NCBI RefSeq assembly: GCF_006345805.1
Contig: NC_043023.1
Location: forward strand, 6,076,001 to 6,140,000
From: Octopus sinensis
Lineage: Eukaryota
DNA length: 64,000 nucleotides
Direction: 5' to 3'
The notes below the pieces were generated by a model. It had not been told where the DNA came from and made no database searches. It saw nothing but the letters and a program-made list of their open reading frames with translations. Within the stretch, counting starts at the first letter, position 1, and every line of letters starts with the position of its first letter. A program made the position numbers and the translations under genes. This document shows, piece by piece, positions 1-64,000 of this stretch.

Positions 1-514
1 GTGTCTGTGTTTGTCTCCCTAGCATTACTTGACAACCGATGCTGGTGTGTTTACGTCCCCATAACTTAGCGGTTCGGCAAAAGAGACCGATAGAATAAGT
101 ACTGGGCTTAGAAGGAATAAGTCCCAGGGTCGAGTTGCTCGACTAAAGGTGGTGCTCCAGCATGGCCGCAGTCAAATGACTGAAACAAGCCAAAAAAAAA
201 GAAAAAGATAGAAAACTAGAAGACAAACTCAGCCTTACTCGGGGTTAAAATAGTTTATTATTGTTTTACTTGTTTCGGTATTAATCTGGTTTCATTTGGG
301 TCTATGTGGGCCACATTTTAAAAGATGAAGAATGTTGCCCTGGAGGCCACGTCTTTCAAATGAGCAAACTCAAAATTGCTATGCAAACTCGCCAGCACTT
401 TTAACAAAGGTGTGCAAATTTTCAGCTCAATCCGACCACATATGAACACATTATATATATACATATGCATTATATATATATTCACATATATACGCATAAT
501 ATACATACACATAA

Positions 515-548
<34 letters not shown>

Positions 549-572
549 CTTATATATACATAAGTATAACAC

Positions 573-619
<47 letters not shown>

Positions 620-1150
620 TTGTGTGTGTGTGTTAATATCTGCTTTTAGGATCAAAATACATATCCTAATACTAAAAAGATTGTATAGATAGGTGCAGGA
701 GTAGCTTGCTTACCAACCACATGGTTCCGGGTTCAGTCCCACTGCGTGGCACCTTGGGCAAGTGTCTTCTACTGTAGCCTCGGGCCGACCAAAGCCTTGT
801 GAGTGGACTTGGTAAATGGAAACTGAAAGAAGCCCGTCGTATATATGTATATATATATATGTGTGTGTGTTTGTCCTCCCGACATCACTTGACAACCAAT
901 GCTGGAGTGTTTACATCCCCGTAACTTAGCGGTTCGGCAAAAGAGACCGATAGAATAAGTACTAGGCTTACAAAGAATAAGAGATTGTGAATGGCTGTGT
1001 GGTAAGTAGCTTGCTAACAAACCACATGGTTTGGGTTCAGTCCAACTGCATGGCATCTTGGGCAAGTGTCTTCTGCTATAGACCCAGGCCGACCAATGCC
1101 TTGTGAGTGGATTTGGTAGATGGAAACTGAAAGAAGCCTGTCGTATATAT

Positions 1151-1186
<36 letters not shown>

Positions 1187-3406
1187 ATATGTTTGTGTGT
1201 CTGTTTGTCTCCCTAGCATTGCTTGACAACCGATGCTGGTGTGTTTATGTCCCCGTTACTTAGCGGTTCGGCAAAAGAGACCGATAGAATAATTACTAGG
1301 CTTACAAAGAATAAGTCCTGGGGTCGATTTGCTCGACTAAAGGCGGTGCTCCAGCATGGCCGCAGTCAAATGACTGAAACAAGTAAAAGAGTAAAGAGTA
1401 TAGACTTTAAGAATACATGGATACACACGCATATTCACACAACCATCCACCCATAAGTCACAAATTCAAAATGCATACTTCCTAGTTACCTACCCAAATA
1501 GAACACAAAAGTACACCTCAATATTGCACAAACACATTCACATACATCGTCATCGCTTAACATCCGTTTTCCATGCTAGCATGGGTTGGACGGTTCAACC
1601 GGGGTCTGGTAAGCCATGGAGGCTGCGCCAGGCTCTAGTCTGATCTGGCAGTGTTCCTACAGCTGGATGCCCTTCCTAACGCCAACCACTCTGAGAGTGT
1701 ACTGGGTGCTTTTTACATGTTACCGGCACAGGGACCAGGGGAGGCTGGCAAACGGCCACGATTGGCTGGTGCTTTTCCGTGTCACCGACACGGACAATAT
1801 ATATATATATATATACATATATACATACATATATATATATACATATATATATACATATATATATACATCATCATCATCATCATCATCGTTTAGCGTCCGT
1901 TTTCCATGCTAGCATGGGTTGGACGGTTCAACTGGGGTCTGTGAAGCCGGAAGGCTTCATCAGGCCTAGTCAGATCTGGCAGTGTTTCTATGGCTGGATG
2001 CCCTTCCTAACGCCAACCACTCCGTGAGTGTAGTGGGTACTTTTTACGTGCCACCCGCACAGGTGCCAGACAGAGCTGGCAAACGGCCACGAACGGATGG
2101 TGCTTTTTATGTGCCACCGGCACGGGCGCCAGGCGAGGCTGGCAACGGACACGAACCAGCCTCGCCTGGCCCCGTGCCGGTGGCACATAAAAAAAAAAAG
2201 TCGTCATCATCATCATTTAACGTCCGTTTTCCATGCTAGCATGAGTTGGACGGTTCGACCGGGGTCTGGTAAGCCATGGAGGCTGCACCAGGCTCCAATC
2301 TGATCTGGCAGTGTTCCTACAGCTGGATGCCCTTCCTAATGCCAACCACTCCATATGTATGGTGGGTGTTTTTTTACGTGCCACCGGCACGGATGCCAGG
2401 GGAGGGTGGCAAACGGCCACGATCGGATGGTGCTTTTACGTGTCACTGACACGAACGCCAGTCAGGCGACGCTAGTTACTGCCACGCTCGAACGATTTAT
2501 ACAGGTTCTCTCCTATATTTATGGTGCCCCTTATATGTATGAAACATCATTCCTTCTCTCTCACTTCCAGTTATTCAAACTCTGCTATTTTCAATATGAC
2601 CTGGCACAGACTAACACATATTTCTGCATTGCTCCTATTTTCTCTTCCTCCCTCTTTGCTTTCTTCTTTTTTTTATCTAACTTTGACACACTTCTACTTT
2701 CTCCATCTTTCATTTAGTGTGAAACTAATAACTACATCCGATATCACGTTTTCATTTGGTCTTCCATGTCATTATTGCTACCATATATCTTTAACCTATG
2801 CGATTGTGTGTGTGTGTGTGTGTACATGAGTTAGTACTCTTTTACTCTTTTACTGGTTTCAGTCATTTGACTGTGGCCATGCTGGAGCACCGCCTTTAGT
2901 CAAGCAAATTGATCCCAGGACTTATTCTTTGTAAGCCTAGTACTTATTCTATTGGTCTCTTTTGCTGAACCGCTAAGTGACAGGGACGTAAACACACCAG
3001 CATCGGTTGTCAAGCAATGCTAGGGAGACAAACACAAACACACACATATATATATACATATATACGACGGGCTTCTTTCAGTTTCCATCTACCAAATCCA
3101 CTCACAAGTCTTTGGTTGGCCCGAGGCTATAGTAGAAGACATTTGCCCAAGATGCCACACAGTGGGACAGAGCCCGGAATCATGTGGTTAGTAGACAAGC
3201 TACTTGCCACACAGCCACTCCTGTGCCTATAGATGTGTAAATATAAATATATGGCTGTGTGGTAAGTAGCTTGCTTACCAACTACATGGATCCTGGTTCA
3301 GTCCCACTGTGTGGCACCTTGGGCAAGTGTCTTCTACTATAGCCCCGGGCCGACCAAAACCTTGTGAGTGGATTTGGTAGACGGAAACTGAAAGAAGCCC
3401 GTTGTA

Positions 3407-3465
<59 letters not shown>

Positions 3466-3782
3466 ATATGTTTGTGTGTCTGTGTTTGTCCCCCTAGCAT
3501 TGCTTGACAACCGATGCTGGTGTGTTTACATCCCCATCACTTAGCAGTTCGGCAAAAGAGACCGATACAATAAGTACTAGGCTTACAAAGAATAAGTCCT
3601 GGGGTCAATTTGCTCGACTAAAGGATGTGCTCCAGCATGGCCGCAGTCAAATGACTGAAACAAGTAAAAAGAGTAAAAAGAGTAAAGAGTATATGTTTGT
3701 GAGTGTGGTTGTATATATCCTAAATATCTCATATTTCACTTTGTATGTCTACTCCAGGAAGCTGATGGAGAACTGCTCCTTA

Positions 3783-4154
3783 TCTCTCTCTATATAAACG
3801 GCAGTTTGTCTGTGCGTTTTCTGTGTGTCTGTTTTCTCGTACCCTCACTCTGACCACGGCTTTCAACCGATTCTGATGAAACTTGACACACACATAGCCC
3901 AATGTCATAATTCAAAACTAACGCAGCGAAAATTTTGAAAAGTTCCCCCAGTTCTGAAAAAAATCGATAAATTCGACATGGGGTCGAGAATCAGAAACCC
4001 AAACCACAGACCGTCTAGGGGACGCAACTCCACCTATTTTAACTCTCAAAAAAATTTACCATCATTTTTTTCCCATTTTTTGGCTATAACTCTCTAAAAA
4101 TGCTTTATAGTTATTTCCCTTACAAACCTGAGCAACGCCGGGCGATACTGCTAG
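3783..4154 (+). mobile_element. Non-autonomous Helitron
   Basis: Begins a|TC and ends CTAG|t with a GC-rich subterminal segment (gagcaacgccgggcgatactgctag); no TSD; near-identical copy at 12065-12448. Ends 28 nt before the exon A start. Confidence 0.75.
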
Positions 4155-4182
4155 TTTATACATAAACCATGCATCTTTGCAG

Positions 4183-4470
4183 GCAAGACAAGATTTGAAC
4201 ACTTCCCAGTAGATTTGGTGGTGTATAAAGGGGAAGACGCAAAATTCACATGTGTTGCCATGACAGACCCTATGGAAGCTGACAATCTGCGTATAGTTTG
4301 GTCCAAGGATGATGATGTCACAGTCATTGATGAGAAGAGGATCATCCAGAATCCCAAAGACAATTCACTGATCATCAGGAGTGTAAAGGAAACGGATGCT
4401 GGCCTCTATTCATGTGTGGCTACAAATGGATTGGATTTTATCAAAGCGTTTGCTCGTCTCAAAGTAAGAG
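4183..4470 (+). CDS. Ig exon A: L1/neuroglian-family Ig6-like domain, copy 1
   Basis: ttgcag acceptor and G|gtaggt donor; 288 nt, phase 1-1. Encodes GKTRFEHFPVDLVVYKGEDAKFTCVAMTDPME...W.KD...DNSLII...DAGLYSCVATNGLD...LKVR, with the Ig C-W-C core and the DP and Y.C.A..LD motifs typical of L1-family Ig6. Confidence 0.9.
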
Positions 4471-4572
4471 GTAGGTTCATTTCACGTGTATGTGTGCCAT
4501 TCTCCCACTCTCCAGGAATAGCCACCTATGTCTGTGCTCCCCAGGATTCAATTTTAACTATTCTACACACAT

Positions 4573-4652
<80 letters not shown>

Positions 4653-4737
4653 TGAGATTGGTCCTTTAATAAAGTAACATAGAAACGAATGGTGAATAGT
4701 TTAGGGGTGTAATTTGCAGTCGCAAGTTTTTGAGTTA

Positions 4738-4769
<32 letters not shown>

Positions 4770-4771
<2 letters not shown>

Positions 4772-5085
4772 TGTGTACAGTGCTCAGGTGCACTACAACT
4801 CATCTAAAGTGTATATATAATCAGGTGTAGTTTCGGCGGATTTCGGAAAGCATGAGGGCCTTAAAGGATGCAGTGTCATGGCAGTCAACAACTGACGCAG
4901 GCAGTTTATTCCATGCTTCAGCAACTCTGAGCGTGAAGAAATGTTTCCGAAAGTCATGGGAGCTGTGTTGTTTTCTGACTTTGTAGGCATGTCCACGTGT
5001 GTTAGACACAAGGAGATCAAAAAGGTGTTCAGTATTGTTGTTGGTGAGGTGGTTGATAACTTTCAATCTATCTGTAAGGTATCTT
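4770..5085 (-). mobile_element. 5'-truncated CR1/L2-type LINE 3' end
   Basis: Encodes TRGHAYKVRKQHS...RKHFFTLRVAEAWNKLPASVV and has a (TAA)n tail. A sister fragment lies at about 36712-36990 (+). Confidence 0.7.
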
Positions 5086-5092
5086 GGACAAG

Positions 5093-5138
<46 letters not shown>

Positions 5139-5390
5139 CCAAACACACGACAGGCTTCTTTCAGTTTTTGTCTACCAAATCCACTCACAAGGCATTGGTC
5201 GGCCTGGGGCTATAGCAGAAGACACTTGCCCAAGATGCCACGCAGTGGGACTGAACCCAGAACCATGTGGTTGGTTAGCAAGCTACTTACCACACAGCCA
5301 CTCCTGCACCTATGTATTAAACAATATACATAGAAAACTAGAAGACAAACCCGGCCTTGCTCGGGATTATATATATATATATATATATAT

Positions 5391-5421
<31 letters not shown>

Positions 5422-5426
<5 letters not shown>

Positions 5427-5848
5427 GTAATAATATGTTACCATTATTCAATAGTCAAGATAAAACTCTGAGTTTCAGATGCCGAAGTGGAAATCGACAA
5501 CACCATCTCTTCGGTTATCTGGCCATCTGAAAAATGCTATGAAATAAAACTGTTATTCAAAGGGAAATTACTGTGTTTTAATTCCGCTACTTATATAAAT
5601 TATATAATTATATAATTAAGTGTATGAGTAGCCATACTTACGTGTTTACTATGAACTTTTAACCTTAATTTATATAAGTAGCGGAATTATAACACAGTAA
5701 TTTCCCTTTATATAACGGTATTTTTTCATAGCGTTTTTCAGATGGCCAGATAACCGAAGAGATGGTGTTGTGGATTTCCACTTCGGCATCTGAAACTCAG
5801 AGTTTTATCTTGACTATTGAATAATTGTCACATATTAATTTACAGATA
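5422..5848. mobile_element. MITE-like fold-back element
   Basis: Long imperfect terminal inverted repeats (tatctgtaa...ttacagata, arms about 170 nt) around a short AT-rich core; abuts a (TA)n run. Confidence 0.75.
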
Positions 5849-6268
5849 AATTTCCTCTATTTACATAATATTGAGGTCTCTTTCTTTCTTTTGTTATCTT
5901 ACCGTTTTACCAATATATATATATATATGCACATATATATGTTTCTTGTCCAAGATACCTTACAGAGAGATTGAACTTATATATATGCATATGCATGTAC
6001 AAATAAATATATATGCGTATAAATGTATGTATATATGTAAAAAAAATAGTGAAAAGAGTTTTCTCTTTTTCTCTTTACTTGTTTCAGTCATTTGACTGCA
6101 GCCATGCTGGAGCACCACCTTTAGTCAAGCAAATCGACCCCATGACTTATTCTTTGGAAGCCTAGTACTTATTCTATCAGTCTCTTTTGCTGAACTGCAA
6201 AGTTACGGGGACGTAAACACACTAGCATCTGTTGTCAAGCAATGTAAGGGGGACAAACAAGCACACAC

Positions 6269-6320
<52 letters not shown>

Positions 6321-6322
<2 letters not shown>

Positions 6323-7380
6323 TCACAATCAAGGAACGGCCATAATAGGCCATTCACCCACTAGAAATAACAGCCAAAAGCTTTAACCGCAAAATAACAT
6401 CAATTCCGTAAACCAGGAGAAAATTAAAAAACATTTACCCTGTAATTTCTTATACGACGCACCGTTTCGTCTACTGTTTAATGGTAAACTAACCTGATTA
6501 AATTAAATCAAGCCAATCTACCATAGGCCCTTAGATTCATCAGTAAGAAATAGCCAAGTCGGAACAGATATTTTTCACGAGGCATTCCCGTCCCTGCCTC
6601 GGCAATATCTGACCTAAAATTTTCAAATCATCGCACTTGCGCCAAATTTATCGGCAGCAAATAAATATAAGCCGCCGATTCCATTACGGAATTAACCAGA
6701 AAATTCATAATTAATCAATATAGGGTGGCAAAAAAATTTTGTAGAATTTTTTTTTGCCACCAGCGGCCTAGTGGGAAAAAATTAAATAGTCATAGACCAT
6801 TTTTAAGTTCAACATCACAATCAAGGAACGGCCATAATAGGCCATTCACCCACTAGAAATAACAGCCAAAAGCTTTAACCGCAAAATAACATCAATTCCG
6901 TAAACCAGGAGAAAATTAAAAAACATTTACCCTGTAATTTCTTATACGATGCACCGTTTCGTCTACTGTTTAATGGTAAACTAACCTGATTAAATTAAAT
7001 CAAGCCAATCTACCATAGGCCCTTAGATTCATCAGTAAGAAATAGCCAAGTCGGAACACTGATGAATCTAAGGGCCTATGGTAGATTGGCTTGATTTAAT
7101 TTAATCAGGTTAGTTTACCATTAAACAGTAGACGAAACGGTGCATCGTATAAGAAATTACAGGGTAAATGTTTTTTAATTTTCTCCTGGTTTACGGAATT
7201 GATGTTATTTTGCGGTTTAAGCTTTTGGCTGTTATTTCTAGTGGGTGAATGGCCTATTATGGCCGTTCCTTGATTGTGATGTTGAACTTAAAAATGGTCT
7301 ATGACTATTTAATTTTTTCCCACTAGGCCGCTGGTGGCAAAAAAAAAATTCTACAAAATTTTTTTGCCACCCTATATTGA

Positions 7381-7387
<7 letters not shown>
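6321..7387. repeat. 492-bp tandem unit plus 328-bp near-perfect inverted repeat
   Basis: catcacaatcaagg occurs at 6321 and 6813; 6708-7035 is the reverse complement of 7059-7387 with a 23-nt spacer. Confidence 0.9.
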
Positions 7388-7429
<42 letters not shown>

Positions 7430-7834
7430 CATATATACAATGAGCTTCTTTCAGTTTCTGTCTACCAAATCCACTCACAAGGCTTTGGTCAGCCCGAGGC
7501 TATAGTAGAAGACACTCGCCCAAAGTGCCATGCAGTGGGACTGAATGTAGAACCATGTGATTGGTAAGCAGGCTACTTACTACACAGCTGCTCCTTCCAA
7601 AATTCCATGTGAAATATATGGAAAAGAAGGAAAATGCACAAAAATGTTATGTTGGGAAAGATACATTTATGAAATAAAAAATATTTACATAGTCAACCAG
7701 TTTCGATTCTACACATCATAATGAAGTAGTTAATGTTATAATTCCATGTTATTATAAGTTGTCATCCCACATCAGTAGATCAGATATTTTGTAATACACA
7801 CACACACGTATATACTTATATACAAACATTTTAA

Positions 7835-8150
7835 AAGACTCCGCCGGTTACGACAACGAGGGTCCCAGCTGATACGATCAACGGAACAGCTTGCTCGTGA
7901 AATTAACGTGCAAATGGCTGAGCATTCCACAGACACGTGTACCCTTAACGTAGTTCTCGGGGATAATCAGCGTGACACAGAGAGTGACAAGGCTGACCCT
8001 TTGAAATACAAGTACAACTCATTTTTGCCAGCTGAGTGGACTGGAGCAACGTGAAATAAAGTGTCTTGCTCAAGGACACAACGCGTCGCCGGGAATCGAA
8101 CTCACAACCTTACGATCATGAGCCGAATGCCCTAACCACTAAGCCACATG
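7835..8150 (-). mobile_element. tRNA-derived SINE (second head type)
   Basis: Reverse strand reads ggcatgtggcttagtggttagg...gttcgattccc (A/B boxes) then ttgtgtccttgagcaagacac. A related copy lies at 43921-44240 (+). Confidence 0.7.
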
Positions 8151-8187
8151 CCCTCACTATACAAACATAATTCATATTTCATTGCAG

Positions 8188-8481
8188 CCAAGATAAGAAT
8201 TGAACCCTCTCCATCGAATCTGGTCATGAAGAAAGGGGAAGATGCACAGTTCATGTGTGGTGCCACAACTGATTCCATTGAGGTCAACAACCCGCATATC
8301 ATTTGGAGGAAGGATACTGAGGTCATAGACATCAATGAAGACATCAATGAAGTCATCCAGAATTCCAAAACCAGTTTATTGATCATCAGGAATGTAACCA
8401 GAAATGATGCTGGTCGCTATATGTGTCTGGCCATAAATGGATTGGACATTGTCAATGCCTCAGCCCTTCTCACAGTCAAAG
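8188..8481 (+). CDS. Ig exon B: L1/neuroglian-family Ig6-like domain, copy 2
   Basis: ttgcag acceptor and G|gtaagc donor; 294 nt, phase 1-1. Encodes AKIRIEPSPSNLVMKKGEDAQFMCGATTD...W.KD...DAGRYMCLAINGLDIVNASALLTVK; clearly paralogous to exons A and L. Confidence 0.9.
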
Positions 8482-8519
8482 GTAAGCTCATTTTGTTAGT
8501 AAACTCACCCACACACATA

Positions 8520-8748
8520 TACTCTTTTACTCTTTTACTTGTTTCAGTCATTTGACTGCGGCCATGCTGGAGCACTGCCTTTAGTCGAGCAAATCGACCC
8601 CGGGACTTATTCTTTGTAAGCCCAGTACTTATTCTATCGGCCTCTTTTGCTGAACCGCTAAGTGACAGGGATGTAAACACACCAGCATCGGTTGTCAAGC
8701 AATGCTAGGGGAACAAACACAGACACACAAACATATACACACACATAC

Positions 8749-8805
<57 letters not shown>

Positions 8806-8975
8806 CATATATACGACGGGCTTCTTTCAGTTTCCGTCTACCAAATCCACTCACAAGGCATTTGTCGGCCCGAGGCTATAGCAGAAGACATTTGCCCAAG
8901 ATGCCACGCAGTGGGACTGAACCCGGAACCATGTGGTTGGTAAGCAAGCTACTTACCACACAGCCGCTCCTGCAG
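8520..8975 (-). mobile_element. Dominant tRNA-derived SINE (representative - strand copy)
   Basis: About 400 nt: A/B-box head, ccttgggcaag core, central (TA/TG)n and (AAAGAGT)n tail. Dozens of full or partial copies occur across the window in both orientations. Confidence 0.85.
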
Positions 8976-8979
8976 CATC

Positions 8980-10627
8980 AGCTGAAAATATATTAGGCTG
9001 AGAAAGATAAATGAGGTTTATTTTTCAACATAATCACCCTTGTGGTCCACTCACTGCTCAGATCCCATTGGCAAAAACAGTTTTCATCCTGCTGGTCAAA
9101 AACATCAGCAACATCAAATATGAAGCTGGTCAAGAGCAGATTTGATGTCATCCCTGCAATACTAGTTTCCAGCAAAGAGTTTCTTCATGTTGGGCTTATT
9201 CAGGATATTAGGGATGGTGATCAACTATTCCAAAGCCACAGTGATGCACAGCAACCATTGAAAGTAAGGACTTGTGTGCTGGAGCATTGTCTTAATAAAA
9301 CAAGAGCACTTTTGCTAGTTTTCCTCGGAGTTTGATCTTCATAGCCTTTCATAACTGCCTCAGCAAGTTGGCACAGTACTTTCCATTGACAGTGGGCTCT
9401 TTTGAAGGTAGTCGATAAACTCAATGCCTTTTGCATCCCAAAAACCTGAGGCCATCACCTTCTCTGCAGAAAAAAATTACCTTGGTCTTCTTTGGAACAG
9501 GTGATGTGAGGTGTTTCCATTGCATGGACTGTCTCTATTTTTGGCTCAAACTAAGGAACCCAACACTCAAACTGATTCGGAAATGTTTGAGAAAATCAAC
9601 TGGATCTGCCTCAGACAATGTCAGGTTTTCCCATGATGCAACCAGCCTGGTGCGCATCATGGGTGTCAGATGTGACACCCACTAAGCAGAAACTTTCATC
9701 ATGCCAAGTTCATTGTGCAAAATATTCTTAACTTATTCTTTTACTCTTTACTTGTTTCAGTCATTTGACTGTGGTCATACTGGGACACTGCCTTTAGTCG
9801 AGCAAATCGACCCCAGGACTTATTCTTTGTAAGCCTAGTACATATTCTATCAGTCTCCCTTGCCAAAACCGCTAAGTGATGGGGACATAAACACACCAGC
9901 ATCGGTTGTCAAGCGATATTGGGGGGACTAACACAGACACACAAACACACACACATATATATATACACACACACATATATATATACACAACAGGCTTCTT
10001 TCAGTTTCCGTCAACCAAATCCACTCACAAGGCTTTGGTCGGCCCGAGGCTATAGTAGAAGACACTTGCCCAAGATGCCATGCAGTAGAACTGAACCCAG
10101 AACCATGTGGTTGGTAAGCAAGCTACTTACCACGCAGCCACTATCCTAAAAGCATTGGCTATTTGATTTATAGTCAGCCAACTGTCATCCATCCCTATGT
10201 GGTGAACACAAACAACGTTTTCCTCAGTGGTGACAGTTGCAGGATGTCCAGAGCTTATGTCATCTTCGAGAGCATCTATTCTCCTCCTAAATTCAACAGC
10301 TAACTTTTGCACTCTTGCACTTTTTAAAACTGGAGTATCATTCCCCATTCCGTAATGTAGCAACCATGTTAGCATGCATATCCTTGGGAGCTAAAGCCTT
10401 TTTTCTGTAGGGACTTGATAACACCATGATGCCAAATTTTATCAATTTTCAAGAGAAGTTGCTACTAGTTCATTTGAAGTTTCCTTTGAACAGTCGCATA
10501 TCAGTTTACCAAGAAGCCATCAATGCAGTTATTAATAAGAAGTGTTGGAAATAATGCATGCAAAATTTCACAGCTCTAGTATCATTCTTTCATAGTCAAA
10601 TGATGAACTTTTCAGCCTACCCTCGTA
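8980..10627 (-). mobile_element. Degenerate mariner-type DNA transposon, interrupted by a SINE
   Basis: TIR-like tacgagggtaggctgaaaagttca on the - strand at 10604-10627. Broken transposase pieces include LEDDISSGHPATVTTEENV, KKTKV...SAEKVMA..FWDAKG and HHPY. A SINE occupies about 9735-10145. Confidence 0.7.
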
Positions 10628-11677
10628 TAATATATACATATGTGAGAGCACTTTCAACAGACCCATCCCTACCCACAGTAATGAGGCATGAATGAGAAAT
10701 GGATTCACTGGGAACAGTGTAAATATTGATAAATATGCCACACACATAAGATAATCAAAAAGGGAAATACCTATTTCACTTAGAAGTTTCAACCAGGATA
10801 GCTAAGATCTCCCGGATGCTAATTATAAGAAACAGTTCCCTTCAATGCATAAGTATTATAAACTCTTGAACCCTTACAATGTTGAAGTCAATTACTCCTA
10901 CTTAAACAACATCATAAAAGATACTCACTCCTAACACACCCTCCAACCTGTAGTCAGCAAAATCCTACAAACTACCTTCTAGGAAGATTTTGCCTCTAAA
11001 AAGTTGTATTTTGAGAGCCACCTTCACACCATCTGATGGCATCAGAAGACACTACATGAGATGACTACCAATGTCTTTTGTGGGATGGGATACTCAATAA
11101 AGACACGCCTTCAGGTGTAGAGATAGAGCAAAATACTACCTCCCTGTCCCACTTCATCTGGAGACTCTGCCAAACATCTGAATAACCTCCACATCATCAA
11201 ATGGAGTATCACTGATAGAGTACCCTTACTCACATGGAATTTGCAATCGCTAACTCTACCTCTGCAAGAGACAACAAATACTTCATGAAGCTGCAGTATC
11301 CATTGACAGGAAGAATGACCTTTCATTTTGTTGCCACCAGAGGTACTCACTATTAATGAACTCAAGACTGGCTGCTGATAATTCAGATACACTGATTAAC
11401 TCCCTTCCCTCAAAAATTAATGGCCCTGTGCTGAAATTTGAAAATATATTTGGCGAAGCCATGTCTGGCTACCTATAGATAAATAGTACTTTATTTGGAA
11501 ATAGGTAAGAGTTGGCAACAGGAAGAGCATCCTGCTGTGGAAATTCTGCCTTAATAAACTATGTTTGACTCATGCAAGCATGAGACATGGATTTTATGAT
11601 GCTGCTGCTGATTAGGATTATGATGATTATATGTGTAGCAATAACCATTTTAACCATTTTGAAATATGGCGCGAATT

Positions 11678-11760
11678 GGCAATATGACGTAATGTCATAT
11701 TGCCGAAGAATTATTATTTTCGTTTTTTCCATTGGTTAATATAACTGCTCATATAAAGAT
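11678..11760 (+). promoter_or_regulatory. Candidate promoter for the Ig1-Ig6 unit
   Basis: CRE-like TGACGTAA (11685-11692) lies inside an 11-bp-stem hairpin (11678-11704), followed by ATTGG (reverse CCAAT, 11731) and CATATAAAG (11750). A YY1-like AATATGGCG is just upstream and a strong donor CG|gtaatt follows at 11908. Motif co-occurrence only. Confidence 0.3.
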
Positions 11761-12064
11761 TCTAAAAGTTTCATAAAGAATATTTGTAATGAATTTCGAT
11801 TCTTTTAAGTCAAGTTGAGCAGTTATAAAATCCCTGGCTTTTGGGAAAAATTTCAGTGTTTGTTGGATGTCACTAAACTCCACGACACTCACTCTTTTGA
11901 GACATCGGTAATTTTCATGCCATGTCCAAAGATAATCACAAGTCTATTTTGATTTGTTGATTAATCTATTAGTTAGATTTACGAATTAGTTAATGAATTT
12001 ATAGTTGTTCTTCTACACGACAAAAATTGTCTTTCCTTCCTACTGTAAATAATATAAAACGTTA

Positions 12065-12448
12065 TCTCTCTATATATAAACGGCAGTTTGTCTGTGCGTG
12101 TTTCTGTGTGTCTGTTTGCTTGTACCCTCACCCTGACCACGGCTTTCAACCGATTCTGATGAAACTTGACACACACATAGCCCAATGTCATAATTCAAAA
12201 CTAACGCAGCCAAAATTTTGAAAAGTTCCCCCAGTTCTGAAAAAAATCGATAAATTCGACATGGGGTCGAGAATCAGAAACACAAACCACAAACTGTCTA
12301 GGGGACGCAACTCCACCTTTTTTAACTCTCAAAAAAAATTTACCATCATTTTTTTCCATTTTTTTGCTATTTTTTGGCTATGACTCTCTAAAAATGCTTT
12401 ATAGTTATTTCCCTTATAAACCTGAGCAACGCCGGGCGATACTGCTAG
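12065..12448 (+). mobile_element. Non-autonomous Helitron (copy of 3783-4154)
   Basis: a|TC start, CTAG|t end, near-identical to the first copy. Confidence 0.75.
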
Positions 12449-12593
12449 TGTTTATATAATAAAACTAATTAAGAAAATGTTTCTCTTCACGTTTGTTTTT
12501 TCAACTGAGTATAAATAAATATGCATTTCTGTAATGATTAATTTATATTTTCTTATAGCGGTTAAAAGGACACGAAGAAAATATTCAACATAC

Positions 12594-12664
12594 ATGTCGT
12601 TAATATTCATAACGTTTCATGAGTATATCTCTCTATGACGTTATATACTGTAGTTCGGGTTTGG
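12594..12664 (+). CDS. Candidate start/signal-peptide exon of the Ig1-Ig6 unit
   Basis: Acceptor ttttcttatag ends at 12558. ATG 12619 gives MSISLYDVIYCSSGL + G|gtataa, a phase-1 donor in frame with exon C. Deleting one T from the TTT at 12615-12617 would join ATG 12594 to give MSLIFITFMSISLYDVIYCSSGL, which resembles a signal peptide. The donor is moderate and the long form needs a 1-nt correction. Confidence 0.35.
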
Positions 12665-12795
12665 GTATAATGATAACACATTTAATCATTATATTCCTCC
12701 TTACTCAGAAAAAAGCCAAATAAAATAATATAACCTAAGAGAAAGCTGAAGGTAGCATAATAAGCCTCTATAATAGTGATGCTCTCCTCTTTCAG

Positions 12796-12907
12796 ATGGA
12801 GGTACACAGCCACCTGTGATGTTAATCAACCCACCTACCCAGGTACCGTTTAAAGAATTAGAGGCTGTGGTAGTTCCATGCAAGGCCAGTGGAGAACCAC
12901 AACCTAC
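12796..12907 (+). CDS. Ig exon C: first half of L1/neuroglian-like Ig1
   Basis: ctttcag acceptor and AC|gtaagt donor; 112 nt, phase 1-2. Encodes (D)GGTQPPVMLINPPTQVPFKELEAVVVPCKASGEPQP(T). Not in the ORF track; found by reading the sequence. Confidence 0.85.
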
Positions 12908-13185
12908 GTAAGTATTGTTGTTTGAGTAGTAGTACAAGTAGTAGTGGGGGGGTGTAGTCATGTGATTGTGGTGGTGGCAGTGTGATAATTTTGGGTGTGG
13001 AGGTATGTAGTGGTGTAGTGGAAGGAGATGCCGTAGAGAGAAGGGTTTTATGAAAAGTTTTACACCTTCTTTCTCTCCCTCTTTCTTTCTCAGCACACAC
13101 ACACACACACATATATATATTTGAGGTATTGTGATACCAATATCCTGATGTAGAACTCAGTAGATGTAAGCTTCAGAACAAAGTG

Positions 13186-13765
13186 TTAACAAGACCCATG
13201 ACACTACATGGACCCTAAGTAAGTCATGTATAAAATTTGAATGAAATTGGTTGTGTAGTTCTCAAGTTTGAGGGATCCATAGTGGAGAAGATATGATATT
13301 GCTGTGGGCTCGCCCTAGGCAAGAAGTTAAAATTGTTTTTTGCCCATGATACTACATGGACCCTAAGTAAGGCATGTGTAAAATTTGAATGAAATTGGTT
13401 GTGTAGTTCTCAAGTTTGAGGGATTCGTAGTGGAGAAGATATGATATTGCTGTGGGCTTGCCCTAGGCAAGAAGTTAAAATTGTTTTTTGCCCATGATAC
13501 TACATGGACCCTAAGTAAGTCATGTGTAAAATTTGAATGAAATTGGTTGTGTAGTTCTCAAGTTTGAGGGATTCGTAGTGGAGAAGATATGATATTGCTG
13601 TGGGCTTGCCCTAGGCAAGAAGTTAAAATTGTTTTTTGCCCATGATACTACATGGACCCTAAGTAAGGCATGTGTAAAATTTGAATGAAATTGGTTGTGA
13701 AGTTCTCAAGTTTTAGGGATTCACACAGACAGAGAGACACACATTCTCAGTTTTATATATATAGA
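13186..13765 (-). mobile_element. Helitron/Helentron-type non-autonomous element carrying a 148-bp tandem array
   Basis: ctacatggacc recurs at 13204, 13352, 13500 and 13648 (period 148). One end reads atctatatatataaaact on the - strand; the other is aacaag plus a short ccatg/catgg hairpin. Confidence 0.6.
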
Positions 13766-14043
13766 TATATATATAGATATAGATATATATGAGGTATTGT
13801 GATACTAATAACCTGATGTAGAACTCAGTATATGTCATCTTCAGAACAAAGTACAGAATGGTAATAAGAAAAAGAGATGACAAAGGTATAAACAATTATC
13901 TTATGAACTTTATTACCCTACAGCTGTTTCTGGTATAAGATGCAGTGGACTCATAGTTGAGAGCCTGAGTAAAACCTTATAGCTTTACCAGAGCTTTGAA
14001 TATGAAATCCACTGACTCTTATAGCAGAAATATCTGTAAGCTA

Positions 14044-14440
14044 TAGGCGCAGGAGTGGCTGCGTGGTAAGTAGCTTGCTTACCAACCACATGGTTCCGGG
14101 TTCAATCCCACTGCGTGACATCTTGGGCAAGTGTCTTCTGCTATAGCCCCGGGCCAACCAATGCCTTGTGAGTGGATTTGGTAGATGGAAACTGAAAGAA
14201 GCCCGTCATATATATGTATATGTTTGTGTGTCTGTGTCCCCCCCCCCTAGCATTGCTTGATAACCGATGCTGGTGTGTTTACGTCCCCGTTACTTAGCGG
14301 TTTGGCAAAAGAGACCGATAGAATAAGTACTGGGCTTACAAAAGAATAAGTCCCGGGGTCGAGTTGCTCGATTAAAGGCGGTGCTCCAGCATGGCCGCAG
14401 TCAAATGACTGAAACAAGTAAAAGAAAGAAAATAAAGAAA
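14044..14440 (+). mobile_element. Dominant tRNA-derived SINE (representative + strand copy)
   Basis: taggcgcaggagtggctg...gttcaatccc head, same body as the 8520-8975 copy, A-rich tail. Confidence 0.85.
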
Positions 14441-15152
14441 AAGCTAACGAAGTTCATAAGATAATTGTTTTTTCCTTTGTCAGTTCATTTCTTATTCATA
14501 GGCGCAGGAGTGGCTGTGTTGTAAGTAGCTTACTTACCAACCACATGGTTCCGAGTTCAGTCCCACTGCGTGGCACCTTGGGCAAATGTCTTCTACTATA
14601 GCCTTGGGCCAACCAAAGCCATGTGAGTGGATTTGGTAGATGGAAACTGAAAGAAGCCCGTCGTATATATCATCATCATCATCATCCTCATCATCATCAT
14701 TTAACGTCCGCTTTCCATGCTAGCATGGGTTGGACGGTTCAACTGGGGTCTGGGAAGCCCGAAGGCTGCACCAGGCCAGTCAGATCTGGCAGTGTTTCTA
14801 CAGCTGGATGTCCTTCCTAACGCCAACCACTCCGTGAGCGTAGTGGGTGCTTTTTACGTGCCACCGGCACAGGGGCCAGAGGAGGCTGGTGAACGGCCAC
14901 GCTCGGAAGGTGCTTTTTATGTGCCACCGGCATGGATGCCAGGCGAGGCTGGCAATGGCCACGATCGGATGGTATTTGTTACATGCCACCAGCACAGAGG
15001 CCAGTCGATGCGGTGCTGGCTATGGCCATGTTCGGATGGATTTCTTATGTGCCACCAGCACTGGTACCACAACTACAAATTCCACTGATGTTGAGCGATT
15101 TCGATTTGATTTTTTGATTTTCACTTGCCTCAACAGGTCTTCACAAGTAGAG

Positions 15153-15196
<44 letters not shown>

Positions 15197-15479
15197 GTAG
15201 AGTTATATGTATATATATATGTATGTGTGTGTATGTGTTTGTGTGTATGTGTTTGTCCCCCTAGCATTGCTTGACAACCGATGCTGGTGTGTTTACGTCC
15301 CCGTAACTTAGCAGTTCGGCAAAAGAGATTGATAGAATAAGTTGTAGGCTTACAAAGAATAAGTCCTGGGGTCGATTTGCTCGACTAAAGGCGGTGCTCC
15401 AGCATGGCCGCAGTCAAATGACTGAAACAAGTAAAAGAGTAAAAGAGTAAGAGTAAGCACAGGACTCGGAAGAACATTT

Positions 15480-16362
15480 TATTGAGTAAAACGAACGTCA
15501 CTGAAGCTCAGGGAGGTTGCCATACTTTTGGTGCCTAGGGGTGTTCCAGAATATTCTGGGTGGGCACTAATTTGTAATAGTGGGGTTTAGAAATAAGACA
15601 GGAAACGCAAACGACTCTCACTTCCTCGCCCTCCACCAACCCTCTCCTGCAATAAATGCCTCCGGTTCCTCTTGGCATTCTTTGGCCTGAACAGCCACCT
15701 CAGTCAATTTCTTTATTAACCATGAGGTTCAGAAAAAGAGGGGATGATACGAGGTCAGACAAAACAAACGTTGGGGTCAGGGTATCGAATGAGACGAAAC
15801 ATATGAATAAACAAACAATTAAAATATATACAATTAAATGAGAATGAGTGAATAACAAAAAATGAAGCGGAGGACGCGGTTGACCCCACAAACCACATCC
15901 TCACACTGAAGACTTTGCTTTCTCCTTTTTCACATTCTTGATTAAACAGGTTCTTTCACTCGCAACATACTTGCTATAGACTTCCATCTTTTATGAAACA
16001 CACTTTGCGACAGGCATTTCTTCTCCAGCCTTATTTTCTATTTCATGTGGAAAACGAAAAAGTCGATTAGCTCGAGACTGGAGATAAACATGCCTGTTGC
16101 AATTCCTTTCACTCTCGTCTTCCATACTACTTCTTTTGCCACAGCAACTACCGAGAGAAAACAGGTTCGCTCCTCCCTATTCAGGGAGGATGGCGGAACG
16201 ATCTTAATTACAGATTCGCTCTACAGTTGTACTCTTCTTGAATGCGACTTCGACATAAGCCCAGAGCTCAGTCACCTTGGGGCAATGCACAATCGTGTGC
16301 AGGACAGTTTCACTGTCCTGCTCGCATCTTGCACAAATTGGCGATGGCGCACACCCATGTCT
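15480..16362 (-). mobile_element. L1/Tx1-type LINE 3' remnant
   Basis: Reverse strand encodes APSPICARCEQDSETVLHTIVHCPKVTELWAYVE, a C-terminal CCHC knuckle of L1/Tx1 ORF2, followed by degenerate downstream sequence. Confidence 0.55.
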
Positions 16363-16594
16363 AAAGAGCTTATCTCTGTGTTTGTCCCCCTAGCATTGCT
16401 TGACAACCGATGCTGGAGTGTTTACGTCCCCGTCACTTAGCCCAGTAGTTTGAACCCAGAACCATGTGTTTGGTGAGCAAGCTCTTACCACACAGCCACT
16501 CCTACGCCTATATCTACATCCATACTCAAAAACCCACCCACCCTCTATCCCCATCTCCTTCGTCTTCATCATTTTCCCTCTCTTCTACAACCAG

Positions 16595-16965
16595 GTACAC
16601 CTGGAAAAAGGACAAACGGGACTTCAACGTGGCTGGCAGTGATGACTTTATCTCCACAGTACCAAACGAGGGAACACTTGTGTTCGAGCGACCCAAAAAG
16701 AAGGATGCCGGCACGTATCAATGTTTTGCAAACAACTCTTATGGGGTGGCCATGTCAGGCATCGTTGAGCTACGGCTTGCCTTCCTGATGCCGTACACCA
16801 ATCAGGAACCAGAGACCATCACTGTGTTACCAGGGGCATCTCTCGTCCTCCCTTGTAACAAGCCAATCAGTTACCCTGAGGCCAACGTGACGTGGGTGTT
16901 GAAACACAAAGATGGATCATTCAAGGCCTTTGACTTCACTGAACGAATCTTAATGGACCACCAAG
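16595..16965 (+). CDS. Ig exon D: end of Ig1 and first part of Ig2
   Basis: accag acceptor and G|gttagt donor; 371 nt, phase 2-1. Encodes YTWKKD...GTLVF...DAGTYQCFANNSYGVAMS...LRLAFL...LVLPCNKPISYPEANVTW...ERILMDHQ, the typical L1/neuroglian Ig1-Ig2 junction. Confidence 0.92.
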
Positions 16966-17933
16966 GTTAGTATAGCCTTCTCACCATGGCCACCACTACT
17001 AATACTGTTTTATCTTTTTTTTCTGTGTATAGGCGTAGGAGTGGCTGTGTGGTAAGTTGCTTGCTTATGAACCACATAGTTCCGGGTTCAGTCTCACAGT
17101 CTGGCACCTTGGGCAAGTGTCTTCTACTATCCAAGGGAAAGGCAAAGGGGCCGATACAGCTTGGCCCCTGTGACGTTGCAACTGTTAAGTAACGGGGGCA
17201 TAAACACACCAACACTGGTTGTCACTCAATAGTGGTGGGACAAACACACACAAAAATGCACATGTGCGAGCATGTGCACACACACACACACACACGCATA
17301 CACACACAATATGTACAACAGGCTTCTTTCAGTTTCCATCTACCAAATCCACTCACAAGGCTTTGGTTGATCTGAATCTATACTCTTTTACTCTTTTACA
17401 TGTTTCAGTCATTTGACTGGGGCCATGCTGGAGCACTGCCTTTAGTTGAGCAAATCGACTCCGGGACTTATTCTTTGTAAGTACTTATTCTATCGGTCTG
17501 TTTTGCCGAACCGCTAAGTGACGGGGACGTAAACACACCAGCATCAGTTGTCAAGCAATGCTAGGGGGACAAACACAGACACACAAACACATACACACAC
17601 ATACATATATATATATATATACATATATACGACAGGCTTCTTTCAGTTTCCGTCTACCAAATCCACTCACAAGGCTTTGGTCAGCCCGGGGCTATAGCAG
17701 AAGACACTGGCCCAAGATGCCATGCAGTGGGACTGAACCCGGAACCATGTAGTTGGTTAGCAAGCTACTTACCACACAGCCAGTAGAAGACACTTGCCCA
17801 AGATGCCATGCAGTGGGACTGAACCAGGAATCATGTGGTTGGGGTACAAGCTTCTTACCACACAACTCATCACTCAGAAATATACACAAAATTCCTCTCT
17901 CTACACCTCTCTCTCTCTCTCTTTCTCTTTCAG

Positions 17934-18062
17934 CCAACCTCATCTTTACTAATGTATTAGAAGAAGACTCCTGCAGAGACGCTGCCTATGTCTGCATGGC
18001 TACCAACAAGTTTAACCGAGAAGCCACACGGGGCAAACCGTTTCATTTGAAAACTATACCAA
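17934..18062 (+). CDS. Ig exon E: end of Ig2
   Basis: ctctttcag acceptor and A|gtgagt donor; 129 nt, phase 1-1. Encodes ANLIFTNVLEEDSCRDAAYVCMATNKFNREATRGKPFHLKTIP (L.F.NV...D...Y.C motif). Confidence 0.9.
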
Positions 18063-18150
18063 GTGAGTTTTTCTTTCATTTTGAAATGAACACATTTCCC
18101 TTTTGCATTTACACTGACCATATCTGGCCAATATATTTTTCTTCTTGTAT

Positions 18151-18932
18151 AAGGCGGCAAGCTGGCAGAAAAGTTAGCACGCCGGGCAAAATGCTTAGCC
18201 ATATTTTGTCTGCCATTACGTTCTCAGTTCAAATTCCGCCGAGGTCGACTTTGCCTTTCATCCTTTCGGGGTCGATAAATTAAGTACCAATTACGCACTG
18301 GAGTCAATGTAATCGACTTAATCCATTTGTCTGTCCTTGTTTGTCTCTTCCTTGTTTAGCCCCTTATGGACAATAAAGAAATAGGTATTTCATCTGTCTT
18401 TACGTTCTGAGTTCAAATTCTGCCGAGGTCGACTTTGCCTTTCATCCTTTCGGGGTCGATAAATTAAGTATCAATTACGCACTGGGGTCAATGTAATTGA
18501 CTTAATCCGTTTGTCTGTCCTTGTTTGTCCCCTCTGTATTTAGCCCCTTGTGGGTAGTAAAGAAATAGGTATTTCATCTGTCGTTATGTTCTGAGTTCAA
18601 ATTCCGCCAAGGACTTTGCCTTTCATCCCTTCGGGGTCGATAAATTAAGTACCAATTATGCACTGGGGTCGATGTAATCGACTTAATCCGTTGTCTGTCC
18701 TTATTTGTCCCCTCTGTGTTTAGCCCCTTGTGGGTAGTAAAGAAATAGGTATTTCATCTGTCTTCACATTCTGAGTTCAAATTCCGCCGAGGTTGACTTT
18801 GCCTTTCATCCTTTCGGGGTCGATGAATTAAGTACCAATTACGCACTGGGCTCAATGTAATCGACTTAATCCGTTTGTCTGTCCTTGTTTGTCTCCTCTG
18901 TGTTTAGCCCCTTGTGGGGGCAGTAAAGAAGT
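18151..18932 (+). mobile_element. tRNA-derived SINE with four tandem ~185-bp 3' units and a 20-bp TSD
   Basis: Head aaggcggc.agctggcag and four gttcaaatt..gccgagg units; atatatttttcttcttgtat at 18131-18150 and 18933-18952. A monomeric copy at 21557-21790 has a 17-bp TSD. Confidence 0.8.
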
Positions 18933-19443
18933 ATATATTTTTCTTCTTGTATGCCAGATCCTGCCTGTCACACCTACCCTATAATGTCATTCTAAAGTAA
19001 ACAATCACATGATTAAAATTTCAAAGCTATGAGATAGCTTAGGCGCAGGAGTAGCTGTGTGGTAAGTAGCTTGCTTACCAACCACATGGTTCCAGGTTCA
19101 GTCTCACAGTGTGGCACTTTGGGCAAGTGTCTTCTACTATAGCCTCAGGCGGACCAAAGCCTTGTGAGTGGATTTGGTAGATGGAAACTGAAAGAAACCC
19201 ATCGTATATATGTTTATGTATATATGTGTGTGTCTGTGTTTGTCTCCCCAACATCACTTGACAACCAATGCTGGTGTGTTTCCATCCCCGTAACTTAGCG
19301 GTTCGGCAACAGAGACCAATAGAATAAGTACTAGGCTTACAACGGATAAGACCTGGGGTCGATTAAGTGGGAATAAATATGTTAAATGATGATGATGATG
19401 ATGATGATGATATAGAAGTTCCTTGTCTTTTGTCTACTTTCAG

Positions 19444-19546
19444 TGCCACCTGAAAATCACCAGCCTCATCTAATCAATGTTGCCCCTAATAAGGGGCTCT
19501 TTCTTAAGGGAGACACAGTGAAGTTGCAGTGTATATTTGGTGGACA
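19444..19546 (+). CDS. Ig exon F: start of Ig3
   Basis: ctttcag acceptor and CA|gtgagt donor; 103 nt, phase 1-2. Encodes MPPENHQPHLINVAPNKGLFLKGDTVKLQCIFGG(H); CIFGG.P.P is characteristic of neuroglian Ig3. Confidence 0.88.
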
Positions 19547-19589
19547 GTGAGTTCAATTCTGCCTCATTTCCTTGGTCCTGTGGACCTCC

Positions 19590-20330
19590 GCCATCACCAG
19601 CATTCTTTAACCACCACCACCACCAATTCTACCACCGACACCACCACCATTACTACCACCACCACCAATACTACCACCGACACCACCACCACTATCACCA
19701 CCACCAACACTATCGACGCCTACACCACAACCATTATCACCACCACTACCACCACCATTATTGACACCACCACCATTGCCACAATCACTGCTACCACCAC
19801 TATCACCACCACCAACACTATCGCCACCACCACCATTATCACCATCACTACCACCACCACCAACACTATCACCACCACCAACACTATCGACGCCTACACC
19901 ACAACCATTATCACCACCACTACCACCACCATTATTGACACCACCACCATTGCCACAATCACTGCTACCACCACTATCACCACCACCAACACTATCGCCA
20001 CCACCACCATTATCACCATCACTACCACCACCACCAACACTATCGACACAGCTACCACCACAACCACTACCACTATCAGCATCACCAACACTATCGACGC
20101 CACCATTACTACCACCAACACTATCACCACCACCAACACTATCGCCACCACCACCATTATCACCATCACTACCACCACCACCAACACTATCGACGCCAAC
20201 ACCACAACCATTATCACCACCACTACCACCACCTCCATCACTACCATTACCCCAATCACTGCTACCACCACCACAAACCATACCAGCACCGACACCATCC
20301 ATCACCACCAACACCACCACCAACACTGCT
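19590..20330. repeat. (ACC)n-derived low-complexity tract with a 174-bp internal duplication
   Basis: Compound ACC/ACT/ATC triplets starting about 45 nt after the exon F donor; cgacgcctacacc at 19714 and 19888. Confidence 0.9.
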
Positions 20331-20811
20331 GCCCTCACAATTGGTAAACAACCAAGCTTATACGTGATTGCTTACTCTACTAGAAATGGCAGCCAAATAT
20401 CCCTCAAACCACATTCAAACTTCTTAGAGAAGATCACTTTGGATAATACCATCCTGCATTTACTGTGCATAGGACCAAACAGGATGGTCACGGATAGAAT
20501 GTCTTTGATCATAGATCTGCTCCAGCGAGCCTGACCTAGGGCTAAACAACATCATCATCATCATCATCATAATTACTTTCCTTTTATGTAATGCTTACCT
20601 TTCTATATTCACCAGTCATAGGCACAGGAGTTGCTGTGTGGTAAGAAGCTTGCTTACCAACCACTTGGTTCCAGGTTCAGGCCCACTGCATGATGCTTTG
20701 AGCAGGTGTCTTCTACTATAGCCTCAGGTCAACCAAAGCCTTGTGAGTGGATTTGGTAGACAGAAGCTGAAAGAAGCCCGTCGTGTATATATATATATAT
20801 ATATATATATA

Positions 20812-21469
20812 CTAGCACTATGACCCAGCTACAGTCAAATTGACTGAAACAAGTAATAGAGTATATATATATATATATATATTTCAGGGGAGAGTTTCAG
20901 GGTGTCACTGGCGATGTATTGTGATGATCAAAAATCCGGCCTGCTAAAATTTGGTTAAAGTGATTCAAACTGCAGACTCAACGCCAAATGGTCACATTTA
21001 ATTCAAAGCGTTAAAAATGTTATGACACCAATTGTTATGTGTTCACAAAGTCCAAACTATTAATACGACAAAAACCCTCCAGGCTACATCCCGAAAATTC
21101 ATTTCTTTGCCGAATTTCTACAATGTTTACGGCGATTCGTTTTTATATCTTGATTTTTTATTTTTCATGCAATTTATGCATGCTTGCACGCATGGTGAAC
21201 ACAGTTCACGTCAAACAGCTGACTGAGTAAAGTTCACTATTCAATGCATGGGATAAGGCCTAAACAAACACATTATCGATTTTTGCACTTGCAAGATGAA
21301 TTTCGGAACAGAAATAGCGCAGTTCAATTTTCATTCGCCTAAACTTTAAGTGACCCATTTTTGATGATTCTACGATTTGTTGGCTAGGAGAAGATGTGCC
21401 GGGAAGTTAAACACACAGAAACACACACATTCACACATAGACACACAAGTTGAGTTTTATATATATAGA
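20812..21469 (-). mobile_element. Non-autonomous Helitron
   Basis: The - strand starts a|TCtatatatataaaact at 21469 and ends ...gggtcatagtgCTAG|t at 20812; a short SINE-tail/TA segment sits near the 3' end. Confidence 0.55.
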
Positions 21470-21974
21470 TATGAGTTGAAAACTTTGTTTTAACATTTCA
21501 CTTAACGTCTATGTTCCATGCTGGCATGGGTTGGAGAGTTATTAATGTAGAAAGTTGAAGGCGGCGAGCTGGCAAAAACGTTAGCACGCCGGGCGAAATG
21601 CGTAGCCATATTTCGTCTGCCGTTAAGTTCTGAGTTCAAATTCCGCCGAGGTCGACTTTGCCTTTCATCCTTCAGGGTTCGATAAATAAAGTACCAGTTT
21701 CACACTGGGGTCGATGTAATCGACTTAATTCGTTTGTCTGCCCTTCTTTGTCCCCTCTATGTTTAGCCCCTTGTGGGCAATAAAGAAATATATTAATGTA
21801 GAAAGTTTGTATCTCAGCTAATAGCAGTTGAGACCTGAGTAATCTAGACAGCGTTTTTAAATTTCGTTATTTTCTTTAACCCAGGCAATGCCGGGTATTT
21901 CTGCAAGTATTATCTATAACATTACATTTGTTTTTAGCCCCCCCAACTCCTTATGTCTTATTTCTCATTCTCAG

Positions 21975-22180
21975 TCCGACACCGGAAATCCGATGGTTCC
22001 GAAACACTAAAGAGAGAAGAATACAAATAGAGCAGGATACAAAGTATCGGTTTTCCAGCTCTAAGCATCAGCTCAATATTCTGGATGCTGGGTTTGAGGA
22101 CGAAGGAATCTATGAATGCCACGCACGTGTAACAAGTTTCAGCCAGGCAATGCAACGAGTCATGACCGTGAAGATTGAAT
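21975..22180 (+). CDS. Ig exon G: end of Ig3
   Basis: ttctcag acceptor and T|gtaaat donor; 206 nt, phase 2-1. Encodes PTPEIRWFRN...QLNILDAGFEDEGIYECHA...VMTVKIE. Confidence 0.9.
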
Positions 22181-22335
22181 GTAAATCTGAATAAGTATTC
22201 CGTTATTCTTTTATTCTTTAACTGGTTTCAGTCTTTGGTCTGTGGCCAAGCTGCAGCATTATCTTCAAGACATTTGAGTGGTCGTATCAAGCCCAGCATT
22301 TGTAGACTTGTACATAATGCATATGTTCCCTGTAT

Positions 22336-22387
<52 letters not shown>

Positions 22388-22514
22388 GGATTGTATGTAT
22401 ATATATATATAGGTGTGTATGTGTATATATATATATTATATATAATATTATATATATGTATGTATATAGGTGTGTATGTGTATATTTATGCATATATATT
22501 ATATGTATATATAT

Positions 22515-22760
22515 ATTGGGTATCACTCCATCACACTCTCTTCTCACTTGCTCTCGTTTCTATCTCTTTATTTAGACAACATTTCTCTAACTCTCATAAG
22601 TATCAAACTCTTTAACATTCGTAATGTTAAGGTCAGCTATGCTTGCGTAGATAATGACATTTACAACATTTTATACTAAATCAACAGAGAAACATGTACC
22701 ACACACTCACTCACTCCATCCCATACGTAATTACTGATGCCACCAGCTGCCTACTGGGAG

Positions 22761-22799
<39 letters not shown>

Positions 22800-23273
22800 G
22801 AATGTACATTTGTGTGCATATAGGTGTGTTTGTGCGCGTGGGTGTGTGTGTAGGTGTGAACAGAAACAGGAGATTTCCTTATTAGTATGTCTGAAAGAGT
22901 ACATGTGATGTATATATCTTCATTCAAGCCCATTGGCATTTATGCTTATAATGTCTCGTGATGGCATTAGATGATGTGTGCGTAGCTCTACAGACCACAG
23001 AATTTGGGAGGCAGGATACTCCCAGTAGGCAGCTGGTGGCATCAGTAATTACAGGCTAACGTATGGGATGGAGTGAGTGAGTGTGTGGGTACATGTTTCT
23101 CTTTTGTTTTAGTATAAAATGTTGTAAATGTCATTATCTACGCAAGCATAGCTGACCTTAACATTATGAATGTTAAAGAGTTTGATACTTATGAGAGTTA
23201 GAGAAATGTTGTCTAAATAAAGAGATAGAAACGGGAACAAGTGAGAAGAGAGTGTGATGGAGTGATACCCAAT
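22515..23273. repeat. Intronic inverted repeat with ~250-bp arms
   Basis: 22515-22763 is the reverse complement of 23016-23273 with few differences; spacer about 250 nt. Confidence 0.9.
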
Positions 23274-23365
23274 CACACAATCATTGTTGTACTTGTTGAT
23301 ATTGTTGCTGATTTGGTTGATATTATAGTTGTTGATATTGATATGGTTGTTATTGTGTGTTTCAG

Positions 23366-23497
23366 CTAAACCTGAATGGACGAAACCAAAAAGTATTGTG
23401 ACCAGTGTGGGCAGTTCAGTTACCTTCATCTGTAATGGAACTAGCAAACCTCCCATCAGTAAACACATGTGGTACATCAATGGAAAGAGAATTAACG
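23366..23497 (+). CDS. Ig exon H: start of Ig4
   Basis: gtttcag acceptor and G|gtaagt donor; 132 nt, phase 1-1. Encodes SKPEWTKPKSIVTSVGSSVTFICNGTSKPPISKHMWYINGKRIN. Confidence 0.88.
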
Positions 23498-24334
23498 GTA
23501 AGTAGTGACACTGATGATGGAGGTGGTGATGATGATGATGATGATGACAATGACTATGAACTTGTGTATATGTGAATACATGCATATCCATGCACATACA
23601 CACACACACATATTATTAACCCAGTATTTGGTTAATATATAATATACTTCATATATTATATATTAACCAAAATGAAGTAGATTGACAAAATTATGTTTTC
23701 AACCTGTTGAAGACACATGAGATGTTGCTATATCGTTCGCTAGATGAGAATGGCACTCTTCTTTTAATTTTGACTCTATTATTATTATTATTGAGTGAGA
23801 GAGCAGTGCATGCCATAAAAGTGATGCTGGGGTAAAATATACGAACCCAGTATACCCATCATGACTATCCGTCTGATAAGGGTACACTAGGCACATGCAT
23901 CACAACCATATGTGCGCAACATGGTGATCTCATATCAAGATAAACATCACATGACCTTGCAGTTAGAATTTTCTTCTGGTCAAGTAACTCATCCCGCTCA
24001 AAAGGTCCCTGAATAAGGGCTGTTTAAGGATGTTGAACGAAACACCCATGTTTCCAGAGGTGAATTATTCTAACCCCAAAGAATCCTTCTCAACACATGG
24101 CTATGATGCTCCCCCACTACTTCTGCTCGTGATCAGAGATGCTTATATCATCAGCCACTAAGGGACATGCTCAACTGGTTACAGTCAAACAACTGAGAAA
24201 CAAATTTGTGGTATTGAGCAGAATATTTGCTCTAGCCCATCTTTTATACCAAGACAAAACAATGTACATGATAACACTTCCAATCAGTTAAGATCAGAAG
24301 TTATGACAGCCACTGCCTTGTACTGCATCGGGGC

Positions 24335-24368
<34 letters not shown>

Positions 24369-24379
24369 GATATAATATC

Positions 24380-25260
24380 CTCGAAAAAATATCCTCACTT
24401 CAAGCAGATATTTCCTCAGCTGCCTATCATAGCCTTTAGACGGAATATGAATATAAGAGAATTATTGACCTCTATATCTGACTCCAAGAAAACGAACACT
24501 GGAGTATCTACACACTGTACCTTAAAGAACAGCCACAAGAGAGGTAAGCCCTGTCCATTGTGCAACAACATGAGTGAAGTGAATTCCATCAGACTTATAC
24601 AGAAGGTGGAACATGTAAAGATATTTATTTGGTGTACGCTGCAGAATGCACGAAACACAACTTAATTTATGTTGGTTGCACAACAGAACAATTAAAGAAA
24701 AGGTTTAATGGGCACAGATTCGACATCAGGCTCAATAACAGTAGTTCGACAGAACTTGCTGAATATTTTGTTTCAAGCGGCTTCAATTTTGAAGAAAACT
24801 TGAAAATGCATATTCTCAGAAAATATTCTGAATCTGCTACACTTTCAATACTCAAAATGCATGAGGGGAAATGTGTTTGAAGGTTATTAACATCACGCCC
24901 AGGAGGAAAGGATAATATCATCAAATTTATACAAAACTGTTTGATTAAATATTCTTCTTTCCTTTTTTCTGTCATCCTCTTTTTTCTGTTATATTTTTTC
25001 TGTCTTTTTCTTTTCGCCTGTTACAAAATTGTAACTTAGAAACTGATGATGTCATTCCATCAACGTGTGGACGCTGGTTGCTCTCATTCATACTTTACGT
25101 TTAAATCTCTGTAATTTTGAATTTTTATCACTTCTTATTTTGAACTTGACAAAGACAGACGTACTGTTGAAATATCATTCAAATATTAAAATACCTTACA
25201 ATCGAATCATGCTCTTCATCTTCACTGTTTACCTCTGTGAAGAGTTACGTCAAACCTTTC
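24380..25260 (+). mobile_element. Penelope-like element remnant (GIY-YIG endonuclease end)
   Basis: Encodes IIAFRRNMNIRELL, a C..C motif (CPLCNNM) and VYAAECTKHNLIYVGCTTEQLKKRFNGHR (GIY-YIG-like), with frameshifts. Confidence 0.75.
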
Positions 25261-25728
25261 TAAAGTATTATTATTATTATTATTATTAACCCATGGCCTC
25301 AGTCCACTTATGCATACCTTTCCTTCTTGGGACAACAAACTCTACTTGTGAAGACCTGTTGAGGCAAGTGAAAATCAAAATCAAAATCAAAATCAATCAA
25401 CTTCAATGGAAATCGTAGCTGTGATACCAGTGCCCGTGGCACATAAGAGAACCGTCCGAACGTGGCCGTTGCCAGCGCTGCCCTGACTGCCTCCATGCCA
25501 GTGGCACATAAAAAGCACCATCTGATCGTGGCCGTTTGCTAGCCTCGTCTGGCACCTGTGCCAGTGGCACTACACTCATGGAGTGGTTGGCGTTAGGATG
25601 GGCATCCAGCTGTAGAAACATTACCAGATCAGGCTGGGCCTGGTGCAGCCTTCTGGCTTCTCAGACCCCGGTTGAACCGTCCAACCTATGCCAGCATGGA
25701 AAGCGGACGCTAAACGATGATGATGATG

Positions 25729-25763
<35 letters not shown>

Positions 25764-25953
25764 TCTTTTACTGGCTTCAGTCATTTGACTGTGGCCATGT
25801 TGGGGCACCGCCTTTAGTCAACTAAACCGACCCCAGAACATATTCTTTGTAAGCCTAGTACTTATTCTATCGGTCTCTTTTTGCTGAACCACTAAGTTGT
25901 CAAGTGATGTTGGGGGGACAAATACAGACACACAAACATATACACACATGTAC

Positions 25954-25991
<38 letters not shown>

Positions 25992-26456
25992 TAATAAATA
26001 AAATATATGCATACATACAAACATATATGTACGTACCTACATCTACATGTATATATACATGCATATATAAATATATATACGTGAGTACAGGACACCACAA
26101 CTAGACGTAGAACTCAACGAGAAACGAAAACGGAAAAACCATTTTTTGCAACAGAAAAACAGAGTACAGGACATACTACACAAGGAAAAATCCCCTATCA
26201 TCAGCTGTCACTAGTTCGACTCCAGCATGTTTCGAAGGCAAGACAGGACATGACTCGCCAAACTAGTCCTTCCTGCGAGAGAATTAAAATAAAATTACCT
26301 CGCAGAGGGGTAAAAACAAGCAAGAAAAAAATGTAACACAAACAGGATGTAAAAACGATACAAATAAAACTACAATATATATATATGATGGGCTTCTTTC
26401 AGTTTCTGTCTACCAAATCCACTCACAAGGCTTTGGTCAGCCCAGTGGGACATTAA

Positions 26457-26509
<53 letters not shown>

Positions 26510-26511
<2 letters not shown>

Positions 26512-28862
26512 TAGTTTTATTTTTTATAGCGTGCTTTCACTTCACTACCGAGCGCAGCTCTGTGTGCCTTGGGTATGTGCTGTGATTTGTTGTGATACTC
26601 TGATGGTTATTGTATGGAAAGTGTTCTGCGTAGGATGTGTGCAGTGCCTAGTAGTGCAATTTTCTATATGTTATATGTGTTTGTAAGTCCTGGTGTTTTT
26701 GTTATGTATTTGTCTGAATATTTTTTTATCATGCCTAATGCACCTACTATGATAGGAATTGTGTCTGTTTTTAGATTCCACATTCTGGTTACCTCCATTT
26801 CCAGGTCTTTGTATTTTGAAAGTTTCTCCATTTCTTTTAGAGACACGTTGTCATCTGCCGGTATTGATACATCAATTAGAAAGCATTCTTTTTCTTCATG
26901 ATCTCTGACAACTATATCTGGTCTGTTGGCCTTAATTTCTCTATCTGTGTATATCAGCATATCCCAGAGTATGGTTGCTTTCTCGTTTTCTCTGACCTTT
27001 TCTGGTGTGTGCCTATACCATCTTTTTTCTGTTGTTATTCCATAATGTTGGCATAGCTTCCAATGTATGTAGGTTCCAACTCTGTCATATCTGTGAATAT
27101 ATTCCTTCTTAGCCAGGACTGGGCTGCCAGAGATAATATGATTTATTGTTTCTTGTCCATCTCCACATATTCTGCAGTTACTTGTTATATTTCTTTTCAT
27201 TACATGTTTTTGGTAATTTCTGGTGGGGAGGCTTTGGTCTTGTGCTGCAATTAAAAATCCCTCTGTCTCTGCTTTGAGTCCTGAGCTTCTCAACCATTGC
27301 TGGGATTTTTCTTTGTCTATTTCTTTTGCATTTAGTTTAGTCCAGTATTTACCATGAAGGGGTTTTTCTTGCCATCATTTTATCATGGTTCGTTGCTGTT
27401 CTAGTTTTAGTTTGGATTTCATTTGTTTTATAGCTTTTGTTGTTTCTTCATCTTCTTCATCTTCTTCTCCTTTATATTTGTTAGGTGGTATGATTTCTTG
27501 TTTGTATTTGTCAGCTTCCTTAAATACTGAGAACAGTTTTTTGTTTTGCTCGTGTTTTGCCGCTATTTGTATCAGTTTTCCTTCCTTCTGAAGTAGATAT
27601 TTTTGCAGTCCTATGGTGGTTATTTTGTAGTAGTTTTCCAGCTGTATAAGGCCTCTACCACCTTCTATACGTTGTATATATAGTCTTTCTATGTCAGATT
27701 TTGGGTGATGCATCCTAGATCCTGTCATTATTTTTCTTGTTTTCCTATCTATTTTGGTCAGTTCATTTAGTGTCCAGTTAAGGATATTGTAGCTGTAACT
27801 TATAACTGGGACAGCTAAAGTGTTAATACCTATTATCTTGGTTTTAGCATTGAGCTCTGTTTTTAGTATTGATCTAACTCGTCTATAATATTCTTTTTTT
27901 TATTTTCTCTTTCATTTGTGTGTGTTGTGTCTTATCTAGTTCATGGATTCCTAAGTATTTGTAAGTTTGGTTTTGGTCTAATTCTTTTATTTCATTGGTT
28001 TTATCTAGTGTGATGTTGCTACTCTTAACTAGTTTTCCGCTTTTCATGGTTACTTTGGCGCATTTTTCTAATCCAAATTTCATATCTATTTCTTTGGTAA
28101 ATCCATGAACTGTCTTTAATAGTGTTTCCAGCTGTTTGTCCTTTGCAGCGTATAGTTTTAGGTCATCCATATATAAAAGGTGGCTGATCGTTTTGCCGTA
28201 ACATTTATATCCGCATCCAGTTCTATTTAGCATATCAGATAGAGGTGACAGTGCCAAGCAGAAAAGAAGTGGAGAGAGCGTGTCTCCCTGGAATATTCCT
28301 CTTCTAATGGGGATGGTTTTGGTTTTCATGAGTCCCTCTTTTGTTTGGAGCTGTAGCACTGTTTGCCATTTATTCATAGAGTGCCCAATGAATTTTATAA
28401 TTGTTGGTGCTACTTTGTTAATGGCTAGTGTTTCGAGGATCCATGTGTGGGGGATGCTATCAAACGCCTTTTTGTAGTCGATCCAGGCCATACTGAGGCC
28501 TTTCTTCTTTCTGTGGCTGTCTTCAGTTATGGCTTTATTGATCATTAGTTGATCTTTACAGCCGTATGAGCCTTTGCAGCATCCTTTCTGCTCTTCTGGA
28601 AACAGGTTGTTTTCGTCTAGGTGCTTGTTCAACCTTTGCGATATCACTGCAGTAAACCACTTGCAGTAAACCACTTGTGCATCGTAGGGAGACAGGTTAT
28701 TGGTCTGTAGTTTTCTGGTTTTGCTGTCTCATTTGATTTGGGAATTAAGATGGTTTTCCCCTTCGTGAGCCACTCAGGCATTGTCTCTGGCTCTGCTATT
28801 ATGTTGTTAAAATTTTCAGCCAGCTTTTTGTGCATTCCTGTTAGATATTTCAACCAGAAGTT
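26510..28862 (-). mobile_element. R4/Dong-clade non-LTR retrotransposon, 5'-truncated and frameshifted
   Basis: RT motifs (AWIDYKKAFDSIPH, GIFQGDTLSP, LYMDDLKL), CCHC-like knuckle (CRIC...ETINHI) and restriction-like endonuclease (RPDIVV...FLIDVS); (TAA)n runs at both ends. Confidence 0.9.
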
Positions 28863-28914
28863 GATTATTATTGTTATTATTATTATTAATGTTTATAAAC
28901 ATTTATTTTTGCAG

Positions 28915-29058
28915 AATATCCCAATAAAAATAAGTTTATAGTACAGGAAACCAACCTGACTGTCATCAACCTCACATACCAAGATTCCATGACCATCCAG
29001 TGTAATATGAGTAATATCCATGGGTATATCTTCGCTGATGCCTTTCTATATGTCTTTG
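28915..29058 (+). CDS. Ig exon I: end of Ig4
   Basis: ttttgcag acceptor and G|gtgagt donor; 144 nt, phase 1-1. Encodes EYPNKNKFIVQETNLTVINLTYQDSMTIQCNMSNIHGYIFADAFLYVF (QCN.SN.HGY motif of L1-family Ig4). Confidence 0.9.
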
Positions 29059-29134
29059 GTGAGTATTGAACCTGGCACATTCTGATACATCAGGCATTCA
29101 TTTCCCTTTTTATATTGCTTCCTCCAAACACAAT

Positions 29135-29220
29135 AAATGCTACTACTGCTACTACCACAAGCAGCACCTTTACTACTACTACTACTACTACTACTACTGC
29201 TACTATAGCTGCTGCTGCTG

Positions 29221-29259
<39 letters not shown>

Positions 29260-29368
29260 TTGCTGCTGCTGCTACTACTACTACTACCACTACAACTACT
29301 ACTATTATGCTGCTACTACTACTACTACTATTACTACTACTACTACTACAACTGCTGCTGTACTGCTG

Positions 29369-29399
<31 letters not shown>

Positions 29400-29662
29400 G
29401 ACTCCTACCACCACCACCACCACTACTACTACTACAACTACTACTATTATTGCTACTACTATTAGCACTACTACTACAACTGCTACTGCCGCTGGTACAA
29501 CTACTACTGCTACTACTACTTCTACTTTTACTACAACTGCTGCTACTGGTACTACTACTCCCACTACTACTACTACAACAACTACTATTATTGCTGCTGC
29601 TGCTACTACTACTAATACTTCTACTACTAATACTGCTGCTACATATGTTACCACAACTACAA

Positions 29663-29705
<43 letters not shown>

Positions 29706-29720
29706 TACCACTACTGCAAG
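29135..29720. repeat. (CTA)n compound microsatellite
   Basis: About 580 nt of CTA/CTG/CCA triplets shortly after exon I. Confidence 0.95.
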
Positions 29721-30122
29721 TCTGCATGCTTGTGTGTCTGTGTGTCCACTTGCATTTTTGTGAGGTCAGTGCCACCTTTCCACCTTTCAGACTCAACAGC
29801 ATTAAGTACCAGTCATATACCAGGGTCTGACTAAGCCACTCCTGCCCTTGGGAAATGTGACTTGTCCCCTAATGTATAATAGCCTGAAATTTATATGTAA
29901 ACGTAATACTCTTTACTTTCTTTACTCTGTTACTTCTTTCAGTCATTTGACTGTGGCCATGCTGGAGCACCGCCTTTAGTCAAGCAAATCGACCCCAGGA
30001 CTTATTCTTTGTAAGCTTAGTACTTATTCTATCAGTCTCTTTTGCTGAACTGCTAAGTAACAGGGACATAGACACACCATCATCGGTTGTCAAACAATGT
30101 TGGGGGGACAAACACAGACACA

Positions 30123-30169
<47 letters not shown>

Positions 30170-30419
30170 GGCGCAGCCTCCTGGCTTCCCAGACCCGTCG
30201 AACCATCCAACCCATGTTAGCATGGAAAATGGACGTTAAACAATGATGATGATGATGATACGCTTCTTTCAGTTTCCGTCTACCAAATCCACTCACAAGG
30301 CTTTGGTTGGCCCGAGGCTATAGCAGAAGACACTTGCCCAAGATGCCACGCAGTGGGACTGAACCTGGAACCATGTGGTTGGTAAGCAAGCTACCTACCA
30401 CACAGCTACTCCTACGCCT

Positions 30420-31035
30420 GATTTGCATGGTTTATGGATGTCATGCCAAGCAGCTAAACTGCTTTCACATGAATTGTCTGAGAAAGCTTTTGAAGATCAT
30501 TTAGCAAGAGAAGTTACCAGACACAGAGGTCCTCTCTTATTGTTTTTTATTGGCCACACAGGGCCTAATACAGAGGGCACACAAAGGTCCTCTCTTGAGC
30601 TGATCTACTAAGCATTTAAACACTGCTGAGGAGAGTGGAGGTTGGGTGGGTAGGCTGCCTTGTTCAAATGCCTGATACATAGCTACCCAAAACAATGAAT
30701 CGGCAGAAGGCAAGTGCACACAAAGTGGGCAGAAAAAGCATTTTAAAGAGGCCCTCAAAGCCTCACTGAAGTGCTTTCAAACCAACCCTGGGAAATGCAA
30801 GCACAGGACCTGGCATAGCTGTACCAACTGTTCCTATGTCAGAGAAAGACAGGAACACAAAGAAAAGATGAGCTGCACAAGTCCAGAGCCAACTGTTTAC
30901 CTTCATTCCCAGCAATTCACCTGTTCCCAACCTGCAGCAGAACTTCCAAAGCACACATTGGCCTGATTGGCCACAGCCGATGCACTGTGACCCATCTACT
31001 TTTCCCATGTGATGTCCTCGTCATCGTCAACAACA
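30420..31035 (+). mobile_element. RTE-type LINE 3' remnant
   Basis: Degenerate C-terminal zinc-finger segment (PTCSRTSKAHIGLIGHSR.H) typical of RTE ORF ends. Confidence 0.5.
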
Positions 31036-31055
31036 ACCGATGAACATTATTATTA

Positions 31056-31683
31056 TCTCTATATGTAAAAAGATTTGAGTGAGGTCGTTGCCAGTACAGC
31101 GTGACTGGCCCCTGTACCGGTGGTATGTAAAAAGCACCCACTACACCCTCGGAGTGGTTGGCATTAGGAAGGGCATCTAGCTGTAGAAACTCTGCCAAAT
31201 CAACATTGGAGTCTGGTGCAGCCATCTGATTCGCCAGTCCTCAGTCAAAATCGTCCAACCCATGCTAGCATGGAAAGCGGACGTTAAACGATGATGATGA
31301 TATAAAGCTGAAGTTGTCCGTGTGTGGCAGGTTTGGTAGCCTTCAACTAACACAATCTCCTCCGAGACCCTGCAGCGCAAGTTGACAAAAATTGAGAGTA
31401 TAATAGAAGAAGGCTTGCTCTTCCTTCCATAGAAGAAAAAATTCAAATCAGACCATGTTAACACCAAAAATTATTTACATAAAAAAGGTGCTTATTTTTC
31501 TATGAAAATCCTATTTTTTAACGATTTTTTGACTGCTGTGTCGTCATTTTTCGGTGTATTTCAACCAGAAAAATGTTCACTTAAAGAGAATAACAAGCAA
31601 CATAATGCAAATTCTTTACTTTTCAAAAATTCCAATTCTAAAGGGTCGAAACAAATCCGAGCAACGCCGGGCGATACTGCTAG
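31056..31683 (+). mobile_element. Helitron with a nested GAT-tailed repeat
   Basis: a|TCtctatat at 31056; GAT-tailed repeat at about 31065-31299; the element resumes at tataaagctg and ends gagcaacgccgggcgatactgCTAG|t, the same 3' end as 3783-4154. Confidence 0.55.
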
Positions 31684-31911
31684 TATATTATAAAGGTGGT
31701 GAGCTGGCCGAATCGTTAGCACACCAGACAAAATGCTTAGCAGCATTTCAGCTGAGTTCAAATTCACCCAAGTTTGTCTTTACCGTTCATCCCTTTCAGG
31801 GTCCATAGAATAAGTACCAGTAGAGCACTTGCCATCTCCCCTCAAAGTTTCTGGCCTTATATCAAAATTAGAAAGAATTATTTTTTTTTTCTCTATATTC
31901 TTCTTTTGCAG

Positions 31912-32093
31912 CTGAGGCACCGGATTTGCTAGAAAAGGGGAACATGACCCTGAAGAGATCCGAGGGTCAGACCATAAACATTACGTGCAAGACAACTGGC
32001 TATGATTCGGTGCAGGTGCTTTGGATGAAGGATAACAAACAGATGACAGGTGACAGGTATCACATACTAAGGAATGGCAATCTAAACATCAAG
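31912..32093 (+). CDS. Ig exon J: start of Ig5
   Basis: ttttgcag acceptor and AAG|gttagt donor; 182 nt, phase 1-0. Encodes AEAPDLLEK...EGQTINITCKTTG...VLWMKD...DRYHILRNGNLNIK. Confidence 0.9.
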
Positions 32094-32368
32094 GTTAGTA
32101 GTAGTAGTAGTAATAATAATAATAATACTCTTTACTCTTACTCTTTACTTTTTACTTGTTTCAGTCATTTGACTGCGGCCATGCTGGAGTACCGCCTTTA
32201 GTCGATCAAATCGACCCTGGGACTTATTCTTTGTAAGCCTAGTACTTATTCTATCGGTCTCTTTTGCCGAACCGCTAAGTTACAGGGACATAAACACACC
32301 AGCATTGGTTGTCAAGCGATGTTGGTGGGGACAAACACAGACACACAAACATATACACACACACATAC

Positions 32369-32417
<49 letters not shown>

Positions 32418-32582
32418 TACGACAGGCTTCTTTCAGTTTCCGTCTACCAAATCCACTCACAAGGCATTAGTCGGCCCAGGGCTATAGCAAAAGACACTTG
32501 CCCAAGATGCCATGCAGTGGGACTGAACCCAGAACCATGTGGTTGGTTAGCAAGCTACTTACCCCACAGCCACTCCTGCGCC

Positions 32583-32625
<43 letters not shown>

Positions 32626-32835
32626 GTTTGAAATTTTGCCACAAGAGAAGCAATTTCAGGAGAGGGGATGAGTCACATTGACCCCAGTGTTTAACTGGTA
32701 CTTATTTTATCGATTCCAAAAGAATGAATGGCAAAGTCAACCTTGATGGAATTTGAACTCAGAACGGAGTGACGACAACAACACCTAATAATAATAATGA
32801 TGATAATAATAATAATAATGATAATAATAATAATA

Positions 32836-33540
32836 AGGACCACCTAATCTCTGGATGTAAAGTCTTAGCACCAGTGGAGTATAAATTAAGACATGACAGA
32901 GTTGGCCAATATCTACACTGGCTAATAAGTCGGCATTACAATATCAAAACTGCCGACAAGTGGTATAATCACCACCCTGAAGCTGTAACTGAAGGAGAAA
33001 ATGTAACGATTCTGTGGGACTTTCCAGTACATACAGACCGAACCATCAAAGCCAATAAACCAGATATTGTTGTGAAAGACCAAAACAATAAAGTTTGCTT
33101 ATTGATCGACATGAGCATCCCCTGTGATCATAATATCTCGGCGAAAGAGTTTGACAAGCTCAGAAAATATAAAGACCTACTCATTGAAATTGAGAAAATG
33201 TGGCATCTCAAGGTGGTTACAATACCAGTAATCGTAGGAGCACTAGGAATGATCAAGAAGGGAACTGAAAATTATATGAGAATGATCCCTGGTTTACCAT
33301 CCCTGCAAGAAGTGCAAAAGATTGTCTTAACTGGTACATCACATGTATTGAGAAGAGCATTGTCGATGTGAGAACTATTACTACCCATGTATTTTAATTT
33401 AACTTAAAAAAAAAAAAATGAACGAACTATTGAGTTTAGTTTAATGGCTTACCAATGTATACTATGAGTTTCTTTGCCCTAGGAGTCGGGAAGACACTCG
33501 GCAAGAAATGGAAGCAAATTTGAAAGAAGAAAAAAAATAA
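32836..33540 (+). mobile_element. R4/Dong-clade LINE 3' fragment (endonuclease domain)
   Basis: Encodes DHLISGCKVLA...RHDRVG.YLHW...ILWDF...KPDIVV...LIDMSIP...KYKDL...VGALG; flanked by (TAA)n on both sides. Confidence 0.85.
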
Positions 33541-33604
33541 TAATAATAATAATTATAACAATAATATCAGTGATATCAGTGATGATAATAAAAATAATAA
33601 TAAT

Positions 33605-35060
33605 GAAAGGAAACAAGTGGAACCTTCTCATAGACTGATTAATGATATATCAAGTGATGGTGTCACAATAAAAACACTGGTAATTGCACAACTTGATAAT
33701 CGCTACCTCATATGAGTGACAATGAAAAACCAAAATATTGTGAATAACAGTGGTAATGAAACTGAAGCCAATGATGATGACAGTGTTCCACCCGGCAGGC
33801 TCAGAGATTCTGGCCTGGCTCCAACTTGTCGATATCCAGAAAGGGACCACCACACATGGCATAGATGGAGCAAGCAAATTAATGCTGTGATCATGGAGTG
33901 TTACTACCTGAGCAGCCTGGCAGATGAAAATGGTGCTCAAATTAGGGGTTACCGACAATGTATGTATAATCACTGGAGAGAAAAGGGATTGTTTCAACTC
34001 ACGGAACAGAGACTATGTGATTAAGCTAGAGCAATAAGAAAAAAATCGTTGGTTCACAGAAGTAGAGCTGGAAGTTATCAAAAGACAGGTCATGGTAAAT
34101 AGCAGCAGAGATAACGATGAGAATACAGTTCTTACTAATAAGAGTAATCGCATAGCACAGGAAAGGAGCAGTGGTAGTTTACTTGATGAGAGACATACAG
34201 ACGATCTAAAAGAAGATGATAAAACTAATGGTGATATGACAGATGAACAAAAGGCAATCTACGACAGAACAAAGGTAAGGCTACAGGAGAACAATAGCGA
34301 CATTATTTGCAACCTTAAAAAGGTTGATTGATGGAAATTGAACGAAGAAACGAAAAATGTCAATGAAATCTTGAAATACATCAGAAAAACTACTGATAGA
34401 CAAAACTGTACTTGGAGACTGCAAGAGGAGGAAAAGTAACTTAGCCATGTCATGGATCAACTATTGTAAAGCGTACGATATGATCCCACATTCTTGGATT
34501 ATGGAATGTGTGAACCCATTTGGTATTGCATCGAATGTTCAGCGATTGCTTGGAAAAAGTATGGCGAATTGAAGGACGGATCTGACAGCATACGGAAGAA
34601 GTTTAGGGGCAATAGAAATCAGGAGGGGCATCTTCCAAGGGGACTGTCTGTCCCCAGTGATCTTTGTACTGTGCTTGATACCACTAACACTGATTCTGAG
34701 GAAAGCAAAAGATGGGTGTGTATTCAAAAACTGCTAACAAAAAGTCAACCATTTGTTATTCATGGATGACCTCAAACTTTGTGGTAAAGATGAATCCCAA
34801 GTCAGTTCCCTCGTTGATACGGTGTTTACCTTCAGTGCTGATACCAGAATGGAGTTCGGACTGAGAAAGTGTGGTGTGTTAGTCTTGAAGAGAGGCAAAA
34901 TCAAATGTCTGGATGGGCTATCGATACCTTCAGGGTAGGTTATGAAGCAGATAGAAGAGATGGGCTATAAGTTCTTGGGGATTTTGAAAACGGGATAAAT
35001 TGATGGAGAAAGAAATGACAGAAAAATTTAAGGTGGAGTACTTGCACAGACTGAGACTAA
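33605..35060 (+). mobile_element. R4/Dong-clade LINE, internally deleted remnant
   Basis: N-terminal W...MECYY...W...TEQRLCD segment and RT pieces (YCKAYDMIPHSWI, GIFQG, FMDDLKL, MEFGLRKCG); begins right after a (TAA)n tract. Confidence 0.7.
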
Positions 35061-35953
35061 AAAACATTCGAGCGAGGTTGTTGCCAGTGCCGCTGGACTG
35101 GCTCTTGTGCAGGTGGCACGTAAGAAACACCATTTGAGTGTGGCCGTTGCCAGTAGCGCTTGACTGGCCCTCATGCTGGTGGCACATAAAAGCACCCACT
35201 ACACTCTCGGAGTGGTTGGCATTAGGAAGGGCATCCAGCTGTAGAAACTCTGCCAGATCAGATTGGAGCCTGGTGCAGCCATCCGGTTTGCCAGTCCTCA
35301 GTCAAATCATCTGACACTGGTAATAATCACACTCGAATGGTGCCTTTTATGTGCCACTGGCATGGAAGCCGGTTAGCCGCTATGTCAATGATCATGCTCG
35401 TATGGTGCTCTTTGCACCCTTCTAGCATGGATGCCAGTCATCAAATTTGATTTCGATTACACTTGCCTCAACAGCTCTTCGCATTCATCCAAATTTCACA
35501 AAGGAAGTATTAAGCTGGTTTTTTTTCAGTGTTCTCCAAGAGAAAGTACAACAGAAATTACATTTACATATTTTCAAAAATTCATAGTGATATCTACCAT
35601 AGGAAAGAGAAGTCAGCGAATAACGTTTCTCCAATAATTTTCTGAGGAAGGGTTTCTAACTCTGAAATATTGAAATACCAGATAACACAACCAATCCATT
35701 TTATTTTACAAATTGCAGTGTTTTGGGTTTAAAAAAATTTTTATTTGGAAACACTTAGGATTAAAAAGTTCTATCATAGGCCTAAAAGTGGCTGTGGGTT
35801 AAGTAGCTTGCTTACCAACCACATGGTTCCAGGTTCAGTCCCACTGTGTGGCATCTTGGGCAAGTGTCTTCTACTATAGCCTCGAGTCAACCAAAGCCTT
35901 GTGAGTGGATTTGGTAGACGGAAACTGAAAGAAGCCTGTCATATATATGTATA

Positions 35954-36007
<54 letters not shown>

Positions 36008-36072
36008 CATATATATATATATATATATATACATATACATACATATATGTATATATATATATATATATACAT

Positions 36073-36114
<42 letters not shown>

Positions 36115-36189
36115 TTATACATATATATATATACACATAAATCCTTGTGAGTGGATTTGGTAGTTGGAAACTGAAAGAAGCCCATCGTT

Positions 36190-36234
<45 letters not shown>

Positions 36235-36515
36235 GTGTGTGTATGTGTTTGTGTGTCTATGTTTGTCCCCCCCCCCCAACATCACTTGACAACCAATGCT
36301 GGTGTGTTTACGTCCCCGTAACTTAGTGGTTCGGCAAAAGAAACCGATAGAATAAGTACTAGGCTTGCAAAGAATAAGTCCTGGGGTCAATTTGCTCGAC
36401 TAAAGGCGGTGCTCCAGTATGGCCACATTCAAATGACTGAAACAAGTAAAAAGAGTAAATTCTCAGTTACCTCCCTTAGTATTTCTACTAATTTTTTTGT
36501 ATTGTTCTTTCACAG

Positions 36516-36606
36516 AATTTGGACTTAACAGATACTGGCGTCTATCATTGTTATGCTAGTAACAAGTATGGTATGGTCTCAGCAACGAGGAACCTTATAG
36601 TCCGAC
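36516..36606 (+). CDS. Ig exon K: end of Ig5
   Basis: ctttcacag acceptor and C|gtgagt donor; 91 nt, phase 0-1. Encodes NLDLTDTGVYHCYASNKYGMVSATRNLIVR. Confidence 0.9.
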
Positions 36607-37085
36607 GTGAGTATATCTGTTCATTGCTTTTTATTTTCCCTTCCCTTCTCTGTGCTCTAGATGTTACTAGCTAACAAGGGCCCTGTACTGTTTGTGAGAG
36701 CCATGGAGGAGGGCAATATTTTTCATGCTGAGAGATGCTGAAGCATGGAACAAACTGCCGGCATCGGTTGTTAGTTGTCGGAGCACTGCATCCTTCAAAA
36801 CTTCCATGCTTCCTGAGAGATTCGCCAACACTACACCTGATCTTTCTCCCCTCCATACACACGCAAGCATGTATCTGACTCATACACTGTTCGCTTCCCA
36901 GGCATTTGTACATTACTGCATATGCTTTATACACACTTTCTGACAAGTTGTGGTGCACCTGGGCACTGTATACAATAATTTCATTATTATTATTATCTAT
37001 GCTAAGAATTGCCAAGTTTACAATATATATTTAAATGTGTGTATGTGTGGATATATATATACATACACATATATATATACATACA

Positions 37086-38030
37086 AAGGCGGCTATCTGG
37101 CAGAATCGTTAGCATGCCGGGTGAAATGCGTAGCCGTATTTCGTCTGCCGTTACGTTCTGAGTTCAAATTCCGCTGAGGTCGACTTTGCCTTTCATCCTT
37201 TCGGGGTCGATAAATTAAGTACCATTTACCCACTGGGGTCGATGTAATCGACTTAATCCCTCTGTCTGTCCTTGCTTGTCCCCTCTATGTTTAGCCCCTT
37301 GTGGGTAGTAAAGAAATATATATATACATACACATATATATATACATACAAAGGCGGCTATCTGGCAGAAGCGTTAGCACCCCGGGTGAAATGGGTAGCC
37401 GTATTTCGTCTGCCGTTACGTTCTGAGTTCAAATTCCACCGAGGTCGACTTTGCCTTTCATCCTTTCGGGGTCGATAAATTAAGTACCAGTTACGCACTG
37501 GGGTCGATGTAATCGACTTAATCTGTTTGTCTGTCCTTGTTTTTCCCCTCTGTGTTTAGCCCCTTGTGGGTTGTAAAGAAATATATATATACATACACAT
37601 ATATATATACATACAAAGGCGGCTATCTGGCAGAATCGTTAGCATGCCAGGCGAAATGCGTAGCCGTATTTCGTCTGCCGTTACGTTCTGAGTTCAAATT
37701 CCGCCGAGGTCAACTTTGCCTTTCATCCTTTCGGGGTCGATAAATTAAGTACCAGTTATGCACTGGGGTCGTTGTAATCGACTTAATCCCTCTGTCTGTC
37801 CTTGTTTGTTCCCTCTGTGTTTAGCTCCTTCTGGGTAATAAAGAAATAGGTATTTTGTCTGCCGTTACGTTCTGAGTTCAAATTCCACCGAGGTCGACTT
37901 TGCCTTTCATCTTTTCGGGGTCGATAAATTAAGTACCAGTTACGCACTGGGGTCGTTGTAATCGACTTAATCAGTTTGTCTGTCCTTGTTTGTCCCCTCT
38001 GTGTTTAGCTCCTTGTGGGTAGTAAAGAAA
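37086..38030 (+). repeat. Locally amplified tandem array of a tRNA-derived SINE
   Basis: Three ~265-bp units share the private head variant ggcggctatctggc and the same preceding microsatellite; one additional head-less unit follows. Confidence 0.85.
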
Positions 38031-39316
38031 TATATATATACATACACATATATATATACATACACATATTCTGACAAGTGAAAATTGTGTAAATGTAATC
38101 ATAGGCCATATATTACAGGGAATACTCATGTTTACATATTTACAACTTATGTAACCATGGTGACTGGATTTGGTAGATGAAAACTGAAGAACCTTGCTAT
38201 ATAAAAATCAGAAAACAGGAATCACAATGGCTGTCTGTACTTATCCTCTAGAGGGAAAGAGGGGAGAGAGTAAGAGAGAAGAAAGAATGAGAGAAGAGAG
38301 AAAGAGAGAAGAGAGAAGAAAGAACGAGAGAAGAGAGAAAGAAAGAGAGAAAGAGAGGAGAGGGAAAGAGAGTAGGGGTGAAGAGAAGTGGGAGTCAGGG
38401 CAAGAGAGGAGAGTCGGGTGGGAGGAAGTAGGAGGGACGGGAAAAGGGTCAAGGGGAGGAGAGAGAAGGAGAAAAAGAGAGTAAGAGAGTAGGGGTGAAG
38501 AGAAGTAGGAGTGAAGAGGAGTGGGAGTCAGGGCAAGAGAGGAGAGTCGGGTGGGAGGAAGTAGGAGGGACGGGAAAAGGGTCAAGGGGAGGAGGTTAGA
38601 TGAAGAGGGAAGGAGAGTTGAGCCCAAATGGCGTAAAGAAACAAAGAGAGAAGATGAATCCTTGTTCACAGCACAAACGGGAGTCAGGATGGCATCCTCT
38701 GTGCAAGGACAATCCAAACTCAATCAGGAAAAGTAGAGTGAGGATTAAATTTCAATTAGATATAATATTTGATCACTTGTTTTCTTTATTCAAGATTCGG
38801 ACAGAACTTACGGGATGACCTGATAATAGGATAATTTGTAATGTTACCCCAGGAGGATAATTACTAAACACTCTTTACGCTTTTACTCTTTTACTTGTTT
38901 CAGTCATTTTGACTGTGGCCATGCTAGAGCACCGCCTTTAGTCGAGCAACTCGACCCCGGGACTTATTCTTTTTTGTAAGCCCAGTATTTATTCTATCGG
39001 TCTCTTTTGCCGAACCGCTAAGTAACGGGGACATAAACACACCAGCATCGGTTGTCAAGCAATGCTAGGGGACAAACACAGACACACAAACACACACGCA
39101 TACATATATATATACATATATACGATGGGCTTCTTTCAGTTTCCGTCTACCAAATCCACTCACAAGGCTTTGGTCGACCTGAGGCTCTAGTAGAAGACAC
39201 TTGCCCAAGGTGCCACGCAGTGGGACTGAACCCGGAACTATGTGGTTGGTATGCAAGCTACTTACCACACAGCCACTCTTGTACCCTTTTTATATTCAAA
39301 TCATATATCATTGCAG

Positions 39317-39607
39317 GCAAGACAAAAATTGAACCCTCAGCATTTGATAGAAGAGTGAAGGAAGGAAGGGCTGTAACGCTCCCCTGTGCTGCCACAACTG
39401 ACCCTATGGAGGTGGACAATTTGCAGGTCATTTGGTTGAAGGATGGAAAATCCATAGACATGGATGAGGGGAGAATAATTCAGAACACTCAGGACAATTC
39501 ACTGACCATCAACAGTGTAATAATTGGAAAGGATGGTGGCCGCTACACATGTGTGGCCACAAATGGATTGGATTGGGCCAAAATGTCAACGTTTCTTTAT
39601 GTCATGG
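39317..39607 (+). CDS. Ig exon L: Ig6 (third Ig6-like copy)
   Basis: ttgcag acceptor and G|gtaagt donor; 291 nt, phase 1-1. Encodes RKTKIEPSAFDRRVKEGRAVTLPCAATTDPMEVDNLQVIWLKDG...DNSLTI...DGGRYTCVATNGLD...LYVM. Confidence 0.92.
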
Positions 39608-41159
39608 GTAAGTTTGTTTTTTGTGTGTACCACTGCCTCCTTCCCCAGGAATTATCTGTTATCTTTTATCTTTTATTCATTTCAGTCATTTGACTGTGGC
39701 CATGCTGGAGCACCACCCACCAGAATTTTTAGACGAATGTATCAACTTCAGTATTTATTTTCTTTTTAAACCTGCCACTTATTCTTATTTTTTATTGCCC
39801 ACAAGGGGCTAAACATAGAGGGCACAAACAAGGGCAGACAAAGGGATTAAGTTGATTACATCAATCCCCAGTGCATAACTGGTACTTAATTTATCGACCC
39901 CGAAAGGATGAAAGGCAAAGTTGACCTCGGCGGAATTTGAACTCAGAACGTCAAGACAGACGAAATACCGCTAAGCATTTCGCCCGGCATGCTACCATTT
40001 CTGCCAGCTTGCCGCCCTTAAAGCTGGCACTTATTCTATTGATCTCTTTTTGCTGAACCATTAAGTTATGGGGACATAAACACACCAACACCATTCATCA
40101 AGCATCAGTGGAGGGGACAAACACAGACACATAGTCACACACACATGGATATATAGTTTCTTATTTATTTATTGCCCACAAGGGGGCTAAACATAGAGGG
40201 GACAAACAAGGGCAGACAAAGGGATTAAGTTGATTACATCGACCCTAGTGCGTAACTGGTACTTATTTAATCGACCCCGAAAGAATAAAAGGCAAAGTTG
40301 ACCTCGGTGGAATTTGAACTCAGAACGTAGCGGCAGACAAAATACCACTAAGCATTTCACCCGGCGTGCTAACGTTTCTGCCAGCTCACTGCCTTATAGA
40401 TATATAGTTTCTGCCTACCAAATCTGCTCAAAAGGCTTTGTTGAGACCGAGGCACTTGCCCAAGGTGCCACGCAGTTGTGGTGCATGCTATAATTTGGTT
40501 TATACTTCTACAATACAAAAATTATTTTAACTATTATTTTTATGCAATTCCTAATAATACGTGGCCGTAGCCAGCACCGCATCGACTGGCCTCCGTGCTG
40601 GTGGCACGTAACAAACACCAACCGATCGTGGCCGTGCCAGCCTCGCCTGGCATTCGTGCCGGTGGCACGTAAAAAGCACCATCCGTCTGTGGCTGTTCGC
40701 CAGCCTCGTCTGGCACCTGTGTCGGTGGCACATAAAAAGCACCCACAACACTCACGGAGTGGTTGGCGTTAGGAAGGGCATCCAGCTGTAGAAACACCGC
40801 CAGATCTGACTGGCCTGGTGCAGCCTTCTGGCTTCCCAGACCCCAGTTGAACCGTCCAACCCATGCCAGCATGGAAAGTGGATGCTAAACGATGATGATG
40901 ATGATGATGATTCGACATAGTTTCCAAGGAAAGACAGCATGATAAAGAATGTGACAATGCTGGCCCCTTTGAATTACAGGCACACTTCATTTTTGTTAAC
41001 AGTATGGACTGAAGGAAGGTGAGATGAAGTGTCTTGCTCAAGGTCACAAAGACAGCTGGGAATTGAACTCACGACCTTACATTCGTGACTCAAATACCTT
41101 AGCCAGTAAGCCATGCACCTACACAGGAGACACTAAAATAGACCCATTCACACTATATA

Positions 41160-41179
41160 GGTGTGTGTGTGTAAGAGAG

Positions 41180-41215
<36 letters not shown>

Positions 41216-41403
41216 TGTCTGTGTGTGTGTGTATGTGTGTGTGTGTCTGTGTGTGTATGTGTGTGTGTGTATGTGTGTGTCTGTGTGTGTATGTGTGTGT
41301 GTATGTGTCTGTGTGTGTGTGTGTGTCTGTGTGTGTGTGCGTGTGTGTGTGCATGTGTGTGTGTGTGCATGTGTGTGTGTGCGTGTGTGTGCATGTTTGT
41401 GTG

Positions 41404-41475
<72 letters not shown>
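41160..41475. repeat. (TG)n compound microsatellite
   Basis: About 315 nt of TG repeats with interruptions. Confidence 0.95.
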
Positions 41476-42048
41476 CATAGTGTTTATGTCCTTTATTCCA
41501 AATTTTCCAATTGGTCATTATATTAATTATAATTTTCTGCATTATGGTAGAAGACTAAAACTGTGTGGTAAGTAGCTTGCTTACCAACCAGATGGTTCCG
41601 GGTTCAGTCCCACTGCGTGGCATCTTGGGGTGTCTTCTACTATAGCCTCGGGCCGACCAAAGCCTTGTGAGTGGATTTGGCAGGCAGAAACTGAAAGAAG
41701 CCGGTTGTATATATGTAGATATATATATGCGTGTGTGTGTTTGTGTGTCTGTGTTTGTCCCCCTAGCATTGCTTGACAACCGATGCTGGTGTGTTTACGT
41801 CCCCGTCACTTAGCAGTTTGGCAAAAGAGACCAATAGAATTTACAAAGAATAAGTCCCGGGGTAGATTTGCTCGACTAAAGGCGGTGCTCCAGCATGGCC
41901 ATAGTCAAATGACTGAAACAAGTAAAAGAGTAAAAGAGTAAAGACTTGTCACAGTTGAAAGAGTTTTCCCTTTAGTTTTCTTTCTAATTTAGCACAATAA
42001 TCAATTAAATTATTACACTAATTACAATTTTTCATTGATGTATTTCAG

Positions 42049-42194
42049 GTCCTTAGAGATGGTGAAACAGGTGTCCAAGAAGAAGACCCCATCCTAATAT
42101 TAAGGCCCTTATGCTGAAGATCTGCTGTAACGACAGTGATGGGGTCAGTGTTGAGGTGCCTCATGTGAAGTACCTCTTGCCTGCACACCATTGA
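42049..42194 (+). pseudogene. Inverted, frameshifted genomic copy of the UBA1 last exon; candidate terminal exon of the Ig gene
   Basis: Hand alignment to the reverse complement of 54090-54234 gives 17 substitutions plus a 1-nt insertion in 146 nt (about 88% identity). Homology extends about 30 nt into the upstream intron (ttcag acceptor intact) and into the 3' UTR to about 42324. Read in phase 1 from exon L it gives G|GT CCT TAG. Confidence 0.9.
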
Positions 42195-42919
42195 ACACAC
42201 TCTCTTCCTCACCCACCTCTCTCTCTCTCTTACATACACACACACATTTACACTTACATATACTTATATGCATTACATATATACACTATACCTGTTTGGA
42301 AGCCACTCCTGCTGCAATTACAACCATTGTTGCCATTGTCATGTATTATCCACAATTGCAGGGCATTGATGAGACTACAACAAAAGTCTTCTTCACATTG
42401 GATGAAGCCATAACGTGACCTCCTTCTTTCTCAACATGTCTTCTTGGCAGAGACCTCATAGAGGTTCGTTATGGCATTCTCCAGTTACAATCCTCATTAT
42501 TTGTTATATTTGTCAAATCAAACAGGATTTAAAATCCAGTTTGCTCTTCATCCTCTTGGGAGCAATCTTATTGACTAACCCTCTTTCAAAAATTTCTGGT
42601 TTTGTGCTAATATGAGAAAAAAAGATAAACTCCAGATCCCTATTTCTGTCAAAATACTCTGCATTTGTTTCATTTAATTTGGAAAGCAATGAAGAATTTA
42701 GAAAAAATACCTGCCATTATTAAGCAGGTATTTGGAACATAAATTAACCTGAAATTTTAATTTAGATAACTTTAACCGTTTTTGTTGAAAAATTCTGCTT
42801 TTGTTTCATTTAATTTTGAAAATAATAAAGAATTTAGTGAAATAAAGACACTGCATTGGTTTCAATTAATTATGAAAATAATGAAGTATTTATGAAAATA
42901 ACTTTCTCACGGCCTATGC

Positions 42920-43490
42920 CAGGGGTGTAACCAGTCCACTTATGCATACCTTTCCTTCATTTGGACACTAAACTCTGCTTGCGAAGACCTGTTGAGGCAA
43001 GTGAAACCGAAATCGAAATCAAATTTGATGACTGGCACCCGTGCTAGTGGAGCGCTAAGAGTATTATACGAGTGAGATTGTTGCCAGAGCAGCTAACTGG
43101 CTTCTGTGCCGGTGGCACGTAAAAAGCACCATTCAAGCATGATCGTTACCTGCGTCACCTTACTGGCACTTGTGCTTGTAGCATGTGAAAATACATTCGA
43201 GTGAGGTTGTTGCCAGTGTTGGTGGACTGGCCCCGGTGCCAGTGGCACGTAAAAAGCACCGTTGCCAGTACTGCCTGATCGGCCCTTGTGCTGGTGGCAC
43301 ATAAAAGCACCCACTACACTCTCGGAGTAGTTGGCGTTAGGGAGGGCATCCAGCTGTAGAAACTCTGCCAGATCAAGATTAGAGCCTGGTGCAGCCATCT
43401 GATTTGCCAGTCCTCAGTCAAATCGTCCAACCCATGCCAGTATGGAAAGCGGACGTTTAATGACGATGATGATGATGATGATGATGGTGA
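42920..43490 (+). mobile_element. Abundant GAT-tailed retroposon-like repeat (representative copy)
   Basis: Internal ~50-nt gtggcac.taaaaagcacc repeats and a (GAT)n tail. Other copies at about 1545-2490, 14670-15150, 25300-25730, 35065-35500, 40555-40910 and 55260-55645. Confidence 0.7.
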
Positions 43491-45013
43491 ATATTGAGCT
43501 GGTGTTTGGAAGATAAATTAATATGAAAGTTTGATTGAATGTTTTTAGTTCACTTTAATCTTTTGTTTCCATATTTCTGTTGAAATTCACAGAGTTTATT
43601 TCAATTAATTTAGGAAAATATTAAAGAATTTTGAAAATAACTTTATCATTATACTGGTGCTTGGAACAAACTCATTCTTACTCTCTTTTACTTGTTTCAT
43701 TTGACTGTGGCCATGCTGGAGCACCACCATTAGTCAAGTAAATCGACCCCAGGATTTATTCTTTGTAAGCCTAGTACTTATTATATCAGTCTCTTTTGCC
43801 GAATTGCTAAGTTATGGGGATGTGAACACACCAGCGTCGGTTGTCAAGTGATGTTGTGGGGGGTACAAAGACAGACACACAAACACACACATATATATAC
43901 ATATACATATATACTTTGAAGGCACATGGCCCAGTGGTTAGAGCGTCAAGCTTACGATCTTCAGGTTGTGAGTTCGATTCCCAGACCGGGCTGCATGTTG
44001 TATTCTTGAGCAAGACACTTTATTTCACATCACTCCAGTTAACTCAGCTATAGAAATATGTTGTGACGTCACAGGTGCCAAGCTGTATCGGCCCCTTTGC
44101 CATTGTCTCAGATAACACTGGTGGCGTGGAGAGGGGAGGCTGGTATGCATGGGCGACTGCTGGCCTTCCTCAAACAACCGTGCCTGAGAGGGTAACTTTG
44201 TAGGTGCAATCCCATGGTCAGTCATGACTGAAGGGGGTCTCAATACATATATACAACAGGCTTCTTTCAGTTTCTGTCAACCCAGTCCACCCACAGGGCT
44301 TTGGTCAGCCTGAGGCTATAGTAGAAGACACTTGCCCAAGGTGCCATGCAGTGGGACTGAACCCAGAACCATGTGGTTGGTAAGCAAGCTGCTTACACAA
44401 ACATATACACACACACATATATATATACGACAGGCTTCTTTCAGTTTCCTTCTACCAAATCCACTCACAAGGCTTTGGTCGTCCTGAGGCTATAGTAGAA
44501 GACACTTGCCCAAGGTGCCACGCAGTGGGACTGAACCCAGAACCATGTGGTTGGTAAGCAAGCTGCTTACACAAACATATACACACACACATATATATAT
44601 ATACGACAGGCTTCTTTCAGTTTCCTTCTACCAAATCCACTCACAAGGCTTTGGTCGTCCTGAGGCTATAGTAGAAGACACTTGCCCAAGGTGCCACGCA
44701 GTGGGACTGAACCCGGAACCATGTGGTTGGTAAGCAATCTACTTACCACACAGCCACTCCTGCGCCTATGAAATTTTGACAGAAGGTTTTAATTTAGATC
44801 ACTTTAACCCTTTTGTTACCATATATCTGTTGAAATATGCTGCTTTTGTTTTAGTTAAGTTTTAAAATAATGAAAAATATAATAAAATAAATTGTCGTTG
44901 TTAAAATGATGACTCTGTACATAGCTTGCATTGCTCTCACCAACCATTCTTCAACTTCTTGTTTCCTTAGTGACCAAGTTAGAGATAATGGTACTGTGGT
45001 ACAGTATCAAAGG

Positions 45014-45579
45014 AGGCGCAATGGCCCAGTGGTTAGGGCAGCGGACGCGCGGTCGTAGGATCGCGATTTCGATTCCCAGACCGGGCGTTGTGAGTGTTTA
45101 TTGAGCGAAAACACCTAAAGCTCCACGAGGTTCTGACAGGGGGTGGTGGCGATCCTTGCTGTACTCTTTCTGAAGGCGGCGAGCTGGCAGAATCGTTAGC
45201 ATACCGGGCGAAATGCTTAGCGGTATTTCATCTGCAGCTACATTCTGTGTTCAAATTCCACCGAGGTCGACTTTGCCTTTCATCTTTTCGGGGTCAATTA
45301 AATAAGTACCAGTTACGCACTGGGGTCGATGTAATCGGCTTAATCCGTGTGTCTGTCTCCTCTGTGTTTAGCCCTTTGTGGGTAGTAAAGAAATAGGTAT
45401 TTCGCCTGCCTTTACATTCTGAGTTCAAATTCCGCCGAGGTCGACTTTGCCTTTTATCCTTTCGGGGTCGATTAAATGTGTACCAGTTACGCACTGGGGT
45501 CGATGTAATCGGCTTAATCCGTGTGTCTGTTCTTGTTTGTCTCCTCTGTGTTTAGCCCCTTGTGGGTAGTAAAGAAATG
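45014..45579 (+). mobile_element. Composite two-head tRNA-derived SINE with a 16-bp TSD
   Basis: GGTACAGTATCAAAGG at 44998-45013 and 45580-45595. First head is aggcgcaatggcccagtggttagg...ttcgattccc; second head at about 45174; duplicated 3' unit. Confidence 0.85.
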
Positions 45580-46435
45580 GGTACAGTATCAAAGGACACC
45601 AACAGAACAACAAATGAAGGGCAAAGGGGCTAACCCTTAGCCAATCATGCATGACGCATGATCTTCATCTTTTTTAACCCCTTAGCTTACAGATTAGTCA
45701 AATGTAATGCTTACTCTTTTTTTTTTTTTATTACTCTTTTACTTGTTTCAGTCGTTTGACTGCGGCCATGCTGGAGCACCACCTTTAGTCGAGCAAATCG
45801 ACCCCGGGACCTATTCTTTGTTAGCCTAGTACTTATTCTACTGGTCTCTTTTGCTGAACCGCTAAGTTATGGGGATATGAACACACCAGCATCGGTTGTC
45901 AAGCGATGTTGGGGTGACAAACACAGACACACAAGCATATACACACACATACATATATACACAGGTTTCTTTCAGTTTCCGTTTACCAAATCCACTCACA
46001 AGGCATTGGTCAGCCGAAGGCTATAGTAGAAGACACTCAAGTCAAAATGCCACGCAGTGGGACTGAACCCAAAACCATGTGGTTGGTAAGCAAGCTACTT
46101 ACCACACATCCACTCCTGCGCCTATATTTATTCCTAATTTTTATAGATAATTATACACAATCTTGTAGCTTTGTGACTTCAATGACATTGTAAGGTAGGT
46201 GTGATAGGCCAGATCTGGCCAGTTTCAATATGAAATAGGTAGAATATCTGGGTCACATCTGGCCAGTTTAAAACCGTTTAGCATTCAGAATATTCTGTCA
46301 AAAATAATGCTTATCTATTCACATTGTTTTGTATTAATCATGCATTATCTTATAGATTTGAGATTTCAATGATTACTCTTTTTTACTCTTTTACTTATTT
46401 CAGTCATTTGACTGTGGCCATGCTGGAGCACCGCA

Positions 46436-48120
46436 TACCAGGAAAATTTGATGGGTTAATCCAACCCTCAATATCACCATAAAAACTAATATAAGTAAAG
46501 AATTCTAAAGACTAGTTTCCAAACACTTCCACATATGCCATAGAATTTTTAATAGGAGAACGTTGAAGGTCAGTTATTCTTGTTGTAAGAACTTCACCTC
46601 TTTAACAAACCAACACAATGTTAGTTAACGGTGCCGAAATAAATAACGAACCTAAATGCAACTTCAGAGACCAAAGTTGCTGTCCCTTAGAAGGAAATTG
46701 TCTGGTGAAAGCAATTGTCTATAGGGCCAAAGTACAAATGGACTAACAGGTGCATATAAGACATACATAGGTGCTACAGAAAATTCCATCAAAATCAGGA
46801 TATATTCCCACAGAAATTCCTTAAAATATCCAAAGATATAACAAGTCTGGCCAAATATGTGTGGCAGTTAAAGGAAGGAGAATCTCCTTTCAAACTTTAC
46901 TGGTCCTTTCTAAAAAAAGCAGCCCTATACAGACACAGAACGAACAGAGGTTCAATGAGGTGTACTTTATGACTGAGTGAGAAATTCATCCTCTTTCAGA
47001 AAATTCAGAAAAATGCCTTAAACCAAAGATCAGAACTCTTGAATTGTTGTAAACACTCTTCCAAGTATAGGATGAGCAACTAAAAAATTCCATAAGATAG
47101 CAAAAATTGCTATTTGGATTTACTAAATTCGCTCAAATTAACCTACATCTATCGTATATCACCTCACTTAACCTTTATTTCACCAACAAACAGACCCCCT
47201 CCCACCAACACACACAAAACCTGTAACTATCTATAATTTAACTCTTCAATACTTTCAAATGCACCCCTCTGCCAACTACACTGAATTTTATATATGGCCT
47301 TTTGCCTACCAAATCTTTTTATGATAATTTTAAAAGTATGCTCAGTAAAGAAAATCCATCACTCATCATTTTGTTTCATTTTCTCTCCCAAATTGCATGT
47401 CATACATGTATTTGCTTGTATATATATTTCTTTACTACCCACAAGGGGCTAAACACAGAGGGGACAAACACGGACAGACAAACGGATTAAGTCGATTACA
47501 TCAACCCAGTGCATAACTGGTACTTTATTTATCGACCCCAAGAGGATGAAAGGCAAAGTCGACCTCGGCGGAATTTGAACTCAGAATGTAACAAGACGAA
47601 ACAAATTTGCTTGTATATATTCAACACGCCAGTCTCATACCAGTGCATATATAATCGTTGTGTATATGTATGTACAATGTATCTATTGTGTGTATATTTA
47701 CATGTGTGTGTGTGTCGCGAGCCACTACACGTTCTTTATTTTCTCTCCTTGTTTCTCTCTGTATTCCTTTCTGAAGAAGAGCGTAGGCTCGAAACGTTAA
47801 AGACTTTTTCACTTCCCAAGTGTTAAACTAATACATCTGTTTGTTGTCCACACCACCTGTCTTCGTGAATTCTCCCCCTATATATATATATATATACATA
47901 CAGAGTAAGCGCATAAATGTGAAACAAGGTGGAAGAAAATAGTATTCAAATACTGGATGTAGAGTAATAGGCTTTATTAATAAATCAGCAAAAACATCAC
48001 AAAAACTGTTACTCAGAGTTTCCCGTTCATTGGACAGTTTTGGTTGAGAAACTGTCTGACGAACGGGAAAGTGAAATTCTGAGTAACAATTTTGGCAATA
48101 TTTTTGCAGCTTTATTAATA
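46436..48120 (+). mobile_element. Penelope-like element remnant with 3' pseudo-LTR-like segment
   Basis: Broken frames give LKVSYSCC, CPLEGNCLVKAIVYRAKV, TYIGATE, SLAKYVWQLKE and LNQRSELLNCCKH (GIY-YIG region). A SINE fragment interrupts at about 47425-47600. Confidence 0.7.
47767..47802 (+). ncRNA. Minimal type-I hammerhead ribozyme motif
   Basis: cttt-CTGAAGA-a-gagc(gtag)gctc-GAA-ACGT-t-aaag: conserved core, 4-bp stem II, palindromic ACGT stem III and 4-bp stem I. Confidence 0.55.
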
Positions 48121-48240
48121 AAGTGTGTGTGTGTATGTAGTGTTTTTCCTCTACTGCCAATTTAATTACAAGATCCTTAACTACTGGGGTTTTTTTGCCT
48201 TTTTTTACTTACTCGTTTTGTTTGTTTTTACGACTGCACG

Positions 48241-48290
<50 letters not shown>

Positions 48291-48298
48291 CATACATA

Positions 48299-49465
48299 CA
48301 CAGGGATTGGACAAAATAATGGAAACACCTAGCATCATAATTTTGAAATATCTATAAAACTGTCAAAAGCTTGTTTCTTATTGTTTTTTTGACTTATTAT
48401 TAGTGTTGCTTGATATGTTTTGCTAAAATTGCTGTTTCTTTTCAGATATCATTAGAAAAAGGTAATTAAAATTCATTAAAATGACAGATCTATCAGACTT
48501 TCAAAGAGGTCAAATTATTGGTGTTCATATGGCTTAATAAAAACAGCTGAAATGTTTGGTGTATCAAGAAGTACTGTCTCAAAAGTAATGACAGCCTTTG
48601 AGAAAGAAGGGAAAACATCCTCGTCGAAACAAAACTCTGGAAGAAAACCAAAACTTTCAGATAAAATTGTTAGAAAGGATCACAAAACTACAGCTCCCAA
48701 AATTACTCCAGAGCTTAATGACCACCTCGAGAACCCAGTTTCTGCAAAAACTGTTCGCCGGGAAATTGCACAAAGCCAGATTTCACGTGAAGGCTGCAAT
48801 CAAAAAAACCTCTACTTTCAAAAACAAACGTTGCAAAGTGTTTAGAGTGGAGTAAAAACCCTACAGAATTGGTCCCTAGAGCAGTGAAAAAATGTTATTT
48901 TCTTGGATGAGTCATCCTTTACCTTGTTTCCAACAACCAGCCGAGTATATGTGTGGAGACAGCCAAAAAAGGCATTTGACCCAGACTGCCTTTTTCCAAC
49001 TGTTAAACATGGAGGAGGATCTGCAATGATCTGGAAGGCTATATCTTGGAAATCTGCCAGCCCATTGGTTTCCCTTCATGGTAGAATTAAGTCAAGACTA
49101 TTTAAGCATTTTATCTAATCGAATTCATCCTATGGTTGCGGAACTATTTCTGGAGGGAAACCCAATCTTTCAGGATGATAATGCACCAATTCACACAGCT
49201 AAAGTTGTTACTGAATGGCACGAGGAACATTCTAGTGAAGTTGAACATCTTATCTGGTCACCACAGTCCCCAGATCTCAATATTATTGAACATTTATGCT
49301 GCATTTTAGAAAAACAAGGAGTTGGTATCCTCTGCCATCATCACTACAAGAACTGGAAACTGTTTTAGCAGAAGAATGGACAAAAATTCCTTTGAAAACC
49401 ATTCATACTTTCACAGAATTCAAGCTGTAATTACTGCCAAAGGCGGTCCTACCCCATATCTGAAC
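48299..49465 (+). mobile_element. Degenerate Tc1-like transposon
   Basis: Left TIR cagggattggacaaaataatggaaacacc after a TA run. Broken transposase includes GVSRSTVSKV (HTH), DESSFTLF, FQDDNAPIH and WSPQSPDLNIIEHL; right TIR missing. Confidence 0.85.
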
Positions 49466-51271
49466 ATTTCAGGCCAGTGATAGCAAGTTCAACTCTTTAG
49501 CATTCAGATTATTGTCAAATGTAATTTTTATTTATTCACAATGTTTTGAATTAATCGTGCATGACCTTGTACTTTCGAGATTTCAATGATGTTTAAGAAT
49601 GACATTACTGGACTAGTCCGAGAGGCCAGATCCGGTCAGTTTGAACATAAAACAGGTAGAATATTTGGGACAGATATAGTCAGTTTGACCCCTTAGTATT
49701 CACACTATCAAATGTAATTTTTATTTATCCACAATGTTTTGAATTTATCATGCATTATCTTGTAGCTTTGAAATTTCAATGATCATCATTTAACACGTCC
49801 ATTGTCCATGCTGGCATGGGTTGGACGGTTTGACTGGGCTGCACCAGACTCCAGTCAGATTTGGCATGGTTTTCTGTGGTTGGATGCCCTTCCAAGCGCA
49901 ATGGGTGTCTTTATGTGCCATTATGTGCCATTATGTGCCATTTGTGTCACACCAGTATCTGCCACAACTGCAATTTCGCTCAGCTAGGGTCTTCTCAGGC
50001 ACAACATAGTGCCAGCAGTCTCGGTCATTGCCTCCATGGGGCCCAAGGTGATGATGAGACTATTTTTAGAATGACCATACACAGTAAGTGCTAGAAGCTG
50101 GATGTGGCCAGTTTGAACATGAAATGGGCTCAATATTTTGGCTAGACATACTCTTTTACTTGCTTCAGTCAGTTGACTGCGGCCATGCTGGAGCACCACC
50201 TTTAGTCGAGCAACTCGACCCCGGGACTTATTCTATCAGTCTCTTTTGCCGAACCGCTAAGTGACAGGGACATAAACACACCAGCATCGGTTGTCAAGCA
50301 ATGGGGACAAACAGACATGCCTACCTTCGAAACACGCTAGAGTTGAACTAGGGACAGCTGATGAAGGGGATTTTTCCTTGTGTAGTTTGTCTTGTACTCT
50401 GTTTTTCTGTTGTAAAAAAATGGTTTGTTCCATGCTTGTTTTTCCGTTTTCGTTTCCCGTTGAGTTCTGCGTCTATTTGTGGTGTCCTGTACTCACGTAT
50501 ATATATTTATATATGCATGTATATATACATGTAGATGTAGGTACGTACATATATGTATGTATGTATGCATATATTTTATTTATTACACTAAATAAATAAA
50601 TATATATACAAATACATATATACAACGGGCTTCTTTCAGTTTCCGTCTACCAAATCCACTCACAAGGCTTTGGCTGGCCCGAGGCTATAGTAGAAGACAC
50701 TTGCCCAAGGTGCCATGCAGTGGGACTGAACCTGGAACCATGTGGTTGGTAAGCAAGCTACTTACCACACAGCCACTCCTGCACCTATGGTCAGTTTCAA
50801 TGCTAAAGGGCTCAGATTTGACCCCCAATGAACCCCAGCACAAATGAAGTCAAGTCATATACATGTTTTAATCCATGTTTTATTTTCATATCATTATTGT
50901 TATTATTATTATTATTATTATGATAAAGTTGAAATATTTTTATTGGTTATATTTTTTTTTCTTTTCTTATTTTCTGTCAGTTTTCCTTGTTTTATAAAAC
51001 ATAAATTAAGGAGCTGCATGGATGACCCACTGACCAAGACGCACAGACAGAATTAGCAAGAGAGAGAGAGAATGAGGGATTTAAAAAAAATTAGGAGAAA
51101 AAATAACAATGAAATGGTTTCTAATTTAATAATTATAATTATCAAATAATAAATTTTATTATTTAAAAATCAGAAACCATCAACATAAATATATTAATAA
51201 TCTCTTAGAACAAGGCAGATAACCCCAAGAAACGGAGTTGTCTTCCCCTTGGCCAGTAAGCTTTGACACTT

Positions 51272-51311
<40 letters not shown>

Positions 51312-54089
51312 CAGAGATGGATATTAGTTGGGGGTGGCAAGAGAAGGGGGGAAAATGGAGAACACAAACTTGGCGCTGACCTCCTCCCACATTCAGACAA
51401 AACAATCTGGGCCCTACTTCTTAACATGATCAGTTCCAGCCCCTCTGGACGTAAAGGAGTTGTTTATATCACATCCTTGACGGAGAGAGAGAGAGAGAGG
51501 GCAAACGGCCTGTGGTTGTACAATTGCAGGGCCCAGAACAGCCAACCGGCTTCTTTTGACCGATTCCAGCAACCCCCACCTCTACATTTAAGGTCATACC
51601 ACAACTGCCCCCTGATTACTCCCCATTGCTCCAGACAGTGGTGATAATGGTGGTGGTGGTGGTGGTAGTGAAAGGGCAAAAAAAGCAGAACGGGCAAAAC
51701 TTGAAGCGCATCCTTCCAACAAAAACAAATTTACCCTAAAAGCCCCCAAAAAAATACTGGGCCCCTTGCCAAACAATTTTTTAAAAAAATAAGCAAATAA
51801 CAGCAATGCCCCAGGATGGTTGCAGCTAAAACAGTTAATTCAAATTATTAAGTCCTAACAGCTGTTTCTAGTTTAGGTGATTTTGAGGAGTGACAGGCAG
51901 GGCTAGTCCAAACTGCCTGACTGGTAATTTATTTCAGTGACCCTTTAAAGGGATGAGAAGCAAAGCAAACCGTGGCAGGATTTCAACTCAGAACATGAAA
52001 CCAGAAGAAATACCACAAAGAATATTTTTAGCAATGCAGCATTGGATACAATCAATCCACCTCTCTCCTAATGGGGCCTGAAATATCATAGAAAGGGGGT
52101 TAAGTCAATTACATCAACCCCAGTACTCAACTGGTACTTAGTTTATCAACGATGAATGGTTAAAGTCAACCTTGGCTGAATTTGAACCCAGAGTGTTAAG
52201 ATGGATGAAATGCTGCTATGGTTTTGCAGGCATGCAAACAATTCTACCAACCCGCTGCCTTACCATTCTCCTAATGGCACTTTCTAATTTTGGTACAAGG
52301 CCAGCAATTTTGAACGGAAGGGCAAGTTGATTTCATCGACCCCTGTGCTTATCTGGCACTTTATCAACCCAAAAAGGATAAGTTGACCGTGGTGGAATTT
52401 TAACTCAGCATATAAACAGCTGGAGCTAATGCCTCAAAGTATTTTCCCCCCTGCTGTGCTAACAATTCTGTTAGCTCAACTGGCCTGCTTTAAGGACAAG
52501 GCCTGGAATTTAGGGGGGGGGGGGGGTAGTAAATTACATCAACCCCCCCAATATTCAACTAGTATGTATTTCATTGACCCTGAAAGGATAAAAGGCAAAG
52601 TTGACCTCAGTGGAATTTGAACTCAAAACAGAGAGACACAAGAAAATGCCACTAAGCATTTTTGTCCAAATGTGCAAATGATTCTGCCAACTCACCGCAT
52701 TAGTATTACTACTACTACCACTACTATTAATACTACTAATTTTGCTTATTGGCCACAACGAGCCAAGATTCAATAAAAATAATTACTTCTAATTTAGGAC
52801 TCAAGGTTGTCAACTGAGTAAAAGGAATTAGTTTTTTACATAAAGAAAATAATAATAAATAAAACTACGTTAGTACTTGTGTTTAATCAACTTCAGAGAT
52901 TACAGGTAAGGTTCACCAAGGCAAGATTCTGATGTTTTAACAACTATTATTATTATTATTATTATAGGTTTGGCAATGCAAACAAGAAAAATAGAAACTC
53001 AAAACATGAGTTTAGGGACTAAAACAGGTAAAATCCAGGCAAGATGGGGTCTTTTTTTAGCTAGCTGATCCTCTGATGTAATAATTACAAACTTCCTACA
53101 CTTGGGTCCCCGGATCTTACCCATGTAAACATTTGTTAATATTTAGTAGAAGCGACAGAATGACTTAAGGACCAAGTGCTTCATACGTCAAGCCCTTACC
53201 AAACTAGTTACGAATCAAAGGGTTAGGGGAAACACTGTGATCGCCAGCATATAAATTTATAACCCTTGGATTTGTAGCTAGTTTTTTTAAGTGCTAACGC
53301 ATGAAATTCTTGGCCCTGGGGTCGCTCTGTTACTTCTGCCAAATATCAATATATTATTTTTAATGGAAATAGGCCTCAAGTTTTTCTTGAAGGAGGGGAA
53401 GGCAGTGAGAAGCAGTTGATTTAATGATTTGTATCAAGCCCGACAGCTCATGAGGGCTGCTGTTGTTGACAGAGACCCATCATGACTCCCCAGAACGATG
53501 CTTGAGATCAGAATGTAAAGGGATAGGATTAAAATACCACAAGGCATTTCGGTCCACCACTCTGCACCTCCTGCCAATCTACCGCTCTAATTAATTAATT
53601 AACAAGGATTAGTAATCTAATCACAAGGTCCCAAATTACTGTGGGAGGGGTTAGGTGTATGAAAGAGAGGAAATAAGGGGCAGGGCACAGATGATTATCT
53701 CACCAACACCCCAGTACATAACAGGTACTTATATTTTATCAGCCCGGCAGAAGGACCTGAGTAAAAAAAATCAGCCCTTGGCGGGGTTTGAACTCAGAAG
53801 TCCAAGTACCATGAGGCGTTTGGTTGTACACTACTGACTCTACTTAGCCCAACACCTTAAGCAACAACAATATTAATAGTAATAGTAGTAATAATAGCGG
53901 TTCCCGTTTGACTAGGCAAAAATAACAATCAGTTGGGTTGTGATAGCAGCAGGAATGGCTTCTAAACAGGCATAGCAAATGTATGTAGGTATGTGTGTGT
54001 CTGTGTGTCCGTGTAATTGTGTGAGAGAGAGAGAAAGGAAGAGAGAAGAGAAAGAGTGTGAGAGGAGGTGCAGTGAGAGGAGTATGTGT

Positions 54090-54234
54090 TCAATGGTGTG
54101 CAGGCAAGAGGTACTTCACATAAGGCACCTCAACATCAACCCCGTCACTGTCGTTACAGCAGAGCTCCAGCACAAGGGCCTTGACATAAGGAGGGATCTT
54201 CTTCTTGGACACCCGTTTCACCACCTCTGACAAC
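54090..54234 (-). CDS. UBA1: Ubiquitin-activating enzyme E1, last coding exon
   Basis: ttttcag acceptor, phase 2; encodes [47 protein letters not shown], matching the UBA1 C-terminal [19 protein letters not shown] motif. Confidence 0.95.
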
Positions 54235-54569
54235 CTGAAAAATAACAATAAATAACTGTAATTAATATAATGATATAATTAATAAAGATAGTTGTATACT
54301 GTCAACTTAATGTGAAAGTCCCATGAAAGGAATTATACTACTGCTATTTAGCCCTAGGAAGCAGCAATGCTTCCTGTCAGCCTTGAGAAATCTCCTGTGT
54401 CCTTATGTTTACAAGGGGGAGACAAGCACCCCCCACCCAGAGACTAGTTTCTGAGTCATTGCTCGTCTTCAGTCTGGAGTAGCATGGCCTGCTGTTTGGA
54501 GATGCCTATCTAGCCTTTGTAAACATAAGAATTCTAGTGAAATACATTCACTGATTACAAAAATAGAAA

Positions 54570-54812
54570 TAATGCATTTCTAAATCTCTCAGAGAGATAT
54601 AAGCTGTAGTGGTACAATAGAGTAGTTGTATGCTGTCATCTTAATGTGACAGTCCCATGAAGGGAATCACACCACTGCTATTTAGCCCTAGGAACCTTCA
54701 ATGTTTCCTGTTGGCCTTGATACATCTCCTGGTCACATTATGTTGACAGCATACAACCACTTTATTGTACCACTACTACATAAATCTCTCAGAGATATTT
54801 AGAAATGTATTA
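54570..54812. mobile_element. MITE-like element in the last UBA1 intron
   Basis: About 70-nt inverted termini (aatgcatttctaaatctctcagagag... / ...tctctcagagatatttagaaatgtatt). Its core is also repeated directly at about 54285-54400. Confidence 0.55.
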
Positions 54813-56359
54813 TTACTATTGATATAATTAATGTTATCCTAAATCAGAAAGAAAGCTAAAGGAAAAACTCTCTGTACTCTGACGCGTTTGTTCCCTTCTA
54901 AACCAAAACAGCATCTAGAACAAGTCATCAAACCCCAGCCTGCTGAGCATTTTAATCCAGCCCTTTTGGCAGGCCCTGAATAACCTTCATTAACTTTTCT
55001 TTTTCAAACCCTTTGTTTTGGGATTTAATTGAGAGTAATTGCACTGCATGACCATGTGAAAAACACACTTACAGATTCACACTCATTTATGTATTGAGAT
55101 GTCAGACAGTAGCACCCCCCAAAAAGGCCCTGATAGCACAAAACACAAAAATAATTTTTGCTGATAAAAGAAATAGAAATGTAGAAAAAAAATTTATCAA
55201 CAATGTAATTTTTCCAGAGGGGTGGAAACATGAACAATTGCTGGTATGTTAATTTAATGACTGGCATCCGTGCTGGCGGGGTGAAAGGAGCACCATACGA
55301 GTGTGATCATTGACAGAGCAGCTAACCGGCTTCCATGCCAGTGGCACATAAAAGGGTACCATTCAAGCGTGATCATTACCAGTGTCACCTTACTGGCACT
55401 TGTGCTGCTGGACTGACACCTGTGTAGGTGAAATGTAAAAAACACCATTTGAGCGTGGCTGTTGCTGGGGGCACGTAAAAAGCACTCACTACACTCTCGG
55501 AATGGTTGGCGTTAGAAAGGGCATCCAGCTGTAGGAACTCTGCCAGATCAAGATTGGAGCCTGGTGCAGCCATCTGGTTCGCCAGCCCTCAGTCAAAATC
55601 GTCCAACCCATGCTAGCATGGAAAGCGGACGTTAAACGATGATAGGTTAATAATAATGGATTAAATAAAATAAAATGAAGTGTTAACAAAAATTTCAATG
55701 TTATATTTTTCACAAAAGAATAATTTACTGCAGTACAAGGGTAGATGATCGTAGTCATGAAAATTTTGTCAACTGGATTTCTGTCTATTTTTGTCAAATG
55801 ATTGTTTTGTTTTATGTTCCCAGATTTTTGCTGACCAAATCAAAGTCATGGAAAAAAGGCCCCATATGACCATCCGGCCCACCGGCATGGTACCTAAAGT
55901 CAATCCAGCCTGTGAGCTGAAAAGTTTCCTGGCCCCTGATCTAGAAGCAAGTTAAACCAAACCATCAAAAGACCAAAGTTAGTGTTAGTCTTCTATTATA
56001 ATTCCATTCACATTAAGGATGTTTTAAAGGTATATTAAATCTACCCCAATATTTCACTATTTTATTTTATCAAACCCTACAAGGATGAAAGGTAAAGTTA
56101 GTGTTAGTCTTCTGTTATAATTCCATTGACATCTACGATATATTTTGGATTATAAAAACCACCCCAGTATTTCCCTGCTACTTTATTTTATTCAACCCCA
56201 GGAGGATGAAATGCAGTGTTCTGTTATAATGAACCAGAGATAGGAGGGAACCCCTGGTTTGCCTGAGATAAGTGCAAAGAGGGGCTGTTAATGGAAATTT
56301 AAAGACTAATGACAACCTGACCCCACCATGACCATAATGTAAAAAGTGAAGATACTTAC

Positions 56360-56460
56360 GGTAGGACCATGCGCTCCTGTCGTTTTGAAGGGGTCATAAA
56401 GAAGGAGTATAACATACACACACCCTGTGACAACATGGTTATCTCAAGGTCGTACTTGGT
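56360..56460 (-). CDS. UBA1: Ubiquitin-activating enzyme E1, penultimate coding exon
   Basis: ttccag acceptor and CC|gtaagt donor; 101 nt, phase 0-2. Encodes [33 protein letters not shown](P), matching UBA1 [17 protein letters not shown]. Confidence 0.95.
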
Positions 56461-57484
56461 CTGGAAAGAACAAGGTGAAATAAGTTTATAGACACAACTT
56501 GACAGACAATATATATATATATATATATATAAAACAGGTTTTAAAATAATAGTTGTTACATTGTTCATGTGTTTGTACTGGGTTTAGTTTTGAGTTTTAG
56601 GGTTAGGGTTACAGAAAAAAGTGGAAAATGAAGAAATTGGAGGGGGGGGTAGCCAAAAAATTTCAAAATTCCGATTTTTGGCAATTTTCCGGAATCTCTA
56701 TCCAAAAAGCTGGGTTTTTGGAGGAAAAAAAAAAATTTAAAAGAAAACAATAATCTGCGAGAAAAGGGGGGGGGGGGCTTTCTGAAAATAGTAGCTGAAA
56801 AACGGAAAAAAGACCTAAAAAGCAAACGATTGTGGTGGTGCCATGAAGTAAACATGCTTCAGATACACTCATTTATTCATACAAACATGACTGGGATGAA
56901 ATATGTCATAAATAACAGTGACAAACAAAATATACACCGCCGGAAGTTCTTGTTGATAAACAACAGCAGTAATTTTAATCAGCTCAATAGACATCATTGA
57001 TTGGTTGAAATTACTGTAACACGAAATAACTTCATAATTATAAACTTTTCTGAACAACACTAAGAGCAAAAGATATTTTATATGACACATTCTACCAGTG
57101 TCCAAAGTTTGAAAGTGTTTAGTTACAAAAAAATTAATTTATCGACCTGCAAATAAATAGGAAAAGATCCGAAACCTCTGATGAGAAACAAGATGACATT
57201 GATCAAATTTCGATTTCAGGTGATAATATTTTGTCCAAATACTTCATTCTGTGAGTTTATCTCAACAGGGAAAGAGGTTTTGGCTTGCTCGCTCGCAATT
57301 CCCACACATCTCATTGAGGTTAGTGCTTTATGTGGCTGTTTGAGTTAAATTCTGACTCACTTCTAGCAAGTATTGGGGCTATTTTGCACCCTCGTTCATT
57401 AATTTTAGCTTTTTATTTTAATTGCTAACAGGCCACCTATATTATAATATATTTAATTTATCTAAATATATTATTATAACGTAC

Positions 57485-57532
<48 letters not shown>

Positions 57533-57749
57533 GATTCTGCAATTTAAATTCCCAGTTCAACTACTTTCTTCTTCAATTTCAACTCCCGCTCGATGACCGC
57601 AGCAAGTTCTTAAAAAATTTATCTTCTATATTTTTTATTCGTTGTTAATACGTTTATTCATACACTGTTACGAAAATTTAACCTTTTTAGGATACTTTCA
57701 AGCCTTCGCCATAACTTGATTTATCTTCCTATCTCTCTCTCTACAATAT

Positions 57750-60700
57750 TTAACCGCAGGCTGCCTCAAGCCGTAATCCATCTTTTTCCCATCTTTCAGT
57801 CATTGGCGGTGCGCCCCCCCCCCCACCCCCCACCACCAATACCGTTGAACACTGTTCTCACCCCCACCACCAATACCGTTGAACACTGTTCTCACCCCCC
57901 CCACCACCAATACCAGTATACCCCGTTCTCTCTATCTACACCGGATACACCTTACTCATCTACATTGGGTACGCCCTACTCCCTCCTCCTCCTCCACCAC
58001 TACACTTCTCCTCATATGCTTAAGACAAGCTGCTAGCGCCATAGCTCATCAACTGCCCACCGATCTTACGCTTCTCCTGACACTGCCTCAATCCGACCAT
58101 CCCCTTTAGTACCCTCCCGCCTCGTCAATCCGACCATCCCCTTTAGTACCCTCCCGCCTCGTAATATCCTACGTTTTTATTTCTTAGGAACCTACACCAA
58201 CCCTTCCTGCCATCGTTCCTCCTTACCCCAACCTTCCCCACTGGTTGCTCCCCTATATTACCCGCCTCAACTGGACCTCCCCAACTCAACTCTAGAATAT
58301 CTGTATTTCTTTCCTCTACCTAATTACGTTACTCAGAGACGATAACAAATGTCCACTGCTAACACCAGCTCCTGCCCACGGCGTGGTCAGGTTGGAAGAG
58401 AGATCAAAAGAAAAATACCACGAAAACTATCACCACCACTACAACCCTCCTCTTCTCAGGCGCCGAATCCCCCCTGTCCCCCCCACATCTCCTTCCCAGT
58501 TTTCAGAGTTGGCACTATCAATGTTGGTACATTGACAGGCAAGTCTAGTGAGATTGTAGAGATGCTAGAGAGAAGACAGGTTGATGTATGCTGCATACAA
58601 GAGGTAAGATGGAGAGATGCTTCGGCTAGGGTCCTCACGGGCAAGGCACTTAGATACAAACTCTACTGGAAGGTCAACGCGGAAGGTGTAGGGGGTGTAG
58701 GGCATTCTCCCTTGCGGAGGAATGGGTGGATAAGGTCATAGAGGTTGTCAGGGTTTGTGTAGAGTGCTTAAGCTCAGGTTGGTCCTACAGAGTGGCACAG
58801 CTATGATTATCTCAGCCTATGCCCCACAAGCGGGACTACCAAATGATCAGAAGGACAACTTTTATGATACCCTTCTGCAGGCTACTTCAAAGACTAGTAA
58901 CAAGGACCTCATCTTTGTAGGTGGAGATTTTTAACGGGCATGTTGGGCGGGAATCGGGTATCTTCACTGGGGTACATGGTGGATATGGTATTGGCACCAG
59001 GAACGATGAGGGAACTAGACTACTGGAATTCTGTGATGCATGTAACCTTTCAATCTGCAACACTAACTTCAAGAAGCCAGTCCTGCCACCTTATAACTTA
59101 TCAGTCAGGAGACTCCGCTAGCCAAATAGACTTCATCCTCACCAGACAACGGATGCAGGGTTGCTCTTGAATACAAAGTCCCTCCCGGGTGGAAGAATGT
59201 ATCCCTCAGCATAGACTAATCATCAGTGACTTTAAGCTTGAGCCAGAAGGACTCCAAGAAACAACCAATCCAGAAAAGAAGGATTTGGAGGCTAAAGACC
59301 CCTTTCGCATGGTCAGAAATTTAGGGACATACTCATCAAGAAATTTGATGAGAGGAAGAGGAGCTTCAGATGTCAGACATAGAAGGTAGCTGGGAAATGT
59401 CCTACGGGACAGCTTGTTGAGTGGCCACAGACCAAGTTTGGGATGGTGCAAAGTCCCTTCCAGACCTAGAATTACGTGGTGGTGGAATAGTGCAGTAGAT
59501 AAAGCCATCTGTGAAAAGAGACGAGCCTGGAAAGCCTGGAAGGAGGGGGGCAGCAGGGAACTGTACCAGATAGCCAAAAGGGAGGCTGGGCGGCAGGTAT
59601 CATTGCCAAAGATGTAGCAGAAAAGAAGAAGTTTGCCAATGTCCAGCGTCGCGAGGATCAAAGAGCTGAAGTATTTTCGGATTGCCAGACAGTGTGTCAG
59701 AGAAAATAGCGATGTTATAGGAGAGAAATGTGTCCGCATGGATGATGGGGCACTTGCTTTTAATACTGCTAGTGAAAGAAGAGGCTTGGAGAAGCCATTA
59801 TGAAAGACTGCTAAATGAGGAGAATGAATGGGAGGAGGAGAGCCTGCCAAATGTTGACCCAGTAGAGGACCAGCTACCCGAATAGACAGCTCCGTTGTAG
59901 ATAAGGCAATTAAGGATATGAAACCAGGCAAGCCCTGGCCTATCAGGAATCACTGCTGAGATGCTTAAAACAGCTGGCTATGTGGGCCATGCCATAGTCA
60001 CCCGCATTGTAAACCAGGTAGTTCACAATGGAGCCATACCCATGACTGGTGCAGCAGTACCATAGTCAACTGCTACAAGGGTAAGGGTGATGCTCTAGAT
60101 AGAAAATAACTACAGAGGTATCAAACTGTTGGACCAGGTGATGAAGGTCTCAGAGAAGGTCATAACCAATCTCATTAGGGAGAGAATTTGTTTAGATGAA
60201 ATGCAGTTCGGTTTTGTACCAGGTAGAAGCACCACTGATGCTATATTCCTGGTTCGACAACTGCAGGAGAAGTACCTAGCTAAAGATAAAACCCCTCTAC
60301 ATAGCTTTTGTAGACTTGGAAAAGCCTTTGACAGGGTTCCCCGTTCCCTTATCTGGTGGTCGATGCGGAAACTGGAGATTGAAGAATGGCTAATAAGGGC
60401 TGTACAGGCTCTATACAGAGAGGCTGTTAGCAAGTTTAGGATTGGCAACGAATATAGTGAAGAATTCCGAGTAGAAGTAGGTGTGCACCAGGGCTCAGCC
60501 CTCAGTCCCCTTTTGTTCATCATAGTACTTCAAGCAATAACAGAGGAATTCAAAACGGGATGCCCCTGGAGCTCCTCTATTGCCGATGACCTAGCTCTCA
60601 TAGCAGATCACTACCGGAACTAGAAGAGAAATTTCGGGTATGGAAGCAAGGGTTGGAATCAAAGGCCTTAGAATAAATGTAGCAAAGACCAAAGTATTAG

Positions 60701-61620
60701 TAAGCAGCAAGAGTACTCAACACACATCCCCTCGGTAGGTGGCCCTGCTCAACCTGTAGGAAAGGTACAGGTAGAAACTCCATAAGATGCACCCAATGTA
60801 AGTTATGGACCATAAGAGGTGCAGCAACATTAAAGGGAAATTAAACAGATAAGATAGCTTTCATGTCGGCAGATGCACAGGGACAATAGACACAACAGAC
60901 ACTCAGAAAAACAGATTCCATCACACTCCAGGGAGAGAAACTAGAAGTAGTTGATAGTGTTCCGCTAACTGGGAGACCAAGTTAGTAGCGGAGGTGGATG
61001 CAGAGAGTAGATATCACCACTAGAATACGAATACGCATAGCTGGGCAAAGTTCAGAAAGCTCTTACCCCTACCCCCATAAACTCTACACCTAAAGGCCTC
61101 TAACAATAGCTCCTAAAGAAAGCAAAAGGTATTATTGATGATGCATGTGTGCGAACTGCCATGCTTCACGGTAATGAAAAATGGGCTGTGACTGCAGAAG
61201 ACATGCGTAGACTTGAAAGAAATGAAGCTAGCATGATCCGCTGGATGTGTAGTGTCAGTGTGCACGCAAAACAGAGTGTAAGTATCCTGAGAGAAATGCT
61301 GGATATAAGAAGCATCAGATGTGGTGTGCAAGAGCGACGCTTGCGATGGTATGGTCATGTGCTGCGGATGGATGAAGAGAGATGTGTGAAGAAGTGCCAC
61401 TCCAAACAGTTGAAGGTATCAGGGGAGAGGTAGACCCAGGAAGACATGGGATGAGGTGGTCAAGCATGACCTCAGAGCATTGGGCCTCACTGAGGCAATG
61501 GCGAAGGACCGAGATCTCTGGAGATATGCTGTGACTACAAAGACCCGGGCTGCTTCTGCAGCAATTCCACATACCCCCTACCCATTCTAAGTACCCCCCT
61601 ACCCATTCTAAGTACCCCGG
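57750..61620 (+). mobile_element. Near full-length RTE-clade LINE (APE + RT), many frameshifts
   Basis: APE start (VGTINVGTLTG...VDVCCIQEVRW), RT motifs (QFGFVPGRSTTDAIF, KAFDRVPR, GVHQGSALSPLLF, ADDL) and a 3' tandem tacccccctacccattctaag. Antisense to UBA1, inside an intron. Confidence 0.88.
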
Positions 61621-62221
61621 AGCTCAATGACATCATTGATTGGTTGAAATTACTGTAACACGAAATAACTTCATAATTATAAATTTCTGAACAACACTAA
61701 GAGCAAAAGATATTTTTATATGACCACCATTCTACCAGTGTGTCCAAACAGTTTGAAGGTGTTTAGTTACAAAAAATTAATTTATCGACCTGCCAAATAA
61801 AATAAATAGGAAAGATCCGAAACCTCTGATGAGAAACAAGATGACATTGATCAAATTTCGATTTCAGGTGATAAGATATTTTGTCCAAATACTTCATTCT
61901 GTGAGTTATCTCACAGGAAAGAGGTTTTGGCTGCTCGCTCGCAAATTCCCACACATCTCATTGAGGTTAGTGATTTATGTGGCTGTTTGAGTTAATTCTG
62001 GCTCACTTCTAGCAAAATATTGGGGCTATTTTGCACCCTGTTCATTAATTTTAGCTTTTTATTTAATGCTAACCGGCCACCTATATTATAATATATTTAA
62101 TTGATCTAAATATATTATGATAACTTACTATATTTATATATATATATAATATATATATATCAGGCTAAACGTAAAAATAATTACATACACAAAAAATACA
62201 TACACCACATATATATATATA

Positions 62222-63150
62222 TGTTAGTTAGTTAATTTGGCTCAAAAGCAAATAGCAAGGCCATGTAGGGGGACATGGAGTTAAGTACAGGGTGGTGTTC
62301 ATGTAAAGAGTTCAGGCCACTTGAGGTCCAGGGAGGCTTTGAACAAAGCGGTCGTCGGCATCTTCACCATCTCATCTGGCAGCTTGTTCCACGGATCCGC
62401 AACCCGGACGGAGAAAGCTCCTCTCCTTCGATTGAGATGAAATCGTCGCAGGTAGAGCTTTTCGGAATGACCTCGCAGCCGACGCTCTGGAGCAGGAGTG
62501 AAGAACAGCTCTTTCGAGAGGTTACACTTTCCGTATGATGTTGTGGGCGAGAATGAGATCACCACGGCGGCGGCGTTTTTCAAGAGAATAAAGGTCGAGC
62601 GTCCTCAGCCTTTCTTCGTAGGACAAATTTTTGAGACCATGAACCATGCGGGTAGCCAGCTTCTGGACTCTTTCGAGATGATGTATGTCTTTGAGGAGAT
62701 AAGGAGAAGAGGCTTGAATCCCATACTCCAATATGGGTCTCACCAGCGTGACATAGAGCGGTAGGAATATGGCTGCTGTGAGCATTCCGAATGACCGTCG
62801 AATCAAGAACAGAATTCCGCGCGCTTTGTTGGCAGCATGGACGCACTGGGCCGAAGGCGAAAGGAGGAATCCACCAAGATACCCAGGTCCTTTACCTGAT
62901 CGGTCCTCTCCAGCAGCAGACGACCCGGCTCGAAATCAAGTTGAGTTGCAGGAGGAGAGCCAACAGGCAGATGACAGCACTTTGACACGTTCAGACACAG
63001 GTCCCAATCGTTAGACCACTTCCAAATTTGGTGGAGGCATCGACGAAGATCCTCTATATCACCGCAAGGGGCGACCAGTTTGATATCGTCGGCAAATAGA
63101 AGGGTGTGTTGCGTGAGGTCGTCGGGCAAGTCATTTATGAAGACCAAGAA
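62222..63150 (-). mobile_element. CR1/L2-clade LINE 3' fragment
   Basis: Encodes FINDLPD...LFADDIKL, LYVTLVRPILEY, LERVQKLATR...LSYEERL..L.LYSLEKRRRRGDLI and RGHSEKL...FSVRVADPWNKLP. Confidence 0.88.
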
Positions 63151-63857
63151 CCTTGAGGCACGCCACTGCTCGCACTGGAGACGTCGGACCGCGAACCATT
63201 AACTTGGACTTGGAAGGAGCGATCTGAGAGGAAGGCACCAACCCATCATACAATATCCGGATGGAATATTGTTACACATATACGAAGGGCTTCTTTCAGT
63301 TTCAGTCTACCAAATCCACTTACAAGGCTTTGGTCGGCCTGAGGCTGTAGAAGACACTTGCCCAAGGTGCCACACAGTGGGAATGAACCCGGAACCATGT
63401 GGTTGGTAAGCAAGCTACTTACCACACAGCCACTCCCATTGCGCCTATAGTTTAGTTCCATTTTGAAAAATAAAAATTTATTTTACAGTTTATAATTGTT
63501 TATATTTTTAATTACATATATATACGGGGGCACCAAAATCTTTCAGGTGCTTAGGGCCTCTATCGGTCTCACCCTGGATGCATGCATGGCAAAGTGGACA
63601 TTAACCCTTTAGTGTTCAGATTACTCTGTTAAATGTAGTAATTTTTCACTCAAATTGTCTTGAATTAATCATGCATTATCTTATAGCTTTGAGGTTTCAA
63701 TGATGTGATTGTTTATTTTCAGAATGGCATTGTAGGTTAGGAGTGAGAGGCTAGATATGGCCAGTTTGAATATAAAACATGTAGAATATATTGGGCCGGA
63801 TTTGGCCGGTTTAAACACTAAAGGGTTAAAAAGATAAGTATGATAGTATTGACTCAC

Positions 63858-63941
63858 CTGGAAATAATCAATGAATTCCTTTAAAGTCATGTCACCTTGG
63901 ACCTCAAACCTGTCCCACAAACTGAACTCTGTGTCATAATA
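63858..63941 (-). CDS. UBA1: Ubiquitin-activating enzyme E1, third-last coding exon (ubiquitin-fold domain)
   Basis: ctacag acceptor and CAG|gtgagt donor; 84 nt, phase 0-0. Encodes YYDTEFSLWDRFEVQGDMTLKEFIDYFQ, matching UBA1 LWDRFEVQG...MTL..F.DYF. The gene continues beyond the window. Confidence 0.95.
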
Positions 63942-64000
63942 CTGTAGAGAGAAAAAAAAGAGAAAATGTGAGTGAGTGTTAGTGGGAGGGCAGGAGGGAG

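What the first reader, a model, noticed from the sequence alone, without database searches (positions are those of the whole stretch)
4183..39607. Three paralogous, splice-symmetric Ig6 exons: tandem gene cluster, concatenated Ig polymer or cassette splicing
Seen: exons A, B and L are all Ig6-type (TD..E..N...W.KD...IQN...D.G.Y.C.A.NGLD), all follow ttgcag and are all phase 1-1. By eye A and L are about 45-50% identical in amino acids. Two adjacent Ig6 exons upstream of an Ig1 are not a canonical L1 arrangement. B can splice in frame to C, so A-L could be a single 781-codon, 8-Ig stretch. Alternatively A and B belong to an upstream paralog with a duplicated Ig6 that could be included, skipped or used mutually exclusively. 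Each reading points to lineage-specific Ig diversification by exon duplication.
Basis: partly seen in the sequence, partly recalled or inferred. Interest (0 to 1): 0.7.

Follow-up and report, generated by a model that had tools for sequence, protein, structure and literature searches.

The report
Extra Ig6 exons in octopus L1-like gene
Two intact extra copies of the sixth-immunoglobulin-domain exon sit just upstream of the first Ig exon of an octopus neuroglian/L1-like adhesion gene, have been kept by selection, and most likely belong to a tandem array of such Ig units that is read through in frame; this is a moderately interesting lineage-specific variant, not a new kind of system.

Summary
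Twelve + strand exons (A-L) with AG/GT sites give one open 781-codon frame. A (4183-4470), B (8188-8481) and L (39317-39607) are single-exon, phase 1-1 I-set domains, 43-51% identical to each other and at most 33% to the other Ig exons.

An HMM built only from canonical mollusc neuroglian Ig6 domains scores L 99, A 91 and B 78 bits; every other window ORF scores 15 or less.

A and B are not decaying relics. They have no stops, keep the Ig hallmark residues and splice sites, and show one or two in-frame indels per pair where about 8 are expected. dN/dS is only moderately below 1 (0.5-0.9), so they evolve fast.

C-L is a divergent octopod paralogue of neuroglian (L1 family). A and B group with a fourth Ig6-type domain in Octopus sinensis model XP_036370269.1. 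There it follows Ig4 of an upstream unit and joins in frame to the next unit's Ig1. Oyster, Solemya and Bulinus models show similar joined Ig modules.

Best reading (about 0.55): A and B are tail exons of an upstream Ig unit in a tandem array and splice onto C. A separate upstream gene or optional cassette use remains possible. Exchange with L is unlikely. No transcript data could be reached.

The parts
4183..4470 (+). Exon A: single-exon Ig6-type I-set domain, phase 1-1, 288 nt
   Evidence: Acceptor ctttgcag|GC and donor GAG|gtaggt. Pfam I-set 2-90/90, E 2.3e-13. Canonical-Ig6 HMM 90.8 bits. 51% identical to L and 49.5% to B. Best stretch falls on Ig6 of contactin-1 (488-585) and neurofascin (511-595).
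8188..8481 (+). Exon B: single-exon Ig6-type I-set domain, phase 1-1, 294 nt (one 6-nt in-frame insertion)
   Evidence: Acceptor cattgcag|CC and donor AAG|gtaagc. Pfam I-set E 2.2e-12. Canonical-Ig6 HMM 77.5 bits. AlphaFold model has pLDDT 79.9 and TM 0.87 to contactin-1 Ig domains. Its C-terminal half resembles the O. sinensis X1 domain.
12796..12907 (+). Exon C: first half of Ig1 (GGTQPPVMLINPP...), phase-1 acceptor; a second in-phase acceptor lies at 12802
   Evidence: 77.5% identical to residues 506-545 of XP_036370269.1. B's last base plus the 12802 acceptor reads K-G-TQPP, the same junction as in that model.
16595..16965 (+). Exon D: second half of Ig1 plus first half of Ig2
   Evidence: 96.8% identical to unit 2 of XP_036370269.1.
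17934..18062 (+). Exon E: second half of Ig2
19444..19546 (+). Exon F: first half of Ig3
21975..22180 (+). Exon G: second half of Ig3
23366..23497 (+). Exon H: first half of Ig4
   Evidence: 83% identical to XP_036370269.1.
28915..29058 (+). Exon I: second half of Ig4
   Evidence: 80% identical to XP_036370269.1.
31912..32093 (+). Exon J: first half of Ig5
   Evidence: 67% identical to O. bimaculoides neuroglian.
36516..36606 (+). Exon K: second half of Ig5
39317..39607 (+). Exon L: canonical-position Ig6, single exon, phase 1-1, 291 nt
   Evidence: Acceptor cattgcag|GC and donor TGG|gtaagt. Canonical-Ig6 HMM 98.7 bits. Aligns to Ig6 of contactin-2, contactin-1 and neurofascin.
4155..4182 (+). 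Conserved acceptor-proximal intron segment shared by A, B (8165-8187) and L (39289-39316); homology between the three copies stops here
   Evidence: blastn HSPs extend only 23-28 nt upstream and about 12 nt downstream of the exons. The motif TCATATWTCATTGCAG is exact upstream of B and L.

Best explanation
A and B are real, selectively maintained, internal coding exons. They arose by old genomic duplications of the single-exon Ig6 domain within a fast-evolving branch of the neuroglian/L1 family so far seen only in Octopus, organised as tandem Ig 'units'.

They sit at the 3' end of whatever lies upstream of the window. By homology with O. sinensis XP_036370269.1, that is most likely a signal peptide plus an Ig1-4 unit. 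All inter-domain introns are phase 1, so B's donor can splice in frame onto the Ig1 exon C. The product would be one long multi-Ig ectodomain, with Ig6-type domains placed N-terminal to a complete Ig1-Ig6 set. Because the exons are symmetric, A, B or both could also be skipped without breaking the frame.

Shown: paralogy, Ig6 type, intactness, non-neutral evolution, frame compatibility, absence of an own start exon for C-L nearby, and the existence of the same kind of junction in a relative's gene model.

Inferred: that B is actually spliced to C, and what lies upstream.
For: Paralogy and Ig6 type.

Selection:
- Under neutral change at the branch dS (0.30-0.36), the chance of staying stop-free and keeping the C, W and D.G.Y.C residues is 0.001-0.002 per exon. 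It is 0.01-0.03 even at the observed total divergence.
- The indel rate calibrated on 555 repeat pairs in the window is 0.088 per mismatch. That predicts 7.5-9 indels per exon pair. Only 1-2 are seen, all multiples of 3 (P 0.003-0.006).
- Homology between the copies ends about 25 nt upstream and about 12 nt downstream of the exons, so only the exon and its splice signals were kept.
- All three copies remain full-length I-set domains, and B folds as one.

Internal-exon status: neither the A nor the B ORF offers a start with a signal peptide, and both keep good donors.

Same transcription unit as C-L:
- No phase-1 signal-peptide exon and no homologue of the octopus signal exon MKISPLSIFILV... 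occurs anywhere in 1-12795.
- No FN3, TM or other Ig ORF lies between B and C.
- 59% of positions 1-12795 recur elsewhere in the window, and the ORFs tested between B and C have no Pfam domain.
- A-B, B-C and C-D spacings (3.7, 4.3 and 3.7 kb) look like the gene's other introns.

Precedent:
- XP_036370269.1 (O. sinensis, neurofascin-like) reads signal-Ig1-4-[Ig6-type X1]-G-TQPPVILINPP (Ig1 of the next unit). Its Ig1/2 exon is 96.8% identical to D.
- X1 groups with A+B (85% bootstrap).
- In-frame joined L1-like Ig modules also occur in Ostrea edulis (5 isoforms), Solemya velum and Bulinus truncatus models.
Against: No RNA evidence of any kind could be reached. The B-to-C junction is inferred only.

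The supporting gene models are computational. XP_036370269.1 contains an exact internal repeat of about 300 residues that starts at the D/E exon boundary. That points to an assembly duplication or a model artefact. Predictors easily fuse tandem paralogues when every Ig exon is phase 1, and the Solemya model P0097 looks like such a fusion.

X1 is only 45-48% identical to A and B, so it is a paralogue and not an orthologue.

dN/dS is high (NG86 0.49-0.62, ML 0.69-0.86), so constraint is weak or recent loss of function is possible.

A weak candidate start exon exists at 11587-11734. A true signal exon could also lie further than 12.8 kb upstream, with A and B in the first intron.

No known horseshoe IgCAM has Ig domains N-terminal to Ig1. 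This last point rests on my own knowledge of the family.
Confidence: 0.55

Rival explanations
1. Separate tandem genes. A and B are the last Ig exons of an independent upstream paralogue that terminates between B and C. C-L is a second gene with its own promoter and start.
For: L1-like paralogues are tandem in molluscs. Gene models that fuse them may be artefacts. X1, the closest relative of A/B, closes a unit that has its own signal peptide. A weak hydrophobic ATG exon with a phase-1 GT lies at 11587-11734.
Against: B has a strong, conserved donor (AAG|gtaagc), so it is not a terminal exon. No FN3, TM, GPI-like or other recognisable coding ORF occurs in 8482-12795, where SINE and other repeat copies are frequent. 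No homologue of the family's signal exon is present. The 11587-11734 candidate is AT-rich and has a 22-residue hydrophobic run followed by a second hydrophobic stretch and a weak gttaat donor.
Confidence: 0.2
2. Variable-constant cluster. The upstream unit ending in A/B and the unit C-L are alternative 5' modules. Each splices from its last Ig exon to shared FN3/TM exons beyond the window, as in clustered protocadherin or UGT1 loci.
For: B and L both end in phase 1 with good donors. The next exon after L is more than 24.4 kb away, so distant shared exons are conceivable. Octopus has clustered protocadherins (PMC10084454).
Against: Each variable module needs its own promoter and signal exon. 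None is found for C-L within 12.8 kb. No relative's model shows Ig6-type spliced over a whole unit. The one available model joins it to the next Ig1.
Confidence: 0.08
3. Dead or dying exon copies. A and B are untranscribed relics of exon duplication lying in the 5' intron or flank of the gene.
For: dN/dS is 0.5-0.9, and identity is nearly equal at the three codon positions for B-L (0.65/0.66/0.61). Neither database search indexed for close relatives found a protein containing A or B, though the index evidently lacks molluscs altogether.
Against: Open frames, retained Cys/Trp/D.G.Y.C residues, retained AG/GT and acceptor-proximal motif, and only in-frame indels. The joint probabilities under neutrality are well below 1e-3. 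Pfam and canonical-Ig6 HMM scores are as good as for L.
Confidence: 0.07
4. Dscam-style mutually exclusive alternatives. A, B and L are interchangeable versions of the Ig6 position, or A and B are a mutually exclusive pair.
For: The three exons have nearly the same length (288, 294 and 291 nt), the same phase and the same domain type. A and B are adjacent.
Against: Ig1-5 exons lie between A/B and L, so colinear splicing cannot swap them into position 6. No complement of the shared acceptor-proximal motif (a docking site) exists on the transcribed strand near the gene; there are 4 matches against 2.2 expected, and two of the four are the motif itself. An A-B pair choice is not excluded but nothing supports it.
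Confidence: 0.03

Closest known systems
Canonical mollusc neuroglian / L1-family CAMs (Haliotis rubra XP_046562214.1, Mizuhopecten yessoensis XP_021340443.1, Acanthosepion pharaonis 'NRCAM' CAE1307932.1, O. bimaculoides neuroglian XP_052833792.1)
   Same: Six I-set Ig domains in the same order. C-L is colinear with neurofascin and contactin Ig1-6. It is 38-61% identical to these mollusc proteins over the Ig region. A, B and L carry the Ig6 signature TTDPxEV..L.I.W.KD...QDNSLTI...D.G.YTC.A.NGLD.
   Different: In the canonical proteins one Ig6 is followed by D-[RK]PD.P and FN3 repeats. Here two further Ig6-type exons lie upstream of Ig1. The octopus copies are only 43-51% identical to each other. 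Canonical Ig6 is 63-78% identical between cuttlefish, gastropods and scallop, so the octopus copies evolve much faster. FN3, TM and tail are outside the window and untested.
Octopus sinensis XP_036370269.1 'neurofascin-like' (Gnomon model, 969 aa)
   Same: Same divergent subfamily: 63% identity over Ig1-5, with exon D 96.8%, H 83% and I 80%. It contains an Ig6-type domain (X1) that is sister to A+B. X1 is joined in frame to an Ig1 exon with the junction ...SVK-G-TQPPVILINPP. The window can form the same junction from B plus the acceptor at 12802.
   Different: X1 is a paralogue (45-48% identical) and not the orthologue of A or B. The model has one Ig6-type domain between units rather than two, and no Ig5. 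It also carries an exact internal repeat of about 300 residues, which makes its second half suspect.
Ostrea edulis 'neuronal cell adhesion molecule-like' XP_056000704-07 / XP_048740136 (and Solemya velum KAL5013687, Bulinus truncatus KAH9489607)
   Same: L1-like Ig modules are repeated in tandem and read in one frame. Signal-Ig1-4-Ig1-4 appears in all five oyster isoforms. This shows that concatenation of L1-type Ig units recurs in mollusc annotations.
   Different: The repeated unit there is the Ig1-4 horseshoe, with no Ig6-type linker domain. These are short secreted-type models. All are predictions.
Arthropod Dscam1 variable exon clusters
   Same: Tandem duplicated, equal-phase exons each encode a whole or half Ig domain. 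This is a route to lineage-specific Ig diversity.
   Different: Dscam alternatives sit at the position they replace and use docking and selector RNA pairing. Here the copies are displaced upstream of Ig1, and no docking complement is found.

Membership tests
L1-type IgCAM (L1CAM / neurofascin / NrCAM / neuroglian) | Six consecutive I-set Ig domains colinear with family members | tested here: met
   C-L (586 aa) aligns end to end with neurofascin 155 (E 5e-66) and contactin-1/-2 Ig1-6. Pfam finds 6 I-set stretches. The nearest named proteins are octopus neurofascin-like and neuroglian.
L1-type IgCAM (L1CAM / neurofascin / NrCAM / neuroglian) | Fibronectin type III repeats directly after Ig6 | tested here: inconclusive
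   No FN3-like ORF occurs anywhere in the window, including the 24.4 kb after L. This rests on an FN3 consensus phmmer search and a regex. L keeps a good donor, so the next exon probably lies beyond the window.
L1-type IgCAM (L1CAM / neurofascin / NrCAM / neuroglian) | Single transmembrane helix and cytoplasmic tail (distinguishes L1 type from GPI-anchored contactins) | not testable with these tools
   This region lies outside the window. The octopus paralogue P0033/XP_052833792.1 has 5 FN3, a TM helix and a tail, which makes the L1 type likely by relatedness only.
L1-type IgCAM (L1CAM / neurofascin / NrCAM / neuroglian) | Ig1 follows the signal peptide directly (horseshoe at the N-terminus) | tested here: inconclusive
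   No signal-peptide exon, and no homologue of MKISPLSIFILV..., occurs in the 12.8 kb upstream of C. Two Ig6-type exons lie there instead. The true 5' end is outside the window.
Ig6-type domain of mollusc neuroglian | Scores with a profile of canonical Ig6 domains well above other Ig positions | tested here: met
   With a profile built from external sequences only, L scores 98.7, A 90.8 and B 77.5 bits, against 15 bits or less for the other window Ig exons. External Ig6 scores 150-164 bits and external Ig1-5 score 28 bits or less.
Dscam-like mutually exclusive exon cluster | Alternatives lie in tandem at the position they replace | tested here: not met
   A and B are 27-35 kb upstream of L, with the Ig1-5 exons in between.
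Dscam-like mutually exclusive exon cluster | Docking site complementary to a selector sequence upstream of each variant | tested here: not met
   The reverse complement of the shared acceptor-proximal motif has no match on the transcribed strand near the gene. There are 4 hits against 2.2 expected by chance.
Variable-constant cluster (clustered protocadherin / UGT1 type) | Each variable module has its own promoter and first coding exon | tested here: not met
   No start or signal exon for the C-L module occurs between B and C or anywhere in 1-12795.
Non-functional duplicated exon (pseudo-exon) | Stops, frameshifts, lost splice sites and loss of fold-defining residues at the neutral rate | tested here: not met
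   None of these is present. The neutral expectations are rejected, and the splice signals are conserved.

The most novel reading that the evidence does not exclude
Octopods carry a tandem array of rapidly diverging L1/neuroglian-derived Ig units. Because every exon is phase-1 symmetric, the units could be spliced combinatorially, by unit read-through or by inclusion or skipping of Ig6-type cassettes such as A and B. That would yield a repertoire of poly-Ig adhesion receptors. It would be an independent route to neuronal surface diversity, beside arthropod Dscam1 and the clustered protocadherins.
Probability: 0.12. Interest if true: 0.8.

Novelty: new variant of a known kind. Interest (0 to 1): 0.45.

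Why it matters
L1-family adhesion molecules are among the most conserved neuronal wiring receptors, with 6 Ig domains followed by FN3 repeats in animals as distant as molluscs, insects and vertebrates. The known expansions tied to the cephalopod nervous system are protocadherins, C2H2 zinc fingers and GPCRs.

A fast-evolving, tandemly repeated neuroglian-derived locus with selected extra Ig6-type exons would add an IgCAM family to that list. If the units are truly read through, it would give an L1-type receptor with Ig domains placed in front of the horseshoe, which would change how such a molecule could bind.

There is also a practical point. Because all Ig exons are phase 1, gene predictors can fuse or truncate these loci. 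The O. sinensis and O. bimaculoides models look affected, so this family needs long-read transcript curation before any comparative claims are made.

Tried and rejected
- The two word-indexed protein searches (A+B, then exon D) returned nothing. The later exhaustive search showed that mollusc proteins are in the collection but evidently not in that index, so I did not spend the third search.
Exon D alone was used instead. As feared, giant multi-Ig proteins flooded the list, but the informative L1-like hits were recoverable.
I replaced it with an FN3-consensus phmmer search of all stop-free stretches.
- The signal-peptide exon search gave only SINE-derived or AT-rich spurious candidates. I used two stringencies plus homology to the octopus signal exon.
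- A search for K'-like or other Ig1-5-type exons upstream of A or between A, B and C found none.
- A search for a Dscam-like docking site found none.
- Literature searches for an octopus L1/neuroglian expansion or Ig6 duplication found nothing specific.
- I considered contactin identity for C-L. It is less likely because the closest named octopus relatives are TM-type neuroglian or neurofascin-like, but it cannot be settled inside the window.
- I considered and rejected orthology of the window with the XP_036370269.1 locus. Per-exon identity ranges from 50% to 97%, and X1 is only 45-48% identical to A/B.

Full report
1. OBSERVATION

Reading the three named sites shows the exons exactly as described:
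- A 4183-4470 (ctttgcag|GC...GAG|gtaggt)
- B 8188-8481 (cattgcag|CC...AAG|gtaagc)
- L 39317-39607 (cattgcag|GC...TGG|gtaagt)

These are C 12796-12907, D 16595-16965, E 17934-18062, F 19444-19546, G 21975-22180, H 23366-23497, I 28915-29058, J 31912-32093 and K 36516-36606.

Joined, the twelve exons are 2343 nt, which is 781 codons without a stop. A, B and L each begin and end in phase 1. The A|B junction reads LKVR-A-KIRIEP and the B|C junction reads LLTVK-D-GGTQPP.

2. IS THE SIMILARITY REAL AND SPECIFIC?

Within the window, tblastn gives these identities:

| Pair | Identity | E-value |
|---|---|---|
| A-B | 49.5% | 2.5e-25 |
| A-L | 51.1% | 3.7e-23 |
| B-L | 42.3% | 4.5e-19 |

No Ig6-type exon matches any other Ig exon better than 33% or E 1e-5. 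Nucleotide identity is 64-70%.

Each is a complete Pfam I-set domain. In the solved six-Ig structures, the best-matching stretch of A, B and L is the sixth domain of contactin-1 (488-585) and of neurofascin (511-598).

The cleanest test uses a profile built only from canonical Ig6 domains of other animals: Sepia, Pomacea, Haliotis, Mizuhopecten, Solemya and two others. It scores L 98.7, A 90.8 and B 77.5 bits. Every other ORF of the window scores 15 bits or less. In outside proteins the same profile gives Ig6 150-164 bits and Ig1-5 28 bits or less.

An AlphaFold model of B, the most divergent copy, is an Ig sandwich with pLDDT 79.9. Its best structural match is the contactin-1 Ig region, at TM 0.87.

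There are exactly three Ig6-type exons and twelve Ig-coding ORFs in the window, all on the + strand, and no FN3-like ORF.

3. WHAT GENE IS THIS?

C-L aligns end to end with the six Ig domains of neurofascin and contactins. An exhaustive HMMER search with exon D found mollusc L1-like proteins among many giant Ig proteins. Their database names were retrieved.

The Ig region of the window has these identities to relatives:

| Relative | Identity |
|---|---|
| Unit 1 of Octopus sinensis XP_036370269.1 'neurofascin-like' | 63% |
| O. bimaculoides neuroglian | 61% |
| Cuttlefish 'NRCAM' | 44% |
| Abalone neuroglian-like | 38% |

The repeat content fits an octopus genome. This is inferred from the named relatives and from the abundant SINE-like copies.

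The locus is therefore a divergent paralogue of neuroglian, so far seen only in Octopus, and not the canonical orthologue. Per-exon identity to the O. sinensis model is mosaic: D 97%, H 83%, I 80%, C 77%, and E-G 50-58%. That is what gene conversion or unequal exchange among tandem copies would produce (inference).

4. AGE AND MODE OF THE DUPLICATION

Homology between the three copies runs through the exon and only 23-28 nt upstream and about 12 nt downstream. Beyond that the flanks are unrelated, or are younger SINE copies that are 82-92% identical to other copies. So the copies arose from genomic DNA, not from mRNA, and only the exon and its splice signals have been retained.

Pairwise dS is 0.55-0.70.

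A neighbour-joining tree places the four octopus Ig6-type domains together (71% bootstrap). Within that group, X1 of the O. sinensis model pairs with A+B (85%), and L is their sister. The canonical Ig6 of cuttlefish, gastropods and scallop forms a tight clade (100%).

Canonical Ig6 domains are 63-78% identical across classes of molluscs. The octopus copies are 43-51% identical to one another. These domains evolve unusually fast.

5. ARE A AND B DECAYING?

Pairwise dN/dS is 0.49-0.62 by NG86 and 0.69-0.86 by ML. Splitting the NG86 distances over a three-branch star gives about 0.44 for A, 0.53 for B and 0.71 for L. This is my own arithmetic on the values. A and B are thus no less constrained than the canonical L.

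With 95 codons these ratios are only marginally below 1, so I used other tests.

(a) Stops and hallmark residues. I simulated neutral change from the three-way consensus at the branch dS.
- The exon stays stop-free 10-13% of the time.
- It keeps all six fold-defining residues (Cys, Trp, D.G.Y.C) about 1% of the time.
- It does both 0.1-0.2% of the time.
- Even at the lower observed total divergence, the joint figure is 1-3% per exon.

(b) Indels. The indel rate measured on 555 pairs of repeat copies inside this window is 0.088 gap openings per mismatch. That predicts 7.5-9 indels per exon pair. One or two are seen, of 6 nt and 3 nt, both in frame (P 0.003-0.006 before counting the frame).

(c) Splice signals. 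The acceptor-proximal motif and the GT donors are kept in all three copies.

(d) Domain scores. Pfam and Ig6-profile scores equal those of L.

Neutral decay is rejected. Weak or diversifying constraint fits best.

6. HOW ARE A AND B USED?

This part is inferred.

Neither A's nor B's ORF contains a usable start with a signal peptide. Both have good donors, so they are internal exons of a transcript that begins upstream of the window.

Exon C also needs an upstream phase-1 donor. A search of 1-12795 for ATG-hydrophobic-GT exons found only SINE-derived or AT-rich chance candidates. The least bad is 11587-11734, with a 22-residue hydrophobic run and a gttaat donor. The signal exon shared by the octopus relatives (MKISPLSIFILV...) has no homologue in the window.

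Between B and C there is no Ig, FN3 or other recognisable coding ORF. About 59% of positions 1-12795 recur elsewhere in the window. The A-B, B-C and C-D distances (3.7, 4.3 and 3.7 kb) resemble the other introns.

The simplest reading is that B, and/or A, is spliced to C.

Exon C has two in-phase acceptors 6 nt apart, at 12796 and 12802. With 12802 the B|C junction reads K-G-TQPP. That is the junction written in XP_036370269.1 (...FLSVK-G-TQPPVILINPP).

7. EVIDENCE FROM RELATIVES

XP_036370269.1 reads: signal peptide, Ig1-Ig4, one Ig6-type domain (X1), then directly Ig1-Ig2 of a second unit. The equivalent of exon D in that second unit is 96.8% identical to the window.

Solemya velum KAL5014246 reads Ig5-Ig6 of one copy joined (FLTVK-D-PTRPPEIY) to a full Ig1-6/FN3/TM copy. 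Ostrea edulis has five isoform models of a signal-Ig1-4-Ig1-4 protein, all with the same inter-unit junction. Solemya KAL5013687 and Bulinus KAH9489607 are similar.

In canonical neuroglians, Ig6 is followed by D-[RK]PD.P and FN3.

Tandem L1-like Ig units that can be read in one frame therefore recur in molluscs. A and B look like the Ig6-type tail of such a unit.

Caveats:
- All these are computational models.
- XP_036370269.1 has an exact internal repeat of about 300 residues that begins precisely at the D/E exon boundary, so its second half may reflect an assembly duplication.
- Fusion of neighbouring paralogues is an easy predictor error when every exon is phase 1.
- X1 is a paralogue of A and B, not an orthologue (45-48% identity).

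8. READINGS RANKED

Best (about 0.55): A and B are selected internal exons at the end of an upstream Ig unit and are spliced in frame to C. This gives a multi-unit ectodomain. Constitutive or cassette inclusion is left open.

Rivals:
- Separate upstream gene ending after B: 0.2.
- Variable-constant cluster with shared distal exons: 0.08.
- Dead relics: 0.07.
- Dscam-like mutual exclusion: 0.03. The copies are not at the position of L, and no docking complement exists.

9. COMPARISON AND NOVELTY

The parts are ordinary: I-set domains, an L1-type gene, and phase-1 exon duplication. The variant features are as follows.
- Ig6-type exons are displaced upstream of Ig1.
- They have been retained for a long time while evolving fast.
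- They belong to an octopus subfamily of neuroglian-derived units.

Searches of the held literature found no description of this. Papers on cephalopod expansions deal with protocadherins, zinc fingers and GPCRs.

RefSeq already carries a predicted protein with the same kind of junction. The locus type is therefore annotated but not analysed. I file it as a new variant of a known kind, of moderate interest. It would rise sharply if transcripts show combinatorial use.

10. LIMITS

No transcript data and no cephalopod genome other than this window could be reached. The 5' and 3' ends of the gene lie outside the window. dN/dS rests on three 95-codon paralogues without orthologues.

Noticed in passing
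P0033, P0151-P0155 (O. bimaculoides neuroglian models), residues about 505-620; window repeats at 31118-31210(-), 35059-35259(-), 43258-43383(-), 55466-55558(-): All O. bimaculoides 'neuroglian' models lack an Ig6 domain. Between Ig5 (..TLIVRR) and FN3-1 (ARPEAPTKV..) they carry filler. In the UniProt versions this filler is 56-85% identical to interspersed repeats that also occur in this window. The Ig6 exon of the canonical octopus gene seems to be missed or missing in those annotations.
   Followed up: partly
P0002 (XP_036370269.1), residues 181-479 versus 670-968: There is an exact internal repeat of about 300 residues, starting precisely at the exon D/E boundary. The preceding Ig1-Ig2a parts differ by 19-30%. 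This suggests a duplicated block in the O. sinensis assembly or a model artefact.
   Followed up: partly
window 16595-16965 (exon D) versus the neighbouring exons: Identity to the O. sinensis model is mosaic: D 96.8%, H 83%, I 80%, C 77.5%, but E, F and G only 50-58%. This fits gene conversion or unequal exchange among tandem units, or very strong constraint on the Ig1/Ig2 junction.
   Followed up: no
window 12796 and 12802: Exon C has tandem in-phase acceptors 6 nt apart (cag|ATGGAG|GT). They would add or omit two residues (D-G versus G) at the N-terminal end of Ig1.
   Followed up: no
window 39608-64000: There is no further Ig or FN3 ORF in the 24.4 kb after exon L, although the earlier introns are 1-5.4 kb. 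The stretch holds a Tc1/mariner-like transposase remnant (48480-49365; HTH_Tnp_Tc3_2, DDE_3). It also holds a LINE with endonuclease and RT (58346-61430) and an RT fragment on the minus strand (62806-63198).
   Followed up: partly
window 33716-34935: A reverse-transcriptase (RVT_1) remnant lies in the J-K intron on the + strand.
   Followed up: no
window 13195-13722; 18202-18918; 37051-38032; 44241-44746; 45239-45583: Long-period tandem repeats sit inside introns and downstream. Periods are 148 nt (3.6 copies, 97% matches), 184 nt (3.9 copies), 265/184 nt and 174 nt. The 184-nt unit recurs at three places.
   Followed up: no
window 19612-20322; 29171-29715; 41161-41472: Large simple-sequence expansions are present. 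One is an ACC/CAC-rich array directly after exon F. Another is (TAC)n of about 182 copies directly after exon I. The third is (GT)n of 156 copies. The first two begin within about 110 nt of splice donors.
   Followed up: no
window 8520-8975 and 38876-39285, and many other sites: B and L are each flanked on both sides, at similar distances, by copies of the same abundant SINE-like element (82-92% identical between copies). These are younger than the exon duplication, so they are independent insertions near both exons.
   Followed up: no

What the first reader, a model, noticed from the sequence alone, without database searches (positions are those of the whole stretch)
42017..42324. Inverted copy of the UBA1 terminal exon appears captured as the last exon of the Ig gene
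Seen: 42049-42194 (+) is about 88% identical to the UBA1 last exon (54090-54234, -). It keeps the intronic acceptor and proximal 3' UTR homology, so it is a DNA-level duplication rather than a retrocopy. A 1-nt insertion destroys the UBA1 frame. It lies 2.4 kb after Ig exon L on the same strand and was the clearest exon-like segment I found there. Exon L ends in phase 1, so splicing reads ATG G|GT CCT TAG, i.e. Gly-Pro-stop. Inference: an inverted duplication of a housekeeping gene's 3' end gave a truncated L1-family paralog a ready-made acceptor, stop and UTR, creating a chimeric gene.
Basis: partly seen in the sequence, partly recalled or inferred. Interest (0 to 1): 0.85.

Follow-up and report, generated by a model that had tools for sequence, protein, structure and literature searches.

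The report
UBA1 exon copy ends Ig gene
A small flipped copy of the last exon of the housekeeping gene UBA1 sits 2.4 kb after the last immunoglobulin exon of a neighbouring octopus gene, and existing gene models in two octopus species use it as that gene's final exon (two codons, then a stop). This is a tidy but ordinary case of a partly duplicated gene borrowing a new 3' end.

Summary
Window 41948-42325 (+) is a DNA-level inverted partial copy of the UBA1 3' end at 54883-53936 (-). It carries about 100 nt of intron, the 145-nt last exon (88.3% identical, with one 1-nt insertion) and about 130 nt of 3' UTR.

The genome is Octopus sinensis. All four long RefSeq isoforms of the window's own gene (hemicentin-1/2-like, e.g. 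XP_036370266.1) end in ...YVMGP. Thirteen canonical exons in the window, finishing 39317-39607 + 42049-42056, reproduce its last 783 residues exactly. In O. vulgaris, two transcript-informed gene models end their CDS exactly at TTTCAG|GTCCTTAG.

- The "truncated L1 paralog" is a signal peptide plus three tandem Ig1-6 units derived from the adjacent neuroglian gene. It has no FN3 or TM domains.
- The stop codon is out of frame and new. It is not UBA1's stop.
- No poly(A) signal lies in the UBA1-derived part.
- The pseudo-exon exists twice, because it lies in a ~39-kb inverted segmental duplication that predates the O. sinensis/O. vulgaris split.

I examined no raw RNA reads. This is a new example of a known kind of event, of modest interest.

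The parts
41948..41999 (+). Distal intron-derived piece of the UBA1 copy
   Evidence: 80.8% identical to 54883-54832 (-). It directly abuts a SINE-like repeat at 41561-41944.
42000..42048 (+). Copy of the last 49 nt of the UBA1 intron: pyrimidine tract and acceptor (tgtatttcag|G)
   Evidence: 77.6% identical to 54283-54235. The acceptor is identical in all four copies, two per species.
42049..42056 (+). Coding part of the terminal exon of the hemicentin-like Ig gene: GT CCT TAG (Gly completion, Pro, stop)
   Evidence: Reproduces the ...YVMGP* end of XP_036370266.1 exactly. The O. vulgaris CDS ends on the orthologous TAG in two genes.
42049..42194 (+). Pseudo-exon: copy of the UBA1 last coding exon, with a 1-nt insertion at 42091. 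Apart from its first 8 nt it is presumably 3' UTR of the Ig mRNA.
   Evidence: 88.3% identical to 54234-54090 (-). The UBA1 frame is broken after 15 codons.
42195..42325 (+). Copy of the proximal UBA1 3' UTR. Homology ends at 42325.
   Evidence: 78.6% identity with several indels against 54089-53936.
42303..42418 (+). Alternative terminal coding exon (acceptor ttggaag|CC), used by the RefSeq model of the paralog on the other arm. It begins inside UBA1-UTR-derived sequence.
   Evidence: XP_029652301.2 (P0004) ends ...YVM|ATPAAITTIVAIVMYYPQLQGIDETTTKVFFTLDEAIT*. This maps at 100% to window 42302-42415 and to C27:5926745-5926632.
42824..42846 (+). First canonical poly(A) signals (two AATAAA) after the terminal-exon acceptor. 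Candidate 3' end, not derived from UBA1.
   Evidence: Pattern scan. Not verified by any transcript data.
39317..39607 (+). Exon L: last Ig (Ig6-type) exon, phase 1-1, donor ATGG|gtaagt
   Evidence: Sequence. Part of the exact exon chain.
4183..39607 (+). The 12 upstream coding exons of the same gene in the window: 4183-4470, 8188-8481, 12796-12907, 16595-16965, 17934-18062, 19444-19546, 21975-22180, 23366-23497, 28915-29058, 31912-32093, 36516-36606, 39317-39607
   Evidence: The chain with canonical AG/GT sites translates exactly to residues 995-1777 of XP_036370266.1.
54090..54234 (-). Parent: genuine last coding exon of UBA1 ([12 protein letters not shown]...[11 protein letters not shown])
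   Evidence: Translation. Pfam E1_UFD at E = 4.7e-40. Best PDB matches are UBA1.
53936..54089 (-). Parent: proximal UBA1 3' UTR that was copied. The candidate UBA1 poly(A) signals (ATTAAA at 53425 and 53364) lie outside the copied part.
54284..54821 (-). About 540-nt insertion in the UBA1 last intron, absent from the copy. It is flanked by the direct repeat ATTAATTATATCA and has internal inverted repeats, so it is probably a TE that landed after the duplication.
   Evidence: (I12).
14039..53354 (.). One arm of a ~39-kb inverted segmental duplication that carries the Ig exons and the pseudo-exon. The other arm is C27:5956082-5917381.
   Evidence: Megablast blocks at 94-97% identity. Both arms are also present in O. 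vulgaris.

Best explanation
A ~0.4-kb piece of the 3' end of UBA1 (about 100 nt of the last intron, the last coding exon and about 130-150 nt of 3' UTR) was copied in inverted orientation to a site about 12 kb away. That site is 2.4 kb downstream of the last Ig exon of a convergently transcribed gene. The gene is an Ig-only derivative of the adjacent neuroglian (L1-family) gene: a signal peptide plus three tandem Ig1-6 units, with no FN3, TM or cytoplasmic exons.

The copy lies on the Ig gene's strand in mRNA sense, so its inherited branch, pyrimidine tract and CAG|G acceptor are functional. Exon L (phase 1) splices to it, and the reading frame hits an out-of-frame TAG after Gly-Pro. The rest of the UBA1-derived sequence plus about 0.5 kb of unrelated sequence serves as 3' UTR. 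Cleavage probably occurs at AATAAA around 42.83 kb.

The stop lies in the last exon, so the mRNA should escape nonsense-mediated decay and encode a secreted protein of about 19 Ig domains.

What is shown: the duplication, its DNA-level nature, its presence in both arms and both species, and exact agreement with the annotated CDS ends.

What is inferred:
- That the annotated junction reflects real transcripts.
- The poly(A) site.
- The copying mechanism (template switching, or a repair patch copied from the nearby locus).
- The age. Intron divergence is ~21%, so K is ~0.24. The ortholog rate calibration is ~0.5%/My per lineage. Together these give roughly 20-30 My, a very rough figure.
For: - Homology, its boundaries and its uniqueness in the genome.
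- UBA1 identity of the parent.
- Exon L phase and junction arithmetic.
- All four long RefSeq isoforms of the window's gene end in YVMGP.
- The 13-exon chain with canonical splice sites equals the RefSeq C-terminal 783 aa.
- Only one credible acceptor can yield G-P-stop.
- Two O. vulgaris genes (CAI9743333-35 and CAI9743320-22) have a CDS ending exactly at TTTCAG|GTCCTTAG.
- Those models start at internal ATGs and come in several isoforms. That is the signature of PASA/TransDecoder ORFs on transcript assemblies. The annotation used Iso-Seq and RNA-seq: PMC10700109.
- The gene has Ig domains only, with no fn3.
- It is 61% identical to the neuroglian Ig1-6 region over 584 aa, and the neuroglian 3' exons lie just left of the array.
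- No FN3 or TM homology on the + strand anywhere in the window.
Against: - I saw no junction-spanning reads. The support is gene models, and Gnomon can extend a model ab initio to the nearest stop.
- The RefSeq model of the paralog on the other arm (XP_029652301.2) uses a different acceptor 254 nt downstream, although the CAG|GTCCTTAG site is intact there. Usage may therefore be alternative or uncertain.
- A search for short transcript-derived protein fragments ending in YVMGP found none.
- The pseudo-exon is no better conserved among the four copies than the surrounding intron or intergenic DNA (98-100% everywhere from 39.2 to 43.7 kb). There is no signal of selection on it.
- No poly(A) signal lies inside the UBA1-derived part.
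Confidence: 0.82

Rival explanations
1. The copy is real but the terminal-exon role is an annotation artefact or a minor isoform. Transcripts of the Ig gene would mainly end by read-through into the intron after exon L (adding KFVFCVYHCLLPQELSVIFYLLFISVI*), or use the weaker acceptor at 42302/42303 and encode a 38-residue tail.
For: - XP_029652301.2 uses the 42303-type acceptor in the paralog.
- No read-level data were examined.
- No transcript fragments were found in the protein collection.
- There is no excess conservation.
Against: - Two annotation pipelines, two species and two paralogs agree on the same 8-nt coding terminal exon. Ab initio finders or protein alignment would rarely pick such an exon.
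- The O. vulgaris models look transcript-derived, with internal-ATG starts and several isoforms.
- The 42049 acceptor matches the gene's other acceptors (tttcag|), and the exon L donor is a consensus GTAAGT.
Confidence: 0.12
2. The 42-kb copy, or its twin 190 kb away, is an assembly artefact such as a haplotig or a collapsed or misjoined contig.
For: - The O. sinensis assembly has 13,516 scaffolds and the region is repeat-rich.
- The two arms are 94-97% identical.
Against: - Both arms, each with the pseudo-exon, are present in the independently sequenced and assembled O. vulgaris genome.
- In three flanking blocks (up1, down1, down2) each O. sinensis arm is closer to one O. vulgaris arm than to its own paralog, i.e. 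the arms form orthologous pairs.
- There are no N gaps in the 264 kb examined.
- The copy differs from the parent by 12-23%, far beyond haplotype divergence.
Confidence: 0.01
3. The segment is a processed retrocopy of UBA1 mRNA, or a fragment carried in by a transposon that captures host exons.
For: - A SINE-like repeat abuts the 5' edge (41561-41944).
- The region is full of TEs.
Against: - About 100 nt of UBA1 intron is included, and there is no poly(A) tail.
- Only three copies exist in the genome, and two of them are explained by the segmental duplication, so there was no amplification as TE cargo.
- The 311 nt immediately 3' of the copy (42330-42640) has no other match in the 264 kb examined apart from its twin on the other arm, although 42640-43100 beyond it is locally repeated.
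Confidence: 0.02

Closest known systems
Partial gene duplicates that recruit new 3' sequence (partial or chimeric duplicates; reviewed by Katju 2012, PMC3449122; e.g. the Drosophila Hun gene, PMC1463047)
   Same: A duplicate that lost its ancestral 3' exons (here FN3, TM and the cytoplasmic tail of neuroglian) gains a new terminal exon, stop and UTR from sequence at or near its new location.
   Different: The recruited sequence is not anonymous flanking DNA. It is itself a small inverted duplicate of another gene's terminal exon, and its pre-existing 3' splice site is reused. It adds only two codons.
Chimeric or fusion genes made by exon shuffling of duplicated fragments (e.g. jingwei, Sdic; established knowledge, not tested here)
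   Same: Pieces of two unrelated genes end up in one transcript after DNA-level duplication.
   Different: No UBA1 protein sequence is expressed. The UBA1 frame is broken and read out of phase, so the chimerism is confined to the splice site and the 3' UTR.
Exonization of transposable elements as alternative terminal exons (e.g. Alu or LINE-derived last exons; TE-chimeric RNAs reviewed in PMC13690279)
   Same: An inserted fragment supplies an acceptor and an early stop, which truncates the host protein.
   Different: The fragment is a single-copy gene piece with a bona fide, already optimised acceptor. It is not a repeat with cryptic sites. It appears to be the constitutive terminal exon in all four long RefSeq isoforms.
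Truncated secreted derivatives of adhesion genes created by segmental duplication (e.g. human-specific truncated duplicates; PMC6169893 for context)
   Same: The ectodomain-only product of a partial duplicate sits next to its parent gene.
   Different: The Ig1-6 module was then re-amplified in tandem three times and the whole array was duplicated as a palindrome.

Membership tests
DNA-level (segmental) partial duplication of UBA1 | Homology extends beyond the exon into the intron and UTR | tested here: met
   Intron pieces 41948-42048 are 78-81% identical and the UTR is 79% identical.
Processed pseudogene / retrocopy | Intronless, with a poly(A) tract and target-site duplication | tested here: not met
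   It contains intron sequence with the acceptor. Homology ends at 42325 with no A-tract.
Exonized terminal exon of the Ig gene | Acceptor used in mRNA, with an in-frame stop in the last exon | tested here: met
   Met at annotation level only. The RefSeq and O. vulgaris CDS ends coincide with 42056 and its orthologs. Raw reads were not examined.
Exonized terminal exon of the Ig gene | Cleavage and polyadenylation site downstream | tested here: inconclusive
   AATAAA occurs at 42824 and 42841, outside the UBA1-derived part. No 3'-end data were available.
UBA1 (parent gene) | C-terminal ubiquitin-fold domain of E1, closest to UBA1 rather than UBA6 or UBA7 | tested here: met
   PF09358 at E = 4.7e-40. 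PDB UBA1 chains score E ~1e-40, against ~1e-7 for UBA6/UBA7.
L1CAM / neuroglian family | Six N-terminal Ig domains homologous to L1-type Ig1-6 | tested here: met
   61% identity over 584 aa to O. sinensis neuroglian. Exon-by-exon matches to mollusc neuroglians.
L1CAM / neuroglian family | FN3 repeats, a transmembrane helix and a cytoplasmic tail | tested here: not met
   No PF00041 hit in XP_036370266.1. No tblastn hits beyond Ig6 in the window. It is a derivative of the family, not a member.
Hemicentin (the RefSeq name) | VWA, G2F, EGF or TSP1 domains besides the Ig array | tested here: not met
   Only Ig-type Pfam families hit. The name reflects Ig-array similarity only.

The most novel reading that the evidence does not exclude
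The inverted UBA1 fragment may do more than supply a splice site.

The Ig gene and UBA1 are transcribed convergently, and the two ~330-bp copies are inverted 11.6 kb apart. Read-through transcripts from either gene would therefore fold into a long imperfect dsRNA. In a coleoid this could recruit ADAR editing or small-RNA pathways to the UBA1 3' end.

Alternatively, the sense-oriented UBA1 exon and UTR sequence in the Ig mRNA's 3' UTR could couple the two mRNAs through shared miRNA or RBP sites.

Nothing here tests either idea. The lack of extra conservation argues mildly against both.
Probability: 0.04. Interest if true: 0.6.

Novelty: new member of a known kind. Interest (0 to 1): 0.35.

Why it matters
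It is a clean, datable example of how a partial gene duplicate that has lost its 3' end acquires a working terminator. It reuses the ready-made 3' splice site of a small duplicated fragment of a neighbouring housekeeping gene.

It also explains the odd two-residue C-terminus (Gly-Pro) of the annotated octopus "hemicentin-like" proteins. It shows that these genes are Ig-only, probably secreted derivatives of neuroglian, amplified in tandem and as a palindrome. That is of some interest for the expansion of adhesion-molecule genes in cephalopods.

It does not reveal a new mechanism.

Tried and rejected
- Mis-assembly or haplotig: rejected, because both arms and the pseudo-exon are present in the independent O. 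vulgaris assembly, and in three flanking blocks the arms pair up as orthologs across species.
- Retrocopy: rejected on intron content.
- FN3 or TM exons hidden downstream of exon L: none found with four full-length L1-type queries.
- Selection on the pseudo-exon: a sliding comparison of the four copies shows the whole 39.2-43.7 kb stretch is 98-100% identical, so this is uninformative.
- Direct transcript evidence from short protein fragments in Logan or ENA: no close hits.
- Exact look-up of the shorter O. vulgaris isoforms failed. The longest isoforms worked.
I replaced it with a local search of 264 kb.
- Homology between the copy's further flanks and the UBA1 intron or downstream region: none beyond 41948-42325.
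- O. bimaculoides: only a 145-aa partial protein turned up. It shows an Ig6-to-Ig1 unit junction, so the tandem-unit gene is older than 34 My. Its terminal exon could not be reached.

Full report
**Observation.** The inverted repeat is real. The repeat finder lists arms 42089-42207 / 54077-54195 (87%) and 42000-42090 / 54193-54283 (81%), offset by a single base. A local alignment joins them into 42000-42325 (+) against 54283-53936 (-).

Part by part:
- The exon (42049-42194 vs 54234-54090) has 128 matches, 17 mismatches and one 1-nt gap, so 88.3%.
- The 49 nt of intron before the acceptor are 77.6% identical.
- The 3' UTR part is 78.6% identical, with several indels.

A more sensitive comparison adds a second intron piece, 41948-41999 vs 54883-54832 (80.8%). 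The ~540 nt that separate the two pieces in the UBA1 intron are bounded by the direct repeat ATTAATTATATCA and contain inverted repeats. They therefore look like a transposon that entered the parent intron after the copy was made.

The copied unit is thus at least 378 nt: about 100 nt of intron, the whole last coding exon and about 130-150 nt of UTR. That makes it a DNA-level duplicate, not a retrocopy. In the 2.72-Gb genome the segment has only three full-length matches, each with E <= 1.6e-65.

**The parent.** The three last exons on the minus strand (63.9 kb, 56.4 kb, 54.2 kb) translate to a complete E1 ubiquitin-fold domain (PF09358, E = 4.7e-40). They match solved UBA1 structures at E ~1e-40, against ~1e-7 for UBA6 and UBA7. 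The 1-nt insertion at 42091 breaks this frame in the copy (SLEMVKQVSKKKTPS*).

**The host gene.** The assembly is Octopus sinensis. The window is C27:6076001-6140000 of a 13,516-scaffold, 2719-Mb genome, which matches the published statistics.

The Ig exons on the plus strand belong to a RefSeq gene called hemicentin-1/2-like: XP_029652303.1, XP_036370266.1, XP_036370267.1 and XP_036370268.1, of 1776-1872 aa.

A simple exon-chaining script found 13 exons in the window with canonical AG/GT sites. Their translation equals residues 995-1777 of XP_036370266.1 exactly.

The protein starts 65 kb upstream of the window with a signal-peptide exon (MKISPVSIFILVAVAGSVYSG). It consists of three tandem Ig1-6 units plus extra Ig6-type exons. 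Pfam finds only Ig-type domains, with no fn3. No FN3, TM or cytoplasmic homology exists on the plus strand of the window.

The units are 61% identical over 584 aa to the Ig1-6 part of O. sinensis neuroglian, which starts with the same signal-peptide sequence. The last neuroglian exons lie at C27:5.877-5.9095 Mb, just left of the array.

So the gene is an Ig-only, presumably secreted derivative of a partial neuroglian duplication. It sits between neuroglian and the convergently transcribed UBA1.

**Is the pseudo-exon its last exon?** All four long RefSeq isoforms end ...STFLYVMGP.

Downstream of exon L, only two places on the plus strand could produce G-P-stop after an AG. One is 42049, with the acceptor atttttcattgatgtatttcag|G, the same tttcag| ending found at five of the gene's other twelve acceptors. 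The other is a poor site at 54177.

Independent support comes from O. vulgaris. The proteins CAI9743333-35 and CAI9743320-22 also end in YVMGP. For the longest isoform of each gene I fetched the locus. In both loci the annotated CDS ends on the TAG of TTTCAG|GTCCTTAG (L031 position 85092; L032 position 65260).

That annotation combined Iso-Seq and RNA-seq transcript assemblies (StringTie, PASA, TransDecoder) with EVM and PASA updates (PMC10700109). The models begin at ATGs internal to Ig exons and come in several isoforms. This is what ORFs called on transcript assemblies look like. I therefore infer, but have not shown, that spliced transcripts cover the junction.

**Caveats.**
- I saw no reads.
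- The RefSeq model of the paralog on the other arm (XP_029652301.2) instead joins exon L to an acceptor 254 nt further on (window equivalent 42302/42303). It encodes a 38-residue tail, even though its CAG|GTCCTTAG is intact.
- A search for short transcript-derived fragments found nothing close.

- The acceptor is indeed inherited from UBA1.
- The stop is not inherited. It is an out-of-frame TAG. The parent sequence read in the Ig phase gives GCQRW*, so an early stop was available from the start and substitutions moved it up to codon 3.
- Only about 270 nt of the UTR are UBA1-derived. No AATAAA or ATTAAA lies in that part. The first signals are at 42824 and 42841. UBA1's own candidate signals (53425, 53364) were not copied.
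- At the protein level the gene gains two residues, so it is chimeric only in its splice site and UTR.

The third genomic match to the UBA1 exon (C27:5926722-5927046, minus strand) is 97% identical to the window copy over more than 2 kb. Window 14.0-53.35 kb is one arm of a ~39-kb inverted segmental duplication. The other arm is C27:5956082-5917381, at 94-97% identity. The whole 5.92-6.13 Mb interval is a palindrome-like array of Ig1-6 units: two units on the left arm (minus strand) and three on the right arm (plus strand).

Both arms exist in O. vulgaris. In three flanking blocks each O. sinensis arm is closer to one O. vulgaris arm (97-99%) than to its paralog (96-98%). The arm duplication therefore slightly predates the ~2.5-My split, and it is not an assembly artefact (divergence time from PMC10700109).

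The UBA1 fragment is much older. It shows ~21% intron divergence, against ~2.5% between orthologs, which gives roughly 20-30 My by a crude clock. This is inference. An O. bimaculoides partial protein shows an Ig6-to-Ig1 unit junction, so the multi-unit gene itself is older than 34 My.

The four pseudo-exon copies are 99-100% identical, but so is everything from 39.2 to 43.7 kb. Conservation therefore says nothing about selection.

**Mechanism of copying.** The fragment is small and inverted, was copied from 12 kb away, is not amplified elsewhere, and has no TE hallmarks of its own. Replication template switching, or a repair patch copied from the nearby locus, is the most economical explanation. 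This is inference only. The 5' boundary is obscured by a SINE-like element (41561-41944, more than 200 copies in 264 kb) and a (TG)n tract.

**Verdict.** Partial duplicates recruiting new 3' ends, and exonization of inserted fragments, are well documented (e.g. PMC3449122, PMC1463047). This is a new, neat member of a known kind. Its terminal exon is already present, unremarked, in public gene models. Interest is modest.

Noticed in passing
window 14039-53354 and C27:5917381-5956082 (loci L015-L019): A ~39-kb inverted segmental duplication at 94-97% identity. The whole 5.92-6.13 Mb interval is a palindrome-like array of neuroglian-derived Ig1-6 units, with two units on the minus-strand arm and three on the plus-strand arm. 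The right-arm homology stops at 53354, just past UBA1's candidate poly(A) signals.
   Followed up: partly
C27:5877296-5909540 (L011-L014) and C27:6010846-6010908 (L024): The canonical neuroglian gene (XP model P0134, 1398 aa, with FN3, TM and tail) ends about 8 kb from the left arm. Its signal-peptide sequence is identical to that of the hemicentin-like gene, which points to a partial duplication of neuroglian as the origin of the array.
   Followed up: partly
L031 10001-46188 (O. vulgaris OX597842.1:7.90-8.00 Mb): In O. vulgaris the orthologous locus carries a ~36-kb tandem repeat of the unit exons: every exon from 10001 to 37179 recurs 36.2 kb later at 98-100% protein identity. This is either a very recent duplication or an assembly duplication. 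The two O. vulgaris arms are about 600 kb apart, against about 190 kb in O. sinensis.
   Followed up: no
window 54284-54821 (-): A MITE-like insertion of about 540 nt in the last UBA1 intron. It has a 13-nt direct repeat (ATTAATTATATCA) at its ends and internal inverted repeats (54549-54650 / 54732-54833). It is absent from the older pseudo-exon copy.
   Followed up: partly
window 42303-42418 (+): The alternative terminal exon used in the RefSeq model of the paralog encodes a moderately hydrophobic tail (ATPAAITTIVAIVMYY...). If real, it would give a different C-terminus from the same UBA1-derived segment.
   Followed up: no
window 26664-28728 (-), 58346-60623 (+), 48480-49368 (+): TE remnants. 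There are LINE-type reverse transcriptase ORFs (RVT_1 at E = 2e-26 and 2e-17, plus an endonuclease domain), one inside an Ig-gene intron and one inside a UBA1 intron. There is also a Tc1/mariner-like transposase fragment (DDE_3, HTH_Tnp_Tc3_2).
   Followed up: partly
window 19508-20534 (+/-) and 29046-29868: Long open frames made of Thr/Pro-rich or Ser/Leu-rich low-complexity repeats inside introns of the Ig gene. These are almost certainly simple-repeat artefacts, not genes.
   Followed up: no
window 41111-41540: A ~430-nt imperfect (TG)n microsatellite, followed by a SINE-like element (41561-41944, more than 200 copies in the 264 kb examined). Both lie directly upstream of the UBA1-derived fragment and hide its original 5' boundary.
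   Followed up: partly
cluster of P0132: The 90% protein cluster of the hemicentin-like protein contains three short Logan/ENA members (P0205-P0207, 51-57 aa) whose sequences look unrelated to Ig domains. This is probably a clustering oddity.
   Followed up: no
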